From positions 416,001-480,000 of the forward strand of contig CAVSCK010000004.1 in assembly GCA_963726455.1 (NCBI GenBank): 64,000 bases of DNA, written 5' to 3'. The notes beneath the pieces were generated by a model that searched no databases, was not told the DNA's origin, and saw only the letters and a list, made by a program, of their open reading frames with translations. The number at the start of each line of letters is the position of its first letter. Positions within the stretch are counted from its first letter, which is position 1. Below are positions 1 through 64,000 of this stretch, one piece after another. The stretch comes from an uncultured bacterium (lineage in GTDB: Bacteria; Zixibacteria; MSB-5A5; CAIYYT01). Both the position numbers and the translations under genes were made by a program.

Positions 1-280
1 CAATCTGATATCATCGCGCATCTATCTGGAAGATGTCATTAAGGAACATCCGGAAGCCAAGTGCATTCCGGAGGCGCTCTACATGCTGGCAAGGGTCGAC
101 GAGAAAGAAAAGAAATACGGCGATGCTCGCGATAAGCTCGGAAATCTGATAGCGAACTTCCCTAAATCCGAGTATGCGGGCAAGGCCGCCAAACTCAAAA
201 CCAAGATGGAAGCCAAAATGGCCGCCAGCAGTGCGACCGGCCGGGATTCTATCAAGGTGACGCAACGGAAAAGTGAGTGA
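1..280 (+). CDS. bamD: 3' end of TPR protein, probably outer-membrane assembly lipoprotein BamD (5'-truncated by window)
   Basis: Frame open from base 2: ...SRIYLEDVIKEHPEAKCIPEALYMLA...LIANFPKSEYAGKA, which are TPR/BamD-like helices. Overlaps the nadD start. Confidence 0.6.
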   Translation, partial: NLISSRIYLEDVIKEHPEAKCIPEALYMLARVDEKEKKYGDARDKLGNLIANFPKSEYAGKAAKLKTKMEAKMAASSATGRDSIKVTQRKSE

Positions 281-854
281 GCGTCTCGGCGTACTGGGCG
301 GGGCGTTCGACCCGATTCATCTCGGACATCTAATTCTCGCCTCGGAAGCGAAACGGCAACTCGATTTGCATCGTGTACTGTTTGTTCCGACTTACGAATC
401 AGCACACCAGAACAAACCAATCGGAACATCGTTTGCGCATCGATGCGCGATGGTGAAGATCGGTATTTGCGATCACAACGATTTTGTCCTGTCAGACATC
501 GAAAGCAAACATGAGGGCAAATCGTACACTGTCAAGACGATTGAATTGCTTCGGAACGTATATCATGAAGCCGAATTCTTCTTTATCATGGGCGCCGACA
601 GTCTGGAACAACTCGGCACCTGGCATGAGCCAGATAAGCTGATGACGCTGGCAAAATTAGTCGTAGCTCAACGGCCGGGACATGAGGCGGCAAGTGCAGG
701 TCTCAAGCCGGGCATAATCTCAATAGATATGCCCCTGGTCGGCATTTCTGCGTCAGATATTCGACTGCGTGTCCGCAAAGGAATGCCGATTCGGTTTCTG
801 GTGCCCGGCGCCGTAGAAGAATATATTAGGCGTGAAGGATTGTATCGGGATTGA
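273..854 (+). CDS. nadD: Nicotinate-nucleotide adenylyltransferase
   Basis: GGAFDPIHLGH (HxGH), SYTVKT, FIMGADS, ISASDIR and C-terminal YIRREGLY motifs. Confidence 0.95.
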   Translation: MSERLGVLGGAFDPIHLGHLILASEAKRQLDLHRVLFVPTYESAHQNKPIGTSFAHRCAMVKIGICDHNDFVLSDIESKHEGKSYTVKTIELLRNVYHEAEFFFIMGADSLEQLGTWHEPDKLMTLAKLVVAQRPGHEAASAGLKPGIISIDMPLVGISASDIRLRVRKGMPIRFLVPGAVEEYIRREGLYRD

Positions 855-856
855 AT

Positions 857-3562
857 ATGGCGAATGAGCGGCTTTTCTTGATTGACGGCAGTGCCCTGGC
901 ATACAGGTCGTACTACGCCTTTGCCCAGAATCCGCTGCGCACGAAACGTGGGGAGCATACGTCCGTGGTGTACGGTTTCGCGACGACTATCCTGCGAATT
1001 CTCGCCAAGGAAAAGCCATCACACATTGCGGTTGCGCTAGATAGCAAGGAGCCAAGCTTTCGACGGGACATGTATGTCGATTACAAGGCGAATCGTCCCA
1101 CCATGCCGGAAGAAATGCAGGAGCAACTTCCTCGGTTGGACGAATTGCTGAAAGTGATGGAAGTTCCCACGTTGCGCCAACCCGGTTATGAAGCCGATGA
1201 CTTGATTGCCACGGCGACCGTCAAAGCAGTGAAGATGGGATGGGAAGTTGTTATCGTAACCGGCGACAAGGATATGTTTCAATTGGTCAATGACAAAGTC
1301 AAGGTCTGGAATCTCAAGAAAGTCTCTGAGGCGGGAGAATGGATCGACCGTGAAGCCGTTAAGGCCAAGATGGGAGTCTATCCGGAACAAATCGTGGACC
1401 TACAGGGATTGACCGGCGACAGTACCGACAACGTGCCGGGGGTGACGGGAGTCGGCCCTAAGACGGCCGTGCAACTCTTGGAAGAGTTCGGATCGTTTGA
1501 CAAGGTGTTCGCCAACGTCGACAAAGTGAAACGCGATAAACTGCGCCAGATGCTGACTGATCACAAAGATCAAGCGTACCTGTCGCGGCAATTGGTGACG
1601 TTGGAAACCAATGCGAAATACCCGATGGATTTCGACAAGATGCGCACGCCGGCTCTTAATTCGGCTGAACTCAAGAAACTGTTTCTGGAGTTGGATTTTG
1701 TGTCGCTTTCCAAATCGCTCGGGCAATCCACAGAGGAATCGACGGAGCAGTCGACGCAGGCAAAACAGAATTATCAGACGATAGATTCGCGTGAGTTGCT
1801 GGAGAAGGTCGTCACGAGGATCAAGGAAAAGAAGCTGTTTGCATTCGATACGGAGACAACGGGGTTGGATCCGCTGGCCTGTGGGTTGGTCGGCATCTCG
1901 CTGGCGATTGGAGAGGGCGAAGCATATTACATCCCGCTCGGGCATGTTGGCTTGGAGAGCACGAATCTCGACGCCAAGCTGTGCCTTGAATTGCTCAATC
2001 CGGTGATGGCGGACAGCGGCATCAAGAAGATCGCCCAGAATTTCAAGTTTGATTACCACATGTTGTCGCGGAATGGCTATACCATTTCGTCGTTCGATTA
2101 CGATCCGATGCTGTCGTCATACGTGATCGATCCGGCCGGCCAGCATGGACTCGATTCACTGGCGATGAAACACTTCAATTATACCATGCAGCCGATAACC
2201 GACTTGATCGGCACCGGGAAGAAGCAGAAATCGTTTGCGGATGTACCGGTGGACAAGGCGACGTTCTATTCTGCGGAGGACGCTGACTTCACGTTTCGAC
2301 TGGCCCTCAAGCTCGAACCTCTGGTCAAAGAGATCGGAGCGGAGAAGCTGCTGCACGAGATCGAATTGCCGCTGTGCCGCGTGCTGGCGGATATGGAAGC
2401 CGCGGGCGTCAAGATCGACGTGCCGTTCCTGCAGAGGATGTCGAAGGAGTTCACCAGCGAACTTGAGAAAATTGTGTTCGATATTTACACGCTGGCGGGT
2501 AAGGAGTTCAATATCAACTCCACGTCGCAGTTGGCGGAAATACTGTTTAATCAGCTTAAGCTCAAGCCGATGTACAAGACCACCAAGAAGACCGGCTTTT
2601 CGACCGACGTCACGGTCTTGATGGAACTTGCCAAGCAGCACGATCTTCCGAAGCGCATTCTGGACTATCGCAAACTGCAGAAGCTGAAATCCACCTACGT
2701 CGATGCGCTGCCGAAGTTGGTGAACCCGCGCACAGGCCGAGTCCACACGTCGTACAACCAGGCGGTGGCTGCGACCGGACGGTTGTCGTCGACTGATCCA
2801 AATTTGCAGAACATCCCGATTCGCACAGAGGAAGGCAGCCAGATTCGCAAAGCGTTTGTTCCGGCAGACAAACAGCACAAGATTCTAACGGCGGACTATT
2901 CGCAAATCGAACTGCGTATTCTGGCGCATTTCGCTGATGAAAAACCACTGATTGAATCCTTCCACAACGGCGAGGACATTCATCGGCGGACTGCCTCGGA
3001 AGTGTTCGGTGTCGAAATTTCCGCCGTCACTCCCACCATGCGGCGCGTTGCCAAGACCGCCAACTTTGCGGTCATTTATGGTGTCACCGCTTACGGGCTT
3101 TCACAGCAGTCAGACATGACAGTGCCCGAAGCGAAGGAGTTTATTGACATCTACTTCAAGCGTTACCCCAAGATTCGCAGCTTCATTGACGACACGATCG
3201 CCGAGGCGCGCCGACAGGGTTATGTCACGACGCTATTTGAGCGCCGCCGGTATCTGCCGGAAATAAACTCCAAGAACACCGGGCTGCGTCAATTCGCCGA
3301 GCGGACTGCGGTCAACACGGTGATTCAAGGCACCGCGGCGGATATGATCAAAATTGCCATGATCGAGATCGATAAGCAGTTGCGGGGAATGACCTCGAAG
3401 ATGATATTGCAGGTACATGATGAACTGGTATTTGACACGCACGAATCCGAAGTCGAGAAGGTGAAGAAGATCGTTCGCGATAAGATGGAAGGATGCGTTA
3501 AGCTCACGGTCCCGATAACGGTCGAGATGGGCGTCGGCGACAACTGGCTGGAAAGCAAGTAA
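857..3562 (+). CDS. polA: DNA polymerase I
   Basis: 5'-3' exonuclease LIDGSALAYR/EADD, 3'-5' exonuclease FDTETT, polymerase TGRLSSTDPNLQNIP, ADYSQIELR, LQVHDEL. ATG at 857. Confidence 0.98.
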   Translation: MANERLFLIDGSALAYRSYYAFAQNPLRTKRGEHTSVVYGFATTILRILAKEKPSHIAVALDSKEPSFRRDMYVDYKANRPTMPEEMQEQLPRLDELLKVMEVPTLRQPGYEADDLIATATVKAVKMGWEVVIVTGDKDMFQLVNDKVKVWNLKKVSEAGEWIDREAVKAKMGVYPEQIVDLQGLTGDSTDNVPGVTGVGPKTAVQLLEEFGSFDKVFANVDKVKRDKLRQMLTDHKDQAYLSRQLVTLETNAKYPMDFDKMRTPALNSAELKKLFLELDFVSLSKSLGQSTEESTEQSTQAKQNYQTIDSRELLEKVVTRIKEKKLFAFDTETTGLDPLACGLVGISLAIGEGEAYYIPLGHVGLESTNLDAKLCLELLNPVMADSGIKKIAQNFKFDYHMLSRNGYTISSFDYDPMLSSYVIDPAGQHGLDSLAMKHFNYTMQPITDLIGTGKKQKSFADVPVDKATFYSAEDADFTFRLALKLEPLVKEIGAEKLLHEIELPLCRVLADMEAAGVKIDVPFLQRMSKEFTSELEKIVFDIYTLAGKEFNINSTSQLAEILFNQLKLKPMYKTTKKTGFSTDVTVLMELAKQHDLPKRILDYRKLQKLKSTYVDALPKLVNPRTGRVHTSYNQAVAATGRLSSTDPNLQNIPIRTEEGSQIRKAFVPADKQHKILTADYSQIELRILAHFADEKPLIESFHNGEDIHRRTASEVFGVEISAVTPTMRRVAKTANFAVIYGVTAYGLSQQSDMTVPEAKEFIDIYFKRYPKIRSFIDDTIAEARRQGYVTTLFERRRYLPEINSKNTGLRQFAERTAVNTVIQGTAADMIKIAMIEIDKQLRGMTSKMILQVHDELVFDTHESEVEKVKKIVRDKMEGCVKLTVPITVEMGVGDNWLESK

Positions 3563-3571
3563 GCGACTGCT

Positions 3572-4819
3572 ATGTCACGTAAAGGTAAACGGCGCCAGGA
3601 AGAGAAGGCGAAGCGTCCGGTCCGGCCAAAACCGACGTTCGGACGCTATTACCGGCACTATCGCGAAACCTTCAACAAGATATTCCTCTGGGCGGGAATC
3701 ATTGCCGGGGCAGTCGCCATCGTCGCGGTTGTTGTACTTCTACTTCAGCATCATAGCGTTTCGCTGACCAAAGGCGACTATCTCAAAGACGCCCGCAAAA
3801 ACATGGCGCTCGGTTATTTCGACCGCGCCGTCGTTAGCTATCATCAGGCGGAAAACGCCGATCCAACTGACACCAAGATTCGGGACGAAATCACTATGGC
3901 AAGATCTCGGGCGGATTTGTCGCAGGGCGGCCCGTTGTCGCGCGCTCAGGGAGCGACCGCGCAGGTTCTGGTAGGGGACTCGACGCTCGCTGTAGCACAT
4001 GCAGGTTTGGCACAGCTATATGCCGTACAAGGAAACTATAATCAGGCGGTTGCGCAGGCATATACGGCCCTCAGGTTTGGCCAACTGGAAGGCGATACCG
4101 CCGCACTGCTGGCGGCATCCCTCGTGTTGACATCCTACTATCGGCAAGAAGACATGTATGATTCAGCCGTTACGTATGGCAAGCAGGCGGTCGATCTCGC
4201 GAATGTCGTGAACGATCCTGCCAACATCCTCATGGCAGAAGTGGGTGCGGGACATGCGTTGTTGCGGCAGGGGAAGCTGGAGCAGGGGAAGCTCTTCTTT
4301 GAGGACATTGTCGCCCGCGCCGGTGCGAGCAACAGTTACTTCGAGGGCGCCGGCAAGGTTGGCTTGGCCGATTATTACCAGCGTTCCGGCAACCAGGACT
4401 CCGCCAAGTTTTATGCAATGTCGGTTGAGAGTGCCCTATCCGGAGCCGGACCTAGTGAGGTCAGCGCCTATGCAATGCAGATTCATGGACGTAGTCTCCG
4501 AGACAGCGGCGCGGCAGGCGAAGCCGTATCCAAGTTCACTGATGCCCTTGGTCTGTGGCAGAAAGTGCGAAATCAAGCGAGTCTCGTAGACAACCTGAAC
4601 GACTTGGCGCGGGCCTATTACGATCTGAAGGATTACTTTAATGCGCGCAAGTATTTCACTGTGGCAGCGAAACTTGCGACAAAGTATGGTTTTCGCCAGA
4701 AAGACCTTTACAGCGCCGATATGAATCTGCGTTTCTTGAGATCGCTGAAGCAGGACGAGTATCTCAAGGCGGGCGATGAAGGCACCAGTCTCGTTGCGCA
4801 GTACTCAGTTTGGCTGTAG
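3572..4819 (+). CDS. Membrane-anchored tetratricopeptide-repeat protein
   Basis: Basic N-terminus, one TM helix (IFLWAGIIAGAVAIVAVVVLLL), then TPR-like Ala/Tyr/Gly helices. Lies between polA and coaE. Confidence 0.75.
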   Translation: MSRKGKRRQEEKAKRPVRPKPTFGRYYRHYRETFNKIFLWAGIIAGAVAIVAVVVLLLQHHSVSLTKGDYLKDARKNMALGYFDRAVVSYHQAENADPTDTKIRDEITMARSRADLSQGGPLSRAQGATAQVLVGDSTLAVAHAGLAQLYAVQGNYNQAVAQAYTALRFGQLEGDTAALLAASLVLTSYYRQEDMYDSAVTYGKQAVDLANVVNDPANILMAEVGAGHALLRQGKLEQGKLFFEDIVARAGASNSYFEGAGKVGLADYYQRSGNQDSAKFYAMSVESALSGAGPSEVSAYAMQIHGRSLRDSGAAGEAVSKFTDALGLWQKVRNQASLVDNLNDLARAYYDLKDYFNARKYFTVAAKLATKYGFRQKDLYSADMNLRFLRSLKQDEYLKAGDEGTSLVAQYSVWL

Positions 4820-4829
4820 CTTCTCCGAG

Positions 4830-5462
4830 ATGATCACCGTCGGAATCACCGGTCAGATTGGCTGCGGCAAGAGCGTCGTTGCGAAAGAGTTTCGTCGACT
4901 CGGCGCCGTTGTTCTCTCCGGCGATCAGCTTGGCAAAGACGCAGTCAACAAACACCCTCAAGTTCTGAGGTCACTCGTCAAAGCATTCGGAAACGATATT
5001 CTCAACCGGACCGGCCAACTTGACCGAAAACGTCTGGGACGACTGGCATTCGCTGATCCGACCAGGACGCGGCTGCTTGACAAGATTGTGCATCCCTGGC
5101 TGCTGAAAGAACTTCGCTCGGACATCAGGAAGGTGCAATCGCGCGGACTTGCTAAGATGGTAATCGTCGACGCGGCATTGATTTTCGATTGGCGCCTCGA
5201 ACGCGAGTTGGACTACGTCATAGTAGTCGAGAGCACTCTCGCAAATCAGCTTGCACGGGTCGTGACACGCGGCCTGACGGAAAGGGAAATCCGCGACCGT
5301 ATTCATCGACAAATCCCCAAATACAAACAACGCCGCAAGGCCGACTTCGTGATCCCCAACAATGGCTCCAAAGACGAATTGATTGCTCGTGCATCGCGTC
5401 TTTACCGGAAACTGGAGCGATTGACGAACGCGCTAACAAGCCAGACAGCCGAGTCAAAGTAA
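4830..5462 (+). CDS. coaE: Dephospho-CoA kinase
   Basis: MITVGITGQIGCGKS P-loop, LDRKRLG, IVHP, ADFVIPNNGS. True ATG at 4830. Confidence 0.93.
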   Translation: MITVGITGQIGCGKSVVAKEFRRLGAVVLSGDQLGKDAVNKHPQVLRSLVKAFGNDILNRTGQLDRKRLGRLAFADPTRTRLLDKIVHPWLLKELRSDIRKVQSRGLAKMVIVDAALIFDWRLERELDYVIVVESTLANQLARVVTRGLTEREIRDRIHRQIPKYKQRRKADFVIPNNGSKDELIARASRLYRKLERLTNALTSQTAESK

Positions 5463-5499
5463 CGGTCGCAGTTCTGCGTCCGTACCCGTATTTATCCAC

Positions 5500-5538
5500 C
5501 TAACACAAAACTAACGTTTGTGCAATTCGCGGCTAACG
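5500..5538 (+). promoter_or_regulatory. Pho-box-like direct repeats with 11-bp period
   Basis: CTAACA (5500), CTAACG (5511) and CTAACG (5533), spaced 11 and 22 bp, upstream of the phosphate porin and pstS. Confidence 0.6.
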
Positions 5539-5603
5539 CCTGAAATCGTTCTATATGGCGAGATGAACGGAGAAGTAAGTGCATTCAACTGCGGAGAAGA
5601 TTA

Positions 5604-6884
5604 ATGAGGACAAAATTGCTGACCGTCATGTTCGCAACCATGATCGTATGCTTCCAATCTGTGAACGCCCAAACGCAGGTCGACAGTTTGAGAGACAGTC
5701 TCCAGACGTTACGCGACAAACTAGAGGGCGTTGACGCAAATCTGGCTACATTGAATTCCGATGTAGGCATTTTGAAGAATCTCAAGGTGAGCGGATACAT
5801 TCAGGCACGGTATGAATACATCGACAGCACCGCCGGCGGCACGGCGCCCAACTCAAATAGCAACATTTACATCCGGCGCGGCCGGGCCAAGTTCACATTT
5901 CAGCCGGGCTCGTCCAGCAAGTATGTGATCTACTTCGACGCCTCCAAGAACTCGGTGTCGTTGAAAGAAGCATTCGTCGAGCTCTACAAGAAGATCGGCA
6001 GACAGAACTTCACGCTGACCGTCGGGCAACAGAATTATCCCTTCGGCTACGAGATCGAATACTCATCCTCCAAACGTGATTTCCCCGAACGCAGTCTAGC
6101 CGAAAACACGTTGTTTAACGGCGAACGCGATCGCGGTATCAACCTGATTTGGGCGTTGCCAAAATATCTTCAATTCAACCTGGGAGCGTTCCAGGGTTAC
6201 GGCATCAACGACGGCACGTTCACCTGGTTTGACCCGACCAAACAGAAAGATATCATCGGCCGCGTGAAGGCGAAGCTTGGCTGGCTAGATCTCGGCGCCT
6301 CGGGATATTGGGGCAAGAGAACACTCCCCGGCTCTGCAGCCGTGGCCGGATCCACGACTTGGTACGACGCCAACGGCGATGGTATCATGCAGCCGAGCGA
6401 AATCAAGACTACTCCTCCAAAGGCAGCCGTGGCTCCTGCCGAGTATAACAAGCTGCGCTACGGCCTCGACGCGCAGGCGTACTTCGACATTCTGCCGATC
6501 GGCAGCAGCGCCGTACGTACTGAGTTCTACTATGCCGAGGATTATAGCAAGCTGGCGAGCGACAAGAAGGGAGCAGGGAAGGGATTCTACGTCTGGCTGT
6601 CACAGAGCATCCGCAAGAAGTTCGCGGCGGCCGCTCGCTACGATTTCTGGGATCCTAACATCCACGGAGATTATGCTGCGGCAAACCCCGCACAACTGGC
6701 GCAGTTACGCGACGACGCCACCGGAACCATGTCGTTCGCGGTTCATTATTTCTGGGATTCATGGGTCAGAATTACGGCAGCTTATGACGTACCTCATTTG
6801 TTAAAGGACGGGTCACTGTTCTCCAAATCGCCGTACGATCGCCCGGACAACCGTTTCACACTGCAATTTCAATTCAGCATATAG
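5604..6884 (+). CDS. Phosphate-selective porin (OprO/OprP-like)
   Basis: Signal peptide, coiled coil, VSGYIQARY, IRRGRAK, GQQNYPFGYE, ERDRG, C-terminal beta-strand FTLQFQFSI. Precedes pstS. Confidence 0.8.
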   Translation: MRTKLLTVMFATMIVCFQSVNAQTQVDSLRDSLQTLRDKLEGVDANLATLNSDVGILKNLKVSGYIQARYEYIDSTAGGTAPNSNSNIYIRRGRAKFTFQPGSSSKYVIYFDASKNSVSLKEAFVELYKKIGRQNFTLTVGQQNYPFGYEIEYSSSKRDFPERSLAENTLFNGERDRGINLIWALPKYLQFNLGAFQGYGINDGTFTWFDPTKQKDIIGRVKAKLGWLDLGASGYWGKRTLPGSAAVAGSTTWYDANGDGIMQPSEIKTTPPKAAVAPAEYNKLRYGLDAQAYFDILPIGSSAVRTEFYYAEDYSKLASDKKGAGKGFYVWLSQSIRKKFAAAARYDFWDPNIHGDYAAANPAQLAQLRDDATGTMSFAVHYFWDSWVRITAAYDVPHLLKDGSLFSKSPYDRPDNRFTLQFQFSI

Positions 6885-6914
6885 TCGCAAGAGGAAGAGA
6901 TAAAGGAGAGATCG

Positions 6915-7776
6915 ATGAACAAGAACAGACACATCACACTAGTAGCTGCTGTCTTAACGTCGCTAGTTGTCTTCGCTGCTGACCAACTTTGCCACGGTAA
7001 GAGCTGCCGCCAAGACGACCATCACCATCAAGGGTTCCGACACAATATTGCCGTTGGGGCAAAGATGGGCGGAAACCTTTATGAGCCAGAATCCCAATTT
7101 CGTGATTCAGGTCACGGGCGGTGGTTCCGGCGTAGGAATTGCCGCGTTGATCAACGGATCGACCGATATCTGCGAGGCCTCACGGCCAATCAAGCAGGGC
7201 GAAATTGACAAGCTGAAAGAACGCTTCAACAGCCCCGGCGTCGAAATTCCCATCGCGCGCGACGGCCTTTCGGTTTACCTGAATGAGCAGAATCCTGTCA
7301 CCGAACTGACGCTCGCGCAAGTCAAGGCGATCTATACAGGTGAGGTTACCAACTGGAAGGAAGTGGGTGGCAAGGATGCGACGATTATTCTCTACGGTCG
7401 CGAAAACAGCTCCGGCACCTATTCATTCCTGAAGGACAATGTCCTCATGGGCGAGGATTTCGCGGCGCAGACTCAGACTCTGCCCGGTACCGCGGCGATT
7501 GTTAATGCCGTCGCCAGAGACGTCAACGGTATCGGGTATGGCGGCGCCGCCTATGCCAAGGGCGTGAAAGACTGTAAAATCAAGAAGGACGATAAATTGA
7601 CCTCATATCTGCCGACAGAGGAGAATATCAGGTCAGGACAATATCCTCTTTCACGCTACCTGTTCTGGTATCTGACTTCAAAACCCAGTGGCGATATTAA
7701 GAAACTGGTCGATTACGTGCTTTCAGACGATGGCCAAAAGATTGTCAAGCTGGTCGGATATTTCCCAGTAAAGTAA
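6915..7776 (+). CDS. pstS: Phosphate ABC transporter substrate-binding protein, frameshifted near 6967-7000
   Basis: ITIKGSDT, VTGGGSGVGIAAL, GRENSSGT, YPLSRYLF. The AGGAG RBS, ATG at 6915 and signal peptide are in a different frame from the mature domain (6967-7776). Confidence 0.88.
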
Positions 7777-7808
7777 CATTCCCGCTCGCCTCTATCGCTT
7801 TCCACTCC

Positions 7809-7848
7809 CGGACGGATGGTCACTCCCTGCCATCCGTCCGTTTGATTT
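7809..7848 (+). terminator. Intrinsic terminator after pstS
   Basis: 11-bp stem CGGACGGATGG / CCATCCGTCCG followed by TTTGATTT, between convergent genes. Confidence 0.7.
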
Positions 7849-7857
7849 ATGCCGCAC

Positions 7858-8760
7858 TTAGTCTTTGTCGCCCTTCTTTGCGGGCTTCTCCTTCTTTTCG
7901 GAAGGGCCCTTCTTCTCCTTCGATTCCTTCGTAGCCGGTTGTTTGTCCCCCGGCTTGCCGGACTTGTCCTTGTTCGCGTTTTTCACCACCGCTTTTGATT
8001 GGAAAGCTTCCTTAATGGCCACCTCGCCATACTTGTGGATTCGACCCTTCTCAACGTCGGCGGGGACGATGCGTTCCACCTTGCTGTTTCCGCCGCCTAC
8101 GGGTTTGAATTTGATCTTGATCGGAGTAATGGTCCGCCCGGTCTGAAGCTCGATGTTCCGAAACTCGGGAAACTGGTGTGAAGCGGTCTTGAGATCGAAC
8201 TCGTTCGCATTGGCCAGACGATAGCGCCAGATGTCTTCCCGCAGGATGTCACTTACATGCACGACGTTCCAGACATGCGTGTCGTAAACCTCAAATTCCT
8301 GCGGCAGTGAATACCCTTCTGGTGGCAGGGGGGCCCAGCCGACAAATTCATCATAAGATATCCACTCGACCCGCTCCGGCTCCCATTCGTAACCGGGAAT
8401 CCAGAACCAGCCAATATCGTTTTGGTAACACCAATTTCCGTGGTGATACACGAGCCAGCCAAAGGGCTCGTACGACATCCAGGTCCAGCCGCGATCGCAC
8501 AATTCCCAATGACCGTAATAGAACGGCGCCCAACCGGCATCGTAATCCGGGTGCCAGACTTCTCCGAACGGCTCAACATCAACCCATTCACCATATTCGG
8601 ACAGGAAGTCGAAATCCGGTGACCGGTAGTCAACTTGCATGTTTGAATCTGAATAGGTGCTGCTTGCGGCGCAGCCGATGAAATTGGCTGCCAGGATCAC
8701 CAGCACAATTGGAACGGCGGCGAGCAATAGTCGCGCCGTAATAGTCTCGATTCTCGCCAT
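7858..8760 (-). CDS. Probable lipoprotein with Trp-rich DUF6600-like domain and Lys-rich tail
   Basis: Signal ending FIGC. LSEYGEW, WAPFYYGHW, WMSYEPFGW, YHHGNW, WIPG, VGWAPLPP. GGAGG RBS. Confidence 0.75.
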   Translation of the reverse strand: MARIETITARLLLAAVPIVLVILAANFIGCAASSTYSDSNMQVDYRSPDFDFLSEYGEWVDVEPFGEVWHPDYDAGWAPFYYGHWELCDRGWTWMSYEPFGWLVYHHGNWCYQNDIGWFWIPGYEWEPERVEWISYDEFVGWAPLPPEGYSLPQEFEVYDTHVWNVVHVSDILREDIWRYRLANANEFDLKTASHQFPEFRNIELQTGRTITPIKIKFKPVGGGNSKVERIVPADVEKGRIHKYGEVAIKEAFQSKAVVKNANKDKSGKPGDKQPATKESKEKKGPSEKKEKPAKKGDKD

Positions 8761-8953
8761 AATCTACCTCCGACTTTACTTAATTGTACCCAACCAGAGC
8801 TATGGAGTTGATAAAACCTTAGGCCACATCATTTCGTGAACCGGCGATCCGACTCACTTATATACCTACGTCACCGGCGCCGGCACCGTATAATAATAGC
8901 AGGAACCTATACATCTTTGCCTCTGTTTATACCCATAGGAGTGCTTTGCGAAT

Positions 8954-10354
8954 ATGACGATTGTTGAACGACTGGCCGCATTTGTAGCGGAGACAACGTA
9001 TGCCGACCTGCCGTCGAACGTGCGCCAGACCCTGAAAATTAGGATCCTCGACTCTCTCGGTTGTGCAATCGCTGCACTTGACGGCGAGCCGATCCGCCTG
9101 ATTCGAGCTGAAATTGACGAGTTTGGCGGTTCGCCTTTGTGCGCTCTGATTGGCGGGGGCAAGACAGCTCCTGATCGCGCCGCATTCTACAATAGCGCGT
9201 TGGTACGATACATCGACTTCAACGATTCATTTCTCGCGCCGGACGAAACCTGCCACCCCAGCGACAATCTGGGCGGAATTCTCGCTGCCACCGAATATGC
9301 CGACGGGAATGGAAGCGATCTATTGACCGCCCTCGCGATTGCTTATGCCGTTCAGTGCCGTCTCAGCGAAATTGCTCCGGTACGAGCGAAAGGATTTGAT
9401 CACACGGTGCAGGGCGCCTACGCTGCTGCCGCCGGTATTGCCAAGGCACTTCGGCTTGATGCCACGAAAACCGCAAATGCCATCGCCATCAGTGGTACAG
9501 CAAACAATGCTTTGCGTGTCACGCGCACCGGCCCGCTGTCACATTGGAAAGGCCTGGCATATCCCAACACCGTTCTTGGAGCCATGCACGCCGCCTTTCT
9601 GGCAAAGTATGGTATCACCGGTCCGCCTGAAGTATTCGAGGGCAACAAGGGTTTCATGGATTCCATCGCTGGGCGTTTCGAACATGAATGGTCGCGGGAC
9701 GATTTCGCCCTGATCTTGCGTACGATTGTCAAGAAATACAATGCCGAGATTCATTCGCAGTCAGTGCTCGAGGGAGTGCTGGAATTGAAGCAGCGTCATG
9801 CGTTCGACCCCAAGGATATCGAGACCGTTGATGTCGGAGTGTTCGACGTCGCGTTCAATATTATCGGTGGCGGGGAAGAGGGTGACAAGAAGACGGTACA
9901 CACGAAGGAGCAGGCCGATCATAGTTTGCCATACATGGTGACAGTTGCGCTGCTGGACAGCGAAGTTATGCCGCGTCAGTACTTGCCAAGTCGTATTGTT
10001 CGGTCTGACGTGCAAGATCTGCTTAGGAAGATAAACGTGCGGCCGGTACCGGAATACAGCCGGCGTTTCCCGAATGAGATGCCGTGTCGCATTACCATTC
10101 ACTTGACGGGTGGGCGCGTGTTTACGATTGAAAAGAGCGATTACGAGGGGTTTAACACCCGGCCGATAGGATGGAACACGGTCGTCGAGAAGTTTAGACG
10201 ATTGGTCGCCCCATATGCTGATGAATCACTTCAAGACCGTATCATCGCGACCGTCGCTGACATCGAGAATTATTCTGTCGCGACCCTAATGGAGTCGCTG
10301 GCTTCCATCACTCAGCGGGGGAGCATCGGACAAGCCGAAACCTCCCGCACCTAG
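8954..10354 (+). CDS. MmgE/PrpD family dehydratase-like protein
   Basis: DSLGCAIAAL, RYIDFNDS, CHPSDN, LSHWKG, VFEGNKG, EQADHSLPY. Confidence 0.9.
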   Translation: MTIVERLAAFVAETTYADLPSNVRQTLKIRILDSLGCAIAALDGEPIRLIRAEIDEFGGSPLCALIGGGKTAPDRAAFYNSALVRYIDFNDSFLAPDETCHPSDNLGGILAATEYADGNGSDLLTALAIAYAVQCRLSEIAPVRAKGFDHTVQGAYAAAAGIAKALRLDATKTANAIAISGTANNALRVTRTGPLSHWKGLAYPNTVLGAMHAAFLAKYGITGPPEVFEGNKGFMDSIAGRFEHEWSRDDFALILRTIVKKYNAEIHSQSVLEGVLELKQRHAFDPKDIETVDVGVFDVAFNIIGGGEEGDKKTVHTKEQADHSLPYMVTVALLDSEVMPRQYLPSRIVRSDVQDLLRKINVRPVPEYSRRFPNEMPCRITIHLTGGRVFTIEKSDYEGFNTRPIGWNTVVEKFRRLVAPYADESLQDRIIATVADIENYSVATLMESLASITQRGSIGQAETSRT

Positions 10355-10376
10355 ACTGATCAAAAGGAGACGTAAT

Positions 10377-11213
10377 ATGTCGCAGCCAAATGAAAATGAG
10401 CGCGCCTTTCCATTTCTTAAATTCAATGATCGCCCGCCCAAGCCTCGCGTACGCGGCATCACCGAGATTCGCGGCCCGTATTACACGGTCATGGGCAAGC
10501 GATACTTGCAGGACGTGTTGGAAACGATGGGCGCCTACATTGACACTCTCAAATTTGCCGGCGGGTCTTTCAGTCTAATGCCCCGAAAAGTGGTCAAGGA
10601 ATTGAACGAGCTTTGCCACGCATACGATGTCAAGGTCTCGACCGGTGGATTTATCGAGCGCATCCTCACGTACGGACAGGACGCCGTCGCGAAATACATC
10701 GAGGAATGCAAGTCACTTGGATTTGACGTCATCGAGATTTCCAGTGGCTTCATAACCATGCCCTCGGACGATTGGCTGCGGCTGATTGAGAAGGTTCAGG
10801 ACGCTGGCCTCAAGGCGAAACCGGAAGTTGGCATTCAGTTCGGTGCGGGTGGTGCGACGGCTGAGGCGGAATTAGCGGCCGAGGGCACTCGCGATGTCGG
10901 TTGGGCGATCCAGCTTGCCAAGAAATTCATTGCTGCTGGCGCCTACCAGATCATGATCGAATCTGAGGGCATCACCGAGAACGTCACGACCTGGCGCACC
11001 GATGTTGTGGCGCGGATCATCAATGAGTTGGGTTTGGAAAAGCCGATGTTTGAGGCCGCCGATCCGGAAGTGTTTGCCTGGTACATCAAGAATTATGGTC
11101 CGGAGGTGAATCTCTTTGTCGATCACAGCCAGATCGTGCAACTCGAATGCTTGCGCTCCGGCCTCTGGGGAACAAAGAATCTGTGGGGAAGAATCGTTAC
11201 CTACAAGGGTTAA
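10377..11213 (+). CDS. Phosphosulfolactate synthase (ComA)-like protein, HSA32-type clade
   Basis: KPRVRGITEIRGPYY, LKFAGGS, VSTGG, GFDVIEISSG, IMIESEG, MFEAA, YGPEVNLFVDHSQIVQLECLRSG. Confidence 0.88.
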   Translation: MSQPNENERAFPFLKFNDRPPKPRVRGITEIRGPYYTVMGKRYLQDVLETMGAYIDTLKFAGGSFSLMPRKVVKELNELCHAYDVKVSTGGFIERILTYGQDAVAKYIEECKSLGFDVIEISSGFITMPSDDWLRLIEKVQDAGLKAKPEVGIQFGAGGATAEAELAAEGTRDVGWAIQLAKKFIAAGAYQIMIESEGITENVTTWRTDVVARIINELGLEKPMFEAADPEVFAWYIKNYGPEVNLFVDHSQIVQLECLRSGLWGTKNLWGRIVTYKG

Positions 11214-11221
11214 GAAAGATT

Positions 11222-11254
11222 CGAAAACAAACGGCGGTTCAGGGAGAACCGCCG
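11222..11254 (-). terminator. Intrinsic terminator
   Basis: 9-bp stem CGGCGGTTC / GAACCGCCG (11232-11254) followed by TTTGTTTT on the minus strand. Confidence 0.65.
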
Positions 11255-11279
11255 CCTACCGAATCTCAATATAGTCCGG

Positions 11280-14092
11280 CTACTTACAGTCTGCTCCGGG
11301 TGCTCCGCCGTCGCTGAAGATGTAATTAATCATGTACACGGCGTCAGCGATATTTATGTCTCCATCACAGTTCGTGTCCGCTGTGCTCAGTGGCGTCGGC
11401 GCCGGGCCGTCGGCGAACATGTACACGATGAAGAACACGACGTCCGCAATATCGATCGATCCCGAGCCGTCCATGTCGCCGATGATCGGGCCGGCATGAA
11501 AGCGGAAGATGTCAGCCGCCGTGTTTGGTTTGGTAGCCCGAATGATGAATTTCTGGCCCTCTTGAAAATCAGTATTCGGGTCTGTCCCACCTCTTAACTC
11601 CGGTGTCACGACATAGAGAATGTCCATATCGTAGGCATCATTATTCGGTATTTTACTGGTATAGAATTCGTCGGGACTGGCAGAGTAGGTTGAGTTGAAT
11701 ATGAACAAATACTCGCGCGATGCGACACCAGATACTCCGGGGAACCACGTAGAATCGAACGTGAGTTGGCCATTGTTCTCTACGAATGCGGCGTTTAATT
11801 GCCGTGGGGGATTCGCAGACACATCCCAAATTGTGAACGGACAGTTGAAGTAGCCGATGTATCCATAGTTGGGGTATCCACCACGCAGATAGTCGTAGGC
11901 CCTTTGAGTATTCGTTCTTGAGAAACGAACCTCGACGTCGACATAGTCGTCAGGAGTTATATTCGACCCAAAGAAGTCCGGACCCGTGAAAAGGCCACCG
12001 TAAAACAACGTGGCACCAAAATTGCAGCCCGTCATCCACCTGGTGCCGCCTTCCCAAACCCAGTCCTTAATTCCGGGCGCAGGGCTTATCGTCCGCACCA
12101 TCATACCGTCGGATACGGGGAAGTTGAAATCGTTTTCCTGATGCGTCTGGAAGGAGAAACAGAACATTCCGCTCGTCAGATCGCGTAAGTTCCAGGATCG
12201 ATCAAAATTGAAATTGACTTCGTAATCATGTCCGGTAATCTGATTCGGGTCTAGGTATTCGATAACTACCATGCCCTCACTGTTACCTGCGACGTGCACC
12301 GCTGTGTCAGAAACCAATCCCGGATTCGCTTCGGGAGTAACCTCATAGGCGATGATAGGAGTTTCCATTCGTCTCGGTCAGGTGACCCAACAGATAGCCG
12401 AATTTAGTCGAGCAAGGGAGTGATATTCAGGTGGTCGTACGAATATGCCGTCACTGCAAAGAAGTATGGTTGGCCGTTGACGAGTGGAGCTCCGTCAATT
12501 TGGCTGGCGGCGACAGTCTTGTCAAAGCGAATGCCGGAGTTCGACCCGCTCTGCACGATCACTCGTTCATAGCCGCCGTGTTCGGGGTCGTAAACATCTT
12601 TGTATATCAGGGCCACGTCGTTGACCAGATCGTAGGTGGCAAACTTGTGCCAGGGTCCGTTAATCGTCTCCCCTTGAAAGAGATTGAATCCCTCGAATTC
12701 AAATCTGACCACGCCAAAGGGGAAATCATTAACATATCCAACCGGTTCCGATCCCCAGACAATGTCAACCGAGCCGTTGCCCGGTCTGAGATAAACAGAA
12801 GGCGAGGGCATTGTACTGTTGATGTCAGAAGAACCGTACAGCTCTCGAACGAACTCCGCGTTTTGTTTCAAAACACTAACGGAACCAATAGGGTCTTGTC
12901 CTTGTCCGACAAGTACCGCGACCACTACTTCTTGCGAATCACCCGGCATCATCGTGAATGGCCCCGCATTAAGCATCATTCTCTTGTCGGCAGGAGTTCC
13001 GTCCAGCCAACCGGTAACTGTTACCGGATCGCCCGACGCAACGAACTTTGTCGGCTGCCCGTTCATCGGATTTATTACAGTTGACCCGTCGCGATTTAGC
13101 CCCTTCATATAGTTATAGGTCGCAGTCGGATTATCAGGATCAGTGCCGTTAACATAGCGATTGAATGATGTCATGGAGAGATTGCGGTGGCCTGGATACT
13201 TTCGTCCGAAGAATGCCGCCGTATCTCCTGCGCCTCCGGGTACCATCGGACCTTGCAGGAACATGAGACCCACCGCCGGCGGCGCGATACCATAGAGATT
13301 GTCAGCTCCGGAATTGTAACAGTACCCGAGCAAGTTTGCCGAATCACAGCCGACCAAGTCGTCGCTGGCCTCGCCCAGATCAGGGTCGAACCAGAAGGAC
13401 ACAAAAGTGCTGTCAAGCAAATTGCCGCCCTTATTGAAGATCTTGAAATTCATGTAGATTACGTTGCCCAGAGCGCCGGCCCGCGCAAACGCATACGAAG
13501 ACTGCCGTATCTCGACACCAAGCGGCACCGTTGAACCTGCGGCATTGGTATGCTTTGACGGATCAGCGTCATTACAAACCGACCAAGTCATTTGATCGCC
13601 AAGAACTAAAGGATTGCCGGTCGAATCGAGTGGGGCTCCCTGGTCAACCGGCCAATTTGCCCAATCGGAATTGCTTTCTGAATTGTCGCCACGGTTGATC
13701 TCATAGACTTTGAAAGCGGGTTGGTCGGGTATGTATGTGCCGTTCTGCATTGGTCCCGGCGTGTATTCCGACGTATATTCGGCTAGCGTAACTCGGGTCT
13801 GCCCTCCGATCTTTGCACCAATCCAAATCCCAGCGCCATAAATGCAGTGAAGATTGGTTCCTCTGGGATAATAAAGACCGTCATTCCGCCCCATAGATGC
13901 GGTCTTGTCGTACGCAAAATTCCCGAAATTACTGACAAACATATCGAGCGAATTGATGTTTATCCTGTGCACCGCATCAATAATGAGAGCCCGAGGTGTC
14001 ACAGTTGGTTTTATGGGTTTTGCGGGAGCGCCCCAAACTATTTGAGCGCATAGAATTAGAGCCGTCAAGAAGACTATTCCGCAGCGGTGCAT
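11280..14092 (-). CDS. Large secreted protein with C-terminal dockerin-like domain, split by frameshifts at about 12370-12407
   Basis: ORFs 12404-14092 (signal peptide, ININSLDMFVSNFG...GIWIGAK, DDLVGCD, FEGFNLFQ, YFFAVTAY) and 11280-12368 (ends GDMDGSGSIDIADVVFFI...GGAPGADCK). They are bridged by the third-frame peptide KFGYLLGHLTET. Confidence 0.75.
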
Positions 14093-14130
14093 ACTGCCTC
14101 CTAAGTAATCGAGATAATTATATCACAGAC

Positions 14131-14159
14131 AGTATAATCCAAGTTGGAAAAATTGTCAA
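14131..14159 (-). promoter_or_regulatory. Sigma70-type promoter
   Basis: TTGACA-N17-TATACT on the minus strand, about 40 nt upstream of the 14092 start. GGAGG RBS present. Confidence 0.7.
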
Positions 14160-14411
14160 TCGCTTTTTGCGTTAGCTACTGTCACCCTGATGTCTTGAGG
14201 CTGCACTGAACCCCCCATAGAACTTTCGCAACGTATCGTTGCTCTGGTGGTAGGGGAGTATAGCACCCCAAGTGATCATTCCTTTGGTCACCACAGCTGT
14301 ATATGGGCTTGCTCCGGGTTCGCCGGAGCTGAGTCGAATCAGGGAGTTAGTAAGGACTCCCTGTCCTGTCCGGAGTTAGATCGACTTCAGAGGGGTAGCA
14401 GCATCAGGGAT

Positions 14412-14939
14412 TCACTTGCAGCTCGCACAAGGCGCCGGACCACCACTGAAGATATACTGGATCACATACACGGCATCTGAGATATCAACTGCCAGATCGC
14501 AATTGGCGTCCCCGGCGGCCAGCGGATTCGGAGCGGGACCGCCGGCGAAAATGTATTGAATCAGATGAACAGCGTCTGAGATGTCGACCGAGCCGTCCCC
14601 ACTGGCGTCGCCGCACACATATGTCTTGAAGGCCTGCCAGTACCCCTGGCTGACGCCGTAGTTCGTCGAAGTCCCGCGACCGACTACCGTTTGGCCCGCA
14701 GTTCCTGTTAGAGCAAAATGTGTCGAGGATCCATGATTGCCGCCGGCCGATACGACCTGCCACTTGATTCGCTCTCCGGTCCGCGGAGAATTCGATGCGG
14801 GTGGTGCTGTTTGTCCAGTGCCGTTTATTTCATTTGACTTGGTTGCATCCGACGTCCTGACGTCAGAGCCAAAGGCGTTGGTTAGACCCAGCAAAGACAA
14901 GGTGGCAATCAACAGCGGGAAGTACTTTATTTTATTCAT
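14412..14939 (-). CDS. Small secreted protein with dockerin-like C-terminus
   Basis: Signal peptide, WQVVSAGG...GTAGQ...SQGYWQ domain, then [23 protein letters not shown]...GGPAPCASCK. Confidence 0.8.
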   Translation of the reverse strand: MNKIKYFPLLIATLSLLGLTNAFGSDVRTSDATKSNEINGTGQTAPPASNSPRTGERIKWQVVSAGGNHGSSTHFALTGTAGQTVVGRGTSTNYGVSQGYWQAFKTYVCGDASGDGSVDISDAVHLIQYIFAGGPAPNPLAAGDANCDLAVDISDAVYVIQYIFSGGPAPCASCK

Positions 14940-14948
14940 TAGGTCCAC

Positions 14949-16895
14949 CTACTTTCCTAGATCGTGTTTTAGCGCCGCCATCTCAGCCTGGAGAGCCATT
15001 ATCGCCGCCTTCAGCCGATCGTTTTCACATTTCACTGTCTCAACATTACCTTTCAACTGTTCCTTTTCTTTTTCCAGGGTTTGGATAGCGATCATCATTA
15101 TCCCCGCCATATCACCGGAGTTGATGGTTGTCGGCGTTCCGCTGGTGCCGACACCGTCCTGCCCAAAGGCTGCAAAGAAGTCCTGGGCAACCGGGCCGTA
15201 ATGGCGGAACCTCTGCGGGTCCTGGCCTTTGTAGTTCCAGCTAGTGAGATTCATGCTTTGAATCTTTCTGAGAACTTCATCACCGTCTACAGGCGCGAAG
15301 TTCTCCTTTTGATTTCTGTCCGAGGTGTAGGTATATGCGACTTGGCCTTCGATGACTGTGACGGATGAGTTGCCCAGACGAATCTTGTTGCTGGTATTGA
15401 CGACTGCTCCATTGCCGATAGCCGTGGCGTTAGTCAGCAGGCCGGAGGTAACATTCGCTGCGTATCCTAACGCCGTGTTACCGCTACCGGACGTATTGAG
15501 ATCAAGTGCATACATCCCAATGGCGGTGTTGCCTACACCGTCAGTGTTGCTCCCAAGCGCGCTTAGTCCGGTGGCCGTGTTACCGCTACCGCTGGTATTG
15601 CTCTGGAGCGCACTCAATCCGCTGGCAGAGTTGTAGCTGCCAGTCGTGTTGCTGTAGAGCGCTCCGCTGCCGTTAGCAGTATTTTGATTACCAGTGGTGT
15701 TGCGTAGGAGTGCATCGACCCCACTTGCAGTATTGTTGTTACCGGTGGTGTTACCGGAGAGGGCACCCCTTCCGCTGGCGGTATTCTTGTAGCCCGAAGT
15801 ATTGTTTAGGAGCGCGCTATCCCCGGTTGCGGTGTTGTAATTGCCCGTCGTGTTTCCAAAGAGAGAATTGGTCCCGTTAGCGGTATTGTAGCTGCCGGTA
15901 GTGTTGTGGAAAAGTGCAAGGTGACCACTAGCGGTATTAAATGTACCGGTTGTGTTGTTGTAAAGAGAACTGTCCCCGGTTGCAGTGTTGCGGTCGCCGG
16001 TAGTATTGTAGTAAAGTGCACCTCCTCCGGTGGCAGTGTTCGAACCTCCGGTAGTATTGGAGTACAGTGCCCAGGTGCCACTGGCAGTGTTGAAGTTGCC
16101 TTCGGTGTTGCTTTGGAGCGCTCGTGTCCCGTTGGCCGTGTTGGAAGAACCGGTCGAATTTAATCCTAGGGCTACAGACCCGGTTGCGGTGTTCCCAGAA
16201 CCGGTCGTGTTACTGGAAAGTGCGCTGCCTCCGATAGCTGTGTTCAGGTTGCCGGTAGTATTGGACCATAGTGCGGAGCTGCCATCGGCGGTGTTGCTGA
16301 TTCCGGAAGTGTTATTACTGAGCGTACCAGAACCCGTGCCCGTGTTGTAACTCCCGGTCATCGTCGTCACGTTGCCGGCATTCGTGCCGATGAAAGTATT
16401 TCCGGTGCCGAAATTGTGAATGAAAAGAAATCCACCTTTCAGGATGTTGCCCGACGTTACGCCGGATGTGTCTAGCTCGATGTTGCCTCCGATTGCGCCG
16501 CCAGTGGAACCGTCAAGTGTGCTGATCCGGAATGCATACGGAGCAGTCACAAGCCGAGTCCGGGGAACGATTTCGGGATCAGTACCAATCTTGATTCCGA
16601 GATAGGTAACGGAGCTTTCAAAGCTTGCATTCGTAATTGGCGTGATCGATCCCAGGTCAACCGTAAAGAGACCATTGGAGGTAGTCACAGACTGGGTTTC
16701 CGTCCAGATCGCAGTACCACCTGCGGCAACGTTGTATATTGAGAAGACCACCGAATAAGAACCGTCCGTAACGGGCGTTCCTCCGCTTGTCATGAGAGTC
16801 CCCTGGTAGTTTATCATCGTGGGCGGGGCCGCGAATACACTCGCTGCCAGCATCGCCAGTAGTAATGCCATGATGATAGGTGAATTAAAACGCAT
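14949..16895 (-). CDS. Secreted fibre/adhesin: Asn/Thr/Gly repeats plus peptidase S74 intramolecular chaperone and coiled coil
   Basis: Signal peptide, INYQGTL N-terminal domain, many NTATGxxALxxNTTG repeats, SDRNQKEN...WNYK...RHYGPVAQDF (S74), C-terminal coiled coil. Confidence 0.85.
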   Translation of the reverse strand: MRFNSPIIMALLLAMLAASVFAAPPTMINYQGTLMTSGGTPVTDGSYSVVFSIYNVAAGGTAIWTETQSVTTSNGLFTVDLGSITPITNASFESSVTYLGIKIGTDPEIVPRTRLVTAPYAFRISTLDGSTGGAIGGNIELDTSGVTSGNILKGGFLFIHNFGTGNTFIGTNAGNVTTMTGSYNTGTGSGTLSNNTSGISNTADGSSALWSNTTGNLNTAIGGSALSSNTTGSGNTATGSVALGLNSTGSSNTANGTRALQSNTEGNFNTASGTWALYSNTTGGSNTATGGGALYYNTTGDRNTATGDSSLYNNTTGTFNTASGHLALFHNTTGSYNTANGTNSLFGNTTGNYNTATGDSALLNNTSGYKNTASGRGALSGNTTGNNNTASGVDALLRNTTGNQNTANGSGALYSNTTGSYNSASGLSALQSNTSGSGNTATGLSALGSNTDGVGNTAIGMYALDLNTSGSGNTALGYAANVTSGLLTNATAIGNGAVVNTSNKIRLGNSSVTVIEGQVAYTYTSDRNQKENFAPVDGDEVLRKIQSMNLTSWNYKGQDPQRFRHYGPVAQDFFAAFGQDGVGTSGTPTTINSGDMAGIMMIAIQTLEKEKEQLKGNVETVKCENDRLKAAIMALQAEMAALKHDLGK

Positions 16896-17000
16896 AGTTG
16901 TCTCCTGGTGATTGGGTTCCTGGTTTCCTATTCTTAAATGGATGGTACTGTGATCGAAACGACCAGTACATGTACTTCTGAAATGCCCAGCGTTGTCCTC

Positions 17001-19694
17001 TTATTTGCAGGCGGCGCACGGTGCGGGTCCGCCGGAGAAAATGTAGCCGATGAGATACACCGCGTCTGAGATGTCGATCGACACGTCACAGTTGGCATCA
17101 CCTGCGAGAAGCGGAACCGGGGCTGGGCCTCCCGAGAAGATGTAGGCGATCAGGTGGACCGCGTCGGAAATGTCAATACTCCCGCCTCCGTCAGCGTCAC
17201 CGCAAACGTAGTCGCAGGCATCGCCGATGCCGTTGTGATTACTGTCGACTTGAGAGGGATTGGCGACAGTCGGGCAGTTGTCGCAGACATCGCCTATACC
17301 GTCCGCGTCTGTATCTGTTTGTAGAGGATTCGCTACTACAATGCAATTGTCACAGGCGTCACCTATGCCATCGCCATCAGAATCTGTCTGGATTGGATTC
17401 GCATTGATTGGGCAGTTGTCACACGCATCACCTACACCATCGCCGTCAGCGTCTTGCTGAGCAGCATTGGCAACACTCGGACAGTTATCTGATCCATCAA
17501 CCACTCCGTCGCAATCAAAATCGTTTTCACAGAAGGTCACTTTGGCCACGAAGGCGTCTTGAGCACCATTCCAACTGCCGTCAAAAGGAGTAGCGGTTGG
17601 GAAATCGGAAGACTGCGTATATCCTGTCACGTACGCGCTCCCCACCACGTCCACTGCGATGCCAGAGGCTCTCTCCTCATTGCTGCCCCCCAGGTAACTG
17701 CTATAGACCAGGATATTTCCGGCCGCACTCAGTTTCGTAACAAAGGCATCATAATTACCATTCCAGCTGCCGTCAAAAGGAGTAGCGGTAGGAAAATTGG
17801 AAGAACTAGTCTCTCCCGTCACGTAAGCGCTCCCCACCCCATCTACCGCGATTCCCTTGCCAGCGTCACCATTAATACCGCCAAGATAGCTGCTGTAGAC
17901 GAGGCTATTGCCGGCGGGACTCAGCTTTGTCACAAAAGCGTCATAATATCCATTCAAGCTGCCGGCAAAGGGATTAGCGGTCGGGAAATTGGGAGAAACG
18001 GTCTTTCCCGTAACGTACGCACTCCCCGTCCCGTCCACCGCGATGCCCGCGCCACCATCATCACCACTGCCACCCAGATAACTGCTGTAGACCAGGCTAT
18101 TGCCGCCCGGACTCACCTTCGTCACAAAAGCGTCATACACTCCCTCAATGGTACCGTCAAAAGGGGTGACGGTCGGGAAATCGGATGAAGAGGTCAATCC
18201 CGTAACGTACGCGCTCCCCGCACCATCCACCGCTATGCCCTCGCCCACTTCACTACTACTGCCGCCGAGATAACTGCTGTAGACCAGGCTGCTGCCAACC
18301 GGGCTAAATTTTGTTACGAAGGCGTCCTGGCCGCCATTGTAGCTGCCGTCAAAGGGAGTAACGGTTGGAAAATCGGATGAGAAGGTCTGTCCCGTCACGT
18401 AGGCGCTCCCCGTACCATCCACCGCGATGCCCCAGCCATCGTCAGTACTACTGCCACCGAGATAAGTACTGTAGACCAAGGCATTGCCACTCGGACTTAG
18501 TTTCATCACAAAGGCGTCATAATTACCAGTCAAACTACCGTCAAGAGGTGAAGCTGTAGGGAAATCGGATGAAAAAGTAATTCCCGTCACGTAAGCGCTT
18601 CCCGCCCCATCCACTGCGATGCCCTTGCCCTGATCACTACCGCTGCCACCGAAATAACTGCTGTAAACCAGATTATCGCCGCCCGGATTCATTTTCGTCA
18701 CGAAGACGTCGTAATTTCCATTCCAGCTGGCGTCAAAAGGAGTAACGGTAGGGAAATCGGCGGAAAAGGTGATTCCCGTAACGTATGCGTTACCAAGCCC
18801 ATCTACTGCGATGCCGTTGCCATAATCATAACTACTACCTCCGAGGTAGGTGCTGTAGGATAGCACCGGGTCGATCACCACCGGAAGCGATCGATCATAC
18901 TCAGCCCCGAGAGTGAAGCCAAAACTGTGGCTATCCGCGACTCGATACGCGCCCGAAATCGCCGTCGTCTTCGCTCCGTCCATCTGATAGACTACCGGCG
19001 CCTTCTCGGTAACAGTCCCCCAGGCCGTCTCGATCACCAGATCACCGTTTGCCGTTTACCGTCAGCGATTTGTCCCCTTCGTACTGAATTCTGATCTGCG
19101 AGTAATCAGCTCCCGGCGGTACGATGAAATCATACTCCATCTGGCGACCGTCACCGTAGTACTTCAAGTCAATCCCCGGATAAACCTCTTGGTAGGTAAC
19201 CGACGTGTAGTTGGAAACATCCGTTCGCCATTTCGATTGGTCATTACCGAGGAAGTAGTCGCACTTGTATTCAAGCAGATTATCACCGACAAGTTGCGGA
19301 TTCAGGGGTTGCACCCGACGAAGCTGGCTTTGATCATCATGGTCTCGATGCTGTCCCGTTCATGTTCAGGCAGTCGCATCTGGTCAGCCATCGCGTCAGT
19401 TCCCGTGCCTGCTGCATCCGCCTTCGGGATACGCCTCGTAAACTGATAGTAAGCGCCATTGGGTGTGAACCACATGGTTGCCCCACCGGCGTTGGCACGG
19501 AACAGCACGTGATCGTCCCACTGACCTTGATTCTGAGTAAATGCCAAGGGCATCTGGTGCATTTTCGCGACGATGTTTCCCTTGTCGTCAGCTTGATGAA
19601 TCGCACTTTTCTCAAGTGACTTTGCTGTGGTATTGGCCTGAATTGCCAGCAGGCTCAATCCCGTCATCAGCATCAGCGTTATCAACTTAGACAT
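17001..19694 (-). CDS. Secreted SBBP-repeat protein with TSP3 repeats and dockerin, interrupted by two frameshifts (about 19305 and 19045)
   Basis: Three consecutive ORFs (19302-19694, 19042-19314, 17001-19037) are colinear with the intact paralog at 19721-22105. YSSYLGGS...IAVDGxGSAYVTG repeats, [13 protein letters not shown] repeats, dockerin ending CAACK. Confidence 0.82.
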
Positions 19695-19720
19695 GTGATT
19701 TCTTCCTGTCGTGAGATGTT

Positions 19721-22105
19721 TCATTTGCAGCCTGCGCACGGTGCAGGCCCACCCGCAAAGATGTATGCGATGAGATACACGGCATCAGAGATATCTACTG
19801 CCAGATCGCAATTGGCGTCACCAGCTGCCTCTGGATTTGGAGCTGGACCTCCGCTAAAAATGTAAGCGATAAGGTAGACGACGTCGGAGATGTCGACGGC
19901 GGCATCGGCATTGGCGTCACCGCACACGTAGGAGGGTGGCAAAAATAGCTTGGTCACAAAGGCGTCTCCGCCACCCTGCATCGTCTGATAGGGATTCAAA
20001 GTCGGGAAGTTGGTGGATTGAGTGAAGCCCGCCACATAGGCATTACTACTGCCATCGACTGCGATGCCATATCCTCCATCGTCGCCCGTTCCGCCCAGAT
20101 AAGTACTGTAAATCAGGTTGTTGCCTGTTGCAGCGAACTTGGCTACAAAGACATCCCCGCCATAGTATCCTCCCAGATTCGTTGACTGATAGGGGATCAG
20201 AGTCGGGAAGTCGACAGACTGAGTAGAGCCGGTCACATAGGCATTGCCTTCACCATCGATAGCTATGCCAAATCCATAATCTTCTCCTCCCCCGCCGAGG
20301 TACGTGCTATAGATCAGGCCGTTGCCAGAACTGGAAAGCTTGGCCACGAAAGCATCACCGTAATAGCCGCCTCCGTGTATGCTCTGAAAAGGATTTGAGG
20401 TTGGGAAGTTTACCGACATTGTATAGCCCGTTATGTAGGCACTGCCGGCACCATCGACGACAATGTGTCCCTTGCCTGTTAGATTGTCATCACTGCTTCC
20501 TCCCAGGTAGGTACTGTAGGCCAGACTATTGCCGGCGCTAGAGAGCTTGGTTACAAATGCATCCGAGCCTCCTAGAAGCGTCGCTTGAAAAGGATTCAAA
20601 GTCGGGAAGTTGGATGATTGGGTATAGCCCGTCACATAGGCATTACCGTTGTGATCAACTGCAACGGAGTGTCCTGCGTCAAAAGATCCTCCTCCGAGGT
20701 ACGTGCTATAGATCAAACTGTTACCTGAACTAGAGAGTTTGGTCACAAACACATCCCAAACGTCAGTTGGACCCTGATAAAGCTGGTAGGGATTTTGAGT
20801 CGGGAAGTTGGAGGATGCGGTACTGCCCGTTACATAGGCATAGCCGCTCCCATCAATCGCGATGCCGTTTCCATAATCGCGTTTTTCTCCACCGAGATAG
20901 GTGCTGTAGATCAAGCTGTTGCCGGAATTGGAGAGCTTGGTTACAAAGACATTTTCATAGTAATAGTCGCCTGTCATTGGCTGAGTCTGATAGGGATTCT
21001 GAATTGGAAAGTCGGGAGAGATGGTCGAGCCCGTCACATAGGCATTGCCGCTGCCATCGACTGCGATGGCTAATCCCCAGTCGAAGTTGTTCCCGCCGAG
21101 ATAGGTGCTGTAGATCAGGCTGTTGCCGGAACTGGAGAGCTTGGTCACAAAGACATCAAAAGAACCATTGTTGCTGGCGTCATACGGATTTTGAGTCGGG
21201 AAGTTGGAGCTAGAAGTATAGCCGATTACATAGGGATTGCCGCCCGCGTCGATCGCGATATCGCTTGCATGATCGTCCCAAGGGCTACCACCGAGGTAAG
21301 TGCTGTAAGCCAATTGCACGGCGAGCGCACCCTGCACTTGCCGGCCAGAACCAACCGATCTGAGTCCAATCGTCCTATCTGACAACTGCGAGAAACCGGC
21401 AATGCCGGACAAGACACCGCCCGATGGAGACTTGATCGCTGCAGCCATGTCGCCCCATTTGGTGGTCACGACTGCATTGCCGTAAGCATCAATGGAGGTC
21501 TTAGCGGCACCTTTGAATTCAAGTTTGACCTGCGCCAGGTCCGCTCCGGGAGCGACTATGAACTCGTACGCCACCTCGCCGCTGCCATTACCGGCGTACT
21601 TTAGGTCGATGCCCGGGTAAAGGTTCTTAAGCATGATTGACTCATAGTTGGGCACGTCCGTTTGCCATCTTGATGGATCATTGCCAATGAAGTAGTTGCA
21701 TTTGTATCCCATCAACCCTTCGGCGACAATCTGGGGATTGTCCTTTGCACCGACGAATTTGGTCGTAATCACAACCTGTTCTACCGAGTCTCTTTCGGGC
21801 AAGAAACGAGGAAGCGGATCGATTGCTCCTGAGGAAGACGAATGTCCTGCCGTCACGTCCTTTTCAACATGTCGGGTGAATTGGTAGGTCACCCCTTCTT
21901 TAGTGAACCACATCGTCGCCCCGCCGGAACTGACGCGAAACAAGACATGGTCATCCCACTGGCCTTGATTCTGAGTAAATGCCAGTGGCAACTGAGAAAC
22001 TTTCTGAGCTATCATCGTCTGCCCCGTAGTTGTATGCGCTGCGTTTAGAATGCTCGGCGCAAGCACCAAAGCTGCAACAAGGACCAGGACGTTTGTTCTA
22101 AACAT
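19721..22105 (-). CDS. Secreted SBBP beta-propeller repeat protein with dockerin-like C-terminus
   Basis: ATG at 22105 with AGGAG RBS, signal peptide, [30 protein letters not shown] repeats, ends GGPAPCAGCK. Confidence 0.88.
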   Translation of the reverse strand: MFRTNVLVLVAALVLAPSILNAAHTTTGQTMIAQKVSQLPLAFTQNQGQWDDHVLFRVSSGGATMWFTKEGVTYQFTRHVEKDVTAGHSSSSGAIDPLPRFLPERDSVEQVVITTKFVGAKDNPQIVAEGLMGYKCNYFIGNDPSRWQTDVPNYESIMLKNLYPGIDLKYAGNGSGEVAYEFIVAPGADLAQVKLEFKGAAKTSIDAYGNAVVTTKWGDMAAAIKSPSGGVLSGIAGFSQLSDRTIGLRSVGSGRQVQGALAVQLAYSTYLGGSPWDDHASDIAIDAGGNPYVIGYTSSSNFPTQNPYDASNNGSFDVFVTKLSSSGNSLIYSTYLGGNNFDWGLAIAVDGSGNAYVTGSTISPDFPIQNPYQTQPMTGDYYYENVFVTKLSNSGNSLIYSTYLGGEKRDYGNGIAIDGSGYAYVTGSTASSNFPTQNPYQLYQGPTDVWDVFVTKLSSSGNSLIYSTYLGGGSFDAGHSVAVDHNGNAYVTGYTQSSNFPTLNPFQATLLGGSDAFVTKLSSAGNSLAYSTYLGGSSDDNLTGKGHIVVDGAGSAYITGYTMSVNFPTSNPFQSIHGGGYYGDAFVAKLSSSGNGLIYSTYLGGGGEDYGFGIAIDGEGNAYVTGSTQSVDFPTLIPYQSTNLGGYYGGDVFVAKFAATGNNLIYSTYLGGTGDDGGYGIAVDGSSNAYVAGFTQSTNFPTLNPYQTMQGGGDAFVTKLFLPPSYVCGDANADAAVDISDVVYLIAYIFSGGPAPNPEAAGDANCDLAVDISDAVYLIAYIFAGGPAPCAGCK

Positions 22106-22668
22106 GTTGTTCTCCTGCTGAATATGGATGGGACGTTCTGTTGTGTTCTGAAATAGAGGGGATGACAAATCGTATTGAATCTGCTCGACATATTGAAGTG
22201 GAGGAGTTCGCTCTTCCGCAGTAAACGGCGATGGATAGGTGTCCATCGCCGTTGTGGGCACGGATTGCAACGTTGTATGGAAAAGGAAAGGAGCTTCCGA
22301 AAGTGTATGTCAATTCTGATGTTCCACCGGCATCGAGGCCTGCAGCGCAGACAACAGATGGATAAAGCGAATCCCGATCGCGGGCGCGGTTTTCAGATGG
22401 CCATTCCGACGCCTCCAGCGGTAATGTCGGGAAATACAGAATGGCGACATTGCATACGGCAAGTATGTTGGTCGTCAAGATTCGTCCCCCTTCAGCGCGT
22501 CTGATAGTCAAATGGAATCAGGGCAGCCCTTGTTGAAGCTCTAAGGACTGCTGGCTTCCATATCTCATGGATAATATGTGTATATATAATCAACCTAGTC
22601 CGGTTTGTCAAGCGGAAACTGTGAACTGGAATATCTGTAGCGGATGGTGCGCGGCCGTTTCGGCAACA

Positions 22669-22704
22669 GCAGGAAGGAGAAGCAGGGTGTTGTCTCCTTC
22701 CTGC
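22669..22704. repeat. Intergenic inverted repeat with 12-bp stem
   Basis: GCAGGAAGGAGA-N12-TCTCCTTCCTGC. Confidence 0.6.
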
Positions 22705-23283
22705 GGCGCCTATTCGAGCAAAGCCCTCCTTATGCTCAAAATGCAGTTGCAGATTACAATGGCGTCCTAAGCTGGGCGCAGCTTCTGTTTCGCTTTCTTT
22801 CGTGATGTTTGGAGCGCATAACAAGTTCATGTTGAGTCTATAGTCCTATTAGGAGCTCATCCCATTTCAACCGGCGTCGTATCGCCAGACAATTGGCCAC
22901 GGGCGCGAATCCGACTGTTGCCACGATGAATGCTCGTGGACCTCGATCGAGGAGTTGGCACTTGCCGCCTCGAATTTCCCGTTCACGTCGTGTCGCCAAA
23001 ACAGTTGCTCCAAATACAGACAGAGCATCGAAAAGTTGTCGAAGAAGGTCCGGTTATTTTGCGAGGGGCAGATTTTGTTCGCGGTCTACGGAGATCCGGC
23101 ACGGCAGAAGGCACTTGTTGCTCTTTACCCTTGACAATTTATGAGGTAGGGGATTTATTGGTCTATGAAGTTAGGTTTTAGACACATGACTAATTGAGCG
23201 ACGCTAATTGCGTCGTGAGAAAGTCGTACCAAGTAACATGATTCAAAGTTTGAATCGGTAGTTGGGAGATAAAAGGAGGAAGC

Positions 23284-26200
23284 ATGAGATTGCCAAGGTT
23301 GTCTGCACTCGTTACTGCATTAGTGATACTAGTCGTTTATGTGCCGGCATCGGCTGAATCCTGGCAGGATCTATTGAGTCGTGCCGACTCGCTCTCCAAG
23401 GCTCAGAGTCAGGATTCGGCGATAGTCATAGGTAGGCTCGCCCTTGAGAAGACGCAGAGTCAATTCGGTGGCAACGACACGGCGACGGCGCGAGTGCTTT
23501 ACCGGCTCGGTACATACAACTACACGAAGAGATCCTTTGGGCAGGCCGATTCACTCTACCACCAAGCTCTAACAATAAGAGAGGAAATTCTCGGCAAGGA
23601 TCATCCCGACGTGGCTACAGCCGTGAGCGGTCTTGGTATCCTCTATATGACGCAAGGCCGCTACGCTGACGCCGGACCCCTTCTCAAGCGAGCTTTGGAC
23701 ATCAGGGAAAAAGCTCTCGGAGAGGACAATGCGGACGTGGGGCAGAGTCTTAACGACCTTGCCGTCCTATCCTGGTATCAGGGGAAGCTCGGCGATGCCG
23801 AGTTGCTTTTCCGGCGGGCTCTGGCAATCAGGGAGAAGGCACTGGGGCCGGAGCATCCGGATATCGGATCAACCCTCAACAACATTGGAATTCTCTGCTT
23901 TAACCAGGGTAGATATGCCGAGGCCGAGCCGCTCTTCAAGAGATCACGAGCGATTTGGGAAAAGGCGTTGGGACCGGAACACCCAAACGTAGCTCAGAGT
24001 TTCAACAACCTTGCCAGTCTCTATGGGGCGCAAGGCAAGTATGCCGAAGCGGAACCGCTCTTGCAGCGCTCGCTTGCAATCAGAGAAAAGACTTTGGGTC
24101 AGGGAAACCCTAAGGTAGCCGAGACCCTTAATAACCTCGGTTTGTTATGCTATTATGAAGGTGAATACGCTACGGCGGAAAAACATTTCCGTCGTGCGCT
24201 GGCGATCAACGAAAAAGCGCAGGGACCTGAACACCCTGACGTTGCTTACAGTCTCGCTAACCTTTCCATGCTTCAATGGTCACAGGGGAGATACGACGAG
24301 GCCACACTTGTCTCACAGCGAGCACTGGCAATCTGGGAAAAAGCCGTCGGACCTGATGACCCGCGCGTGGCAAATTGCCTCAATATGCTTGGCGTCCTTT
24401 TGGGCGAGCAACGCAAGTATCCGGAGGCCGAATCCTTAATGCAACGGGCTCTAGCCATAGAGGAGAAGACTCTGGGTCCGGAACACTATGAAGTTGGCAC
24501 AGGTCTTTATAACATCGCGAGTCTTCTGGCAAAGCAAGGCAAGTATGCCGAAGCCGAACCTCTTTATCAGCGATCGCTGAAAATAAGGGAGAAAGCTCTG
24601 GGACCGGGGCACCCCAATGTCGCCTACTGCCTTACAGAGATTGCGACTCTGGATTATTACCAGGGCAAGTACTCCGAAGCCGAGCCACTTTACCAACGGT
24701 CTCTGGCCATTTTGGAAAAGGCTCAGGGGCCGGCACACCCGGACGTGGCGGCGACTCTGGAATCTTTGTCTAAGCTCCATCGTGTCGAGGGGAAGATAGC
24801 GCTTTCATTCCAGGAGAGCGCAACGGCGCTGAAAACTCGCCTGAAGCATTTTCAGGACAACGCCTATGTCCTCACCGAAAAGGACGCCTTGAAGTACTCG
24901 AGAAGTATGCGCACTTCTGCGGATAACTTCCTTTCCACTTATCACGATTTCGTTAAGGCCGGACATTCTGAAGCAGCGCAAGCGGCTGAAATAGCAGTGA
25001 TGACAAAGGGGCAGGTATCGGACATGATATTTGAACGGCGAAAAGCACTGGTGACCGAGACAGACTCCACTACACTTGCTCTCGCTGATTCAGTCCGTAC
25101 AAATCAATTCCTACTTTCCAAGCTGTATGTTTCCGGGCCCGATGAGTATGACACAAGCGGGACTTACCGTCACAAACTCGACTCGCTTTCTGTCTTGAAT
25201 AAGCGCCTTGAATCCGATCTTGCTCGGGAGAGCAGCAGTTTCCAAAAATTCAAGTCAAACCGGGAGGTTACAGCCGCGGAATTGCTTTCGCTCTTGCCGG
25301 AGAAGTCGATGTTGGTTGAATACGTCAAATACAATTATCTCCAATTGAAGCCCGATAGTTCTACACCGCGTTATCTTGCGGTCGTTTTTGCGCCCAAAAG
25401 AGAGCCGGTCATTACCGATCTTGGGCAAGCGGCAGAGATTGAATCTTTGGTTCGCCGTTATCGCGAGCACATGCTGCTCGTATCAAGAGCCAATCGATTG
25501 CCCACGGTAGTCGATCTTGAAGACTATCGCCAAGTCAGTACGCAGCTCTACGACAAGATCTGGCGACCGATCGAGAATCAGACGCGCAGTAATCAAGAGG
25601 TATTTATTTCTCCGGATGACGCTCTGACTATGGTCTCATTTGCCGGACTACCTGATCCCTCTGGCAAGTATCTCACTGAGAGATTCACGATTCACTATCT
25701 GTCCGCCGGACGCGACCTCATTCGGCTCCAGGAAATGCCTGAAGCTTCTCGAGGTCTACTGGCGATGGCAGATCCTGACTTTGACGCACTTCCGGCGTCT
25801 CGCGTCTCCAGTTCGTTTGCACTGCAATCCGGCGACACGGCGGCAACGTCCTATGCCATGCGAAGCATTCGTTCCAGTTGCGGTACGCTAAGCGAATCTA
25901 CAGCAGACCCGCTACCGGGAACTCGTTCGGAAGTGCAGCGAATTGTCTCCCAGTGGGAAAAATCGAGCGAGGAACCGGTTGCCGTTTACTATGGCGCTCA
26001 AGCAAGCGAGGACAACTTCAAGTCGGGGGCTCCCGGCAGGCGAGTGATTCACCTGGCGACGCATGGGTATTTTCTTGAAGGCGCCTGTCAACCGGAAGTC
26101 TCGGGCGGGCGACTCGACGAGGAATCCGGCTTTGTCGGGGAGAATCCCCTTCTTATGTCGGGGTTGCTTTTTGCCGGTGCGAATCTTCACGGCGAAGGAG

Positions 26201-26574
26201 CAGACAGTGCTCGGATAGACGACGGAATACTCACGGCGTTCGAGGTTTCGGGCATGAATCTTCAAGCTACGCAACTGGTCGTGCTTTCGGCCTGCGAGAC
26301 CGGTCTGGGAGAAGTGAAGGCCGGTGAAGGTGTGTACGGACTGCGCCGTGCATTCCAGATGGCAGGAGCGCGCACGGTAATTAGCTCGCTATGGCCGGTG
26401 CCCGATCAGGCGACAGCCGACGTGATGAGTCAACTCTACGGGCTTTCGAACAAGCCGATTCCAGAGCGCCTCCGCGATTTGCAGTTGGCGCAGATCAAGA
26501 AACTACGGGCCGCGGGCTCTCCTGATCACCCGTTTTCCTGGGGCGCATTTATCGCCCTTGGAGATTGGCGCTAA
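23284..26574 (+). CDS. Signal-peptide TPR-CHAT (caspase-like, clan CD) protease #1
   Basis: AGGAGG RBS, signal peptide ending ASA-E, 42-aa TPRs (LGPEHPDVAxSLNNLA), catalytic HLATHG and LSACETG, HPFSWGAF. Confidence 0.92.
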   Translation: MRLPRLSALVTALVILVVYVPASAESWQDLLSRADSLSKAQSQDSAIVIGRLALEKTQSQFGGNDTATARVLYRLGTYNYTKRSFGQADSLYHQALTIREEILGKDHPDVATAVSGLGILYMTQGRYADAGPLLKRALDIREKALGEDNADVGQSLNDLAVLSWYQGKLGDAELLFRRALAIREKALGPEHPDIGSTLNNIGILCFNQGRYAEAEPLFKRSRAIWEKALGPEHPNVAQSFNNLASLYGAQGKYAEAEPLLQRSLAIREKTLGQGNPKVAETLNNLGLLCYYEGEYATAEKHFRRALAINEKAQGPEHPDVAYSLANLSMLQWSQGRYDEATLVSQRALAIWEKAVGPDDPRVANCLNMLGVLLGEQRKYPEAESLMQRALAIEEKTLGPEHYEVGTGLYNIASLLAKQGKYAEAEPLYQRSLKIREKALGPGHPNVAYCLTEIATLDYYQGKYSEAEPLYQRSLAILEKAQGPAHPDVAATLESLSKLHRVEGKIALSFQESATALKTRLKHFQDNAYVLTEKDALKYSRSMRTSADNFLSTYHDFVKAGHSEAAQAAEIAVMTKGQVSDMIFERRKALVTETDSTTLALADSVRTNQFLLSKLYVSGPDEYDTSGTYRHKLDSLSVLNKRLESDLARESSSFQKFKSNREVTAAELLSLLPEKSMLVEYVKYNYLQLKPDSSTPRYLAVVFAPKREPVITDLGQAAEIESLVRRYREHMLLVSRANRLPTVVDLEDYRQVSTQLYDKIWRPIENQTRSNQEVFISPDDALTMVSFAGLPDPSGKYLTERFTIHYLSAGRDLIRLQEMPEASRGLLAMADPDFDALPASRVSSSFALQSGDTAATSYAMRSIRSSCGTLSESTADPLPGTRSEVQRIVSQWEKSSEEPVAVYYGAQASEDNFKSGAPGRRVIHLATHGYFLEGACQPEVSGGRLDEESGFVGENPLLMSGLLFAGANLHGEGADSARIDDGILTAFEVSGMNLQATQLVVLSACETGLGEVKAGEGVYGLRRAFQMAGARTVISSLWPVPDQATADVMSQLYGLSNKPIPERLRDLQLAQIKKLRAAGSPDHPFSWGAFIALGDWR

Positions 26575-26577
26575 CTA
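26353..26577 (+). repeat. 225-bp near-identical direct repeat (second copy at 29491-29715)
   Basis: 3' ends of both CHAT genes. I count 6 mismatches, all synonymous. Confidence 0.9.
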
Positions 26578-26598
26578 TTCGACATCTCTTATGTATTT
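26572..26598 (+). promoter_or_regulatory. ECF-type promoter motif upstream of CHAT #2
   Basis: TAACTAT-N13-TGTATTT, the same spacing as four other copies. Confidence 0.55.
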
Positions 26599-26667
26599 AG
26601 AAGAGGATATTGGAGACTTCGCAGGCCAAGCTATGAATAGAAGTAGTTTAAATGAAAAGGAGGGAGC

Positions 26668-29600
26668 TTGAAATTGACAAGGCGGCTAGCGATTCTACTT
26701 GGAATCATGATACTGGGTCTGCAGATGCCCGTCTCGGCAGAAACATGGAAGGATCTCTTGGATCGTGCCGATTCTCTGGCGAGTGCTAGAAATCAGGATT
26801 CGGCGATTGTTATCGGTAGACTTGCCCTCGAAGAGACGAAAGCTGAATTCGGAGGCAACGATACAGCGACCGCCAGAGTGTTCAACCGGCTCGCAGTCTG
26901 CTATTTCTACAAGGGAGCTTATGACCAAGCCGATACCCTATATCACGGGGCCCTGGCAATTTGGGAGAGAGTACTAGGTCCGGATCATCCAAGTGTAGCG
27001 AACGGTCTGAGCAATATTTCACTGGTCTATTATTGCCAGGCGCGCTATTCCGAGGCCGAGCAATGCGACATGAGGGCGCTGGCGATTCGAGAGAAAGCTT
27101 TTGGTCCTGATCATCCGGACGTGGCGACAAGCTTGACTGCCCTTGCCAGCCTCTATGTTGAGCAAGCACGTTATGCAGACGCGGAGTTGTATTACAAGAG
27201 AGCCTTGGCAATTCGGGAAAAAGCTTTCGGTCCGGAAAATAAGGATGTGGCGGCAAGCTTGAATAATCTCGCCACAGCTTATTTTCGAGAGACACGGTTT
27301 GCCGAAGCTGAGCCGTTGTTCAGGAGAAGTCTGGCGATTTGCGAGAAGATTCTGAGTCCTGATCATCCGTATATACCGAAGTTGTTGAGCAACCTCGCCG
27401 GTATTTATAATGAATTGAGGCGGTATGCCGAAGCTGAGCAGGCGTTCAAGAAGGTGTTGGCGATTCAGGAAAGAGCCGTTGGTCCGGATCATCCGGATGT
27501 GGCAACTAGTTTGTTTAACCTCGCTAATGTGTATACCCGGCAGGAACGTGACGCCGACGCCATACCACTGTACAAACGAGCGCTGGAGATTCGGGAAAAG
27601 GCTCTCGGTCCGGATCACCCAGATGTGGCGACAACCTTAAGCTGTCTGGCTATGGCTGATTATTACCTGGCACGCTATTCTGACGCAGAGCCGTTACTCA
27701 AAAGGGCGCTGCAGATTCGGGAAAACACTCTCGGGCCGAATCATCCCGACGTGGCTTTGAGTCTGAATGATCTCGCCATGCTTTACACTTACCAAGGGCG
27801 TTACGCAGACGCTGAGTCACTGTATCAGAGAGCGCTGGGGATTGAGGAAAAGGCCTCTGGTCCGGATAATCGAGATGTGGCATACTTTCGTGAATCCTAC
27901 TCCACCCATTATCGCGTCACGGGACAATTGGGACCGGGAATTGCGGAGGCGGCGAAAGCATTCAATATTCGCCTGAAGAACTTCCGTGACAACGCGTATA
28001 TTCTTTCCGAAATGGATGCTCTGCCATACTCCACGGAAATAAGGAATGATTGCGGCAGCTACCTTTCGTGCCTCTTGGATAATGGAATGTCAGCACCGGA
28101 GTATCTTGGACAGGCAGGAAATATCGTTCTCGAGTCCAAGGGAATAGTCTCTGAAGGCATTATGCAGCGACAACAGGCCCTGGTGACAGAAAAGGATTCA
28201 ACCACTCTGGCGTTGGCAGAGTCATTGCGAAGCGCTCGGCTGCAAATCTCTCAACTGTACAGTGAGGGCCCTGGGGACGATACCACCGGCTTATACAGAA
28301 GTGAAGTTGATTCCCTGGCTCGAATTGCCAACGACCTTGAAGCAGAGCTATCTCGTCATAGTGCCAGTTTCCAGCGCCGTCAGGATGTGAACAACATATC
28401 GGTTGCTCGTATCGATTCCGTTCTTCCGTCTAGTACGTCACTCGTTGAGTATCTGACATGGGATTATCACCAGTTAAGGCCCGATTCCTTAATACCGCGC
28501 TATCTGGCATTGGTTATTGACAAGGGTAAGGGTCCGAAGATCATCAACCTGGGTGACGCCTCGGAGATTGAGCCACTGGTAGGTCGTTACTTGAAGCACA
28601 TGCAAGGGATTGCCTCAGGAGGCCGGCAGCCGAATGCCGCTGATATGTTGGAGTATCGGTCCCTCAGTCAGTCCATTTACGAAAAAGTCTGGAAGCCCTT
28701 GGAGAATCACCTCCGAAAGGGACAGAGAGTCTTTGTAGCACTTGACGGTTCCCTGAACTTAGTATCGATCGCTGGACTCATGGACGAGAAGGGAACCTAC
28801 GTGACGGAGAAGTATATTCTTCATCATCTTTCCTCCGGTCGTGACCTGATCCGGTTGAAGGATCAGGGCGTTGAAGGACATGGTCTACTCGCGATTGGGG
28901 ATCCGGACTTTGACGCGTCCATTGACGCTAGGATGAACAAGACGAGCGAACCTCTGCTGGCAGCGGCACTTACAAGCGATACGGAATATCAAACCCGCAA
29001 CGTGCGGTCAGGGTGCGGTTCATTGTCAGACTTGAAGGTTGAGAGTTTGCCGTTTACTCGCAATGAGGTTCAGGAGGTAGGTCTTCTATGGCAGGGCAAA
29101 GGGAAAGATTCGGTTCAACTCTTTGTGGGCGCCCAGGCAACAGAAGATGCTTTCAAGACGCAAGCTCCGGGTAAGCGGGTGATTCATCTGGCGACTCACG
29201 GCTATTATCTGACCGGTCAGTGTGCTTCTCCGCTAGAGGCAAGACGCGGCTTAGGTTCCGACCAGGAATTTGTGGGTGAGAATCCATTGCTGCAATCCGG
29301 GCTTTTACTGGCGGGTTCGAATCTGCACGGGGCTGGCTGCGATAGTGCTCACTGTGAGGATGGTATTTTGTCCGCCTCCGAGGTTGCGGGTATGGATTTG
29401 AGCGGAACTGACCTGGTAGTGCTTTCAGCCTGTGAGACGGGTTTGGGAGAGGTGAAGTCAGGGGAGGGAGTTTATGGTTTGAGACGAGCCTTCCAGATGG
29501 CAGGAGCGCGCACGGTAATCAGCTCGCTATGGCCGGTGCCTGATCAAGCAACGGCCGACGTGATGAGTCAACTCTACGGGCTTTCGAACAAGCCGATTCC

Positions 29601-29712
29601 AGAGCGCCTCCGCGATTTGCAGTTGGCGCAGATCAAGAAACTACGGGCCGCGGGCTCTCCTGATCACCCGTTTTCCTGGGGCGCATTTATCGCTCTTGGA
29701 GATTGGCGCTAA
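26668..29712 (+). CDS. Signal-peptide TPR-CHAT protease #2
   Basis: TTG start with AGGAGG RBS. Same architecture as #1, with intact HLATHG and LSACETG. Confidence 0.92.
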   Translation: MKLTRRLAILLGIMILGLQMPVSAETWKDLLDRADSLASARNQDSAIVIGRLALEETKAEFGGNDTATARVFNRLAVCYFYKGAYDQADTLYHGALAIWERVLGPDHPSVANGLSNISLVYYCQARYSEAEQCDMRALAIREKAFGPDHPDVATSLTALASLYVEQARYADAELYYKRALAIREKAFGPENKDVAASLNNLATAYFRETRFAEAEPLFRRSLAICEKILSPDHPYIPKLLSNLAGIYNELRRYAEAEQAFKKVLAIQERAVGPDHPDVATSLFNLANVYTRQERDADAIPLYKRALEIREKALGPDHPDVATTLSCLAMADYYLARYSDAEPLLKRALQIRENTLGPNHPDVALSLNDLAMLYTYQGRYADAESLYQRALGIEEKASGPDNRDVAYFRESYSTHYRVTGQLGPGIAEAAKAFNIRLKNFRDNAYILSEMDALPYSTEIRNDCGSYLSCLLDNGMSAPEYLGQAGNIVLESKGIVSEGIMQRQQALVTEKDSTTLALAESLRSARLQISQLYSEGPGDDTTGLYRSEVDSLARIANDLEAELSRHSASFQRRQDVNNISVARIDSVLPSSTSLVEYLTWDYHQLRPDSLIPRYLALVIDKGKGPKIINLGDASEIEPLVGRYLKHMQGIASGGRQPNAADMLEYRSLSQSIYEKVWKPLENHLRKGQRVFVALDGSLNLVSIAGLMDEKGTYVTEKYILHHLSSGRDLIRLKDQGVEGHGLLAIGDPDFDASIDARMNKTSEPLLAAALTSDTEYQTRNVRSGCGSLSDLKVESLPFTRNEVQEVGLLWQGKGKDSVQLFVGAQATEDAFKTQAPGKRVIHLATHGYYLTGQCASPLEARRGLGSDQEFVGENPLLQSGLLLAGSNLHGAGCDSAHCEDGILSASEVAGMDLSGTDLVVLSACETGLGEVKSGEGVYGLRRAFQMAGARTVISSLWPVPDQATADVMSQLYGLSNKPIPERLRDLQLAQIKKLRAAGSPDHPFSWGAFIALGDWR

Positions 29713-29736
29713 CTAAACGCCCTTTCGCTTGTACTT
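29710..29736 (+). promoter_or_regulatory. ECF-type promoter motif upstream of the 29762 operon
   Basis: TAACTAA-N13-TGTACTT. Confidence 0.55.
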
Positions 29737-29761
29737 GGTTGAGGGGCAGATGGAGGAATCG

Positions 29762-30736
29762 ATGAAAAGTAGATACTACTCGAAGAACAATCGTACGAGT
29801 CGGAGCATCGCTTTGGTAGCATTGATGATCTTTGTTTCACTGGGGTCAGCAATTGCCCTGGGTGCAAACGAAGCCGCGGTCGCAAAGATAGTTGATTGCC
29901 AGATGCCGGTTTCGATCCACGGCCCGAAGTCATCTTCCGCAGTTATCGGCGCAGAACTTCACGGCAATGATACGGTCATGGTAGCTCAAAATGGTTCTGC
30001 CACGCTAGTGTTTGTTGACGGTGTGCTGCAGAAGTTCGTCGGCCCCAGTGTGATCATCATGTCATCAAAAGATAAGTCGGAACAGGGACTGCTGGGGAAG
30101 TTGGCAACTGGACTCGCGGAATTGTTCTTCCCAAGTGGCAGTGAAACCGAACGCGCGCGCCTTGCGGTCCGGGGTATAAATACTTCGGAAAAGCCGTCGC
30201 TGACGGTTCCGCTCCTCATGTTTCCGCCTTCGGGGGGCTTTCTGATGACTGCTCCCGATCATCTGGAGTGGCTGCCCATAGACAATGCGACTTTGTATAC
30301 GGTTTCTCTCTATGATCAGAATCGTCTCATATTCACGACACGAACGCACGATGCGATACTATCTCTTCCGGGAGACTCCCTTCCGTTAGAGGCCGGCCAG
30401 TCTTATTATTGGACTGTTCAGACAGACATCGGAAACGGTTCTTTGCGATCCGAGCAGTCAGCATTCGGAATGATCGACACTTTGAGTCACGCTACTGTGA
30501 TGAATGCTCTCAAAGAGATCAATAGTTCCGCTTTTGATTCACGATTGGCAACGGTGTTGCGGATCAACCTGTATCAAAGTCATGGCCTATTGGTCGATGA
30601 GAATCGGGAAGCCGACGATTTGCTCAGGCAGTATCCTCATGATTACACGGGATTGTTGGTGAAGGCGCAACTCTGCGAGGCGATGAACATGTATCGCGAT
30701 GCCGCATCCTATTATAGACAAGCGCTCGCGCGTTGA
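29762..30736 (+). CDS. Exported CHAT/CHASE2-associated protein (beta domain, AVRG linker, FN3/DUF928-like domain, TPR)
   Basis: GGAGG RBS, signal peptide, RLAVRG linker, LEWLP...YTVSLYD...LEAGQSYYWTV, terminal TPR helices. Confidence 0.7.
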   Translation: MKSRYYSKNNRTSRSIALVALMIFVSLGSAIALGANEAAVAKIVDCQMPVSIHGPKSSSAVIGAELHGNDTVMVAQNGSATLVFVDGVLQKFVGPSVIIMSSKDKSEQGLLGKLATGLAELFFPSGSETERARLAVRGINTSEKPSLTVPLLMFPPSGGFLMTAPDHLEWLPIDNATLYTVSLYDQNRLIFTTRTHDAILSLPGDSLPLEAGQSYYWTVQTDIGNGSLRSEQSAFGMIDTLSHATVMNALKEINSSAFDSRLATVLRINLYQSHGLLVDENREADDLLRQYPHDYTGLLVKAQLCEAMNMYRDAASYYRQALAR

Positions 30737-30742
30737 CGCCCG

Positions 30743-32650
30743 GTGACGAATCTGGCACACTTATATCGAAGACTATCCCGGTCGTTCCGTGCTGTCTTCG
30801 CGGTCATCGTGGGACTGCTTGTCCTGTCGCTGACAGCGCATTTTGGCTGGTTCGACCACCTGGAACAAAGACTATACGACATTGGCCTCAATCTTAAAAA
30901 CGCTCCGGTCTCCGGGTCCCAATGCGTGATCATTGCCATAGACAATGCCACTCTCGATAAGTGGTCGGGCCCTCGATTTCCCATCTCGTTGCACCTTGGT
31001 GAACTGACCCGCCTGGTGAAAGCACTCGATTCGGCCGGCGCGAGGGTAATCTGCATTGACCTCCTCTTCGATCGTCTAGAGGCCGCCAAACGCGAAGACA
31101 TCAGTTGCTTCGCCGACGCCTGCAAGAAGGCAGGCAACGTACTGCTGGCTTCTGCAGTTGAAGACACCAGCGACATTCTGGGCGATCGTTACAACTCGTC
31201 GCAACTAAACCTGCCGTGGCCGACTTTGAATGAAGCAGTCGCCGGAGTCGGGCTCGCAGATGTTCCCATTGATTTTGACGGAATGATTCGGCGTGTGGAG
31301 AAAACGGCACGTTTTCAGGGCGCGCTCCTGCCTTCACTTTCTGCGCAGGCAGTGGCACTATACAATCAGGACAATCTCGAAATTGCCTCTCAAGACAACA
31401 CGTACCTAATTGACTATTCCTGGCTCTCCAGGATAAAGACAATCTCAGCCCAGGATGTCATTGATGTGAGTGGTGTCGCCGAATTTGCGCGCGGCAAAAT
31501 CGCAGTGATCGGAGTGACTGACGACGGTGCCAATGATAGTTATCACGTTCCCATAAACTCAGCAAGTGGCAAACCACTTATATTACCGGGTGTAGTGGTT
31601 CACGCTGCCGCAGTGCAAAGTCTGCTTTCTGACAGGAAGATAAAACTCTCGTCTGCTCTAGTTAATCTGCCGCTCTTTGTTTTGGTAGCCGTCCCATTCG
31701 TATTCCTTTCCCAGGCGCGAAGGACGTGGATTACAGTTGCCTGCTACATGGCCGCTGCGCCATTACTCATAGTAGTTTCCGTTTTGGCTGTTCCCTTAAT
31801 GTATCTCATGCTACCCGTCATCAAGTCGCTTTTCAGTCTGGCGGTGGTTATTGGAGTTCAGATGGTTCTTGGGATTACACTCTTGCGTAGAGAAACGATA
31901 TCTCAACTTGCCGTGATCACGGAATTCAGTGAGGATATGCAATCGGCCAAAGTCATTCAACAGCATTTGCAGCCCCGAAATGTGCCTGTGCATCCAGGTC
32001 TCGAAATCGCTGCACTGCAATTGACCTGCAAAGAAGTCGGCGGCGACTATTATGACTTTGTTGAGTTGGAGAGAGGGAAGATCGGCTTTCTTATCGGAGA
32101 CGTCGCGGGCAAGGGAGTCTCGGCGTCTCTAATAATGTCCAACGTTCAGGCGATCTTCCGCAAGGAGGCTTCGCAACAGGAATCTCCGGCAGCCACGCTG
32201 AAAACCATCAACGCCCATCTTAGCACCTTAAGCAGCGCGTCCGGGCGCTTCATCTCAATATTCTACGGAATACTGGACCCGGAAACCCTTCGTCTCACTT
32301 ACAGTAATGGCGGACACTGCCGGCCGATTGTGCGCAACGCCGCTGGCAACGGCTACGAACTGGCTGAAGGGGGCCTCTTTGTCGGGCCGTTTCCCGATAT
32401 GGAATGGAATGATACGAGTGTACAACTCAGCCGGGGAGATCTGCTCTGTTTCTACACGGACGGGGTTTCGGAGGCATACGATGTTGGGGAGCGCGAGCAA
32501 TTCGGCGAGGAGAGAATTCTGGAATTCCTAAAGCAGACTACCGGCACGTCCGAAAAAGTTCTCCAATCACTGTTAGAGGCCTGTCAGTCATATGTTGGGA
32601 CTCGCCCCTTTGCCGACGACTGGACTGTAATCATATTGAAATTGAAGTAG
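30743..32650 (+). CDS. CHASE2 sensor fused to PP2C/SpoIIE phosphatase
   Basis: VIIAID, GARVICIDLLF, IDFDGMIRR, PGVVVHA (CHASE2). TM helices. VGGDYYD, IGDVAGKG, NGGH, YTDG, DDWT (PP2C). Confidence 0.9.
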   Translation: MTNLAHLYRRLSRSFRAVFAVIVGLLVLSLTAHFGWFDHLEQRLYDIGLNLKNAPVSGSQCVIIAIDNATLDKWSGPRFPISLHLGELTRLVKALDSAGARVICIDLLFDRLEAAKREDISCFADACKKAGNVLLASAVEDTSDILGDRYNSSQLNLPWPTLNEAVAGVGLADVPIDFDGMIRRVEKTARFQGALLPSLSAQAVALYNQDNLEIASQDNTYLIDYSWLSRIKTISAQDVIDVSGVAEFARGKIAVIGVTDDGANDSYHVPINSASGKPLILPGVVVHAAAVQSLLSDRKIKLSSALVNLPLFVLVAVPFVFLSQARRTWITVACYMAAAPLLIVVSVLAVPLMYLMLPVIKSLFSLAVVIGVQMVLGITLLRRETISQLAVITEFSEDMQSAKVIQQHLQPRNVPVHPGLEIAALQLTCKEVGGDYYDFVELERGKIGFLIGDVAGKGVSASLIMSNVQAIFRKEASQQESPAATLKTINAHLSTLSSASGRFISIFYGILDPETLRLTYSNGGHCRPIVRNAAGNGYELAEGGLFVGPFPDMEWNDTSVQLSRGDLLCFYTDGVSEAYDVGEREQFGEERILEFLKQTTGTSEKVLQSLLEACQSYVGTRPFADDWTVIILKLK

Positions 32651-33658
32651 TCACTTCTCTGACAAGATTAGGCGGCAGAGATCACGTCGGCTAAATCGTA
32701 GAAAGGGAGCCATGGCCAACTTGCCGGTTTGGCCAACGCTTTTCTCGAGAAACTTGAGCTCAATCAATTTGTCCTTGTCTTCCGATCCTCTGGGAACAGC
32801 CAGTCCTGCCTCGCGCAACAGCATTGCTCCTTTCGCACGAATGGATAGTTCCAGATTAAGTCTCAGGAAACACAGCATGTCAACGATAACATGTGCTTCA
32901 AATCGTCCCCGCAGTCTTTCCAGATAATTGCCGATGCGAGACTCGGACATGTCGCCGCTTGCAATGAGATCGAGTAGCTCCAACTCTTTGTCCAATCCAA
33001 TGCCCAGCCATCTGCGTGTCGCCTTCTCGCTTTCCGAAAAAACTATCACCGTCAACAGTGGTAAGATTGTCAACAGCACAGCAGTTGTTAGAACCGGAGG
33101 CAATATGAACTGATTGAACACAAAGTGAATCACAATTGCTGCCAATATACCCGGAATCAAGTTGGCCCAACCGAAAGACGGATACCTATCCAAGAAGCTC
33201 TTCGACATAAGCGCAAAAATTGCCATCGTGCTCCCGTGCATTGCGGCAGTCCCAAATCCTCTTACGATCCAGACCAATTGGCTGTAGTCGATGTACGCGA
33301 ACAAATAGGAGGCATTTTCGGCAAAGGCAAAGCCCGCGCCGACTGCGAAACCTTGTATGGCACTGTCGACCAGAAAGCCGAGCTTCCGTGCCCGCAGGAG
33401 ATAGACAACCCACACCGCCTTCAGAAGCTCCTCGACAAGAGGACTGACTTGCCTGACAAAATGGGATGGATCAAGCTTCGTGAAGTGGAGCAGGGTGGAG
33501 TTCACCAGATAGGCAAGGATGGCGACGAGACTTCCGACGAGCATGGACGTCAAGATCGCCCGGATTGATACGAGCTTGTAGCTATCCAGAAGAATCAGAA
33601 GAGTCAAGAAGGCAAGGACGGGCGCCAGGCTGAAGACAATGCTTAGGAAAGTGCTCAC
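32651..33658 (-). CDS. prsW: PrsW-family glutamic intramembrane protease #1
   Basis: Multi-TM. EELLK, FAFAEN, GTAAMH and IHFVFN motifs. GTG start. Confidence 0.85.
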   Translation of the reverse strand: MSTFLSIVFSLAPVLAFLTLLILLDSYKLVSIRAILTSMLVGSLVAILAYLVNSTLLHFTKLDPSHFVRQVSPLVEELLKAVWVVYLLRARKLGFLVDSAIQGFAVGAGFAFAENASYLFAYIDYSQLVWIVRGFGTAAMHGSTMAIFALMSKSFLDRYPSFGWANLIPGILAAIVIHFVFNQFILPPVLTTAVLLTILPLLTVIVFSESEKATRRWLGIGLDKELELLDLIASGDMSESRIGNYLERLRGRFEAHVIVDMLCFLRLNLELSIRAKGAMLLREAGLAVPRGSEDKDKLIELKFLEKSVGQTGKLAMAPFLRFSRRDLCRLILSEK

Positions 33659-33668
33659 AGCGCCGACA

Positions 33669-34445
33669 CTATTTTCCAGTACTCAGTGAGTCCTCGAACA
33701 GACCCTCAGCACTGACCAATCTAATCTTGAGATTCGACTCGGCGCTTTTTGTTTTGTCAAAAGTGAAGATATACTGATTCGTTCCATGATGCAGCAAGCG
33801 AATCTCATTTCGGCTCGCACTGAGTTCCTGATGGTGGGCTGAACTTTGAACGAACCCAGTGAAAACAAGGGCGAGTGAATCATACTGAAGCCGCACTTCA
33901 GCAGCGCCAGGCGCATTTACACTCAACTCTGCGGTCACGACACCCCGGCCGAACCTGGTCACAACCTCCCCCCGAATACCGTGCAATCCGATTTCCTTTC
34001 GCTCTGCAATTTCCAGATTGCCTTCCGGGCCTAGAACCATTGATCCTCTCATCTTGTCGAGCTCAGTTTGCCCCCTCTTGACGAATGTCTCCGGCATAAT
34101 TGCGAAAAGCAGAAATCCTACCAGAATTCCTCCCGCGACGCACAAAGTATACTTTACTGCCGGTCTGGGCTCCGCGACTCCAAATATTCTCCTGAACCAA
34201 CTCACCCTCCATGGGTGAGTCTCATGTATTGAACGGACCTGCAGCATCACGTCGTGCTTTAGATGCGTCGGTGGCTCCACCCCTTCTACTTGCTTCAACA
34301 TCATCGATACCTTAGTCAGCTCGTCCAATAGTCTCTGTGCCTCTGGAGTAACGCTAAGGTAGGACATCAAGTCCGTAAGTTCCTCCGGAGCTATGCTATT
34401 GTCAATCTTCTTATGGATCAAGACCAAGTACTTTTTGTCAATCAT
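33669..34445 (-). CDS. Transmembrane anti-sigma factor #1
   Basis: Start overlaps the ECF stop. Cytoplasmic LIHKKID...VEPPTHLKHDVM domain, one TM helix, periplasmic beta domain. Confidence 0.75.
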   Translation of the reverse strand: MIDKKYLVLIHKKIDNSIAPEELTDLMSYLSVTPEAQRLLDELTKVSMMLKQVEGVEPPTHLKHDVMLQVRSIHETHPWRVSWFRRIFGVAEPRPAVKYTLCVAGGILVGFLLFAIMPETFVKRGQTELDKMRGSMVLGPEGNLEIAERKEIGLHGIRGEVVTRFGRGVVTAELSVNAPGAAEVRLQYDSLALVFTGFVQSSAHHQELSASRNEIRLLHHGTNQYIFTFDKTKSAESNLKIRLVSAEGLFEDSLSTGK

Positions 34446-34986
34446 GAGTTTGTACGCCTCGCTTGACAAGTATGTCTCTTAACTGTTTCCTGGCCGAGAA
34501 CAGTCTTGACTTGACAGTCCGTTCGGGAATCTTCAGGACGCGGCCGATTTCCTCATAGGAGAGATCCTCAAAATGACGCAGGATAATGACCGACCTGTTG
34601 TCGGTGGTCAATTCCATGAGTGCCAATTGCACCGCGTCAGACAGCCGGCTCAACTCATACGATTTCTCGGGAGATTCGGAGTCTGGAGCTGACACTCCCT
34701 CGAGTGACTCAAAGTGGCGTTGCTGTTGCAGAAAATTGACCGCTTCATTAATGACTATTCGATATATCCAACTGAAAAATTTGAACTCGGGTTTGAATAA
34801 ATGGAGCTTCTGAAAAGCTTTGACAAAAGCAATTTGAGAAATGTCACATGCGTCATCACGACTGCCTATCATCCTGAACGCCACGTTGAAGAGAGGTTTC
34901 TGGTAGCGATCGACCAGTATCTCAAATGCATCCAGGTTGCCATCAATACATTCTTTCACGAGATCGGAATCGTCCCTTTCTATCAT
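34438..34986 (-). CDS. ECF RNA polymerase sigma factor
   Basis: DAFEILVDRY, DISQIAFVKAF, FFSWIYRIVIN, LSYEEIG, TVKSRLFSARKQL. Confidence 0.93.
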   Translation of the reverse strand: MIERDDSDLVKECIDGNLDAFEILVDRYQKPLFNVAFRMIGSRDDACDISQIAFVKAFQKLHLFKPEFKFFSWIYRIVINEAVNFLQQQRHFESLEGVSAPDSESPEKSYELSRLSDAVQLALMELTTDNRSVIILRHFEDLSYEEIGRVLKIPERTVKSRLFSARKQLRDILVKRGVQTHD

Positions 34987-35013
34987 AAGTACAATCTCGG
35001 CCTCACAAAGTTG
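34987..35013 (-). promoter_or_regulatory. ECF-type promoter motif abutting the sigma ATG
   Basis: CAACTTT-N13-TGTACTT-ATG. Confidence 0.62.
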
Positions 35014-35138
35014 ATCCTCGAAATCTCAGATAATGTAATGAACCGATCCGCTCGGCACACTCGAATATAAGGTCATCACAGGTGAATAAAGTAATCTTTT
35101 CGCCCCGCGCTGGCAACTGAGCGTTTCAGCGGCATATC

Positions 35139-35423
35139 TCACCGCCCGGTAAACAGTTTGTCAAGTCCGGCTATTCGAAAGATGGTCTGTATATGTTGGT
35201 TCAAATTTTTTACTTCCAGCGTCTTTCCCAGCGCCGTTAATCGCCGATAAGTCTCGACGATAACCCATAAGCCGGCACTGGAGATATATTCGAGCCGTTG
35301 ACAATCGATAGTGCCGGAATCATTGAGTTTCTCCAACACCTCGCGTGCGCGTTCGGTCTGCGCTGCATCGAATCTACCCACAAGATAGACTACGTTCCGG
35401 TCGCTTATCTCTATCGTAAACAC
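35139..35423 (-). CDS. STAS anti-anti-sigma factor #1
   Basis: LVGRFDA, LEYISSAGL (phosphorylatable Ser), IFRIAGLDKLF. Confidence 0.88.
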   Translation of the reverse strand: MFTIEISDRNVVYLVGRFDAAQTERAREVLEKLNDSGTIDCQRLEYISSAGLWVIVETYRRLTALGKTLEVKNLNQHIQTIFRIAGLDKLFTGR

Positions 35424-35500
35424 TCTAGCTTGGCAGTCTCTTTCGCAGATTAACTACGTTTGCACCATTGTAATACTTGTAAGAGAAACTGCAACTGGCT

Positions 35501-38500
35501 TTACTTACACCCTTCACACGGCTGTGGGCCACTCGAGAAAATATACTGGATCAGATAGACGACGTCGGAGATGTCAACCGACTGGTCGCAATTGGCATCA
35601 CCGGACGCTACCGGTGACGGTGCCGGCCCGCCTGAAAAGATGTACTGAATCAGATAGACGGCATCGGAGATGTCGACTGCGGCATCAGCATTGGCATTAC
35701 CACAGAGATAGTTCAAGAGATAAGCTGCAAACGTCCGGGAGTAAATTCCCGGAGTTCCGCTTGTAACCGGACGGATGCGCCAGTAATACACCGAATCAGG
35801 CCCCAGCGGCTGCGGAATCTGGTATAGGGGAGAGGTTAGACCAGTCACACTGAAGATCGGCGATCGGAAGTCATAGTAACGATCCAACTGGAACTCATAG
35901 CTATCGGCTGTCAGTCCTTTGCTTGCCAAACCACTCCAGTTGAAGGTCGGTTGGGGATTGGCGGTGGGGTGTCCATTCGCAGGGTAGATCGATGATACCG
36001 GTTGCACCTGATAGTAGAAGACGAGACTGTCGCCCGGAGCCGGGGTCGGATAGTTCCGAAAGGCACAGTTGGCGGCGGTGCCGTCAATGCGGATGCCGGC
36101 GCTAAAACGGGCATCGCCGGGGATATTCGCCCGCGAGGTAATCACCACCTGATACTCGCCATATTGCAGATTGTAGTCGTAGGCGCTTTCGTCCAACACG
36201 CCGTTGTCGTCGGCATCGCTGCGCCAGTAGGCCGAGCCAGCCACGGTGCGCAGAAGTCGGGAGATCACCAACCCGAGAGGGTTCTCAACTCGCAGCGTCA
36301 CGTTGTTGTAGCCGGTAGTCACCATCTCGTCGGGAAGAATCGGATCTTCGGGAATCTCGCTCACGGCCAGCAATATGGGATTGCCCTCCTGCCCGCCGAT
36401 CACGAAGTCGGGCGCGCCATTACGGTCGACATCGGCGCTGATCAGCGCATACAGCGGACTCGTGCCGCTGCCCAGGGCGATACTCACCGGTGCCGCGAAG
36501 CTACCGGCACCGATGTTAACGCTGACCAATAAGGAGCGCGTGGTGGCATTGACCAGACTGATATCCAGGTCGCCATCCTTGTCAACATCCGCCAATGCTA
36601 AATTGAGCGCCGTGCCAACGATGCGAAGCGTGTCGCTGCTACCAACGCCGCCACTGCCGTTGCCCAGTGCAATGGTCACGACGCTGGTGTCATTCGTCCC
36701 GACCGTGTTGCCGGTCACGGTCACAAAATCGGAGTTGCCATCATGGTTCAAGTCCATACCGGCGACGATACTGGAGAAATCGTGCGCTAGATAACCAATG
36801 CGCAGCGCCGCCGAGCGCGTCATATTGCCGCTGCCGTTGTTCACATAGACTACTGCCGAATCACCTGAGGTGACAACGATGTCATCCGTCCCATTGCGGT
36901 CAAAGTCGCCGACTTCGACCGCGTCAAACGAGAATGGTAGAGTCATCGAAGTCGGGAAGCTTCCGCTGCCGTCCCCAAAGAGAATCTTGTTCTCGCTGAC
37001 CACGGCATCCAGATACGCATCGCCATTGAAGTACCCGGTGGCGATCGATGGAAAGACGCCACTGCGCTCAGTGTTCGAGCCCCAGCTTGATGAAAGACTT
37101 ACGGTCTGCGAGTCAATGCTGAAAGTGCGATTGCCGTTGTTGAGCAGAAGATAGACCTTCCCCGGCGTGTGAGCGACAATATCCAACAGGGAATCACCGT
37201 CGACGAAATCGACAGCCAATGCGGCCTTGGTCACCTTCAGGTAATTGCGCGGTGTCTCCAAAGTGCCGTCTGCCTTGCCATAAGCAATGTACAGACTATC
37301 CGACGTGTTGCCGGTATAGACCACATCCGCATAGTTGTCACCGTCAATGTCGGCCTGCCTGACATAAAAGACATCGGCCGTGTCGGGGGTCGGCGTGATC
37401 AGATATTCCTGAGATAATACCTCGACACTGATGTTATCGAGCCAGGCATCGGCAGTGACGGTTGTATAGGCGGCAAATCCCAGTTCCTGCAATTGATTAG
37501 GGACTATACTGGCATCGCTGACAACAGCATCGCAGACGACACTCCCGTCAGCGATCTTGACCGATTTGAATTGCAGTTGACCATCCCAGATCGTGACGGT
37601 ATTGCGATAGGCGGTATAGTCCACCGGGTATGCCTGTGTATAAAGAGGGTTATCCGGCGGATGTCCGCAATCATCAAAAATCCTTACGTCTGGCTGTCCC
37701 GGGCGCCAAATGCCGATCCCTACTCCCACAGTCACATGACAAGTACCCATCAGAAGATGTATACTGGTGCTCATTCCAGGATTGCTGTACGCAACATTGC
37801 CATCCCATTGCAGCTTGAATCCAATGGCGCTTCCCGACGGCGGTGGTGGAACCGTCCCCGTTCTTACTAGCTCCCAGTAGGCGTCGGTGTGATAAGCGTT
37901 AAGCTGGCCGTTCTGCAAGCCACCTGATCCATTGTGCTGGACTAGCTGCCACCCGGCAGGTACCTGGTTGTCATTTAGATCATAGGACTCGTTGCTGAAG
38001 TAGTTCTGTCCCGGCGGGTAGAAGCTTAGTCTGGATACAAACGCGTCGAAGCCACCATTGTAGCTCCCGTCGTACGCGCCCTGAGTTGTGGGGAAATGAG
38101 CAGATGTCGTGTAACCTGTCACATAAGCATTGCCACCGCCATCGACTGCAATAGCAGTAGCTTCATCGTGGCTTTCCCCGCCGAGGTAAGTGCTGTAGAT
38201 CAGGCTGCTCCCGGATGCGGAGAGCTTGGTGGCAAAAACATCAGCGGTGTCTCGATCAGTTTGGTAAGAGTTCAAAGTAGGAAAATCAGTTGACCAAGTT
38301 ACACCACCTAGTAATACGTTGCCACTGCTATCGAGAGCGACACCGTACGCAGCATCGTCGCCATTTCCACCAAGGTAAGTACAGTAGTTCAGCGTAGTGC
38401 CTGTCGAGTTCAATTGAGCCACGAACACATCTGCGCAACCCTGAAACGTTTGGTAGGGATTTTGAGTAGGGAAATTGGTTGATCGGGTATAGCCCGTCAC

Positions 38501-40129
38501 ATAAGCGTTGCCGCTGCCGTCGACTTCTATATCGTGGCCTGCATCGGCACTGTCTCCTCCAAGATAGGTGCTATAAACCAGCGCGTTTCCAGTTACACTC
38601 ATCTTGGTCACGAAAACATCAGTGGCGCCTTGGTCAGATTGAAGCGGATTTTCGGTCGGAAAGTCGACCGAGCCTGTGTGGCCAGTCACAAATGCGCTGC
38701 CACCCTGAACTGCAACGCTGGTGCCCCAATCGTAGCTGCTGCCACCAAGGTAGGTACAGTAATTCAGTGCGCTACCGCTTGGACTCATCTTGATGACATA
38801 TGCATCACCGTTGCCCCCGTAAGTTTGATAAGGATTCTCAGTCGGCAAGTCGGCTGAGAACGTAAGGCCCGTCACATAGGCACTGCCGCTCTCGTCTATA
38901 GCGATACTGCTGGGAGAGTCATCATCAGTTCCGCCAACATAAGTACTGTAAAGCATCGCATTGCCGGCGCTGTTTAATTTTGTAACTGCAACGTCGTAAA
39001 TGCCTTGGAATGTCTGGTATGGGTCCTGGATCGGGAAGTCGGTCGAATTGGTTCCGCTCGCTATGTAAACACATCCTAACCTGTCTACGGCTATACCCCT
39101 TCCCCCATCGCTGCCACTTCCCCCAATGTAAGTACTGTAAATTAGGCCGTCATTAGAACTGCTCAGTTTGGTAACGAATGCATCCGGACCTCCTTGGTCT
39201 GTCTGATAAGGATATTGGCCCGGGTAATTAGTGGACGTCGTATAACCTGTCAAGTATACTTGATTGATACTGTCAACTGCCACAGCACTGCTAGCATCGA
39301 ACCCGCTTCCGCCAAGATAAGTGCTGTAAGACAAAACAACTGACTGCGTCCCCAACGCCTGCCGACTTGAGGCTTGAGATCTGAATCCAATCGTCTTTTC
39401 CTCTGCCAGTGAGAGAGTAGCCGTGCCCGACAAATCACCATCCGCGGGGGCCTTGACAGCAGCCACCATGTCACCCCATTTCGTCCGCAGAATCATTCTG
39501 CCATCCGCATCAATTAAATTCTGTTCCGCTCCCTCGTATTCAACCTTGACCAGCGCCATATCCGCCCCCGGATTTGCGACAAACTCGTACGCTGCCTGAC
39601 CGTTACCGTCGCCGGAGTATTTCAGGTCGATTCCCGGATAGATGTCTTTGAGCGTGATCGACTCGTAGTTGGGCACGTCAGTGTGCCACTTGGCAGGGTC
39701 ATTGCCGATGAAGTAGTTGCACTTGTACTCCAACTCCCCTTCGGCGACAACCTCTGGATTCGGATTCGCCCCATTGAATCTGGCGATCAACACCAGCTGC
39801 TCGATGCTGTCCGGCTCCATTTCATTCCCGCGTCCCATGTCATTCCCGCGCAGGCGGGAATCCAGTCCTGCCACAGGGTCTTTGCCATTCCTGTCGTTAG
39901 ATCGGGTGAACTGATAAGTCACCCCGTCTTTTGTGAACCACATCGTGGCGCCGCCGGCGTTGGCGCGGAACAGCACTCGGCTATCCCACTGGCCCATGTT
40001 CTTCGTGAAAGTCAACGGCGTCTGGTTCAGTTGCTGAATCGTGGAGGAGCCCGGCGAACTAGCTGCCAACAGAGTGAGCTGTATCAACATCAACAAGACC
40101 AACAGGGTCAGGGCGTTTTTGCAGAACAC
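35501..40129 (-). CDS. Large secreted protein: SBBP repeats, central beta domain, FG-GAP/VCBS repeats, dockerin
   Basis: GTG at 40129 with GGAGG RBS, signal peptide, YSTYLGG repeats, DxDGDxxxD FG-GAP repeats, VYYWRIRP, ends GPQPCEGCK. Confidence 0.87.
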   Translation of the reverse strand: MFCKNALTLLVLLMLIQLTLLAASSPGSSTIQQLNQTPLTFTKNMGQWDSRVLFRANAGGATMWFTKDGVTYQFTRSNDRNGKDPVAGLDSRLRGNDMGRGNEMEPDSIEQLVLIARFNGANPNPEVVAEGELEYKCNYFIGNDPAKWHTDVPNYESITLKDIYPGIDLKYSGDGNGQAAYEFVANPGADMALVKVEYEGAEQNLIDADGRMILRTKWGDMVAAVKAPADGDLSGTATLSLAEEKTIGFRSQASSRQALGTQSVVLSYSTYLGGSGFDASSAVAVDSINQVYLTGYTTSTNYPGQYPYQTDQGGPDAFVTKLSSSNDGLIYSTYIGGSGSDGGRGIAVDRLGCVYIASGTNSTDFPIQDPYQTFQGIYDVAVTKLNSAGNAMLYSTYVGGTDDDSPSSIAIDESGSAYVTGLTFSADLPTENPYQTYGGNGDAYVIKMSPSGSALNYCTYLGGSSYDWGTSVAVQGGSAFVTGHTGSVDFPTENPLQSDQGATDVFVTKMSVTGNALVYSTYLGGDSADAGHDIEVDGSGNAYVTGYTRSTNFPTQNPYQTFQGCADVFVAQLNSTGTTLNYCTYLGGNGDDAAYGVALDSSGNVLLGGVTWSTDFPTLNSYQTDRDTADVFATKLSASGSSLIYSTYLGGESHDEATAIAVDGGGNAYVTGYTTSAHFPTTQGAYDGSYNGGFDAFVSRLSFYPPGQNYFSNESYDLNDNQVPAGWQLVQHNGSGGLQNGQLNAYHTDAYWELVRTGTVPPPPSGSAIGFKLQWDGNVAYSNPGMSTSIHLLMGTCHVTVGVGIGIWRPGQPDVRIFDDCGHPPDNPLYTQAYPVDYTAYRNTVTIWDGQLQFKSVKIADGSVVCDAVVSDASIVPNQLQELGFAAYTTVTADAWLDNISVEVLSQEYLITPTPDTADVFYVRQADIDGDNYADVVYTGNTSDSLYIAYGKADGTLETPRNYLKVTKAALAVDFVDGDSLLDIVAHTPGKVYLLLNNGNRTFSIDSQTVSLSSSWGSNTERSGVFPSIATGYFNGDAYLDAVVSENKILFGDGSGSFPTSMTLPFSFDAVEVGDFDRNGTDDIVVTSGDSAVVYVNNGSGNMTRSAALRIGYLAHDFSSIVAGMDLNHDGNSDFVTVTGNTVGTNDTSVVTIALGNGSGGVGSSDTLRIVGTALNLALADVDKDGDLDISLVNATTRSLLVSVNIGAGSFAAPVSIALGSGTSPLYALISADVDRNGAPDFVIGGQEGNPILLAVSEIPEDPILPDEMVTTGYNNVTLRVENPLGLVISRLLRTVAGSAYWRSDADDNGVLDESAYDYNLQYGEYQVVITSRANIPGDARFSAGIRIDGTAANCAFRNYPTPAPGDSLVFYYQVQPVSSIYPANGHPTANPQPTFNWSGLASKGLTADSYEFQLDRYYDFRSPIFSVTGLTSPLYQIPQPLGPDSVYYWRIRPVTSGTPGIYSRTFAAYLLNYLCGNANADAAVDISDAVYLIQYIFSGGPAPSPVASGDANCDQSVDISDVVYLIQYIFSSGPQPCEGCK
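39822..39865. repeat. REP/dRS3-like palindrome embedded in-frame in a CDS
   Basis: GTCATTCCCGCGCAGGCGGGAATCCAG (ATTCCC-N8-GGGAAT) at 39839-39865, plus a partial copy TCATTCCCGCG at 39822. Encodes LDSRLRGND. Confidence 0.75.
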
Positions 40130-40512
40130 GATTGCCTCCCTAAGATGCGAACGTGAGACGTTGCTATGTTTTGTCAGATCGTAAGATAGCACGATTAGAC
40201 CAGTTTGTCCAGCGAATTCATGCCCTCGGCACTTGCTGCCCTCCGGCGGTAAGCCGCCGTCTGCCTTGGCGATGAGTCGCCCGATTGCCCGCGTAAGCAG
40301 CAAGAGTATCACCGGCTCAGAAGAACGATGTGGTCCAGTCGCAAGAGGGTGAAGGTGGTTTGAACCGCACGACTAGTTCCCAGCCGTCCCGGGGCCGATT
40401 GCATCGCACCGTTATTGAACTTGTTCTCTGTCCGGCATTCTGTAAATTGATCATGACTGAAAGAGTACGGTCCCCGAGACCAGCAGATCACTCGAATCGA
40501 AGAGGGCAGAGT

Positions 40513-41787
40513 ATGGACGAGCACATAGATGAACATCTCGAACTAAAACGGGCGGTTGCGGAACTCAAAATTCTGAATGAAGTCAGCGTGGCAATCAGCG
40601 GAGCGATAGGGGTTGACGCTGTCACAAACCTGATTGTCAAGAAGTGCGTCGAGCACACCGGCGCCGAGCAGGGGGCTATCTGGCTGTTGGACCGCATGGA
40701 CAAGACAGCGGCTCCCAAAACCTTCCTGAGAGTCATGGATTCCGATCCCACTTCGATCCCCTTTAAGGTCGGCGCAAGTTTGACGGGATGGGTCACCAAG
40801 AATCGCGAACCCCTGATCGTAAATGACGTCGCCAGTGACAGAAGATTCGTGGACCTGGCTGGAGATTATTCCGGTCTTCACTGCCTGTTGGCCGTGCCGC
40901 TCCAGCTCAAAGATACTCTCGTCGGTGTACTTTGCCTATTGAACAAAGCCGGCGGTCAGGGATTCTCAAGTGATGACGCCCGGTTGCTGACTATTGTGGC
41001 GACGCAATCGGCCCAGACCATCGAAAATGCACGACTTTATGACGATGAACGCAGACTTCGATCCCTGGAGGAGGACCTGCGAACAGCGCGTCTGATTCAG
41101 TATTCCCTCCTGCCGCGTGAGAACCCGCAAGCGAACCACTTCGATATTGCCGGACTCTATGAACCGGCACAGATGATCGGCGGAGACTATTTCGATTTTA
41201 TCCCTATCGACAAAGATCACCTCGGAATTGCCATTGCCGACGTGTCTGGAAAAGGCACATCCGCGGCGCTACTGATGGCTAACTTGCAGTCCTGTCTGCG
41301 GGGACAGGCGATTCTTAACCAGAGTCCGAAAGAGACGATTAACAACATCAACTTCATACTGTCTCGATTCCTGATTTCCGGACGATTCATCACACTCATT
41401 TATGGCGTTTTGGATGTTCGTCGGAGCATTTTCACTTATGTCAATGCGGGACACTGCTACCCGTTTCTGACGGCCAAAGGGCGAATAGTGGAGCTGGAAG
41501 CGGGCGGAATCATCCTGGGCTTTTCTTCTGATTCTAAATACTCGGAAACTGAAGTTCCCCTTCAGGCAGGTGAGTCGATATTACTTTACACGGATGGCAT
41601 TACCGAGGCTGCCAACGCTTCAGGGGAGCTTTATGGCGAATCTCGCCTTCTTAACCTGGTGAGAGCAAATCGGACGCTATCCTCCGCTGAACTCGTGCGC
41701 CTGATCAAGGATTCTGTGGTGTGCTTTCAGGAAGAAGAACCGCAGAGCGATGATATCACGCTGGTTGCATTGAGAAATCCTTTGTAA
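40513..41787 (+). CDS. GAF-PP2C/SpoIIE phosphatase (RsbU-like)
   Basis: GAF domain (LLAVPL...VGVLCLLNK, ENARLY), IGGDYFD, ADVSGKG, NAGH, YTDGITEA, DDITLV. Start inferred at ATG 40513. Confidence 0.9.
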   Translation: MDEHIDEHLELKRAVAELKILNEVSVAISGAIGVDAVTNLIVKKCVEHTGAEQGAIWLLDRMDKTAAPKTFLRVMDSDPTSIPFKVGASLTGWVTKNREPLIVNDVASDRRFVDLAGDYSGLHCLLAVPLQLKDTLVGVLCLLNKAGGQGFSSDDARLLTIVATQSAQTIENARLYDDERRLRSLEEDLRTARLIQYSLLPRENPQANHFDIAGLYEPAQMIGGDYFDFIPIDKDHLGIAIADVSGKGTSAALLMANLQSCLRGQAILNQSPKETINNINFILSRFLISGRFITLIYGVLDVRRSIFTYVNAGHCYPFLTAKGRIVELEAGGIILGFSSDSKYSETEVPLQAGESILLYTDGITEAANASGELYGESRLLNLVRANRTLSSAELVRLIKDSVVCFQEEEPQSDDITLVALRNPL

Positions 41788-41989
41788 GGGAACCGGTTCC
41801 CGCAATCTTCGGTAAGAACGCCGGCGGACAAACGCGGAAGACGATTGGGTCGCGCTGGCAGCCGGGCTGAGGCAACCTTATCGCATTTTCCGCTTAACAA
41901 CGCAGTTTCCTTCTTGTTTGTCCGGCGTTGTCGATCTATTTTGTAAGCAGGGGATTTCGGCGTGTCCTTCGGAACGCGATCCGCGATGA

Positions 41990-44440
41990 ATGGAAGATAC
42001 CCAGACTGCATTTCGGGAAAACCGCATGTTTAGTATTGGATCTAATGTAGGCAGCTATCGAATCGTTAGACGACTTGGTGAAGGCGGAATGGGAGTCGTC
42101 TATGAGGCCGTCGATGAGCGACTTGATCGAACGGTTGCTCTCAAAGTAATTTCGGAAAAGTACGGTTGCGATCCGAAATACAGGGCAAGACTTTTCCACG
42201 AAGCCAAGAGCGCTGCCAAGATCAATACAGATCACGTTGTTAGGATTTGGGAATGCTCGGAATTCGAGGGCACTCCTTTCATTTCCTATGAGTACGCGCC
42301 GGGCCGCTGCCTGGACGAAGTGATGCAGAAACTCTCCTTCGATGAAAAGGTAAGAATCGCCCGCGAACTGGCAGAAGGTTTGCAGATTGCACATTCGCTT
42401 GGGGTCATCCATCGCGACTTGAAACCGGGAAACATCATTGTCTGCGACGGCGGTTCCATCAAGATTCTTGACTTCGGCCTGGCCAAAATCATTAACGCTG
42501 ATTCCGTTGACAGTCAGGGGAATATCGAGGGGACCCTTTTCTATATGTCTCCGGAGCAGATCTCAGGTGCAACGCAGACATCGTCCACCGATATTTATAG
42601 TTATGGCGTGATTCTATATGAGCTATTTACCGGCCACAAACCATTCGACGGCGAGTACTCCGCCGCCATCATTTACTCCATACTCCATGAGGATCCTGTA
42701 CCTCCCAGTGAACTAAATTCGTCGCTGCCGGAATGGGTCAATCCGCTAGTGCTGAGACTCCTGGCCAGAAATACCGCAGACCGCTTCCCAGACATGGGTT
42801 CGGTACTTGAATATCTTGATGCCACGCAGACAAGTCATGGCGCAGCCACCCGAATCGGTGCATACAAGACCCGCAAGCGAACGATAACGGTCACGCATCT
42901 CAGAAACCTCTCTGGTGATCCGTCGTGGGACTATTTCTGTGCAGGATTTACCGAGGATCTGATTCGTGAGATTTCGCTGCGTACTGACACCGTGGTGTCG
43001 GTTGAACCGGAGAGTTCGGGAGAACGAGAGATCGCGAGCATTTTCCGGAAGTGTCGATCAGATTATGTGCTCACAGGGACCCTGATGCGATGGCAAGAGG
43101 AGATCAAGCTCGGCCTAAGTGTCTATGGTGAGAACGGCGATAAGCTGATTTATGGCGAGCAGTTTCGCGGAGGGGTAAAGCAGTTGTTCGAACTGCTATC
43201 TCGCGCCGCCCGAAATGCCTCTGAGGCACTGGCCAAAGCCAGCGGCGCAGCTTTGGTCGATGTCGATCGCCTCCTGAATACGAATGTCCCTGCCTACGAT
43301 TTCTATCTGAAAGGCAGAAGCTATTACCATACCAGTAAACCAGAGGATTTGGAGTCTGCCATCAACATGTTCAACCGGGCGCTGGAGCTGGACCCGAATC
43401 TTGCGCTCGCGAAGACCGGGCTTTCCGATGTCCATGCGTTTCAGTACAATGCTTATTATGACCGCCGTCCTGAGAAGATCGAACTTGCGATTCAGGAGGC
43501 ACAACAGGCGCTGGCAATCGATTCCCTTCTTCCTGAAGCCCATCGTGCGTTAGGGCGGTGCTACATGTTTGTCGGGGACTTCGATAATGCCGAAAAATCA
43601 CTGATGAGATCTGTAGACATTGCTCCGAAGTTTGCCATGGGCTACCGATCGCTGGCCTGGCTCAAGGACATGGCGGGCGACGACGAGGCTGCCCTCGTCT
43701 GGGCCAAGAAGGCATTGGAATTGGCCCCTACCGATCTTGAGACGCTGTTGCTTCTGGGTCTGCTATATCTGGACATGCGCAAATTCACACTGGCAATGGC
43801 CACGCTTCAGCGCGCCGTGGAATTGGGTCCCGACTACGGCCGGGCCTATTACTATCTGGGCATTGTCTTCACGAAGCTAGGGGTACCGGACATCGCTGTC
43901 GAGAACTTGCAGTTGGCAATTAAGTACAAAGGAGATCCCAACAGCTACATTGACGCCGGATATGCTGATATGGTATTGCGAAACTATGGTCGCGCGAAGA
44001 CATTTTTCTGTGAATCACTCGAACGGGGCTATATGCCTTTTATCGCCCTCTACTTCCTCGGGCTGATCTGTCTAATTCAGGGCGACCAGGAGATGGCGAC
44101 GGGTTATTTTGAAGATTCTTCTCGCTCAGCAGAGGACTATCTCGCTCGCGACCCTACCAACTGTCACGTTGCAAGTTATCGTGCACTCGCGCTTGCCGCG
44201 AGCGGCAGAAAGACCGAAGCAATTGAGATACTGGAGAGGATGTCTAACAATCCCGCCTGCCAGGGGGATCTGCTACACAACGTCGCAAGATGTTACGCTC
44301 TTCTTGGCGATAAGGAGAAGGCCGAGCTATTCAAGACCAAAGCAATCGGGCACCATGCCGGGCCCACACTCAAGGAACTTGAGGGCGATCCTCACTTCCT
44401 GATTCACTTCAACTGCGGCGGCTTTCGTTCGCAGAATTAA
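41990..44440 (+). CDS. Hanks-type Ser/Thr kinase with TolB-N-like domain and TPRs
   Basis: LGEGGMG, VALK, HRDLKPGN, DFGLAK, YMSPEQ. NLSGDPSWDYFCAGFTEDLI, then TPRs. Start may be 42026. Confidence 0.92.
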   Translation: MEDTQTAFRENRMFSIGSNVGSYRIVRRLGEGGMGVVYEAVDERLDRTVALKVISEKYGCDPKYRARLFHEAKSAAKINTDHVVRIWECSEFEGTPFISYEYAPGRCLDEVMQKLSFDEKVRIARELAEGLQIAHSLGVIHRDLKPGNIIVCDGGSIKILDFGLAKIINADSVDSQGNIEGTLFYMSPEQISGATQTSSTDIYSYGVILYELFTGHKPFDGEYSAAIIYSILHEDPVPPSELNSSLPEWVNPLVLRLLARNTADRFPDMGSVLEYLDATQTSHGAATRIGAYKTRKRTITVTHLRNLSGDPSWDYFCAGFTEDLIREISLRTDTVVSVEPESSGEREIASIFRKCRSDYVLTGTLMRWQEEIKLGLSVYGENGDKLIYGEQFRGGVKQLFELLSRAARNASEALAKASGAALVDVDRLLNTNVPAYDFYLKGRSYYHTSKPEDLESAINMFNRALELDPNLALAKTGLSDVHAFQYNAYYDRRPEKIELAIQEAQQALAIDSLLPEAHRALGRCYMFVGDFDNAEKSLMRSVDIAPKFAMGYRSLAWLKDMAGDDEAALVWAKKALELAPTDLETLLLLGLLYLDMRKFTLAMATLQRAVELGPDYGRAYYYLGIVFTKLGVPDIAVENLQLAIKYKGDPNSYIDAGYADMVLRNYGRAKTFFCESLERGYMPFIALYFLGLICLIQGDQEMATGYFEDSSRSAEDYLARDPTNCHVASYRALALAASGRKTEAIEILERMSNNPACQGDLLHNVARCYALLGDKEKAELFKTKAIGHHAGPTLKELEGDPHFLIHFNCGGFRSQN

Positions 44441-44505
44441 CGATACGAAAAAACATAGCGTCTCCTTACCGACTTACCAGTAACGTAGCTCTAAACGACT
44501 TCCGC

Positions 44506-47163
44506 TTACTTACATGCTGCACAAGGCGCCGGACCACCGCTAAAGATGTAACTGATAATGTACACGGCATCCGAGATGTCAACGAAGCCGTCGCAGTTAG
44601 CATCGCCCACCACCTGGGGTATAGGCGCCGGACCGCCGGAGAAAATGTATGCAATCAGTGCGACTACGTCCGAGATATCGGTTGCGCCATCGCCGTTCGC
44701 ATCACCGCAGACTTGGGCTATCACATAGACTGCGTAGGGATGCGAATAGGGCGCGGCAACTCCACCCTGGAACGACCGCACGCGCCAATAAAACACCGAA
44801 TCAATGCCCAATGCCGATGTCGGTGTGTAAGTGGCAGTGGTTAAACCCCCGATATCGCAGATCGGCGCCCGAAAATCGAGATAGCGATCCAGTTGAAACT
44901 GAAAACTATCCGCCGCCATCGACTTCTGCGCGAGACCACTCCAGTTGAAGATCGGCCGCGCGGCCGGCAACGCCCGGCCATTGGCCGGATGTACCAAAGA
45001 GACCGGCTCCACATCATAATAGAATACCAGGCTGTCGCCCCGCGGAGGAATTCGATAACAATCCGCCAGATGCGCCGACGTCGTGCCGTCGATGCGGATC
45101 CCGACCTCGAACAGTGTGCCGTTCGAAGTGTCCGATCGCGGTTCGACAATTATGCGGTAGCCGCCATACTGCAAGTTATAATCGAAAGCCCGTTCATCCA
45201 ATGTGTCGTCGCCGTTAGCGTCCAACCGCCCGTAGGCCGAGCCGGCAACCGTCTGCAACGGTCTCGAGATAACAAGATTCAACGGGTTGACGATCCGCAA
45301 TGTTACGTTGCCGTAACCTGTGGTGACCATTTCGTCCGGTAGAATCGGATCGGCCGGCAGACCATTGATCGCCAAAACAATCGGGTTCCCTTGCTGTCCG
45401 CCGATCGCAAAGTCTGGTGCGCCGCTACGATCAAGATCCCCGGCAACCAGAGCGTATAGCGCACTCGTTCCGCTGCCCAAAGGAATGTTGGGCTGTGGAG
45501 TCAGATTCCCCAACCCATCGTTCTTGCAGATGACCAGTGCGCGCGTCTTTGCGTTGACAGCACTAACATCCAGGTCGCCGTCCTTTTCCACGTCGGACAA
45601 AGCCAGATTCAGCAGCGTCCCCGCGAATGCCAGCGTGTCACTGTTTGCGATCCCGCCGCTGCCATCACCCAGACATACCGTGACCACGCTGGTGTCATCG
45701 CCGAGAGTCGAATTGCCGGTGACCGCTACGAAATCACGTTTGCGGTCGCCGTTCAGATCGATGTCCGCTTTGACGGTCGCGAAGTCGAAGGCACGATAGC
45801 CAATTCGCACGGCGGCCGATCGCGTAAGATTGCCCGAACCGTCGTTCAGAAACATCTTGGCCGAGTCTCCGATCGTCGCCACAAAATCATCGTAGCCGTC
45901 ATTGTTGAAATCGGCTGCATCGACAGCGTCAAACGAGAACGTCAGAGTCGCGCTGGTCGGAAAAGCGCCTGTGCCGTTGCCATAGAGAATCTGGTTCTCG
46001 CTGACAATCAGATCCAGATAAGCATCGCGGTTGAAATAACCGGCTGCGATGGCCGGGAAGACCGTGCTGTTTAATGACCGAATCGCAGAGGAGGAATAGC
46101 TGACGGTTTGCGAATCGATAGCAAAATTGCGGGAGCCCTGGTTGAGCAGGATATAAATCTTGTCCGTTGTGTGGGCAACGATATCCAACAAAGAGTCACT
46201 GTCGACATAACCCACCGCCAGGGCCGCCTGTTTCACTTTCAGGTAGTTGCGCGGCGCCTCAAACGTGCCGTCGGACTTGCCATAGATCACGTAGAGGCTG
46301 TCATCGGTACGACCGGTGTAGACGATGTCCGCATAGTTGTCCTGATCCAAATCGGCCTGGCGCACATAGAAAACATCCACAGTGTCGGTGGTCGTGACGA
46401 CATCAAATCCCGGTTCGCACTTGACATATGCCGGGCGGATAGGACCTCCCGGGACAGTTGAGAACATGAAATCACCGGCGGGACCGACGAAGGCAGAGTC
46501 AAGATCGATAAACTGGGTGGGACTTCCGGCCAGAATACGCGCGTAAAGCGTGAAGAGCAACCCGTTATTCTGAGGATTAATTGGTTGCGATGCCATTATG
46601 TCAATCCAGCCAACCAAGACTTTATTGCTCGCCGGTACAAATTTCTTCTGAAGCGATCCCCCGGGAATAATTGAGCCAGTCGAACTCACACTCGTGATCT
46701 CGATGTCATTCGAAGCATAATGAAACCCAAGCGAAAACCCATTCAATCCCACCGTGTTATCAATGTATATTGGAATTGCCACGGAGTCGTTGTTTCCTGA
46801 ATACGGCCTGCAACCCATCCTTACCTTATTGCCGGCGACGGTTCCGTAATTGCAGCCCACGGGGACCGAGCACCCGGAGGGGGCCGGCCCGCCGCCGAAA
46901 ATGTATTTGCACAAGTATGCCGCGTCGGCCACGTTAACTCCGCAATCATTGTTGGCATTGCCCGACTCCAACGGGATTGGAGTCGAACCACCGCCAAAGA
47001 TATAATTGATGAGGTAGACTGCATCAGATATGTCGATGGTTCCGCTGGCATTCGCATCCCCGCAGGTCCAGGGCAGACGAGGATTCTGGCCCTTCAGCTC
47101 TACAGGTCTAGAGATGCAGAAGCCCGCGCAAATTGTCACGATCAGCATTAGTCTCTTAATCAT
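44506..47163 (-). CDS. Secreted protein: N-terminal dockerin, cohesin-like domain, FG-GAP repeats, C-terminal dockerin
   Basis: Signal peptide. [45 protein letters not shown]...ITSVS...LLFTLYARI (cohesin-like). FG-GAP repeats. Ends [10 protein letters not shown]. Confidence 0.83.
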   Translation of the reverse strand: MIKRLMLIVTICAGFCISRPVELKGQNPRLPWTCGDANASGTIDISDAVYLINYIFGGGSTPIPLESGNANNDCGVNVADAAYLCKYIFGGGPAPSGCSVPVGCNYGTVAGNKVRMGCRPYSGNNDSVAIPIYIDNTVGLNGFSLGFHYASNDIEITSVSSTGSIIPGGSLQKKFVPASNKVLVGWIDIMASQPINPQNNGLLFTLYARILAGSPTQFIDLDSAFVGPAGDFMFSTVPGGPIRPAYVKCEPGFDVVTTTDTVDVFYVRQADLDQDNYADIVYTGRTDDSLYVIYGKSDGTFEAPRNYLKVKQAALAVGYVDSDSLLDIVAHTTDKIYILLNQGSRNFAIDSQTVSYSSSAIRSLNSTVFPAIAAGYFNRDAYLDLIVSENQILYGNGTGAFPTSATLTFSFDAVDAADFNNDGYDDFVATIGDSAKMFLNDGSGNLTRSAAVRIGYRAFDFATVKADIDLNGDRKRDFVAVTGNSTLGDDTSVVTVCLGDGSGGIANSDTLAFAGTLLNLALSDVEKDGDLDVSAVNAKTRALVICKNDGLGNLTPQPNIPLGSGTSALYALVAGDLDRSGAPDFAIGGQQGNPIVLAINGLPADPILPDEMVTTGYGNVTLRIVNPLNLVISRPLQTVAGSAYGRLDANGDDTLDERAFDYNLQYGGYRIIVEPRSDTSNGTLFEVGIRIDGTTSAHLADCYRIPPRGDSLVFYYDVEPVSLVHPANGRALPAARPIFNWSGLAQKSMAADSFQFQLDRYLDFRAPICDIGGLTTATYTPTSALGIDSVFYWRVRSFQGGVAAPYSHPYAVYVIAQVCGDANGDGATDISDVVALIAYIFSGGPAPIPQVVGDANCDGFVDISDAVYIISYIFSGGPAPCAACK

Positions 47164-47375
47164 TGATGCCTCCTTTTTGGGATACCTTAACTGTAAAGTT
47201 CAGCGGTTGACTCTCAAAGTGAAGTAATTGCTGTAAGTACGATCAAAATCACAAACTGCAACAGATTGATTGGCGGACTGCCCATGACGCTCCCAGTCGC
47301 ATTTCTCAAATTGGTCGCAAGACCTTGAGTTAGTAAGAAACTTATTCCGTAAGATAGCATGCAATTGCCAGATTG

Positions 47376-48431
47376 TCAAGTGTTATTGCGCCTGCGAGAG
47401 TCGTGTTGCGGGGATTCTTCCGCCCATTTGTCAAGCATGAATCGCTGCCAGAGGTCCTTGCTGCTGGAACGGAAGAAGGGCAGAATTGCCAGCCTACCCG
47501 TCTTGCCGATGCTCTTCTCCAGGTACTTCAGTTCCGCAAATTTCTCCACAAGTTGTGGCTCCGGAGAAACAGGCAAGCCGAACTCTCGCATGAGCAGTAT
47601 GCCTTTGACCTGTAAAGACAGCTCGAGTTGGAGTCGCACAAGACAAAGCATGTCCGCAACAACCTCACCTCGGAATCGGCTCTTTAATGATTCGAGGTAG
47701 GCACCGATCTTGGTCTGCGAGATATTGCCGCTACAGATCAGATCCAACAACTCCATGTCAGCATCCAAACCAATTCCCAGCCACTTCTGGGTGGCTTTCT
47801 CGCTCTTTTCGAACACGAAAATCACCAACAGAGGTAAGCAAATCAGCAGAATGACGGTCGATAACAGTGGGGAGATGAGAAAATTGTTATAGACGGCATG
47901 GACAAGGATTGCCAAGCACAGACCTGGAAGGAAAACAACAATTCTGTGGGTTTGGTGGCGATCTGACAGATACTTGGAAATCATCCCCAGTATCGCCGCC
48001 GTGCTTCCGTGCATGACCGCAGTGCCGAAGCCACGAACGACCCAAAGGAGGATGTTAGAATTCGTTAGGGCGTTCAGGTAATAGATGTTTTCGACAAGAG
48101 CAAATCCGGCGCCGACTGCAAAACCATAGATTGCCGCATCGACCAGAAATCCGATTCGCGTCTTTCGCAACAGATAGATGACATAAGCGGCCTTCAGTAG
48201 TTCCTCAGTCAGCGGTGCAATGTACGCTGCGAGATTGGACACGCTGAGAGAGAAAATCCGGGTCAGCCCGGTGTTGAGAAACAGGCCGACTACGGCAACA
48301 AGACAGCCTGCAAATATGGCCCTTGTTGCCGATCGAAGACTAACCAGCTTGTAGCTGTCGAGGAAGATCAGCACAGCCAGAAAAACAAACACGGGAACTA
48401 AACTGACGAATACTTTGATGAGCTCGGTCAT
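47376..48431 (-). CDS. prsW: PrsW-family glutamic intramembrane protease #2
   Basis: EELLK, FALVEN, GTAVMH, VHAVYN. 4-nt ATGA overlap with the upstream gene. Paralog of 32651-33658. Confidence 0.87.
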   Translation of the reverse strand: MTELIKVFVSLVPVFVFLAVLIFLDSYKLVSLRSATRAIFAGCLVAVVGLFLNTGLTRIFSLSVSNLAAYIAPLTEELLKAAYVIYLLRKTRIGFLVDAAIYGFAVGAGFALVENIYYLNALTNSNILLWVVRGFGTAVMHGSTAAILGMISKYLSDRHQTHRIVVFLPGLCLAILVHAVYNNFLISPLLSTVILLICLPLLVIFVFEKSEKATQKWLGIGLDADMELLDLICSGNISQTKIGAYLESLKSRFRGEVVADMLCLVRLQLELSLQVKGILLMREFGLPVSPEPQLVEKFAELKYLEKSIGKTGRLAILPFFRSSSKDLWQRFMLDKWAEESPQHDSRRRNNT

Positions 48432-51400
48432 AACACTTTGAGCGAAAACATCAGCTCGGTAGATGCCTTTTCTCCCTTTTCAAATGCCGCAGCATAACCC
48501 ACCGACATCGTCATGTTGAGGTGTGACAACATGATCAAGCGAAAATCCAGTTGCGAACCGACGTTCAGTAATGATCTTCTTACTTGTTCACTGTCGAAAT
48601 CAGTGACAATTCCCGTGGAGAACAGAGCCAACCTCAACCAGGTGCCAAACAGCGATGGCGTTCCAAGTCGTCTGAACCTGATGGGTGGGAGCGACCATTC
48701 CGCCATCAGCTTGCCATAGTTGATACCTCCGATAGCGTTTAGCTCGACTCCCGGAAAGCTGTAATAGGCTCGGTATCTCCTTTCCGACTGGTAATCTACC
48801 CAGTTGTTTCCAAAACCTCCAAAGTAGAATCTTGCCAGAGGTTCGATCCGATTACTTGGGGAAAAACCTGCAGAACTTCTGAACCAAATCGAAGAATGGT
48901 TTATGGGAAGCGGTAGTCCCCAGTCAAACTTGGTGAAGAACCGTGGAAATATCTTGCGGTTGACGAACTTCGCGTTGGCGGCAATTTGACACGAAAGACC
49001 TTTCTCAAAGTCGACTGCTCCGAGAGAGGATCTCTGATTGCTGAAAAAGAGAACTGAATTGACGGCGATGAATCGATCGTACGAGGTGGTCACATTCTGG
49101 TACTCTGGCAGCCTCTGCAAATCGCCATATCTCGTGACACCGAAATTGCAGTCCATCTGTTTGGGGCCGTCAGACAGCAGCTTCTTTTGGTATTTGATTC
49201 CGAGAGAATATCCTTTTCGGCTGGTCTTGGTCGGACCGAAGAGATCATAGAAATCAGCGGCGTTGTACGCCAAGTCTGCTTCCCAGTTCGAGTAGCTGTA
49301 CCTCCAACTTGCGTGAACTCTCTCACTGCGGGGCAAAGCTCCTCCGGGGCTGTATGAAACGGAAAGTGCCGAGTTGTGTAAGGCAATCGGGTCGGAAAGG
49401 CTGAGATGTACTCCCACGGCGGCGTAATTCTGATAGCCTTCGACAATCGGATAAGCCGACACGAGTCTGATGTTCTTCAGACCGGAATACCCGCCGGAAT
49501 GCGTGGTAAGCGAGTCGATATTTACTGCGGCTGGGGATCCGGCGAGCCAGCCGGTCACTTCGGGATATTTTTCGACAATTTGCTGGCCCAGGTAGACAAT
49601 GGCGCTTACGTCTTCAATGGGCTTGTTGGCTATCATCACGGGAGAAAAGCCGCCACCCGAAAAGCGAAATACAATTAACGAGTCATCGGAGATCGGGACC
49701 GGCCGGAAGAATCCGGTTTCGCAATTGCTCAGAACCTCCATGGAGTCCGTTTCGATTGAGTATCTGAATATGTTCGAAACGCCGGTATAGTAGGACGATC
49801 CGTAGAGATATTTCCCGTCGGGGGAAAAGACGAAGCCAGCTGGATTGCTGTTCTCAAAATTGTGGAGGACCTCGTAAGTAGTGTCGCCAGCCAGAATCTT
49901 CGCCGTCTCCATTTTGATTAGACGCTGGCTGCCGTCAATCTCGGCAAGCGCGGCGGAAAGAAGAGTACCATCAGGCGAAATATCAATATCATAGATATCT
50001 CGACCATAAGGCCACGAGTAAACCTGATTCCACTCCTGGTAAGGATAGGGGATTTTGACTATCGTTGAGATACCGTTGAAGTGCCTTACACCCCAAATGG
50101 ACTTGTCGGAGGAACTAAACGCCAAGTCGCCGATTCTTGCGTCCTTCAGAAGAATCCTTTTCCTTCCTGAGGCAATCTCAACGACATTGAGGTCCCGCCA
50201 TTCGTCGTTGTCGGTAGTGAAAAAGAGCTTGCCCGACGAGGCGTCGAAGGCCAGCGAAGCTGCGTAGAACAGTGTGGCCCCCTTAATCTCGCAGATCGGC
50301 TTGGAACTGCCGTCTTCGATGCGGATCCCTGCCAGATGGGCAACTTGCCCGGGATAGTTGACCGCAGCATACAATGTTTTCGTTGCAGGATCGAAGTAGG
50401 CCCGCGAAACCGAACCGAGAGGGTTTCGCGATAGCATTCTATATGGAGTTGTGGGATACAGGCGAATCGAATCGAGGTTGGCCGCTTGAAACTGTTGTTC
50501 CCATTGAATCCATTGTGACCAAGCGTCGTCAAGAGATAATCTGTAAGTCTTCCGAAATTGCGAAGCGAAGTAGCTTTTCGTATCCGGACCGCGGGACACC
50601 CACTTTACTAATAGTTGCGGACCATATTGGTAGGCCAGATAACTCATGAATCGCGTACCGTAAAGGTAGGAATTCACGCCCACCTGAAAGTCAATCTTCG
50701 TACCTTCCGATTCCAATCCGATCAAATCGTAAATGTGACTACTGTCACGGACAAGCGTTCGGAAAACCATCTCGTCGTAAGCTCCCAGAGCCCTTCCCAA
50801 ACCCCCCGCCATCCAGGTTTCCATGAATACGGCAATACCTTCGTGATACCATCTGGGAGCGGATCGACGAGGAGTCGTGAGATGACTATAGAAGATCGAG
50901 AGTGGGTTTTCCGAGGTTTCGCTTACCTTGCCTCGAAAGAGTGTCCTGAAGAATCTATCACTTCGGGATGCTTTGTCTCCGGCGATGATGTGAACGATCT
51001 CGTGATTCATGATGGCATTCATTCGCTCATTCGCCGGAGCTGTTTCGTACACGTAACTGATCGGTGCTATCGCAACGGATATGCGATTGTTGGGAGCCGT
51101 GCTGGCGCCGGCATTGCCATAATCACCAAGATCATGCAAGAAGACGGTGATCTTTTGCGACGGCGCGTAATTCCAGAATTTCTTATGGAATGCCAGTGAG
51201 TTCTCGAAACAACGGGCCGCATGGGGAACCAGGTAGGACTCCGCCTGGCCGTAATAGACCAGCCTCAAGTCTTTGGTCTCAAGTGAATACAGTTGCGCGA
51301 AGAGAGAAGGCGCCGTGAAACTAATAGCCAACAGAAAAAAGACTTTCACACGAAGACTGGTCGACAACCAGCGACTTGAATCAGGGTTTGAATACCACAC
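48428..51400 (-). CDS. Predicted outer-membrane protein: HExxH metallopeptidase, beta-propeller and C-terminal beta-barrel-like region
   Basis: Signal peptide. HEIVH...WYHEGIAVFME (gluzincin-like). ISPDG and FSPDGKYL propeller motifs. Amphipathic strands ending ELMFSLKVL. Confidence 0.72.
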   Translation of the reverse strand: MWYSNPDSSRWLSTSLRVKVFFLLAISFTAPSLFAQLYSLETKDLRLVYYGQAESYLVPHAARCFENSLAFHKKFWNYAPSQKITVFLHDLGDYGNAGASTAPNNRISVAIAPISYVYETAPANERMNAIMNHEIVHIIAGDKASRSDRFFRTLFRGKVSETSENPLSIFYSHLTTPRRSAPRWYHEGIAVFMETWMAGGLGRALGAYDEMVFRTLVRDSSHIYDLIGLESEGTKIDFQVGVNSYLYGTRFMSYLAYQYGPQLLVKWVSRGPDTKSYFASQFRKTYRLSLDDAWSQWIQWEQQFQAANLDSIRLYPTTPYRMLSRNPLGSVSRAYFDPATKTLYAAVNYPGQVAHLAGIRIEDGSSKPICEIKGATLFYAASLAFDASSGKLFFTTDNDEWRDLNVVEIASGRKRILLKDARIGDLAFSSSDKSIWGVRHFNGISTIVKIPYPYQEWNQVYSWPYGRDIYDIDISPDGTLLSAALAEIDGSQRLIKMETAKILAGDTTYEVLHNFENSNPAGFVFSPDGKYLYGSSYYTGVSNIFRYSIETDSMEVLSNCETGFFRPVPISDDSLIVFRFSGGGFSPVMIANKPIEDVSAIVYLGQQIVEKYPEVTGWLAGSPAAVNIDSLTTHSGGYSGLKNIRLVSAYPIVEGYQNYAAVGVHLSLSDPIALHNSALSVSYSPGGALPRSERVHASWRYSYSNWEADLAYNAADFYDLFGPTKTSRKGYSLGIKYQKKLLSDGPKQMDCNFGVTRYGDLQRLPEYQNVTTSYDRFIAVNSVLFFSNQRSSLGAVDFEKGLSCQIAANAKFVNRKIFPRFFTKFDWGLPLPINHSSIWFRSSAGFSPSNRIEPLARFYFGGFGNNWVDYQSERRYRAYYSFPGVELNAIGGINYGKLMAEWSLPPIRFRRLGTPSLFGTWLRLALFSTGIVTDFDSEQVRRSLLNVGSQLDFRLIMLSHLNMTMSVGYAAAFEKGEKASTELMFSLKVL

Positions 51401-51512
51401 GTTGAATCTCCAAACGAAGCAAACGATCTTGGCGGGTCAAAGTGCACTTTACCGACTGGCCAGTGAAAGGATGATCTCTAGTCTTTGACAGACGTGTGTA
51501 AAGATAGTCGAA

Positions 51513-51544
51513 GGAGACGCCGCGACCGTAGCCGCAACATCTCC
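51513..51544 (-). other. Intercistronic RNA hairpin with C(UACG)G tetraloop
   Basis: Minus-strand GGAGAUGUUGCGGC-UACG-GUCGCGGCGUCUCC, 14 bp including four G-U pairs. Confidence 0.7.
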
Positions 51545-51585
51545 CCCGTAGCATATCATCCCGGTTACTGGCGGGGTCAGTATCC

Positions 51586-53019
51586 CTACTTTTCCGTGAC
51601 CTCGTCAGCCTTGGTTCTGCTGAAATCCATATTTGCGACCGCCGCGCTGAATTCGGGATAGGCGGTAGCCCGGTTAAATTCCTGGACTGCCATTGCCCGG
51701 CTGAGCTCCTGATTTGCCAGGCACTTCGCAAATTGAGGTTGTGCCATCGCTCTGCTGAATTCTTGCGATGCAATCACCTGGGAAAAGGATTGATCTGCGA
51801 CCAAATTGCGAAAATCTCCTGAAGCAAATGCGCGGGAAAACTCCTGATCTGCAATTGCTCTGCGAAATTCGGGCACGGCCATGGCTTTGGCAAAATCCTG
51901 ATTAGCCCACAGCCTACTGAACTCCGGAGTCGCAATCAGACTGACGAACTGCGGATTCGCGGCCAGTCTGCTAAATTCGGGAACGGCAAGCAGTTTCGCG
52001 AAGTCCGGGTTCGCAGCCACTCGGCTCATGTCCGGGTTGGCAAGCAGCTTGGCAAAGTCCGGACTGGACGCCATACGGCTCAGTTCGGCTGTAGCAAGCA
52101 ACTTCGCAAAATCCTGGTTGGCTGCCAACCTGCCGAATTCCGGGTTCGCAAGTAACTTGGCAAAGTCAGGATTGGGAGCAAGCCGGCTCAACTCTGCATT
52201 GTTCGCCAATTTGGCGTAATCAGGAACGGCCGATAGTCTGCTCATATCGGCGCTGGCAACTATTTTCGCAAATTCGGGATCCCGAGCCAGTCTGCTGAAA
52301 TCAGGGTTCGCGAGCAGCTTGGCAAAGTCAGGGGCGAGCGCCATTTTGGCGAATTCCTGACGGGCAACAACCTTGGCGAAATCGGGGTCCGGAGTGAGTC
52401 TGGCAAATTCCGCGTTAGCCAGTAGAGCGGCAAACTCCGGATTGGCTGAGAGTCTCCCGAACTCCGGCGTTATGAGCAGCTTGGCAAAGGAAGGTTCAGC
52501 TGCTAACCTGCTAAATTCGGGATTCGCGGCGAATTTAGCAAAGTCCGGGTTAGCCGAAATGCGACTGAAATCATGATTGGAAAGGATTTTGGCGAAATCC
52601 GGATAGAGAGCAAATCTGCTGAAGTCCGCATTGGCCATGGCTTTTGCAATGTCTGGATTCGCGAAAGCACGACTGAAATCCTGATTTGCCAATGCCGCGC
52701 GAATGTCAGGATTGGCCATCAGCCGGCTGAATTCCGAACTAGCCGCCATAGTGCGAAAGTTCTCATCCTTGAGTAGCGCCAGGACCTTGTCGTTCTGAAG
52801 CAGTGCCTGTAGCTCGCTGTTGCCTAGTACGACATCCTTATCGCTCATCTGGTTAGTACGATACTTCTTTGCGGCGCCGATCGTTCCTTGACTGTCCGTT
52901 TCTGATGGTGGGAAGCCCGTTAGGGCAAAGTATGCGATCACTACTACCACGACTATTATCCCGCTAAAAAGGATCTTAGCCTTGCCGCTACCGAGAAAAG
53001 ACTTTCGTGGTTCTGCCAT
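51586..53019 (-). CDS. Membrane-anchored protein with 45 tandem 9-aa repeats (NPDFAKLLA / NPEFSRLAA)
   Basis: AGGAGG RBS, TM helix at about residues 16-33. Residues 67-471 are exactly 45 x 9 aa with no indels. Confidence 0.9.
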   Translation of the reverse strand: MAEPRKSFLGSGKAKILFSGIIVVVVVIAYFALTGFPPSETDSQGTIGAAKKYRTNQMSDKDVVLGNSELQALLQNDKVLALLKDENFRTMAASSEFSRLMANPDIRAALANQDFSRAFANPDIAKAMANADFSRFALYPDFAKILSNHDFSRISANPDFAKFAANPEFSRLAAEPSFAKLLITPEFGRLSANPEFAALLANAEFARLTPDPDFAKVVARQEFAKMALAPDFAKLLANPDFSRLARDPEFAKIVASADMSRLSAVPDYAKLANNAELSRLAPNPDFAKLLANPEFGRLAANQDFAKLLATAELSRMASSPDFAKLLANPDMSRVAANPDFAKLLAVPEFSRLAANPQFVSLIATPEFSRLWANQDFAKAMAVPEFRRAIADQEFSRAFASGDFRNLVADQSFSQVIASQEFSRAMAQPQFAKCLANQELSRAMAVQEFNRATAYPEFSAAVANMDFSRTKADEVTEK

Positions 53020-53081
53020 TGCAACCTCCTATGAATGGACGTGAATTACCGGGGTTACCTTGTCCCCAAACTTCTTTTACC

Positions 53082-53108
53082 AAGTACAGTTCAGTTCTCT
53101 AAGAGTTG
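53082..53108 (-). promoter_or_regulatory. ECF-type promoter motif upstream of the repeat-protein operon
   Basis: CAACTCT-N13-TGTACTT, about 60 nt upstream of the ATG at 53019. Confidence 0.65.
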
Positions 53109-53147
53109 GTCAATCTTTCATTTCCTCCTCGCTCCATTGCCTTTTGA

Positions 53148-53936
53148 TCAGTGAGAGTGCTGTCTCGTATATAGAGTTTCCTCCCAAGAATCATCAGATG
53201 AACGAACGCGAAACTGCATTGCCGAGATATCATTGCTCTTGTCCTTGAAGAGGAGGAAATATTTCTCCTCCCCGTCCTGCGTAAGTCGGACTTGATTCTC
53301 GTTAATCTCCAATGTCTTGGGGACGTGACCTAGTTGTCTCATACCCTCAAGATCGAGATGTCGATTGTCAAAACTGATAGTCACCTCGACACCTCTGTTC
53401 GAAGTCAGATCTATCTCGGCGATGACAGTTCCCGTTGAATATTCTATCCTGACCGTGCCTTCAGCATTTCCGATTGTGAAATCTATCTGATCAGCAACCT
53501 GAACGCTGTCGACGGCGCCGCCCAGATAGATCGAACCAGCCAGACTGCGAATATTCCAAGGAGGGATTACTCCGATGCTGCCGACGAGCAGAGCAAATGA
53601 GAAGATGCCTACGACTATGCCCGCCAACAGGGAATAGGCATACTTGACATTTACCTTGAGGGCTAACGACCCGACGACGGACTCAGGAATGCCGCGATTC
53701 TTTCTCCCCGCGGATCCCTCAGCTCGAACCTGTCGCAAGACGGCGTGTTTCAGCTCCATGGGCGGATCTGCCTTTTGCTCCTGCGCCAACCATCGGAAGA
53801 GTTGGAGGAAACTGTCATATAGCATTTGCGCGTCAGGGTTTCGTCGGAGATACTCCTGCAACTTGAGACGTTGTCTGGGTTTGATCGTCCCATCAAGATA
53901 CTCACTCATAAGTCGAACATGTTTTTCGGAAGTCAT
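53148..53936 (-). CDS. Transmembrane anti-sigma factor #2
   Basis: LMSEYLDG...PDAQ...DPPMELKHAVLRQVR, one TM helix, periplasmic domain. Paralog of 33669-34445. Confidence 0.78.
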   Translation of the reverse strand: MTSEKHVRLMSEYLDGTIKPRQRLKLQEYLRRNPDAQMLYDSFLQLFRWLAQEQKADPPMELKHAVLRQVRAEGSAGRKNRGIPESVVGSLALKVNVKYAYSLLAGIVVGIFSFALLVGSIGVIPPWNIRSLAGSIYLGGAVDSVQVADQIDFTIGNAEGTVRIEYSTGTVIAEIDLTSNRGVEVTISFDNRHLDLEGMRQLGHVPKTLEINENQVRLTQDGEEKYFLLFKDKSNDISAMQFRVRSSDDSWEETLYTRQHSH

Positions 53937-54322
53937 CGGCCACCGTTCCCCTCTGTTTCACGGCTCGCTCAGCTAGCGTTTGGCGGTGAAGAGCCTTGAC
54001 TCGACGTTCTTCAAGAGAAATCTCAGTAAGTGAACAACCGTTTTGAGCGAGAAACCGTCGAAGTGCCTGACGAAATTCAGGACCTTCAGTTAGGTTGGCA
54101 GACCCCTCGCGCAATCCGGACGCCCTTACTTATTTCGTTGCCGACACGGTCTTCCTCCGGATATTTCGCCGCAGAGGCCCGGCCCTCGGCAAACTCTTGG
54201 CCTCCGATCAATCTCACCGGCGAGTTGACAGACGGTCTCCGTCATCCACCCAACATCTCAATTGACTTCAAATTGCCGTCAAGCCACTCCCTGATCATGA
54301 TGGGATCACCGTTGTCTGTCAT
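53933..54322 (-). pseudogene. Decayed ECF sigma factor
   Basis: Fragments in shifting frames: MTDNGDPIMIREWLDGNLKSIEML, VRLIGGQEFAE, VRHFDGFS, VESRLFTAKR*, KQRG. These match the intact sigma at 34438-34986 over about 390 bp versus 549 bp. Confidence 0.8.
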
Positions 54323-54349
54323 AATTACATTTGATCCCCCGAAAAGTTG
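54323..54349 (-). promoter_or_regulatory. ECF-type promoter motif abutting the pseudo-sigma ATG
   Basis: CAACTTT-N13-TGTAATT-ATG. Confidence 0.62.
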
Positions 54350-54648
54350 GTCGTCACATTTCTACGTGAACGCTTTGGTACCAACAGAGTAGCGAGTCTC
54401 AGGCAGGTCGGCTTATACCTTCCTGTCGTCGAACCGCGTAATCGCGCCTATCGCGTCGAATCTCCGCCAGTTCCGTCGAAGTCGATGACCCGAACAAACC
54501 GGGTCGCACAAAGAGCCCTCTTAAGCGAATTTTCGTTTTGCATGCCCCCGAATGCAACTCGTTCCTGATGGAAATTATAATAGGAGATGTGCTCTTGAAA
54601 TGCAAGGCGAATTCTGGCAAGAACCTTTTCTGTATTTGAATTCGAATC

Positions 54649-54933
54649 TTAGTCGATTTGAAAAACCTGAAGCAGGCCGGAAATCTGGAAGACGTTTCTG
54701 ACGTGTTTGTTCATGTTTGTGAGTTTTACAGTCTTTCCCAGCTTCTCCAATCTATTGTGAGTAGCCACCAGTACACTCAGCCCCGCGCTGGAAATGTAAT
54801 CCAGATTCGTCAGGTCTACCGTGAGGGAATCGTCGATAGTCTCAAATATTGGCAGCGCTCTACTAACTTGCGAGGCGTCGAATCTGCCCGAAAGAAAGAT
54901 TTCCTTCTTGTCAGTCACCTTAATGTCCAACAT
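54649..54933 (-). CDS. STAS anti-anti-sigma factor #2
   Basis: LSGRFDA, LDYISSAGL, VFQISGL. Confidence 0.9.
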   Translation of the reverse strand: MLDIKVTDKKEIFLSGRFDASQVSRALPIFETIDDSLTVDLTNLDYISSAGLSVLVATHNRLEKLGKTVKLTNMNKHVRNVFQISGLLQVFQID

Positions 54934-55339
54934 CGTTTTGCTCCAGGTGTTTGATCATGGTTATTGTGCTGGTGCGGTTAACATAATCATAATATACGTG
55001 ATCTACTATATTCCTGACCAGGTGCAAGCCCAATCCTCCCGCTTTTCTTTCTTGAACATCCCGGGCGTTATCCACTTCCTGCCACTTGGTTATGTCAAAT
55101 CGGTTGGAATCGGAATCAATCAGACGAATGGTCAAGTCATTTCCGCTCCTGACCAGGTCTATAAGGATGCCTGTCGAACCCATGGGATCATACTTGACGA
55201 GGTTCGTGAAGATCTCCTCGACTGCCAGGTTCACGGTATAAGCGACGTCTTGCAGCAACTCCTGCTGCAAGACGAAGTCCTGGATAAATTCGAAAATCTT
55301 CTCCAACGAATCGATCTGCCTGGGGAACACCTTCTCCAT
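54920..55339 (-). CDS. RsbW/SpoIIAB-like Ser kinase (HATPase_c_2)
   Basis: LAVEEIFTNLVKY, GGLGLHLVRNIVD. AGGAG RBS. Overlaps the STAS start. Confidence 0.88.
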   Translation of the reverse strand: MEKVFPRQIDSLEKIFEFIQDFVLQQELLQDVAYTVNLAVEEIFTNLVKYDPMGSTGILIDLVRSGNDLTIRLIDSDSNRFDITKWQEVDNARDVQERKAGGLGLHLVRNIVDHVYYDYVNRTSTITMIKHLEQNDVGH

Positions 55340-55579
55340 TGTACTCCTGGCTACAGTGACTATGATCCAATTATGGTGTCACATTTGCGAATGTACAACA
55401 AGATCCTCCGGGTGCGCAGGCGTTCATATTCCCCACGGTTGGAGCAATTGCTTTCAATCATTATTTAGTGCGCTAGTCTGCGCCGCCTTATGTCAAATTT
55501 GATTGGGGAAGTAGCACAAAAACGAGATACCCGGGGCTTAATGAGTCCGGGATGATATTCGTAAGTCATTGAATGATAA

Positions 55580-55665
55580 TGCCGGAGACCGGAATCGAAC
55601 CGGTACGTCCATTACTGAACGAGGGATTTTAAGTCCCTTGCGTCTACCAATTTCGCCACTCCGGC
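55580..55665 (-). tRNA. tRNA-Leu (anticodon TAA), CCA not encoded
   Basis: GCCGGAG acceptor stem, TGGCGAAATTGGTAGACGC D arm, AGGGA-CTTAAAA-TCCCT anticodon arm, long variable arm, GGTTCGATTCC T loop. Confidence 0.95.
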
Positions 55666-55746
55666 AGATCGAGCGAATATGAGAGTCATGTACGTTTAAG
55701 TCAAGTGGGAATGCGAGCAATCACTAAGCGAACGTGCGAGGGCAGG

Positions 55747-56313
55747 TTAGTCGGGCTTAATACCATAGACGACCGGTTTCGGCAGAATCGTTTGAATGTG
55801 AACTTGCCCCGATTTGAATGCCGGCGCGTTTTCGACGACTTCCAAATTGATGTCAAAGAAATTGAACGGCATCCGCCAATAGTCGAAAGTATTCAGTACA
55901 AACGTCGTCTCCGGCGCATTGCCATGAACCCAGAAGTGCAAAGTTCCCAGCAGCCCTCTGCCGCTGGCAACCACAGCCGTATCATCCAAAGCCAGAACCA
56001 CAAGCGTGTCTCCATTCACAGAAGCCCGATTAAGCCCGAAATTAACGACCCGGCTTCCCACGAACGAGACTGAATCGAATCGCATTATGCTCGACGGAAA
56101 CAACATTGGCACGTTGACGGCAGCGAGCGTCACTTCATTGTCGAAATATAACGGAATACTGACATACTCTCCGCCCTTGGTCTCGGTCCGGTCAGGGGGA
56201 TATACTCTATTGGTCAACGGCTCTACTTTGGGCTCATTACCCTTGCTACAGCCGCCCAGAATGAGGACGCAAATTATGCCGCCGATCAGTAGAGTGGTAA
56301 TTGTCTTGCGCAT
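55747..56313 (-). CDS. Lipoprotein with cohesin-like domain
   Basis: Lipobox LGGC. VSIPLYFDNEVTLAAVNVPMLF...FDSVSFVGSRV...GLLGTLHFWV...PAFKSGQVHI. Confidence 0.72.
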   Translation of the reverse strand: MRKTITTLLIGGIICVLILGGCSKGNEPKVEPLTNRVYPPDRTETKGGEYVSIPLYFDNEVTLAAVNVPMLFPSSIMRFDSVSFVGSRVVNFGLNRASVNGDTLVVLALDDTAVVASGRGLLGTLHFWVHGNAPETTFVLNTFDYWRMPFNFFDINLEVVENAPAFKSGQVHIQTILPKPVVYGIKPD

Positions 56314-56488
56314 TATTCCCTCCTATGAACTTCAACCAATAATATGTTAACGACTCTGTGTAGGATTTGTCCAATGCTTTTTTTAGTGTTCCTGCCAAAT
56401 CTGGTTGACAGTTACGATCGGTGACTCGCAAATCCGATTGCCGCCCGTATCATAAATGATATCATGGTAAAGCAATTCCGGAGGTGAT

Positions 56489-57685
56489 ATGGAATCTGTT
56501 GAGTTGACGAAACATATATACTGGGTGGGGGCTGAAGACCCTGATCTGAGGATCTTTGACATAGTCGTAAACACTGAATTTGGAACGACCTACAATTCGT
56601 ACCTGGTTCTCGGTGAGAAGGTTGCTCTTATCGACGCTGTGAAGCAGGAGTTCGAGGAGAAGCTCTTCCGCAAAATCCAGGAGCACGTGCCGATTGATCG
56701 GGTCGACTACCTGATCGTGAATCACACCGAGCCCGACCATTCCGGAGCGATACGTTCACTACTTGCCCTGAATCCCAAGATCCGATTGGTCTGCAGCAAG
56801 CCGGCCGTGCCGTTCCTGCGCAACATCGTCAACGACGACTCAGTCCAGATCGACGGCGTCAAAGGCGGCGACACACTTGATCTCGGCGGGCTCACTCTCG
56901 AATTCATTTCTGCGCCGTTTACGCATTGGCCGGATACGATGTTTACTTTTTGCCGTGAGGAAGAGGTGCTGTTTCCATGTGATGCCTTTGCTGCTCATCT
57001 AGCGCCTCGGGGGTCAATCTTTGCGGAACGGGGAGATGCATTTCATGAGCAGGAGGCATTCCGCTATTACGACGCTATCATGCGGCCATACTCATCATAT
57101 TCTCGCAAAGCAGCGGAAGCTGTCATTAACCGCAATATCCGGATTGTTGCTCCATCGCACGGTCCCATAAGTAAGGATGAACCCAAGCGCATTATCGCGA
57201 AGTATCTGGAATGGACAGCGCCTAAGAGCGACGGCAACGACACTGCGATTCTGGTCGCATATTCCAGTTCATACGGCAATACACGAATCATGGCAGAGGA
57301 GATTGACAAGGCCTTGCGCAATGCCGGAGTCAAGACGTCCCTTGTCGATGTCACGAAAGTTACCGCCGGCCAGTTGCGCGATCACTACGAATCATCAGGG
57401 GCCATCTTGTTCGGAACGCCGACGTTCGTCGGGGATGTCGTCAAACCAATCTGGGATGCAGCACAATTGCTGATGAGTGTTGCCACTACCGGCAAAAAGA
57501 CCGCCGTCTTCGGATCGTATGCCTGGGGAGGGCAGGGGGTCGATATATTGGAGAATTATCTCGAAGGACTCAAACTCAAGGTGCGCAAACCCGGACTTAA
57601 AGCTCGGCTGGTTCCGTCTAAGACCGAACTGGAGGCGTGCCGGCAATTTGCCCTCGATTTCCTCAGTTTTGTCAAGGAGGGGTGA
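56489..57685 (+). CDS. fprA: Flavodiiron protein (A-type flavoprotein)
   Basis: GTTYNSYLV, NHTEPDHSG, HWPDTMFT, APSHGP, YSSSYGNT, FGSYAWGG. Confidence 0.93.
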   Translation: MESVELTKHIYWVGAEDPDLRIFDIVVNTEFGTTYNSYLVLGEKVALIDAVKQEFEEKLFRKIQEHVPIDRVDYLIVNHTEPDHSGAIRSLLALNPKIRLVCSKPAVPFLRNIVNDDSVQIDGVKGGDTLDLGGLTLEFISAPFTHWPDTMFTFCREEEVLFPCDAFAAHLAPRGSIFAERGDAFHEQEAFRYYDAIMRPYSSYSRKAAEAVINRNIRIVAPSHGPISKDEPKRIIAKYLEWTAPKSDGNDTAILVAYSSSYGNTRIMAEEIDKALRNAGVKTSLVDVTKVTAGQLRDHYESSGAILFGTPTFVGDVVKPIWDAAQLLMSVATTGKKTAVFGSYAWGGQGVDILENYLEGLKLKVRKPGLKARLVPSKTELEACRQFALDFLSFVKEG

Positions 57686-57693
57686 GAAAGAAC

Positions 57694-58479
57694 ATGTCCA
57701 AGTTATCAGATGCGCTAAAGGGGCTCGAAACAAACGATCTGAATACGATACTGAAGTCATTGTCGGATATCGAAAGCCAACTGCCGCAGGTCGGGCCGGA
57801 TCAACTGGCAGATATCGTTGGCGCCGTGAATGCACTCTTCTACTGCGACACCTATGAATACCCGCAGTTGCAGCCCGTGGTCGAGCGCGCAGTGGTGACG
57901 CTCTCCGCCGCCGGTGGACGTGTGATACCATATCTGCTCAAATTGCTGGGCGACTCCGACTATAAGGTGGAATTTCAGTACGCGTTAATCTTTGGCAGAT
58001 TGGGCGGGGCGGCGATTTCGCCGCTCCTTGAAGCTTATCGTGCGTCCTCAGATACTGTAGAACGCAGCTTCATTATCTATTCGCTGGGCAAAATCAAGTC
58101 CCCCGACGTCGTGAAAGCGGTTGCTGTGGTTCTGGCTCAACTGGATTCACCGGCGAAGGAAATTCGCGATTCGGCGGCGCGCACGCTTGGCAAGTTCGTC
58201 GAGAACATCTCTCCTGAACAAATGGAAGCTCAGGCCGGACGAGAAATGTTCGAGCGTCTTTCGGCTGCTCTCCGGGACGCTCATTCGGGTGTGCGAGCGA
58301 AGGCCTGCCGCTCGCTTGGCAAGATGTCAAAGCGCGGATTCCTAGACGAGGCAGAAATGGGCCGCCTGGCGAGCGAAATCGACCGGCTCCTGGGCAAAGG
58401 CACGGAATCCTGGGACGATGCCTTTATTGTGCGCAAGGAAGCTATCGAGGTGGAAGGCATTCTCAAACGAAATCTGTAA
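57694..58479 (+). CDS. HEAT-repeat protein
   Basis: AISPLLEA, IIYSLGKI, IRDSAARTLGK and VRAKACRSLGK repeats. ATG at 57694. Confidence 0.78.
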   Translation: MSKLSDALKGLETNDLNTILKSLSDIESQLPQVGPDQLADIVGAVNALFYCDTYEYPQLQPVVERAVVTLSAAGGRVIPYLLKLLGDSDYKVEFQYALIFGRLGGAAISPLLEAYRASSDTVERSFIIYSLGKIKSPDVVKAVAVVLAQLDSPAKEIRDSAARTLGKFVENISPEQMEAQAGREMFERLSAALRDAHSGVRAKACRSLGKMSKRGFLDEAEMGRLASEIDRLLGKGTESWDDAFIVRKEAIEVEGILKRNL

Positions 58480-59036
58480 TCGCTACAGATTTCGTCCCGT
58501 CAAGATTAATCATTTCGGAACCGATAACGTATAAGATGTATATTGGTAGTTGGTTAGCTGCCTGTGTGGCTGCCAAAGGGTAGAGAAATTGCTTGACATA
58601 ATGCGAAAAAATGTTATTGTTCGTTTACTGACGGCGGTTGATGCCGTTGGAATTGACAGTTTTTCCGGGATTTATCTGCTGAGTTATCCATCGACATTGT
58701 CTGTGACGAGGCCTGCTTCCTTAGTGCATCTCAAAGTGTCTAAAAGCTTTGGCCGACATCTGGAAAGCGCTAGTAAATCGGTACAATCTCGGGTGAATCG
58801 TTCACCTCTCTATGGTGCACCAAACGCTTTGATTTCGATTTAAGACTTCCCCTTGACCGCATTGGATTGTCAGCGAACGCGCGGTATATTGCGTCAGCGA
58901 CGCTGGCTATTGCTGTGTGATGGGGAGTCGAAAGGAGCAGGCAGACACCGAGTAGCAGACCTTAAGTAGAAACAGAACAAATGAAGTACGGTGGCCAGGT
59001 GGTTCACCGGTATTTTATCACTTTTTGGAGGACCAA

Positions 59037-59372
59037 ATGAATATCTACGTGGGAAACCTCTCACACGACGCGACTGAAGACGAATTGAAGGCCATCTTTT
59101 CTGAATTCGGTCAGGTCTCAAGAGTATCTATTCTGAAGGACAGACTTAGCGGTGAGCCGCGCGGATTCGGTTTCGTCGAGATGGCGTCAGCGGAAGAGGC
59201 GAAAGCTGCTATTGCCGGCGCCAACGGCAGACAGCTTAAGGGCCAGTCGATCCGCGTTAATGAAGCGCGTCCGCGGGAGGACAACCCAGCCCGTGGTGGT
59301 GGCGGTGGTGGTGGCGATCGCCCGAGACGCCCCGGTGGTGGTGGTGGCGGCGGTGGCCGTCGCGGCTGGTAA
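59037..59372 (+). CDS. RRM RNA-binding protein with Gly/Arg-rich tail
   Basis: MNIYVGNLS (RNP2), RGFGFVEM (RNP1), VNEARPR, GGAGG RBS. Confidence 0.93.
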   Translation: MNIYVGNLSHDATEDELKAIFSEFGQVSRVSILKDRLSGEPRGFGFVEMASAEEAKAAIAGANGRQLKGQSIRVNEARPREDNPARGGGGGGGDRPRRPGGGGGGGGRRGW

Positions 59373-59420
59373 TCCGTAGTATCGAAAACAACCCGCCGTG
59401 ACGGCGGCTGAAAGATACCG

Positions 59421-59458
59421 CGCCGTACCTCAAGGATTGAGGTACGGCGTTTTTATTT
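59421..59458 (+). terminator. Intrinsic terminator
   Basis: 13-bp stem CGCCGTACCTCAA-GGA-TTGAGGTACGGCG followed by TTTTTATTT. Confidence 0.85.
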
Positions 59459-60895
59459 GCGTGAGGAAGCGTGTTCTGCCTGTCGCGAAGTTGGGACAGG
59501 TGAATTTACCAGAGTCCGCTCGAAAGTTACGGCGTCAAGATAGGAGTCGATGTAGAAATAATTCTCCGCGCGAAACGGCGCATAGAACAACAATATCTTC
59601 TCGCAATTGATCTCAGGACAGTGCCTCTGCAGGGGAGTGCCTTGCTCCACGAGATTCCGTGTCAGCACCACCTGTGCTAGCGCGATTGCCTCGGCACTAC
59701 TCAATGTTGCAGCGCGAAATTGCTGCCCGGCATCGCAACTGCCTTCCATGCTGAATCTCGTGACCGAACCGGTGATCCGCTTTACCAGTCGATACATGGC
59801 TTCGAAATTGCCGATTCGAAATGCGGGCACAACCAGAGTATCGGCGTTTTCTCCCCGACTGCGATATCCACTTTCCTGCAATTGGCCCGGCGGAAAAGTC
59901 AACATCCAGAAAGGGAAGAAAGTTTCTTCCGCGATTCCTTTTCCTGCCACGACAGAAATCGTATTACTGATCGCCGGATTCTCTTCAAGCATTTGCACGT
60001 GTTGGCAATTCCGGCACACGTAGGCATATGATTTGTCGTCTGGAAGCTGCTCTCCGCAATTTCGGCACTTGTGCATCTCAATTCCGACGCTCATGTGCTC
60101 AGTCGCATCGTCTTCGCTCTCGCCAAGCGAGCCCGAAATCAGATCGTCTTCACATTCGTACACGACCCGGCCGGTAAGCCCGTCGACGAGCAAGTGGCCG
60201 CCGCCGTCGTCCGAAATCATTTTCACATGCACATAGGGGAAGTATATCAGCGACAGCAGCGGTCTCAGTAATTGTGTGATGTTAGCGCCGAATTCGCCGC
60301 CATCAATACAATTAATCTGCTGAACGGCCTTGGTGGCATTTGTGATCGCGTCTTGCCAGCTTGATTTGACCGGCTGACAGTGAAACCTCTCCTGAAGCAG
60401 CTGTTCGGCGAACGGTACCGTCTTGACAAAATCGACACGTTCTCCCAGATTCCAGGGAATCGCTTTTGAAGGACTTCCGGACGCAATCGTGATATCGTAT
60501 GGCGACAACGTTGTTTCAACCTTGATCTGTTCAGTCGTCGCTTCAGTGTCAGTGGCTTCGTTGAAATAGACTCGCGTATCCTTACGGTGGCGTAGGCGGA
60601 GCAGGATACCATCGATTTTCCAGTAGGGGTAGTAGAACCGGCGAACGACGCTGAGTGAATCGGTCAAATGTTTCTGGTTCAACTTGAGGTGACGGTCAAC
60701 ATGGAAGCGCACGTTGGAGTCGAGTATTTTGGCGCGAACAACATACGCGGGTGGCACATTGGGTAGCGTTATTCGCAATACTGAACTGCAACTTGCGCAG
60801 GTAACCGTGAGGAAGTCCTGCCCCAACTCCAGCGTCGCGCCGCAACCGGGGCAGGTTACTTCAATCTGAAAACCGCCTCTAGCTTTGTCCGGCAT
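59453..60895 (-). CDS. Protein with two zinc-ribbon modules (YdjG-like)
   Basis: CPGCG...CASC and CRNCG...CRNC, each followed by YYPYW or FFPFW motifs. Overlaps the SPFH gene. Confidence 0.7.
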
Positions 60896-62012
60896 CGTCC
60901 CGCTTCACTGCTTTGCCGCACTTGCCGCAGAACTTCGAACCCGGAATAAGCTCCGCCTGGCAATTCGGACAGAGTTCCTTGGCCGCGAGCTTGTGCCCGC
61001 AGAACAGGCAATAGGACGCCTCGGTCGGTAACTCTCGGTGACAGGACGGGCAGATATTCTGCGTAATCATCTGATGTCCGCAGCGATAGCAGTAGCGTGA
61101 CTGTTCTGGCGTGTCGGTGTGGCATTTCGGACAAGTCACCGTTGCCACTGCCGCTTTTCGCAGTTCGTGCTGATCCGGCGCAAAGACCTTATCCAGCATC
61201 GACGGCACCATTACGCCGACTCCGGCGGCCATTCCCAGCATATTACCAGTAGCGCCCGCCACGCCTGAAGATGACAGACCTTTGGCCATCTCGAACTTGA
61301 AGAACTTGTCGATGTCGCCGATGGCGTTCATTCCAGATCGCTGATCGATCAATCTGCCGACTTCGTCCGGTGGCGTAATGGACGAAATGAAGAAGTCTAT
61401 GAGTTCGAGTCCGTATTTCGAAAACTCGACGCCGACTTCCCTTTTGAATTCCTCCGCGAGCTGGGCATATTTACCCGGTAGGTCAAGAATCGAATCCAGT
61501 TTCTCACCCAGCAGATCGTTCAAACGGGCGATAATCACGTCACGAAGATAGTTCTGCACATCATCGGTCGTGTACAGCGCCTGTCTGCCGACTATGGAAT
61601 TGAGAAACAGCAGGGGATGAGTGATCTTGATTGTATACGCCCCGTTGCCGCGCAAGCGTACCAATCCCAACTTGCTGTCCTGGAACGCGACCGGATCCTT
61701 GGTGCCCCATTTCAAATTCGTGAAGACTTTCAGGTTGACGAAGTAAACTTCCGCCCGAAACGGGGAGGTAAACCCAAAGGGGAACGACAGCAATCTGGTC
61801 AGGATCGGAATGTTCAGCGTCGTCAGCGTATGGCGGCCGGTACTGAACGAATCGCAAGCATGGCCATCCTTGAAGAAGATCGCCAACTGGCTATCGCGAA
61901 CTATCAACTGTGCTCCCAGTTTGAAATCAGCCGAACCTTCCTGGGGAAGACGATACAGCATTTCATCGCCGGATGGATCCATCCACTCAATTAGCTCGAT
62001 TAACAGGGACAT
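60879..62012 (-). CDS. SPFH/band-7-like protein with C-terminal double zinc ribbons (YdjI-like)
   Basis: [45 protein letters not shown], repeated CxxC...CxxCG. Confidence 0.87.
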
Positions 62013-62030
62013 CTTCACTCCTTGCCGGTT

Positions 62031-62047
62031 AATAGAATTATTCTATT
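62031..62047. promoter_or_regulatory. 8-1-8 palindrome, PerR/Fur-family box-like
   Basis: AATAGAAT-T-ATTCTATT in the divergent SPFH/ferritin intergenic region. Confidence 0.5.
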
Positions 62048-62192
62048 CATCAAATTCGTCAAAGATGGCCTGCCACTTGAACCGCCGCCTGTCGGCCCGA
62101 AGACGCTACCGCCGACAGTATCAAAACCCGCGTATCAGTATCAACAGTGGCCAATTGGTCAGATTGATAAACTATTGCAAGGAGAAGCAGTT

Positions 62193-62687
62193 ATGATGAT
62201 CTCAGAGAATATGGCAGCGCGGCTGAATCAGCAGGTCAAAGAGGAGTTCTTTTCTTACTGGACTTACGTCGCCATGGCGTTCGCTTTTGAAACAATGGGG
62301 CTGAAGGGATTCGCCAAATGGTATTTGCTACAGGCCGACGAGGAGAAGAAACATGCCATGAAGATTGCAGCCTATTTGGTCGATCAGGGAGCTGCCGTCA
62401 AGCTGACAGCGTTGGATGCTCCCAAGAGCAATTATGCATCGGTCAGGGAGATTGCGCAGGAGACGCTCGATCACGAAATCCTGATCACGCGCCTGATCAA
62501 TGATCTTGTCAACGTGGCCAACAAAGAGGGCGATCACGCCACCGCAAGTTTCCTGACCTGGTTTGTCGACGAACAGGTGGAGGAAGTCTCGACATCTCAG
62601 CAGCTACTTGACATGGTCAAATTCGCCGGTGACAAGGTCCAGCTATTGATGATCGAATCTCGGATCTTTGCTTTACGCAAGGAGTGA
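62193..62687 (+). CDS. ftnA: Non-heme ferritin
   Basis: LNQQVKEE, GFAKW, QADEEKKHAMK, HEILIT, FLTWFVDEQVEE. AAGGAG RBS. Confidence 0.92.
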   Translation: MMISENMAARLNQQVKEEFFSYWTYVAMAFAFETMGLKGFAKWYLLQADEEKKHAMKIAAYLVDQGAAVKLTALDAPKSNYASVREIAQETLDHEILITRLINDLVNVANKEGDHATASFLTWFVDEQVEEVSTSQQLLDMVKFAGDKVQLLMIESRIFALRKE

Positions 62688-62701
62688 GCGGGCGGTAAAG
62701 T

Positions 62702-63259
62702 CTAGGTGGCCTGTTTCCGCCGTCGCCAATCCACTAGTGCGAGTGTTATGACTACGCTCGAAAGCAAGGAGAAAAAGATCGCGGCGGAGATTTGCATGAA
62801 TACATTCCACGGCGGACTGATCCGCAGACGTGAATCGGCGACATTGTCGGGATTGTAGTGGACTGTCACTCGTTTCCCCGGCGGATTGGCGGCCACGATT
62901 TTCTGTGCGACATCCATGCGGGCTGACTTGTTGCCGAACCCCGGCACGCCCATATCAGTTGAGCCGGAGTAGATCTGTCCATTTACGTCGTACTGATAGG
63001 TTATCTTTGGTTCATAGGCGAGCTTGCCCACGACCTCCGCGGCGAGCACCTTCCCGGGTACGCCGGGCCAATGTTCGATGGGCAGATACCGCTCTAAGCG
63101 GCGAATCTCCGAATAGCCAAGGATCGCCATGCCGATGAAGACTACTATGCTGATCCATCTGAGCAACGAAGTGACCCGCTGCGTTCTGGCTCGCATGACC
63201 ACCAGCGTTACGATGCTCGTGACGATCAGCAATCCAACCCAGACAAGAACTATCGCCAT
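62702..63259 (-). CDS. Membrane protein, DUF3592-like
   Basis: TM helices, WPGVPGKVL, ITYQYDVNGQIYSG, VTVHYNPDNVADSRL. Confidence 0.75.
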   Translation of the reverse strand: MAIVLVWVGLLIVTSIVTLVVMRARTQRVTSLLRWISIVVFIGMAILGYSEIRRLERYLPIEHWPGVPGKVLAAEVVGKLAYEPKITYQYDVNGQIYSGSTDMGVPGFGNKSARMDVAQKIVAANPPGKRVTVHYNPDNVADSRLRISPPWNVFMQISAAIFFSLLSSVVITLALVDWRRRKQAT

Positions 63260-63421
63260 CGTGAATCCCTAAACTACCTCTATTCTCTGCGCCAGTTTGT
63301 CGGTTTGCTTTGATCTTGTCAACCAGCATTTCCAGTTATGTGCTCTGCCGACAGGCCGTATTTCATAAGGGTTTGACATGTGGCGGTTATTCCATATCTT
63401 GGACGCCGGTAAGTTTGATCG

Positions 63422-64000
63422 ATGATAACAAAGATTCTTATTGCCAATCGGGGCGAAATCGCCGTCCGAATCATCCGCGCCTGTCGCCATCTCGGAATTG
63501 AGAGCGTGGCGGTCTTCTCTGATGCTGACCGCGCTGCCTTGCACGTTCAGATGGCTGATGAGGCCTACCATATCGGGAAATCGCCCGCGACCCAAAGTTA
63601 TCTTGTTGCCGACCGATTGATAGAAGTTGCCCGGAAAGCCGGCGCCGATGCAATTCATCCCGGCTATGGTTTCCTGGCGGAAAATTGGCAATTTGCCAAG
63701 GCCGTCACCGATGCCGGCCTTGTTTTCATTGGCCCGCCGGCGGAGGCAATCCGTTTGCTTGGTGATAAGCTCGAAGCTCGCCAACTGGCAGAGAAGTCAG
63801 GAGTGCCTGTCATTCCCGGTGGAGCCGTTCATCCCGACCAACTCGACTTCGCCAAAGATTTCGCGAAGAAGTGCGGCTACCCGATTTTGGTGAAGGCCGT
63901 CGCCGGTGGTGGTGGCAAAGGTATGCGCGTTGTCACCAACGCCGACGATCTTGGCAAGGCGCTGGCAACTGCCGGCAGTGAAGCCAAATCCGCTTTTGGT
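63422..64000 (+). CDS. accC: Biotin carboxylase subunit of an acyl-CoA carboxylase (3'-truncated; absent from the ORF track)
   Basis: MITKILIANRGEIAVRII, ADEAY, AIHPGYGFLAEN, GDKLEAR, GYPILVKAVAGGGGKGMR. Confidence 0.93.
   Translation, partial: MITKILIANRGEIAVRIIRACRHLGIESVAVFSDADRAALHVQMADEAYHIGKSPATQSYLVADRLIEVARKAGADAIHPGYGFLAENWQFAKAVTDAGLVFIGPPAEAIRLLGDKLEARQLAEKSGVPVIPGGAVHPDQLDFAKDFAKKCGYPILVKAVAGGGGKGMRVVTNADDLGKALATAGSEAKSAFG

Follow-up and report, generated by a model that had tools for sequence, protein, structure and literature searches.

A predicted promoter of a widespread ECF sigma factor family, recurring in two diverged gene modules with weaker copies beside CHAT genes

The DNA considered here, the window, is a stretch of 64,000 nucleotides which by its gene content carries two old, diverged copies of one gene module (Table 1), with STAS proteins 47%, anti-sigmas 25%, and PrsW proteins 50% identical between the two. 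The short module consists of STAS1, sigma1, anti-sigma 1, and PrsW1, and holds the sole intact sigma gene of the pair. The long module has lost its sigma and has kept both promoters, an intact anti-sigma 2, a kinase, STAS2, and the target operon. To one side lies a block of two TPR-CHAT genes followed by genes for an exported protein and a CHASE2-PP2C phosphatase. Relatives of the GAF-PP2C and Ser/Thr kinase-TPR proteins, also encoded in the window, flank the module in other genomes.

Table 1. Genes and predicted promoter sites at the locus, in window coordinates; ranks and bit scores of sites are those of a weight matrix built from other genomes
Feature	Position	Strand	Remarks
SBBP/DUF7948/dockerin protein	19721-22105	-	start = Met with GGAG at 22105
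Sixth site, strong	23012-23039	-	ACAACTTTTCG-N10-TGTATTT; rank 5, 20.9 bits
'Weaker copy' before CHAT1 (first-pass annotation)	23205-23231	+	not a site
Two TPR-CHAT genes (CHAT1, CHAT2)	23284-29712 (23284-26574 and 26668-29712)	+	51% identical overall; last ~90 residues identical
CHAT2 candidate weak promoter	26572-26598	+	TAACTATTCG-N10-TGTATTT; -35 overlaps CHAT1 stop; 69 nt to start
Exported-protein marginal site	29710-29736	+	TAACTAAACG-N10-TGTACTT; -35 overlaps CHAT2 stop codon
Exported 324-aa protein (weak DUF928 likeness) and CHASE2-PP2C phosphatase	29763-32650	+
PrsW-family membrane protease 1 (PrsW1)	32651-33658	-	PF13367, 65.2 bits (cut-off 23.5)
Membrane anti-sigma 1	33669-34469	-	likely start ATG 34445 with GGAG, overlapping sigma stop; one transmembrane helix
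Intact ECF sigma (sigma1), 182 aa	34438-34986	-	Pfam Sigma70_r2, r4_2, Sigma70_ECF (PF04542, PF08281, PF07638)
Intact sigma promoter (predicted)	34987-35013	-	TCAACTTT-N13-TGTACTT; ATG directly after (0 nt); rank 3
STAS anti-sigma-antagonist-like protein 1 (STAS1)	35139-35423	-	YISSAGL motif
GAF-PP2C phosphatase and Ser/Thr kinase-TPR	40330-44440 (40330-41787 and 41990-44440)	+
PrsW-family membrane protease 2 (PrsW2)	47376-48431	-	PF13367, 85 bits (cut-off 23.5)
990-aa exported protein (p990)	48428-51400	-	HExxH domain, six-bladed beta-propeller, C-terminal beta-barrel
Membrane-anchored repeat protein, 477 aa	51586-53019	-	repeats such as ANPDFAKLLA, NPEFSRLA; orthologues known in other loci
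Repeat-protein operon promoter (predicted)	53082-53108	-	CCAACTCT-N13-TGTACTT; 62 nt to start; rank 2
Intact anti-sigma 2, 262 aa	53148-53936	-	own sigma decayed
Sigma pseudogene remnant	53937-54322	-	386 nt versus 549; stop after 26 codons; region-4 remnant in other frame
Decayed-sigma promoter (predicted)	54323-54349	-	CCAACTTTTCG-N10-TGTAATT, then ATG (0 nt); rank 1, 28.3 bits
STAS protein 2 (STAS2)	54649-54933	-	YISSAGL motif
RsbW-like serine kinase/anti-sigma	54920-55339	-	HATPase_c_2, 64.8 bits (cut-off 27.4); sole one in window

Sigma1 matches TIGR02937 at 99.3 bits (cut-off 42.9) and, with regions 2 and 4 only and matches to ECF models, it is by its predicted domains an ECF (group 4) sigma-70 factor. 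It falls below the SigW equivalog cut-offs (NCBIfam NF007223 and TIGR02948; 111.5 versus 209 and 99.8 versus 243.1, respectively). What is left of the other sigma gene can be recognized by tblastn, i.e., as residues 1-44 with the stop (E 3.7e-5) and residues 136-167 (E 3.3e-4). Anti-sigma 1 can be aligned with the gene that follows sigma elsewhere, an adjacent 200-320-aa ORF being present in 67 loci, and both anti-sigmas match NF052375 weakly (19.9 and 27.8 bits versus 100). PrsW1, the one of the two PrsW proteins that was scored, is below the NCBIfam PrsW equivalog NF033739 (35.3 versus a cut-off of 225), and PrsW2 orthologues close the operon in 41 of 47 loci. An M50 protease is encoded elsewhere in the genome.

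A PP2C (SpoIIE), a HATPase_c_2 kinase, and STAS proteins are encoded together, that is, what by domain content is a partner-switching gene set. The SpoIIE-type PP2C domains in the window score 144.1 and 159.5 bits, and the serine motif YISSAGL of STAS1 and STAS2 is, we presume, the one that is phosphorylated. STAS is found near sigma in 67 of 75 loci, the RsbW-like kinase upstream of STAS likewise in 67 of 75, and PP2C in 28 of 64 (tblastn). In the neighbouring block the CHAT domains (218.3 and 213.8 bits) and the CHASE2 domain (127.9 bits) are all above cut-off, with the exported protein matching DUF928 weakly (14.6 bits versus a cut-off of 26, E 0.029).

Within p990, residues H133, E134, H137, and E187 are invariant in 37 sequences. 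Its structural model (pLDDT 87.6) places a C-terminal barrel at 635-990 and resembles TolB (Z 22.7, with TolB also returned by Foldseek) as well as, in a list filled by propeller matches, BamA of D. radiodurans (Z 19.2, rmsd 4.2, 287 aligned). A Pfam search of p990 gave no Omp85 match, nor any match for the HExxH domain. An Omp85/BamA-like barrel is also an Atlas lead for this protein, as is Peptidase_MA_2 (47% of one cluster).

The first-pass annotation had listed five copies of one motif, AACT-N15-TGTA-N-TT, with identical spacing, and a pattern scan of the window finds all five on the strands given for them. Altogether there are 6 exact matches where 0.08 would be expected, and none of 100 shuffles of the window reached 6. 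A scan of all 3.64 Mb of the genome yields 14 exact matches, which differ in their placement. Six fall within one 31-kb cluster and all six point in the sense orientation toward a downstream gene, being intergenic apart from overlap with a stop codon, a questionable TTG start, or a 120-aa ORF taken to be spurious. Every one of the other 8 lies inside an ORF of 223-1040 aa.

The same motif is found in other organisms. Sigma orthologues were collected from 80 loci in at least 11 phylum-level groups (44-54% identity), of which 78 have a usable sigma upstream region. In 76 of those 78 there is an AAC-N17/18-GTA with CC preceding and TTT following, the consensus directly 5' of the sigma orthologues being cCAACyTTT-N-yTGTAnkT. 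The family promoter can be described as a -35 of (a)CCAACyTTT and a -10 of yTGTAnkT, with AAC-N17-GTA as core. As an AAC -35 and a GTA -10 at ECF spacing, upstream both of the sigma1 gene and of these orthologues, it is a predicted ECF-type promoter. A second such site is found 3' of anti-sigma, 1.0-1.8 kb downstream of the first, in 60 of 71 regions, which is the position of the 53082 site here. In most genomes the operon behind this second site encodes a repeat protein, an outer-membrane protease-like protein, and PrsW. The common module order accordingly reads RsbU-like PP2C, RsbW-like kinase, STAS, promoter, sigma, membrane anti-sigma, promoter, repeat protein, HExxH/propeller/barrel protein, and PrsW. 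The motif is, that is, kept upstream of orthologues in both places, and that part of the earlier proposal stands which linked the intact sigma, the pseudo-sigma, and the repeat-protein operon.

Among 40 relatives searched, 6 have a sigma orthologue (46-52% identity), in each case with the motif directly before the start codon. The repeat-protein orthologue is preceded by the motif in four of these relatives (G038, G007, G009, and G026); in a fifth, G014, a match (G014:C5:743) lies 2.1 kb upstream of the p990 gene. Genome-wide, these five have 1-4 pattern matches each, as against 0-2 with a reversed-pattern control. G014 has a single match, its own sigma-upstream site having a 1-nt longer spacer and so escaping the pattern. 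The p990 protein itself is present in 7 of the 40, i.e., in the 6 sigma carriers plus G023, whose contig begins 640 nt upstream of p990.

A weight matrix was then made solely from foreign sites, 137 from other genomes (76 sigma-upstream plus 61 target), and used to rank 7.28 million positions. The sites at 54323, 53082, 34987, and 23012 rank 1, 2, 3, and 5 of these. Six of the top 25 hits are intergenic and at most 200 nt from a same-strand ORF or sigma remnant, 5 of the 6 being in the window cluster. The 23012 site, where the exact pattern matches at 23012-23037, was overlooked by the first-pass annotation. It is followed by ~900 nt without a convincing ORF and then by the SBBP/dockerin gene, which is possibly its target.

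What, then, of the CHAT genes? In its full version the earlier proposal had all six copies working, with a single sigma governing a ~30-kb 'proteolysis-linked' regulon that takes in the CHAT module, the two sigma modules, and the repeat-protein operon. That seems rather unlikely, and the difficulty lies with the two CHAT-side sites. By the foreign-site matrix these rank just 20 (13.4 bits) and 298 (6.5 bits), for CHAT2 and the exported protein respectively. Their spacing is exact, their -10 blocks are good (9.5 and 11.8 bits), they share with the two best local sites a CG at one and the same offset, and they stand 69 and 26 nt before starts with GGAGG sites, that of the exported protein being an ATG. 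The CHAT2 site also is among the five cluster members of those promoter-placed top-25 hits. Their -35 blocks score just 3.9 and -5.3 bits, however, values which 7,944 and 116,147 genome positions match, respectively. In place of the C before AAC, present in 137 of 137 foreign sites (though a selection criterion for the 61 target sites), both have T, and both have A where nearly all sites have T. Their TAACT, moreover, is the TAA stop plus CT of the two CHAT 3' ends. Those ends are 97-100% identical over ~220 nt and are read here as a gene-conversion tract, so that the two sites represent one event and count once rather than independently. The 35 nt past the two stop codons are 66% identical, with identity beyond that at background, and this could reflect constraint.

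Nor does the CHAT link extend to other genomes. A CHAT gene lies within 6 kb in only 1 of 80 orthologous loci, and there without the motif; a search of 40 relatives gave no homologue of the exported protein; and the CHAT-side promoter link is common to no relative searched. The 'weaker copy' ahead of CHAT1 scores -18.4 bits, which ~211,674 genome positions equal or better, and can be set aside as noise. As first put, a CHAT core to the regulon is not supported, and by gene content the conserved protease link of the module is instead PrsW plus the HExxH outer-membrane protein. That sigma1 drives the weak CHAT2 promoter has about an even chance, and that it drives the exported-protein/CHASE2-PP2C promoter is the more doubtful of the two. 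In favor of the full version, the CHASE2 protein might, through its PP2C output, act on the STAS proteins.

Considering the locus as a whole, the motif is quite probably the cognate promoter of a widespread ECF sigma family, with sigma1 reading the strong sites and itself being under membrane and proteolytic control. What the analysis shows is where the sites lie, how far they exceed chance, how they are conserved, and which domains the genes encode; the sigma that would read them, proteolytic release, and the partner switch are inferred. Sigma1 would drive the four strong promoters (34987, 54323, 53082, and 23012), those of the other module thus included, and would be kept at the membrane through anti-sigma 1 and, probably, anti-sigma 2 too. 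Site-1 cleavage of anti-sigma by PrsW, followed by an M50 site-2 protease, would then free sigma, as with sigmaW/RsiW, the role given to PrsW being based on gene order and on B. subtilis precedent (as described in PMC3498285). The PP2C/kinase/STAS partner switch may add a cytoplasmic input. A modelled complex of sigma1 with the anti-sigma 2 N-terminus scores 0.82 versus 0.32 for the best control; the mark for a pass was reached by 58 of 80 solved complexes and by 2 of 110 mismatched pairs. From run to run at least 94% of the contacts recur, the partner has a pLDDT of at least 77, and the modelled interface spans sigma regions 2 and 4; as sigma/anti-sigma complexes are a solved class, this pass may stem from likeness. 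Counting against the overall reading are the sub-cut-off scores of PrsW1 and sigma1 and the lack of a clear gene within ~900 nt of 23012. The age of the two modules, whose proteins are 25-50% identical, counts against it also.

Two other explanations of the motif copies can be weighed together. As both the sigma modules and the CHAT genes are paralogous, similar upstream sequence could simply have been inherited with duplicated DNA and be without function. This holds for the CHAT pair, where the -35 is inside the near-identical tract, and the sigma and pseudo-sigma sites do precede paralogous genes. But the four strong sites have unrelated spacers and flanks, the module proteins are little alike, the 53082 and 23012 sites precede unrelated genes, and a two-block motif with free spacers recurs before orthologues across all those phylum-level groups. 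For the four strong sites inheritance by duplication thus is contradicted, and as a general account it is very improbable. Alternatively, the motif might be read by a sigma factor other than the adjacent one, the sigma1-site link being indirect and the genome having several further ECF paralogues (33-40% identity). Yet the motif travels with this particular sigma clade (the 76 of 78 orthologues), and the module locus accounts for 2 of the 2-4 genome-wide matches in four of the five scanned sigma-carrying relatives, G014 being the exception. In three same-genus genomes neither a sigma orthologue nor p990 was found. A different reader of the motif is, consequently, scarcely to be expected, leaving the adjacent ECF sigma as the preferred one.

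How this promoter serves its own sigma gene is less straightforward. In 56 of 76 orthologues, which together span at least 11 phylum-level groups, the -10 runs directly into the sigma start codon, GTA and this codon being 3 nt apart. A Shine-Dalgarno-like 4-mer is seen upstream of sigma in just 3 of 76, with neighbouring genes having GGAGG, and no alternative in-frame start was found in seven sequences read. The ATG or GTG at the discriminator is specific to sigma promoters and absent there from target promoters. In one clade the promoter-start layout is shifted 5 nt, to an ordinary leaderless form.

Each of these features of the abutting start would suit a leaderless mRNA whose first base is the A or G of that codon, with transcription starting only 4 nt beyond the A of GTA and the sigma promoter autoregulating positively, and leaderless ECF promoters are reported for Actinobacteria in Todor 2020 (PMC7776599). 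That source puts the usual ECF start 9-10 nt after the flipped -10 base. AAC-N17-GTA is the usual geometry, and a start at 4 nt after GTA would place AAC at about -26. In the 61 target promoters the signature of the usual start is seen as a pyrimidine at +8 (47 sites) and as purines at +9 (41) and +10 (55), and the sigma promoters too have a purine at +10 (57 of 58). The five loci with 8 nt from GTA to ATG are those which instead fit an ordinary leaderless start. Leaderless positive autoregulation is, on balance, possible though somewhat doubtful.

Under the usual geometry, and given our assumption as to which -10 base flips in AAC-N17-GTA, a start codon 3 nt after GTA means that a sigma-dependent transcript would start at codon 3 and so would not encode sigma, which argues against simple positive autoregulation. 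Tentatively, and probably not the case, the induced transcript could carry anti-sigma, with its own ribosome-binding site, but no translatable sigma. Feedback then would run via anti-sigma without positive autoregulation, and it would be the kinase-STAS transcript from upstream that supplies sigma. The contact between -10 and start codon in any event raises the question of whether this sigma induces itself at all.

For an ECF sigma clade recurring in at least 11 phylum-level groups, mostly ones known only from metagenomes, this gives a concrete predicted promoter and a minimal predicted regulon. Three control devices come together in one module, namely a membrane anti-sigma accompanied by its own PrsW protease, a partner switch, and a target that resembles an outer-membrane protease. 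The window illustrates as well two such modules meeting within one genome, where one sigma decays and its promoters, anti-sigma, and targets persist, the long module's promoters presumably now served by the other module's sigma.

The sigmaW/RsiW/PrsW system of B. subtilis is alike in that a single-pass membrane anti-sigma follows the ECF sigma, and in that candidates for a PrsW-family site-1 and an M50 site-2 protease are present in the genome. The sigmaW consensus is TGAAAC-N16-CGTA, with which the AAC-N17-GTA core matches. The roles of PrsW and RasP in sigmaW release are treated in PMC3498285, the main text of which does not contain that consensus as a string. Here, by contrast, the module carries a PrsW gene of its own, which in most genomes belongs to the predicted sigma-dependent operon; the -35 is CCAAC rather than GAAAC; sigma1 and PrsW1 are below equivalog cut-offs; and the module adds a partner switch and two large envelope proteins.

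With RsbU/RsbV/RsbW (sigmaB) and Bordetella btrS-btrU-btrW-btrV there is in common a SpoIIE-type PP2C, a HATPase_c_2 kinase, and an SSAG-serine STAS beside a sigma. BtrS is an ECF sigma. BtrU, BtrV, and BtrW act in Bordetella type III secretion control, as given in PMC8256260. In the sigmaB system the kinase is itself the anti-sigma, of a group 3 sigma, whereas here a separate membrane anti-sigma follows an ECF sigma.

Autoregulated ECF groups (Casas-Pastor 2021; Todor 2020) likewise have a group-specific -35/-10 before their own sigma gene and a few neighbouring targets, conserved across genomes, with phylogenetic footprinting serving as the promoter prediction method in PMC7776599. The main text of Casas-Pastor 2021 (PMC7826278), with groups described in its supplements, contains no PrsW, STAS, or CHAT. 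Differing from such groups, the start codon here is inside the discriminator in most members, and in this genome one module keeps promoters whose own sigma has decayed.

Lastly, CHAT, CHASE2, and DUF928 families associate in gene clusters, and here too one block encodes a pair of TPR-CHAT proteins, a CHASE2 sensor, and an exported protein whose likeness to DUF928 is weak. In this block, as distinct from those clusters, CHASE2 is fused to a PP2C phosphatase, and the block adjoins an ECF module and bears weak copies of what is predicted to be the ECF promoter.

The pattern AACT-N15-TGTA-N-TT, a candidate ECF sigma promoter with an AAC-containing -35 block and a GTA-containing -10 block, is matched 6 times in the window versus 0.08 matches expected, and 0 of 100 shuffles of the window gave 6. 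The five copies that the first-pass annotation had found by eye all are among these, with a sixth, at 23012-23037 (-), overlooked. The entire 3.64-Mb assembly holds 14 exact matches, 6 of which are within one 31-kb stretch. That annotation had also proposed comparing intergenic with coding hits, and this comparison separates the cluster from the rest. By a crude, self-made ORF map of the genome (2,991 ORFs, 87% coding; gene calls are those of our own ORF maps), the 6 cluster copies are essentially intergenic, i.e., either strictly so or overlapping no more than a spurious ORF, a stop codon or a TTG start that is itself doubtful. All 6 point toward a gene, versus 8 of 8 matches outside of the cluster which fall within ORFs of 223-1040 aa.

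Genes of the motif cluster and its surroundings, with identities as taken from Pfam and NCBIfam profile searches
Feature	Position	Strand	Basis
SBBP/DUF7948/dockerin protein	19721-22105	-	Pfam/NCBIfam
TPR-CHAT 1	23284-26574	+	Pfam/NCBIfam
TPR-CHAT 2	26668-29712	+	Pfam/NCBIfam
Exported protein, weak DUF928 likeness	29763-30736	+	Pfam/NCBIfam
CHASE2-PP2C	30743-32650	+	Pfam/NCBIfam
PrsW1, anti-sigma 1, ECF sigma1, STAS1	32651-35423	-	Pfam/NCBIfam
1603-aa SBBP/FG-GAP/dockerin protein	between STAS1 and GAF-PP2C		Pfam/NCBIfam
GAF-PP2C and Ser/Thr kinase-TPR	40330-44440	+	Pfam/NCBIfam
FG-GAP/dockerin protein	between Ser/Thr kinase-TPR and PrsW2		Pfam/NCBIfam
PrsW2, 990-aa protein, 477-aa repeat protein, anti-sigma 2, sigma remnant, STAS2, RsbW-like kinase	47376-55339	-	

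Orthologues of the intact sigma (sigma1), at 46-52% identity, are present in 6 of 40 related genomes; three same-genus genomes (84, 96 and 100% complete) possess just sigma paralogues, at 39-40%. That the motif should be found upstream of orthologs is borne out in all 6 relatives, where cCAACyTT-N13/14-nGTAnnT, with free spacers, is followed immediately by ATG or GTG. These relatives share with the window's second module, i.e., the one in which the sigma is dead, the gene order STAS, sigma, anti-sigma, repeat protein, 990-aa protein and PrsW. Another motif copy stands ahead of the repeat protein in 4 of 4 relatives with contiguous sequence, and in a further genome (G014) is present on another contig. 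A 13-position pattern gives 1-4 matches per genome in five relatives, versus 0-2 for a reversed control, with 2 matches sitting at the sigma locus in four of the five. The single match in G014 is the site upstream of the 990-aa protein, the sigma-upstream site there being missed because its spacer is 1 nt longer. The 990-aa protein itself occurs in 7 of the 40 relatives, namely in all six sigma carriers and in one genome where the contig starts 640 nt upstream.

A wider sigma-alignment scan, limited to one genome per species, returned at least 523 stretches with a relative, from which 80 loci, at 44-54% identity, were kept. As assigned from record titles and tree labels, most genomes being metagenome bins with loose taxonomic labels, the listed loci are from Zixibacteria, Ignavibacteriota, Bacteroidota, Chlorobiota, Calditrichota, Acidobacteriota, Gemmatimonadota, Eisenbacteria, Latescibacterota and Krumholzibacteriota, along with Gammaproteobacteria (Woeseiaceae, Chromatiales, Lysobacterales). 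Among the listed loci, AAC-N17 (67) or AAC-N18 (9) followed by GTA precedes the orthologous sigma in 76 of 78 usable upstream regions; of the two loci missing the motif, one has GTC for GTA. The consensus of these sites is aCCAACtTTTy and yTGTAnkT, with certain columns partly so by construction, as the site picker required AAC and GTA and favored C before AAC and T after. Outside of those criteria, C is found two bases before AAC in 71 of 76 sites and T third after AAC in 65 of 76.

The proposed inclusion of the repeat-protein operon in the regulon is similarly supported. A search for AAC-N17/18-GTA alone, over 800 nt starting 1 kb past the sigma start, finds a second site before targets in 60 of 71 loci, and in all 60 some site begins CAAC; by our own arithmetic, a pattern this short would be met by chance about 0.4 times in 800 nt, flanking features excluded. 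The 11 loci lacking a target site include all 7 short-form loci, in which PrsW directly follows sigma and anti-sigma (7 of 78, scattered in a quick tree). In tblastn counts, restricted to those listed loci with enough flank, STAS is found in 67 of 75, the RsbW-like kinase in 67 of 75, the 990-aa protein in 40 of 48, PrsW in 41 of 47, the repeat protein in 38 of 62 and PP2C in 28 of 64, where the low PP2C and repeat-protein counts may reflect divergence. The regulon seems to have been rewired between lineages, and the input side of the module is variable. At two loci without the long operon, the motif precedes a Ser/Thr kinase-TPR gene (L101:5426) or lies directly before PrsW (L088:1307). Upstream of PP2C can be found a second, longer STAS protein (L054:3327-3827) or a nucleotide cyclase-like protein (L049:3312-3977).

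Foreign sites can also be turned upon the window's own genome. A two-block weight matrix was built from 137 of them, 76 before sigma and 61 before targets, as chosen with soft motif criteria, and all 7.28 million positions of the genome were scanned. (An earlier, 10-site matrix penalized the local TGTACTT variant and was dropped in favor of this one.) The sites before the sigma remnant (54323), the repeat protein (53082) and sigma1 (34987) rank 1, 2 and 3, and the sixth site (23012) ranks 5. Six of the top 25 matches are intergenic and have, at most 200 nt downstream, either an ORF on the same strand or the sigma remnant, and 5 of those 6 belong to the cluster. Rank 4, at G000:C4:1295235-1295264 (+) in this same genome, scores 21.2 bits and is an exact pattern match as well; it lies antisense within a 555-aa ORF and is either a chance match or an antisense promoter. 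Rank 13, at C5:475326, precedes a 166-aa ORF that is overlapped by a longer, opposite ORF.

The CHAT genes fit less readily into this regulon. The weak copy that had been placed before CHAT1 (23205) scores -18.4 bits, which about 211,674 other genome positions match or exceed, and so is not retained. The CHAT2 site (26572) ranks 20, at 13.4 bits, and the exported-protein site (29710) ranks 298, at 6.5 bits, its -35 block contributing -5.3 bits. CHAT1 and CHAT2 are 51% identical overall, yet their last ~90 residues are identical, and their 3' ends (26355-26577 and 29493-29715) are 97-100% identical as DNA over about 220 nt, a stretch that includes 3 nt beyond the stop codon; identity drops to 66% (own count) in the 35 nt that follow, with background after that. 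This looks like a recent gene conversion ending 3 nt beyond the stop codon. The TAACT of both the 26572 and 29710 sites is the stop TAA plus CT within that tract, and the two sites thus represent one event. Both also have T in place of the C found in every foreign site, and two positions past AAC both have A in place of the T shown by 76 of 76 sigma sites; CAACTATT, which has that same A, occurs in three target sites. A CHAT gene lies within 6 kb in only 1 of the 80 listed orthologous loci, without the motif there, and a homologue of the exported protein is absent from the 40 relatives at E 1e-10. Literature on ECF with CHAT and CHASE2, and on CHAT, CHASE2 and DUF928, yielded nothing on the module. 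For 26000-35999, a look for sequencing runs, RNA included, listed none. Judged from sequence, the odds that the CHAT2 site functions would be roughly even, and function at the exported-protein site is rather doubtful.

The sixth site is followed by no obvious gene. Between it and the SBBP gene are about 900 nt (22106-23011) with no convincing ORF, those present looking spurious. This region has no tblastn match to any cluster protein, no Rfam match (that search gave only a tRNA, elsewhere), no second copy anywhere in the genome, no sigma-70-like promoter found and three terminator-like hairpins, close to the 1.6 expected from shuffles. Candidates for what it is are a long SBBP-gene leader, decayed genes or an unknown RNA.

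The sigma remnant is real. Tblastn recovers residues 1-44 (E 3.7e-5), with a stop inside, and residues 136-167 (E 3.3e-4), in a different frame, and the remnant spans 386 nt where a full gene requires 549. Both promoters of its module nonetheless are the genome's two best matrix matches, and anti-sigma 2 is intact. In a modelled complex the anti-sigma 2 N-terminus lies between regions 2 and 4 of sigma1, with a score of 0.82 versus 0.32 for the best control; contacts agree by at least 94% between runs and partner pLDDT is at least 77. Among solved complexes 58 of 80 attain the mark for this score, as do 2 of 110 mismatched pairs. It indicates likeness rather than binding, since sigma/anti-sigma complexes have been solved and close cousins pass too.

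Between the two window modules, identity is 47% for STAS, 25% for anti-sigma and 50% for PrsW, as low as with other-phylum orthologues, so that they are not a recent duplication. In the sigma tree, of which only a quick version was made, sigma1 has a long branch, departs from a fork that is unresolved, and is apart from the same-family pair L057 and L076 (SH-aLRT support 99). Such a placement weakly favors the dead sigma as the vertical copy. A tRNA gene, 55580-55665 (-), adjoins the RsbW-like kinase at the second-module edge, where other genomes have a PP2C gene, and may mark an insertion or truncation point. SBBP/FG-GAP/dockerin surface proteins occupy 17001-19037, 19721-22270, 35501-40312 and 44506-47163, and such proteins, which abound in this lineage, flank the sigma module in related genomes G009 and G014 as well. 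Of the two flank genes considered for a genomic-island test, the left belongs to an SBBP family so large (for one query, 38-88 matches in each related genome) that synteny is not readable from it, and the right is single-copy.

AAC-N17-GTA is the usual ECF geometry, which makes the placement of the sigma start codon of concern. From the A of GTA to that codon are exactly 3 nt in 56 of 76 orthologues, and a direct check finds ATG, GTG or TTG at that position in 58. A Shine-Dalgarno-like 4-mer is upstream of sigma in merely 3 of 76, where neighboring genes have GGAGG. Seven sigma sequences, all starting M-x4-D-x2-(L/I)-V, offered no alternative in-frame start. Within the -10 GTC or GTA, it is the third base that flips. 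In Todor et al. (PMC7776599), the transcription start is counted from the flipped base of the -10. The 61 target promoters have a pyrimidine at +8 in 47, a purine at +9 in 41 and a purine at +10 in 55, with a pyrimidine-purine step ending at +9 in 36 versus 9 reverse; to judge from these base frequencies, they carry the signature expected of a usual ECF start.

For sigma promoters, codon 3 begins at +10. Its first base is a purine in 57 of 58, with the pyrimidine-purine step at +10 in 38 versus 1 reverse, though that purine could instead reflect a conserved Glu or Lys codon. Either the holoenzyme starts unusually near its -10, giving rise to a leaderless sigma mRNA, or induction yields a transcript that lacks the start codon of sigma and is of use for the anti-sigma, whose gene in the window is provided with a separate GGAG. 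In a Krumholzibacteriota/Latescibacterota clade (L063, L074, L083, L095, L096, L099, L102) the sigma start is about 5 nt farther from the -10, e.g., TGTACGTCTCCC then ATG; 5 loci of one clade have 8 nt from GTA to ATG. The shifted spacing would fit an ordinary leaderless start.

As to control, a single-pass anti-sigma would hold the sigma, PrsW would by analogy make the site-1 cut of that anti-sigma, and an M50 protease, encoded elsewhere in the genome, could make the second cut. Upstream, PP2C, HATPase_c_2 kinase and STAS would act as an RsbU/V/W-like partner switch; present in the window are two STAS proteins, which carry YISSAGL, two PP2Cs (GAF- and CHASE2-linked), one HATPase_c_2 kinase and one Hanks kinase. 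The sigma's targets would be envelope proteins. At its N-terminus the repeat protein carries a membrane anchor, and the 990-aa protein (48428-51400, -) has H133, E134, H137 and E187 invariant in 37 orthologues. Its model (pLDDT 87.6, pTM 0.86) consists of a helical HExxH domain, a propeller and a C-terminal barrel. As searched with the whole model, such that the propeller dominated matches, the propeller resembles TolB (Z 22.7, rmsd 2.8, 240 aligned; Foldseek E 3e-9) and the barrel BamA (Z 19.2, rmsd 4.2, 287 aligned). Atlas leads, i.e., PD40, Omp85 and Peptidase_MA_2, agree with the model.

Three features appear to be new, with no description found in the literature searched: a fixed, multi-phylum module with PrsW and an HExxH/propeller/barrel protein under the sigma's control, promoters and an anti-sigma outliving their sigma, and a start codon within the discriminator. 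Literature on ECF, PrsW and antagonist held nothing on the module, and the main text of an ECF classification (PMC7826278) has no PrsW, STAS, CHAT, leaderless or Nitrospir, though its supplements may already define the group and catalogue its motif. The parts themselves, i.e., an ECF sigma, group-specific promoter, membrane anti-sigma, PrsW-type release and partner switch, are of known kinds. A close comparison is with the sigmaW system, where, in the main text of PMC3498285, from which sigmaW consensus strings are absent, PrsW makes the site-1 cut of RsiW. In the window and orthologous modules, by contrast with that system, PrsW is encoded inside of the module, where most genomes have it behind the second promoter.

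Follow-up and report, generated by a model that had tools for sequence, protein, structure and literature searches.

The 477-residue protein P0001, encoded in the 64,000-nucleotide stretch of DNA analyzed here (the window), is a real membrane-anchored periplasmic protein with 45 gap-free nine-residue units that are predicted to form mini-helices, and it is probably the P990-binding component of a sigma-controlled envelope proteolysis cassette. This cassette is made up of genes for an RsbW-like kinase, a STAS protein, an ECF sigma factor, an anti-sigma factor, the repeat protein, the 990-residue protein P990 and a PrsW-family protease (Table 1). P0001 would represent the stand-alone extracytoplasmic half of a widespread, unnamed class of ECF anti-sigma factors, anchored N-in. 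Its units, each an N-capped two-turn helix, are predicted to stack as one long alpha-solenoid, and its neck (roughly 40 residues) is predicted to dock in a cleft that the HExxH domain, TolB-like propeller and linker of P990 form together.

Table 1. Positions of P0001, its parts and the surrounding cassette features in the window
Feature	Position	Strand	Basis
PrsW-family intramembrane protease	47376..48431	-	Pfam PF13367 E 6.5e-24; NCBIfam PrsW match below cut-off
P990: secreted HExxH domain, TolB-like 6-blade propeller, BamA-like beta-barrel	48428..51400	-	AF2 and structural matches; 990 aa
Terminator-like hairpin (candidate), 18 pairs, 10 G-C	51509..51548	-	Consensus scan
Repeat-protein gene (P0001)	51586..53019	-	477 aa; ORF list and translation
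Array of 45 gap-free nine-residue units, residues 67-471	51607..52821	-	Periodicity and AF2 secondary structure
Conserved juxtamembrane neck, residues 37-66, PP...GTIGAA-KKY-x3-Q-x4-DV	52822..52911	-	112-sequence alignment
Single N-terminal TM helix, residues ~16-36, N-in/C-out	52912..52974	-	AF2 helix 19-33; charge pattern; fused relatives
AGGAGG RBS of P0001	53025-53030	-	Window sequence
ECF-type promoter copy, CCAAC, 16 nt, TGTACTT	53082..53109	-	About 60-90 nt upstream of P0001 ATG
Separate anti-sigma-like protein, 262 aa (N-domain, TM, beta-rich ectodomain)	53148..53936	-	NF052375 E 2.2e-6, below cut-off
ECF sigma gene remnant	53964..54350	-	tblastn E 2e-5 to 0.088; frame translation; promoter match
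STAS gene, RsbV-like	54649-54933	-	Pfam; heads cassette with HATPase
HATPase_c_2 gene, RsbW-like	54920-55339	-	Pfam; heads cassette with STAS

Architecture and predicted fold of the repeat protein

A cytoplasmic tip of 15 residues opens P0001, followed by a single TM helix, a GTIGAA-KKYR neck and 45 × 9 residues. Both the TM helix and the QGTIGAAKKYR segment described in the initial annotation were found in the translation, and residues 67-471 split exactly into 45 nonamers without an indel, as had been claimed. Membrane anchoring with a periplasmic array agrees with the N-in/C-out topology given by the positive-inside rule (four K/R within residues 1-15) and by the fused anti-sigma relatives described below. 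By column, the units follow the consensus N-P-[DE]-F-[SA]-[RK]-L-[LA]-A, with F at position 4 in 35 of 45 units, A at position 9 in 34 of 45, and a hydrophobic residue in phase at position 4 in all 45. Lags 9 and 18 gave residue autocorrelations of 0.326 and 0.475 (z = 15.9 and 30.3 against 500 shuffles); at lags 7, 8, 10 and 11 the value was below the shuffle mean. The 18-residue super-repeat noted at the outset is borne out by these values (unit identity of 0.475 at lag 2 versus 0.326 at lag 1); within units 7-36, odd-numbered units are of the FAK type and even-numbered ones of the FSR type, with few exceptions (e.g., unit 18). The shift of register placed at unit 37 held up in part: beyond unit 36 the alternation mostly fades to SR-like units, but units 41 and 42 regain the original register.

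The DNA copies are synonymously diverged, with a nucleotide identity between units averaging 48%. Positions with the same residue in two units share the codon in 37.5% of pairs versus 31% under random codon draws, and the codons of the array are nearly randomized. At the DNA level, the two units that both read NPDFAKLLA have 8 mismatches in 27 bases, and TRF reported just one array (3.8 copies, 54-nt period, 69% match). The earlier view that selection acts on the protein is supported by this codon randomization together with two same-genus orthologues (dN 0.26, dS saturated, 3 gap columns). The orthologues (524 versus 527 aa) have the same repeat number and units conserved position by position, and from such comparisons the array is evidently under purifying selection. 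On the stop side of the array, a terminator-like hairpin from the consensus scan lies 38 nt past the P0001 stop codon.

The AF2 model of P0001 (mean pLDDT 77.9, about 80-88 over residues 70-430; pTM 0.58) contains 45 seven-residue helices (6-8 residues each), one per unit, in one continuous run. This prediction, of tandem helical units stacked in one elongated domain, corresponds to an alpha-solenoid and, with the N-in/C-out topology, favors the periplasmic solenoid or rod that had been one of two initial suggestions. The neck, with a pLDDT of 43-56 when P0001 was folded alone, is predicted to be unstructured by itself. Each unit is amphipathic (hydrophobic moment of 0.56 over residues 3-9), and a continuous, apolipoprotein-like surface helix was rejected on the hydrophobic moment of 18-mers at 100 degrees (0.107 versus 0.56 per unit). 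Also rejected was the calcium-binding beta-roll of RTX nonapeptide repeats, whose Gly/Asp-rich consensus is GGxGxDxUx: glycine accounts for 3 of the 405 residues of the array and the AF2 model is all-helical. Foldseek searches with the model gave no match at E ≤ 0.001 (TM ≤ 0.25), and the best VIA score (Z = 6.8) was within noise for helical repeats; this lack of a structural match does not prove the fold new. The top structural neighbors in both searches were helical-repeat proteins, the best (weak) matches being designed helix-turn-helix-turn repeats (8ugc FD15, 8g8i) and TAL effector/BurrH, which likewise have stacked helical repeats in an elongated superhelix. Known alpha-solenoids, however, are built from units of 30-40 aa with two long helices, whereas the P0001 unit has 9 aa and one two-turn helix.

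Relatives, fused forms and the STI1 motif

In an exhaustive search of representative proteins, 1167 matched P0001 at E ≤ 0.001; word-indexed homologue searches gave three matches with whole P0001 and one with residues 1-100. Among related genomes, 8 of 61 carried homologues after removal of two spurious rows. Relatives were unnamed wherever they were looked up: of ten database names, four were “hypothetical protein”, one was an evident misnomer (ALG13) and the rest were blank. In an alignment of 112 sequences, G45, G48 and Q75 were invariant and A50, Q57, D62 and V63 were kept in ≥90% of rows, with neck conservation extending to about residue 81. The tail past the neck ranged from 51 to 602 aa (median 210; 106 family proteins), and unit sequences varied widely across lineages at a constant period, some lineages having units without P-x-F (e.g., QDKNFRKAV). 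No conserved C-terminal motif was seen across the family in the sequences read.

An N-terminal extension of 60-110 aa was present in 44 of 100 neck-bearing representatives, a set fetched with the full repeat protein as query and hence biased towards nine-residue arrays. Among 11 proteins scanned, six of the nine extended ones gave sub-threshold anti-sigma matches (NF052375; E 4.5e-4 to 5.6e-10). In about half of the relatives analyzed, an anti-sigma-like N-domain appears to precede this TM-neck-repeat module.

The initial annotation recognized no named family and saw a loose resemblance to STI1/DP helices, an assessment that stands. P0001 exceeds the gathering cut-off of STI1/HOP DP (PF17830; 65.7 bits versus 29.1; E 3.4e-18), yet the whole 55-position model is not matched; there are five matching stretches, the best covering positions 5-28. 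Of 40 homologues scanned, 14 matched STI1-HOP_DP (11 at or above the cut-off) and 3 matched UBQLN1; PF17830 matches in homologues were likewise confined to about positions 1-30, apart from a single one that spanned 1-51. Look-alike clusters in the Atlas had STI1-HOP_DP or UBQLN1 on 10-33% of members. STI1/HOP DP and ubiquilin STI1 (PF23195) resemble P0001 in having a short amphipathic helix motif, in which D/N-P opens the helix and hydrophobics are 3-4 residues apart, and the Pfam match reflects this common motif, not the domain. STI1/HOP DP forms discrete five-helix domains, whereas P0001 has a strict 9-aa period and one predicted continuous 45-helix solenoid and, unlike the proteins of that comparison, is bacterial, periplasmic and membrane-anchored. 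No STI1 structure was found among the Foldseek and VIA matches listed for the P0001 model, although such a likeness may exist.

STI1 domains are described as client binders with a hydrophobic groove (PMC8010706, PMC13083928), and the same matches, their recurrence among homologues and Atlas clusters, and the strong amphipathicity of the units are consistent with a different function, in which P0001 is a periplasmic client-binding protein or sensor whose STI1/DP-like mini-helices bind hydrophobic segments (e.g., of unfolded outer-membrane proteins or lipoproteins). A client would then trigger anti-sigma cleavage in the fused form, and the detached sigma-induced form would pass clients to P990, a protein that joins an Omp85-like barrel with a protease-like domain. 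The fivefold match to under half of the model indicates a short motif, however, AF2 gives a continuous solenoid and not five-helix hands, and the P-x-F motif is missing from the units of some lineages. We consider both the binding of clients and their transfer to P990 unlikely.

A PDB sequence search matched only the factor V B-domain repeats (7kve_B; phmmer E 7.6e-29), where the likeness consists of tandem 9-aa units with P-D/E-[LF]-S. This B-domain is a region of an animal plasma protein without a TM helix, neck or common context, and we interpret the match as short-repeat convergence instead of homology. No full-length match to a characterized repeat family emerged, and literature searches returned no relevant work joining anti-sigma factors with nonapeptide repeats and none on STI1 domains in the bacterial periplasm.

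Gene cassette and shared promoter motif

Homologues of P0001 share a conserved gene context. P990 and PrsW genes flank the repeat gene in 7/7 fetched relatives, and in the window the end of P990 and the start of PrsW share 4 nt. By tblastn, 64 related loci contained P990 (57), sigma (55), STAS (50), PrsW (47) and HATPase (45) genes; many loci end at contig edges. These loci come from MAGs labeled Zixiibacteriota, Ignavibacteria/Bacteroidota, Calditrichota, KSB1, Acidobacteriota, Eisenbacteria and Latescibacterota, every relative being an uncultured MAG or metagenome, and the cassette is widespread and kept in at least six phyla. P990 was found in 10 of the 61 related genomes, eight of which also had the repeat protein; the two P990 genes without it are close to contig ends, at distances of 641 and 832 nt. 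At seven loci the fused gene begins 6-39 nt past the sigma gene, and at 16 a separate anti-sigma gene lies between the sigma and repeat genes. The window likewise has a separate anti-sigma-like gene, placed where relatives have their anti-sigma genes. P0001 itself, with 15 residues before the TM helix, has no cytoplasmic sigma-binding N-domain of the kind that defines class I (RsiW-like) ECF anti-sigma factors.

The cassette encodes a PrsW protease with a sigma/anti-sigma pair. In Bacillus subtilis, sigma-W, RsiW and PrsW form a system of regulated intramembrane proteolysis. Both encode together an ECF sigma factor, an anti-sigma factor that crosses the membrane once and has an extracytoplasmic domain, and a membrane protease of the PrsW family, and the sigma gene of the cassette has an autoregulatory ECF promoter, as in sigma-W/RsiW/PrsW. 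Unlike that system, the cassette has a conserved neck and a helical array of nine-residue units in place of the RsiW ectodomain, adds a 990-aa Omp85-type HExxH/propeller protein and an RsbW/RsbV-like pair, and belongs to diderm hosts; in the window, moreover, array and anti-sigma domain are encoded separately and the sigma gene has decayed. PADLOC gave no match for six cassette proteins, and literature searches found nothing relevant linking PrsW, ECF, STAS and Zixibacteria. The main text of an ECF re-classification paper (PMC7826278) contains no STAS, CAAX, RsbW or Ignavibacter and 0 occurrences of PrsW, and its supplementary tables may list the group.

A promoter motif, CCAAC-N16-TGTA, was derived from sigma-gene starts, where 53 of 55 loci have it. 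Upstream of the repeat gene, at a distance of up to 260 nt, it occurs in 27 of 62 assessable loci, compared with ~0.02 expected per locus. Because the motif is common to sigma and repeat genes, we infer that the P0001 gene is switched on upon sigma release. Single promoter sites are weak evidence, because a scan of the organism's own genome (≤1 mismatch) gave 11 sites versus 6 for a control pattern, and a regulon beyond the three cassette sites cannot be claimed on these counts. An intact cognate ECF sigma gene, present in 55 of 64 related loci, was not found in the cassette of the window: the remnant has its promoter at 54323-54350 and an ATG at 54322, its reading frame is closed by a stop after 26 codons, and its body is shortened. 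An intact sigma paralogue lies 19 kb away (34438-34986). With only a pseudogene for its own sigma factor, the cassette in the window may be decaying or may rely on this paralogue.

P990, predicted docking and competing explanations

The AF2 model of P990 (pLDDT 89.8, pTM 0.87) matches TolB (1c5k_A, Z = 23.6) and Deinococcus radiodurans BamA (8xnb_B, Z = 19.6, rmsd 4.2 Å over 291 aa). No POTRA domain was seen in the model or its structural matches, and no PDB entry matched in a profile search with P990. H133, E134, H137 and E187 are invariant in 46 sequences. P990 should be held at the outer membrane, because it combines the BamA-like barrel with typical signal-peptidase sites. In the “WD40-Omp85” subfamily (Heinz & Lithgow 2014), to which no function was assigned, a TolB-like beta-propeller replaces POTRA before the Omp85 barrel (PMC4104836). 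P990, which may belong to this subfamily, shares the Omp85-type barrel after a TolB-like propeller. Its HExxH domain at the N terminus and its constant position within a sigma/anti-sigma/PrsW cassette are features that the paper's passages on the subfamily do not bring up.

Complex prediction with residues 36-130 of P0001 as input gave ipSAE values of 0.85, 0.77 and 0.80 (median 0.80) for the neck with P990, against 0.01 for the best of three controls. Partner pLDDT was 64-66 and ≥90% of contacts were common to runs. In the calibration of the complex predictor, whose alignments differ from those used here, 58 of 80 solved complexes attained this mark, as did 2 of 110 mismatched pairs. The predicted P0001 interface (residues 45-81) coincides with the most conserved positions of the family; P990 interface residues were not enriched in conservation (0.654 versus 0.665 for the rest of the soluble part; permutation P = 0.63). 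Geometry is the main problem for this docking model, because the neck, which begins only ~9 residues past the inner-membrane helix, sits at the inner membrane, and P990 should lie at the outer membrane. Contact seems to need either prior release by PrsW or a narrow periplasm.

Under the preferred explanation, the cassette would carry out regulated proteolysis in the manner of sigma-W/RsiW/PrsW, P990 being a further periplasmic protease, and the neck and solenoid would be the element bound and cut by P990 and/or PrsW. In the fused form, removal of the neck-solenoid would free the sigma factor. Sigma release would also raise expression of P0001 via its own ECF promoter copy, and the detached form in the window may be sigma-induced and act back on these proteases as a ligand or decoy substrate. 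Binding to P990 is the more secure part of this proposal; the specific role as substrate or decoy is put forward tentatively and is rather doubtful.

A more far-reaching proposal would make the nine-residue single-helix unit a new natural class of alpha-solenoid that, with the neck, forms the trans-envelope signaling element of an undescribed pathway, in which P990, as an outer-membrane Omp85-barrel metalloprotease, directly reads an inner-membrane anti-sigma factor or its detached ectodomain, perhaps threading or processively degrading it, and outer-membrane or surface events are turned into ECF sigma activity; we regard this as decidedly unlikely. The length of the predicted 45-helix solenoid, the BamA-like barrel of its partner and the equal repeat number of the two same-genus orthologues would also suit a rigid tether or ruler, reaching from the inner membrane towards P990 and reporting envelope width or integrity. 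Such a role is improbable, as the tails of the family are too variable for a fixed ruler, the sequences read lack a conserved C-terminal motif, and the predicted contact, modeled for residues 36-130 only, is made by the membrane-proximal neck and not by the distal end.

In two-partner secretion (TPS), the TPS domain is known to dock on the POTRA domains of FhaC. By analogy, the neck might dock on the periplasmic domains of P990 while the array is threaded to the surface as a sensor or adhesin, an arrangement that fits the BamA-like barrel and the order of a conserved N-terminal docking segment followed by a long repeat passenger. PlpD-type Omp85 proteins, which shift a domain through the outer membrane, provide a precedent (PMC4104836). 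The inner-membrane anchor of P0001 is uncleaved, however, fused forms have a cytoplasmic domain, P990 lacks POTRA, and its invariant HExxH has no role in TPS transport, which leaves export at least as improbable as the tether. Least probable of all is the other initial suggestion, a polyprotein precursor cut to 9- or 18-residue peptides, since, despite the perfect phasing and two protease-like genes directly downstream, the module serves as an anti-sigma ectodomain, units differ across lineages at constant period and are conserved position by position between orthologues, the AF2 fold is confident, cleavage-site motifs are absent around the units, and neither the conserved core peptide nor the maturation and export genes of RiPP/polyprotein systems were found (no export or modification family by Pfam among 18 neighboring ORFs).

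ECF sigma/anti-sigma pairs are a major bacterial signaling device, and to our knowledge the signal sensed by most anti-sigma extracytoplasmic parts is not known. The cassette, in at least six poorly studied phyla, would tie an anti-sigma ectodomain of unprecedented build, a predicted nine-residue helical solenoid, to an Omp85-family protein with a protease-like domain. The strictly phased mini-helix array is relevant to repeat-protein design, and the predicted neck-P990 docking offers a concrete, mutable interface. The Omp85 subfamily of the P990 type has been without an assigned function since its description in 2014 (PMC4104836); if the docking is true, it would give that subfamily a partner and reveal a new route from the state of the outer membrane to a sigma factor.

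Nine-residue repeats of P0001 and their predicted structure

The 477-residue repeat protein P0001 begins with MAEPRKSFLGSGKAK, followed by one hydrophobic helix and a juxtamembrane segment containing QGTIGAAKKYR (the neck), an arrangement proposed in the initial annotation together with 45 gap-free units; residues 67 to 471 were indeed divisible into exactly 45 nonamers with zero indels. The column consensus was N-P-[DE]-F-[SA]-[RK]-L-[LA]-A, with a hydrophobic residue at unit position 4 in 45/45 units. Autocorrelation, evaluated against 500 shuffles, was 0.326 at lag 9 (z = 15.9) and 0.475 at lag 18 (z = 30.3). The alternation of FAK-type and FSR-type units described earlier was recovered for units 7 to 36 with few exceptions; the register shift placed at unit 37 was not, the alternation instead decaying beyond unit 36 without a clean shift, with units 41 and 42 in register again. 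At the DNA level the repeat copies are old, in line with the divergence first reported: nucleotide identity between units averaged 48%, same-residue positions of unit pairs had a codon in common in 37.5% of cases (31% for random draws), and TRF detected only a short 54-nt array.

The AF2 model of P0001 (112-row alignment; mean pLDDT 77.9, pTM 0.58) comprised one transmembrane (TM) helix, a neck without regular structure (residues 35 to 66, pLDDT 43 to 56) and an array of 45 helices of ∼7 residues, separated by ∼2 residues (pLDDT ∼80 to 88 across residues 70 to 430). Read from the consensus, each unit appears to open with a classical helix N-cap (N/S/D/T, P, D/E). Units were strongly amphipathic one by one, with a moment of 0.56 per unit versus 0.107 over 18 residues, where faces cancel, arguing against a continuous surface-seeking helix. 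Foldseek searches with the model returned zero PDB matches at E ≤ 0.001 (best TM score 0.25), and the best match of an exhaustive structural aligner, to designed helix-turn-helix-turn repeats (Z = 6.8), lay within helical-repeat noise. A sequence match to factor V was attributed to convergence.

A family of neck-plus-repeat proteins

In an exhaustive search of 1.84 billion representative proteins, P0001 matched 1167 at E ≤ 0.001 and 382 at 1e-10; word-indexed searches yielded almost no matches. Where checked, informative names were absent, source databases giving “hypothetical protein” or none and Atlas look-alikes being unnamed. Common to most matches was an N-terminal part consisting of a TM helix, “PP”, G-T-I-G-A-A-x-[KR]-Y-x3-Q-x4-D-V and Q-x-[FL]-L-Q-x-D; across a 112-sequence alignment G45, G48 and Q75 were invariant in the neck region, and A50, Q57, D62 and V63 were kept in at least 90% of rows. 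In 85 of 100 sampled family proteins (<700 aa, tail ≥72 aa), the dominant tail period in a reduced alphabet was 9, 18 or 27; this sample was retrieved with the repeat protein as query and therefore favors nine-residue arrays. Unit sequences diverged greatly among lineages (xPxFAELAK, QDKNFRKAV, SDAFREALA, NPAFEQALA), and the tails of 106 family proteins measured 51 to 602 aa, P0001 being the fifth longest. Two same-genus orthologs shared 65% identity, their alignment having just three gap columns, a dN of 0.26 and saturated dS, indicating that individual units are conserved in place.

Extra N-terminal residues (60 to 110) were present in 44/100 sampled proteins. When 11 family members (nine with the extension, two stand-alone) were scanned against NCBIfam, anti-sigma models gave sub-threshold matches in six of the nine extended proteins, with E values down to 5.6e-10. 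Fused forms also occurred at 7 of the 35 loci (of 64 returned by a scan of one genome per species) where a strict pattern detected the repeat gene, which there began 6 to 39 nt after the sigma gene and carried the neck at residue 103 to 136. These fusions show that neck and array make up the extracytoplasmic half in a family of anti-sigma factors. P0001 itself was rejected as an anti-sigma factor, its cytoplasmic domain being absent. In this lineage neck and array have a gene to themselves, with a putative sigma-dependent promoter of its own, beside the gene of an anti-sigma factor whose ectodomain differs; a separate anti-sigma gene lay between sigma and repeat gene at 16 of the 35 strict-pattern loci.

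Gene context, promoters and the fate of the sigma gene

Features of the repeat-protein cassette, its promoters and the paralogous cluster
Feature	Position	Strand	Remark
HATPase_c_2 (RsbW-like)	54920-55339	-	first in cassette order
STAS (RsbV-like)	54649-54933	-
Gap with sigma remnant	53937-54648	-	713 nt
Anti-sigma-like protein	53148-53936	-
P0001	51586-53019	-	repeat protein
P990	48428-51400	-	990-aa protein
PrsW-family protease	47376-48431	-
ECF promoter copy	53082-53109	-	upstream of P0001, then AGGAGG ribosome-binding site
ECF promoter copy	54323-54350	-	then ATG and ORF ending after 26 codons
ECF promoter copy, one mismatch		-	precedes intact paralogous sigma gene
Reduced paralogous cluster	32651-35423	-	STAS, sigma, anti-sigma, PrsW; without repeat protein or P990
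Paralogous STAS	35139-35423	-
Paralogous ECF sigma, intact	34438-34986	-	45-53% identical to relatives' cassette sigma
Paralogous anti-sigma-like protein	33669-34469	-
Paralogous PrsW-like protein	32651-33658	-

Gene order was identical in seven related genomes, where an intact ECF sigma gene fills the gap. The 64 loci came from MAGs labeled Zixiibacteriota, Ignavibacteria/Bacteroidota, Calditrichota, KSB1, Acidobacteriota, Eisenbacteria and Latescibacterota; many end at contig edges, and tblastn with the window proteins detected P990 at 57, sigma at 55, STAS at 50, PrsW at 47, HATPase at 45 and the poorly conserved anti-sigma at 32. Of 61 related genomes, 10 had P990, and 8 of the 10 also had the repeat protein; the two P990 genes without it lie 641 and 832 nt from the end of their contigs. 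Neither gene was detected in the three other same-genus genomes. From this pattern, the cassette is an accessory one of patchy distribution, with the repeat protein accompanying P990. A strong terminator-like hairpin of 18 pairs (51509 to 51548, minus strand) lies between the two genes and may uncouple their expression levels.

Upstream of the sigma genes, CCAAC(T/C)T is followed by TGTAnTT, with a 16-nt spacer between CCAAC and TGTA; this motif sat at the sigma start in 53/55 loci. Most of the sites listed, from several phyla, have the −10 element (TGTAnTT) directly abutting the ATG, suggesting a leaderless sigma mRNA. The repeat gene also had the motif in its upstream 260 nt at 27 of 62 assessable loci, versus ∼0.02 expected per locus by chance. 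At five Acidobacteriota loci (L041, L046, L052, L056 and L057) it lay ∼77 to 150 nt before the TM-neck match, with a sigma gene closely preceding. This may point to an internal promoter or to a separate, very short anti-sigma gene; ORF calls at these loci were unreliable. An 849-aa SBBP-repeat/dockerin-like ORF (19721 to 22270) has a further one-mismatch copy ∼740 nt upstream (23012 to 23039, minus strand), which may be due to chance, the genome holding 11 such sites versus 6 for a control pattern.

Sigma proteins of six relatives recovered only weak, shortened remnants at 53964 to 54361 (tblastn, E from 2e-5 to 0.088), versus 45 to 53% identity at 34447 to 35016. The cassette's own sigma gene has thus decayed to a pseudogene (53964 to 54350, minus strand): promoter and ATG are kept, but the reading frame is interrupted after 26 codons by an in-frame stop, and the body has shrunk to ∼120 codons versus ∼185 in relatives. 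The paralogous cluster could supply the cassette's sigma factor. Between the two clusters (35501 to 47163) are large FG-GAP/SBBP/dockerin proteins (35501 to 40312, 44506 to 47163), a Ser/Thr kinase with TPRs (41990 to 44440) and a GAF-SpoIIE PP2C phosphatase (40330 to 41787) that might serve the RsbW/RsbV-like pair. ORF listings also contained tandem paralogs (23284 to 26574 and 26668 to 29712, plus strand) of ∼1000 to 1100 aa, with TPR-like N-terminal halves and an identical C-terminal stretch of ∼70 residues.

P990 and a proposed regulated-proteolysis pathway

P990 was 48 to 60% identical across phyla, with typical signal-peptide ends and invariant H133, E134, H137 and E187. Its AF2 model (pLDDT 89.8, pTM 0.87) predicted an alpha/beta HExxH domain (residues 37 to 312), a six-bladed propeller (329 to 591) closest to TolB (1c5k_A, Z = 23.6, rmsd 2.8 Å over 244 aa), short linker helices and a C-terminal barrel aligning with that of Deinococcus BamA (8xnb_B, Z = 19.6, rmsd 4.2 Å over 291 aa); neither POTRA domains nor a Pfam family was found. 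Heinz and Lithgow (PMC4104836) described an uncharacterized “WD40-Omp85” subfamily with a TolB-like propeller; P990 fits this description and may belong there.

Complexes of P990 residues 35 to 640 and P0001 residues 36 to 130, each with its own alignment, were predicted with ipSAE of 0.85, 0.77 and 0.80 (median 0.80), versus at best 0.01 for three controls; partner pLDDT was 64 to 66 and at least 90% of contacts agreed among runs. This docking mark was reached by 58/80 solved complexes and 2/110 mismatched pairs, a rough calibration since own alignments were used. The predicted P0001 interface (residues 45 to 68, 70 to 72, 74 to 78 and 81) is exactly the conserved neck; that of P990 comprises the HExxH domain (52 to 63, 124 to 128, 197 to 207), propeller blades (441 to 556) and linker (596 to 624). 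A conservation check lent the docking no further support, P990 contact residues being not more conserved than the rest of the soluble part (0.654 versus 0.665, P = 0.63). We know of no solved complex resembling the prediction, making template memory unlikely; the docking remains a measure of model confidence.

The reduced cluster shows that sigma, anti-sigma and PrsW can co-occur without array and P990. Together with array-P990 co-occurrence and the predicted docking, this leads us to read P0001 as a periplasmic protein that would be induced by sigma and would serve P990, and perhaps PrsW, as a ligand or substrate. Among rival readings, P0001 might be a client-binding, STI1-like sensor or holdase: Pfam STI1-HOP_DP matched repeatedly above threshold, yet over less than half of the model, and the likeness is one of motif, not membership. 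It might otherwise serve as an envelope tether or ruler, or undergo two-partner-secretion-like export through the P990 barrel; the peptide precursor entertained in the initial annotation is the least supported reading. For P0001 as a P990 ligand or substrate, the main difficulty is geometry, the neck starting about nine residues past the inner-membrane helix and P990 being expected to be anchored in the outer membrane. For the two to meet, PrsW may first have to release the ectodomain, or the periplasm may have to be narrow or the topology a different one.

Array, neck and cassette were not described in the literature searched, supplementary tables that might list the ECF group lying outside its coverage. 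P0001 would act within a pathway of the sigma-W/RsiW/PrsW regulated-proteolysis type, differing in its extension by an outer-membrane-anchored protease. We rate the cassette as a putative ECF anti-sigma proteolysis system built on an uncharacterized ectodomain fold and an uncharacterized Omp85 partner.
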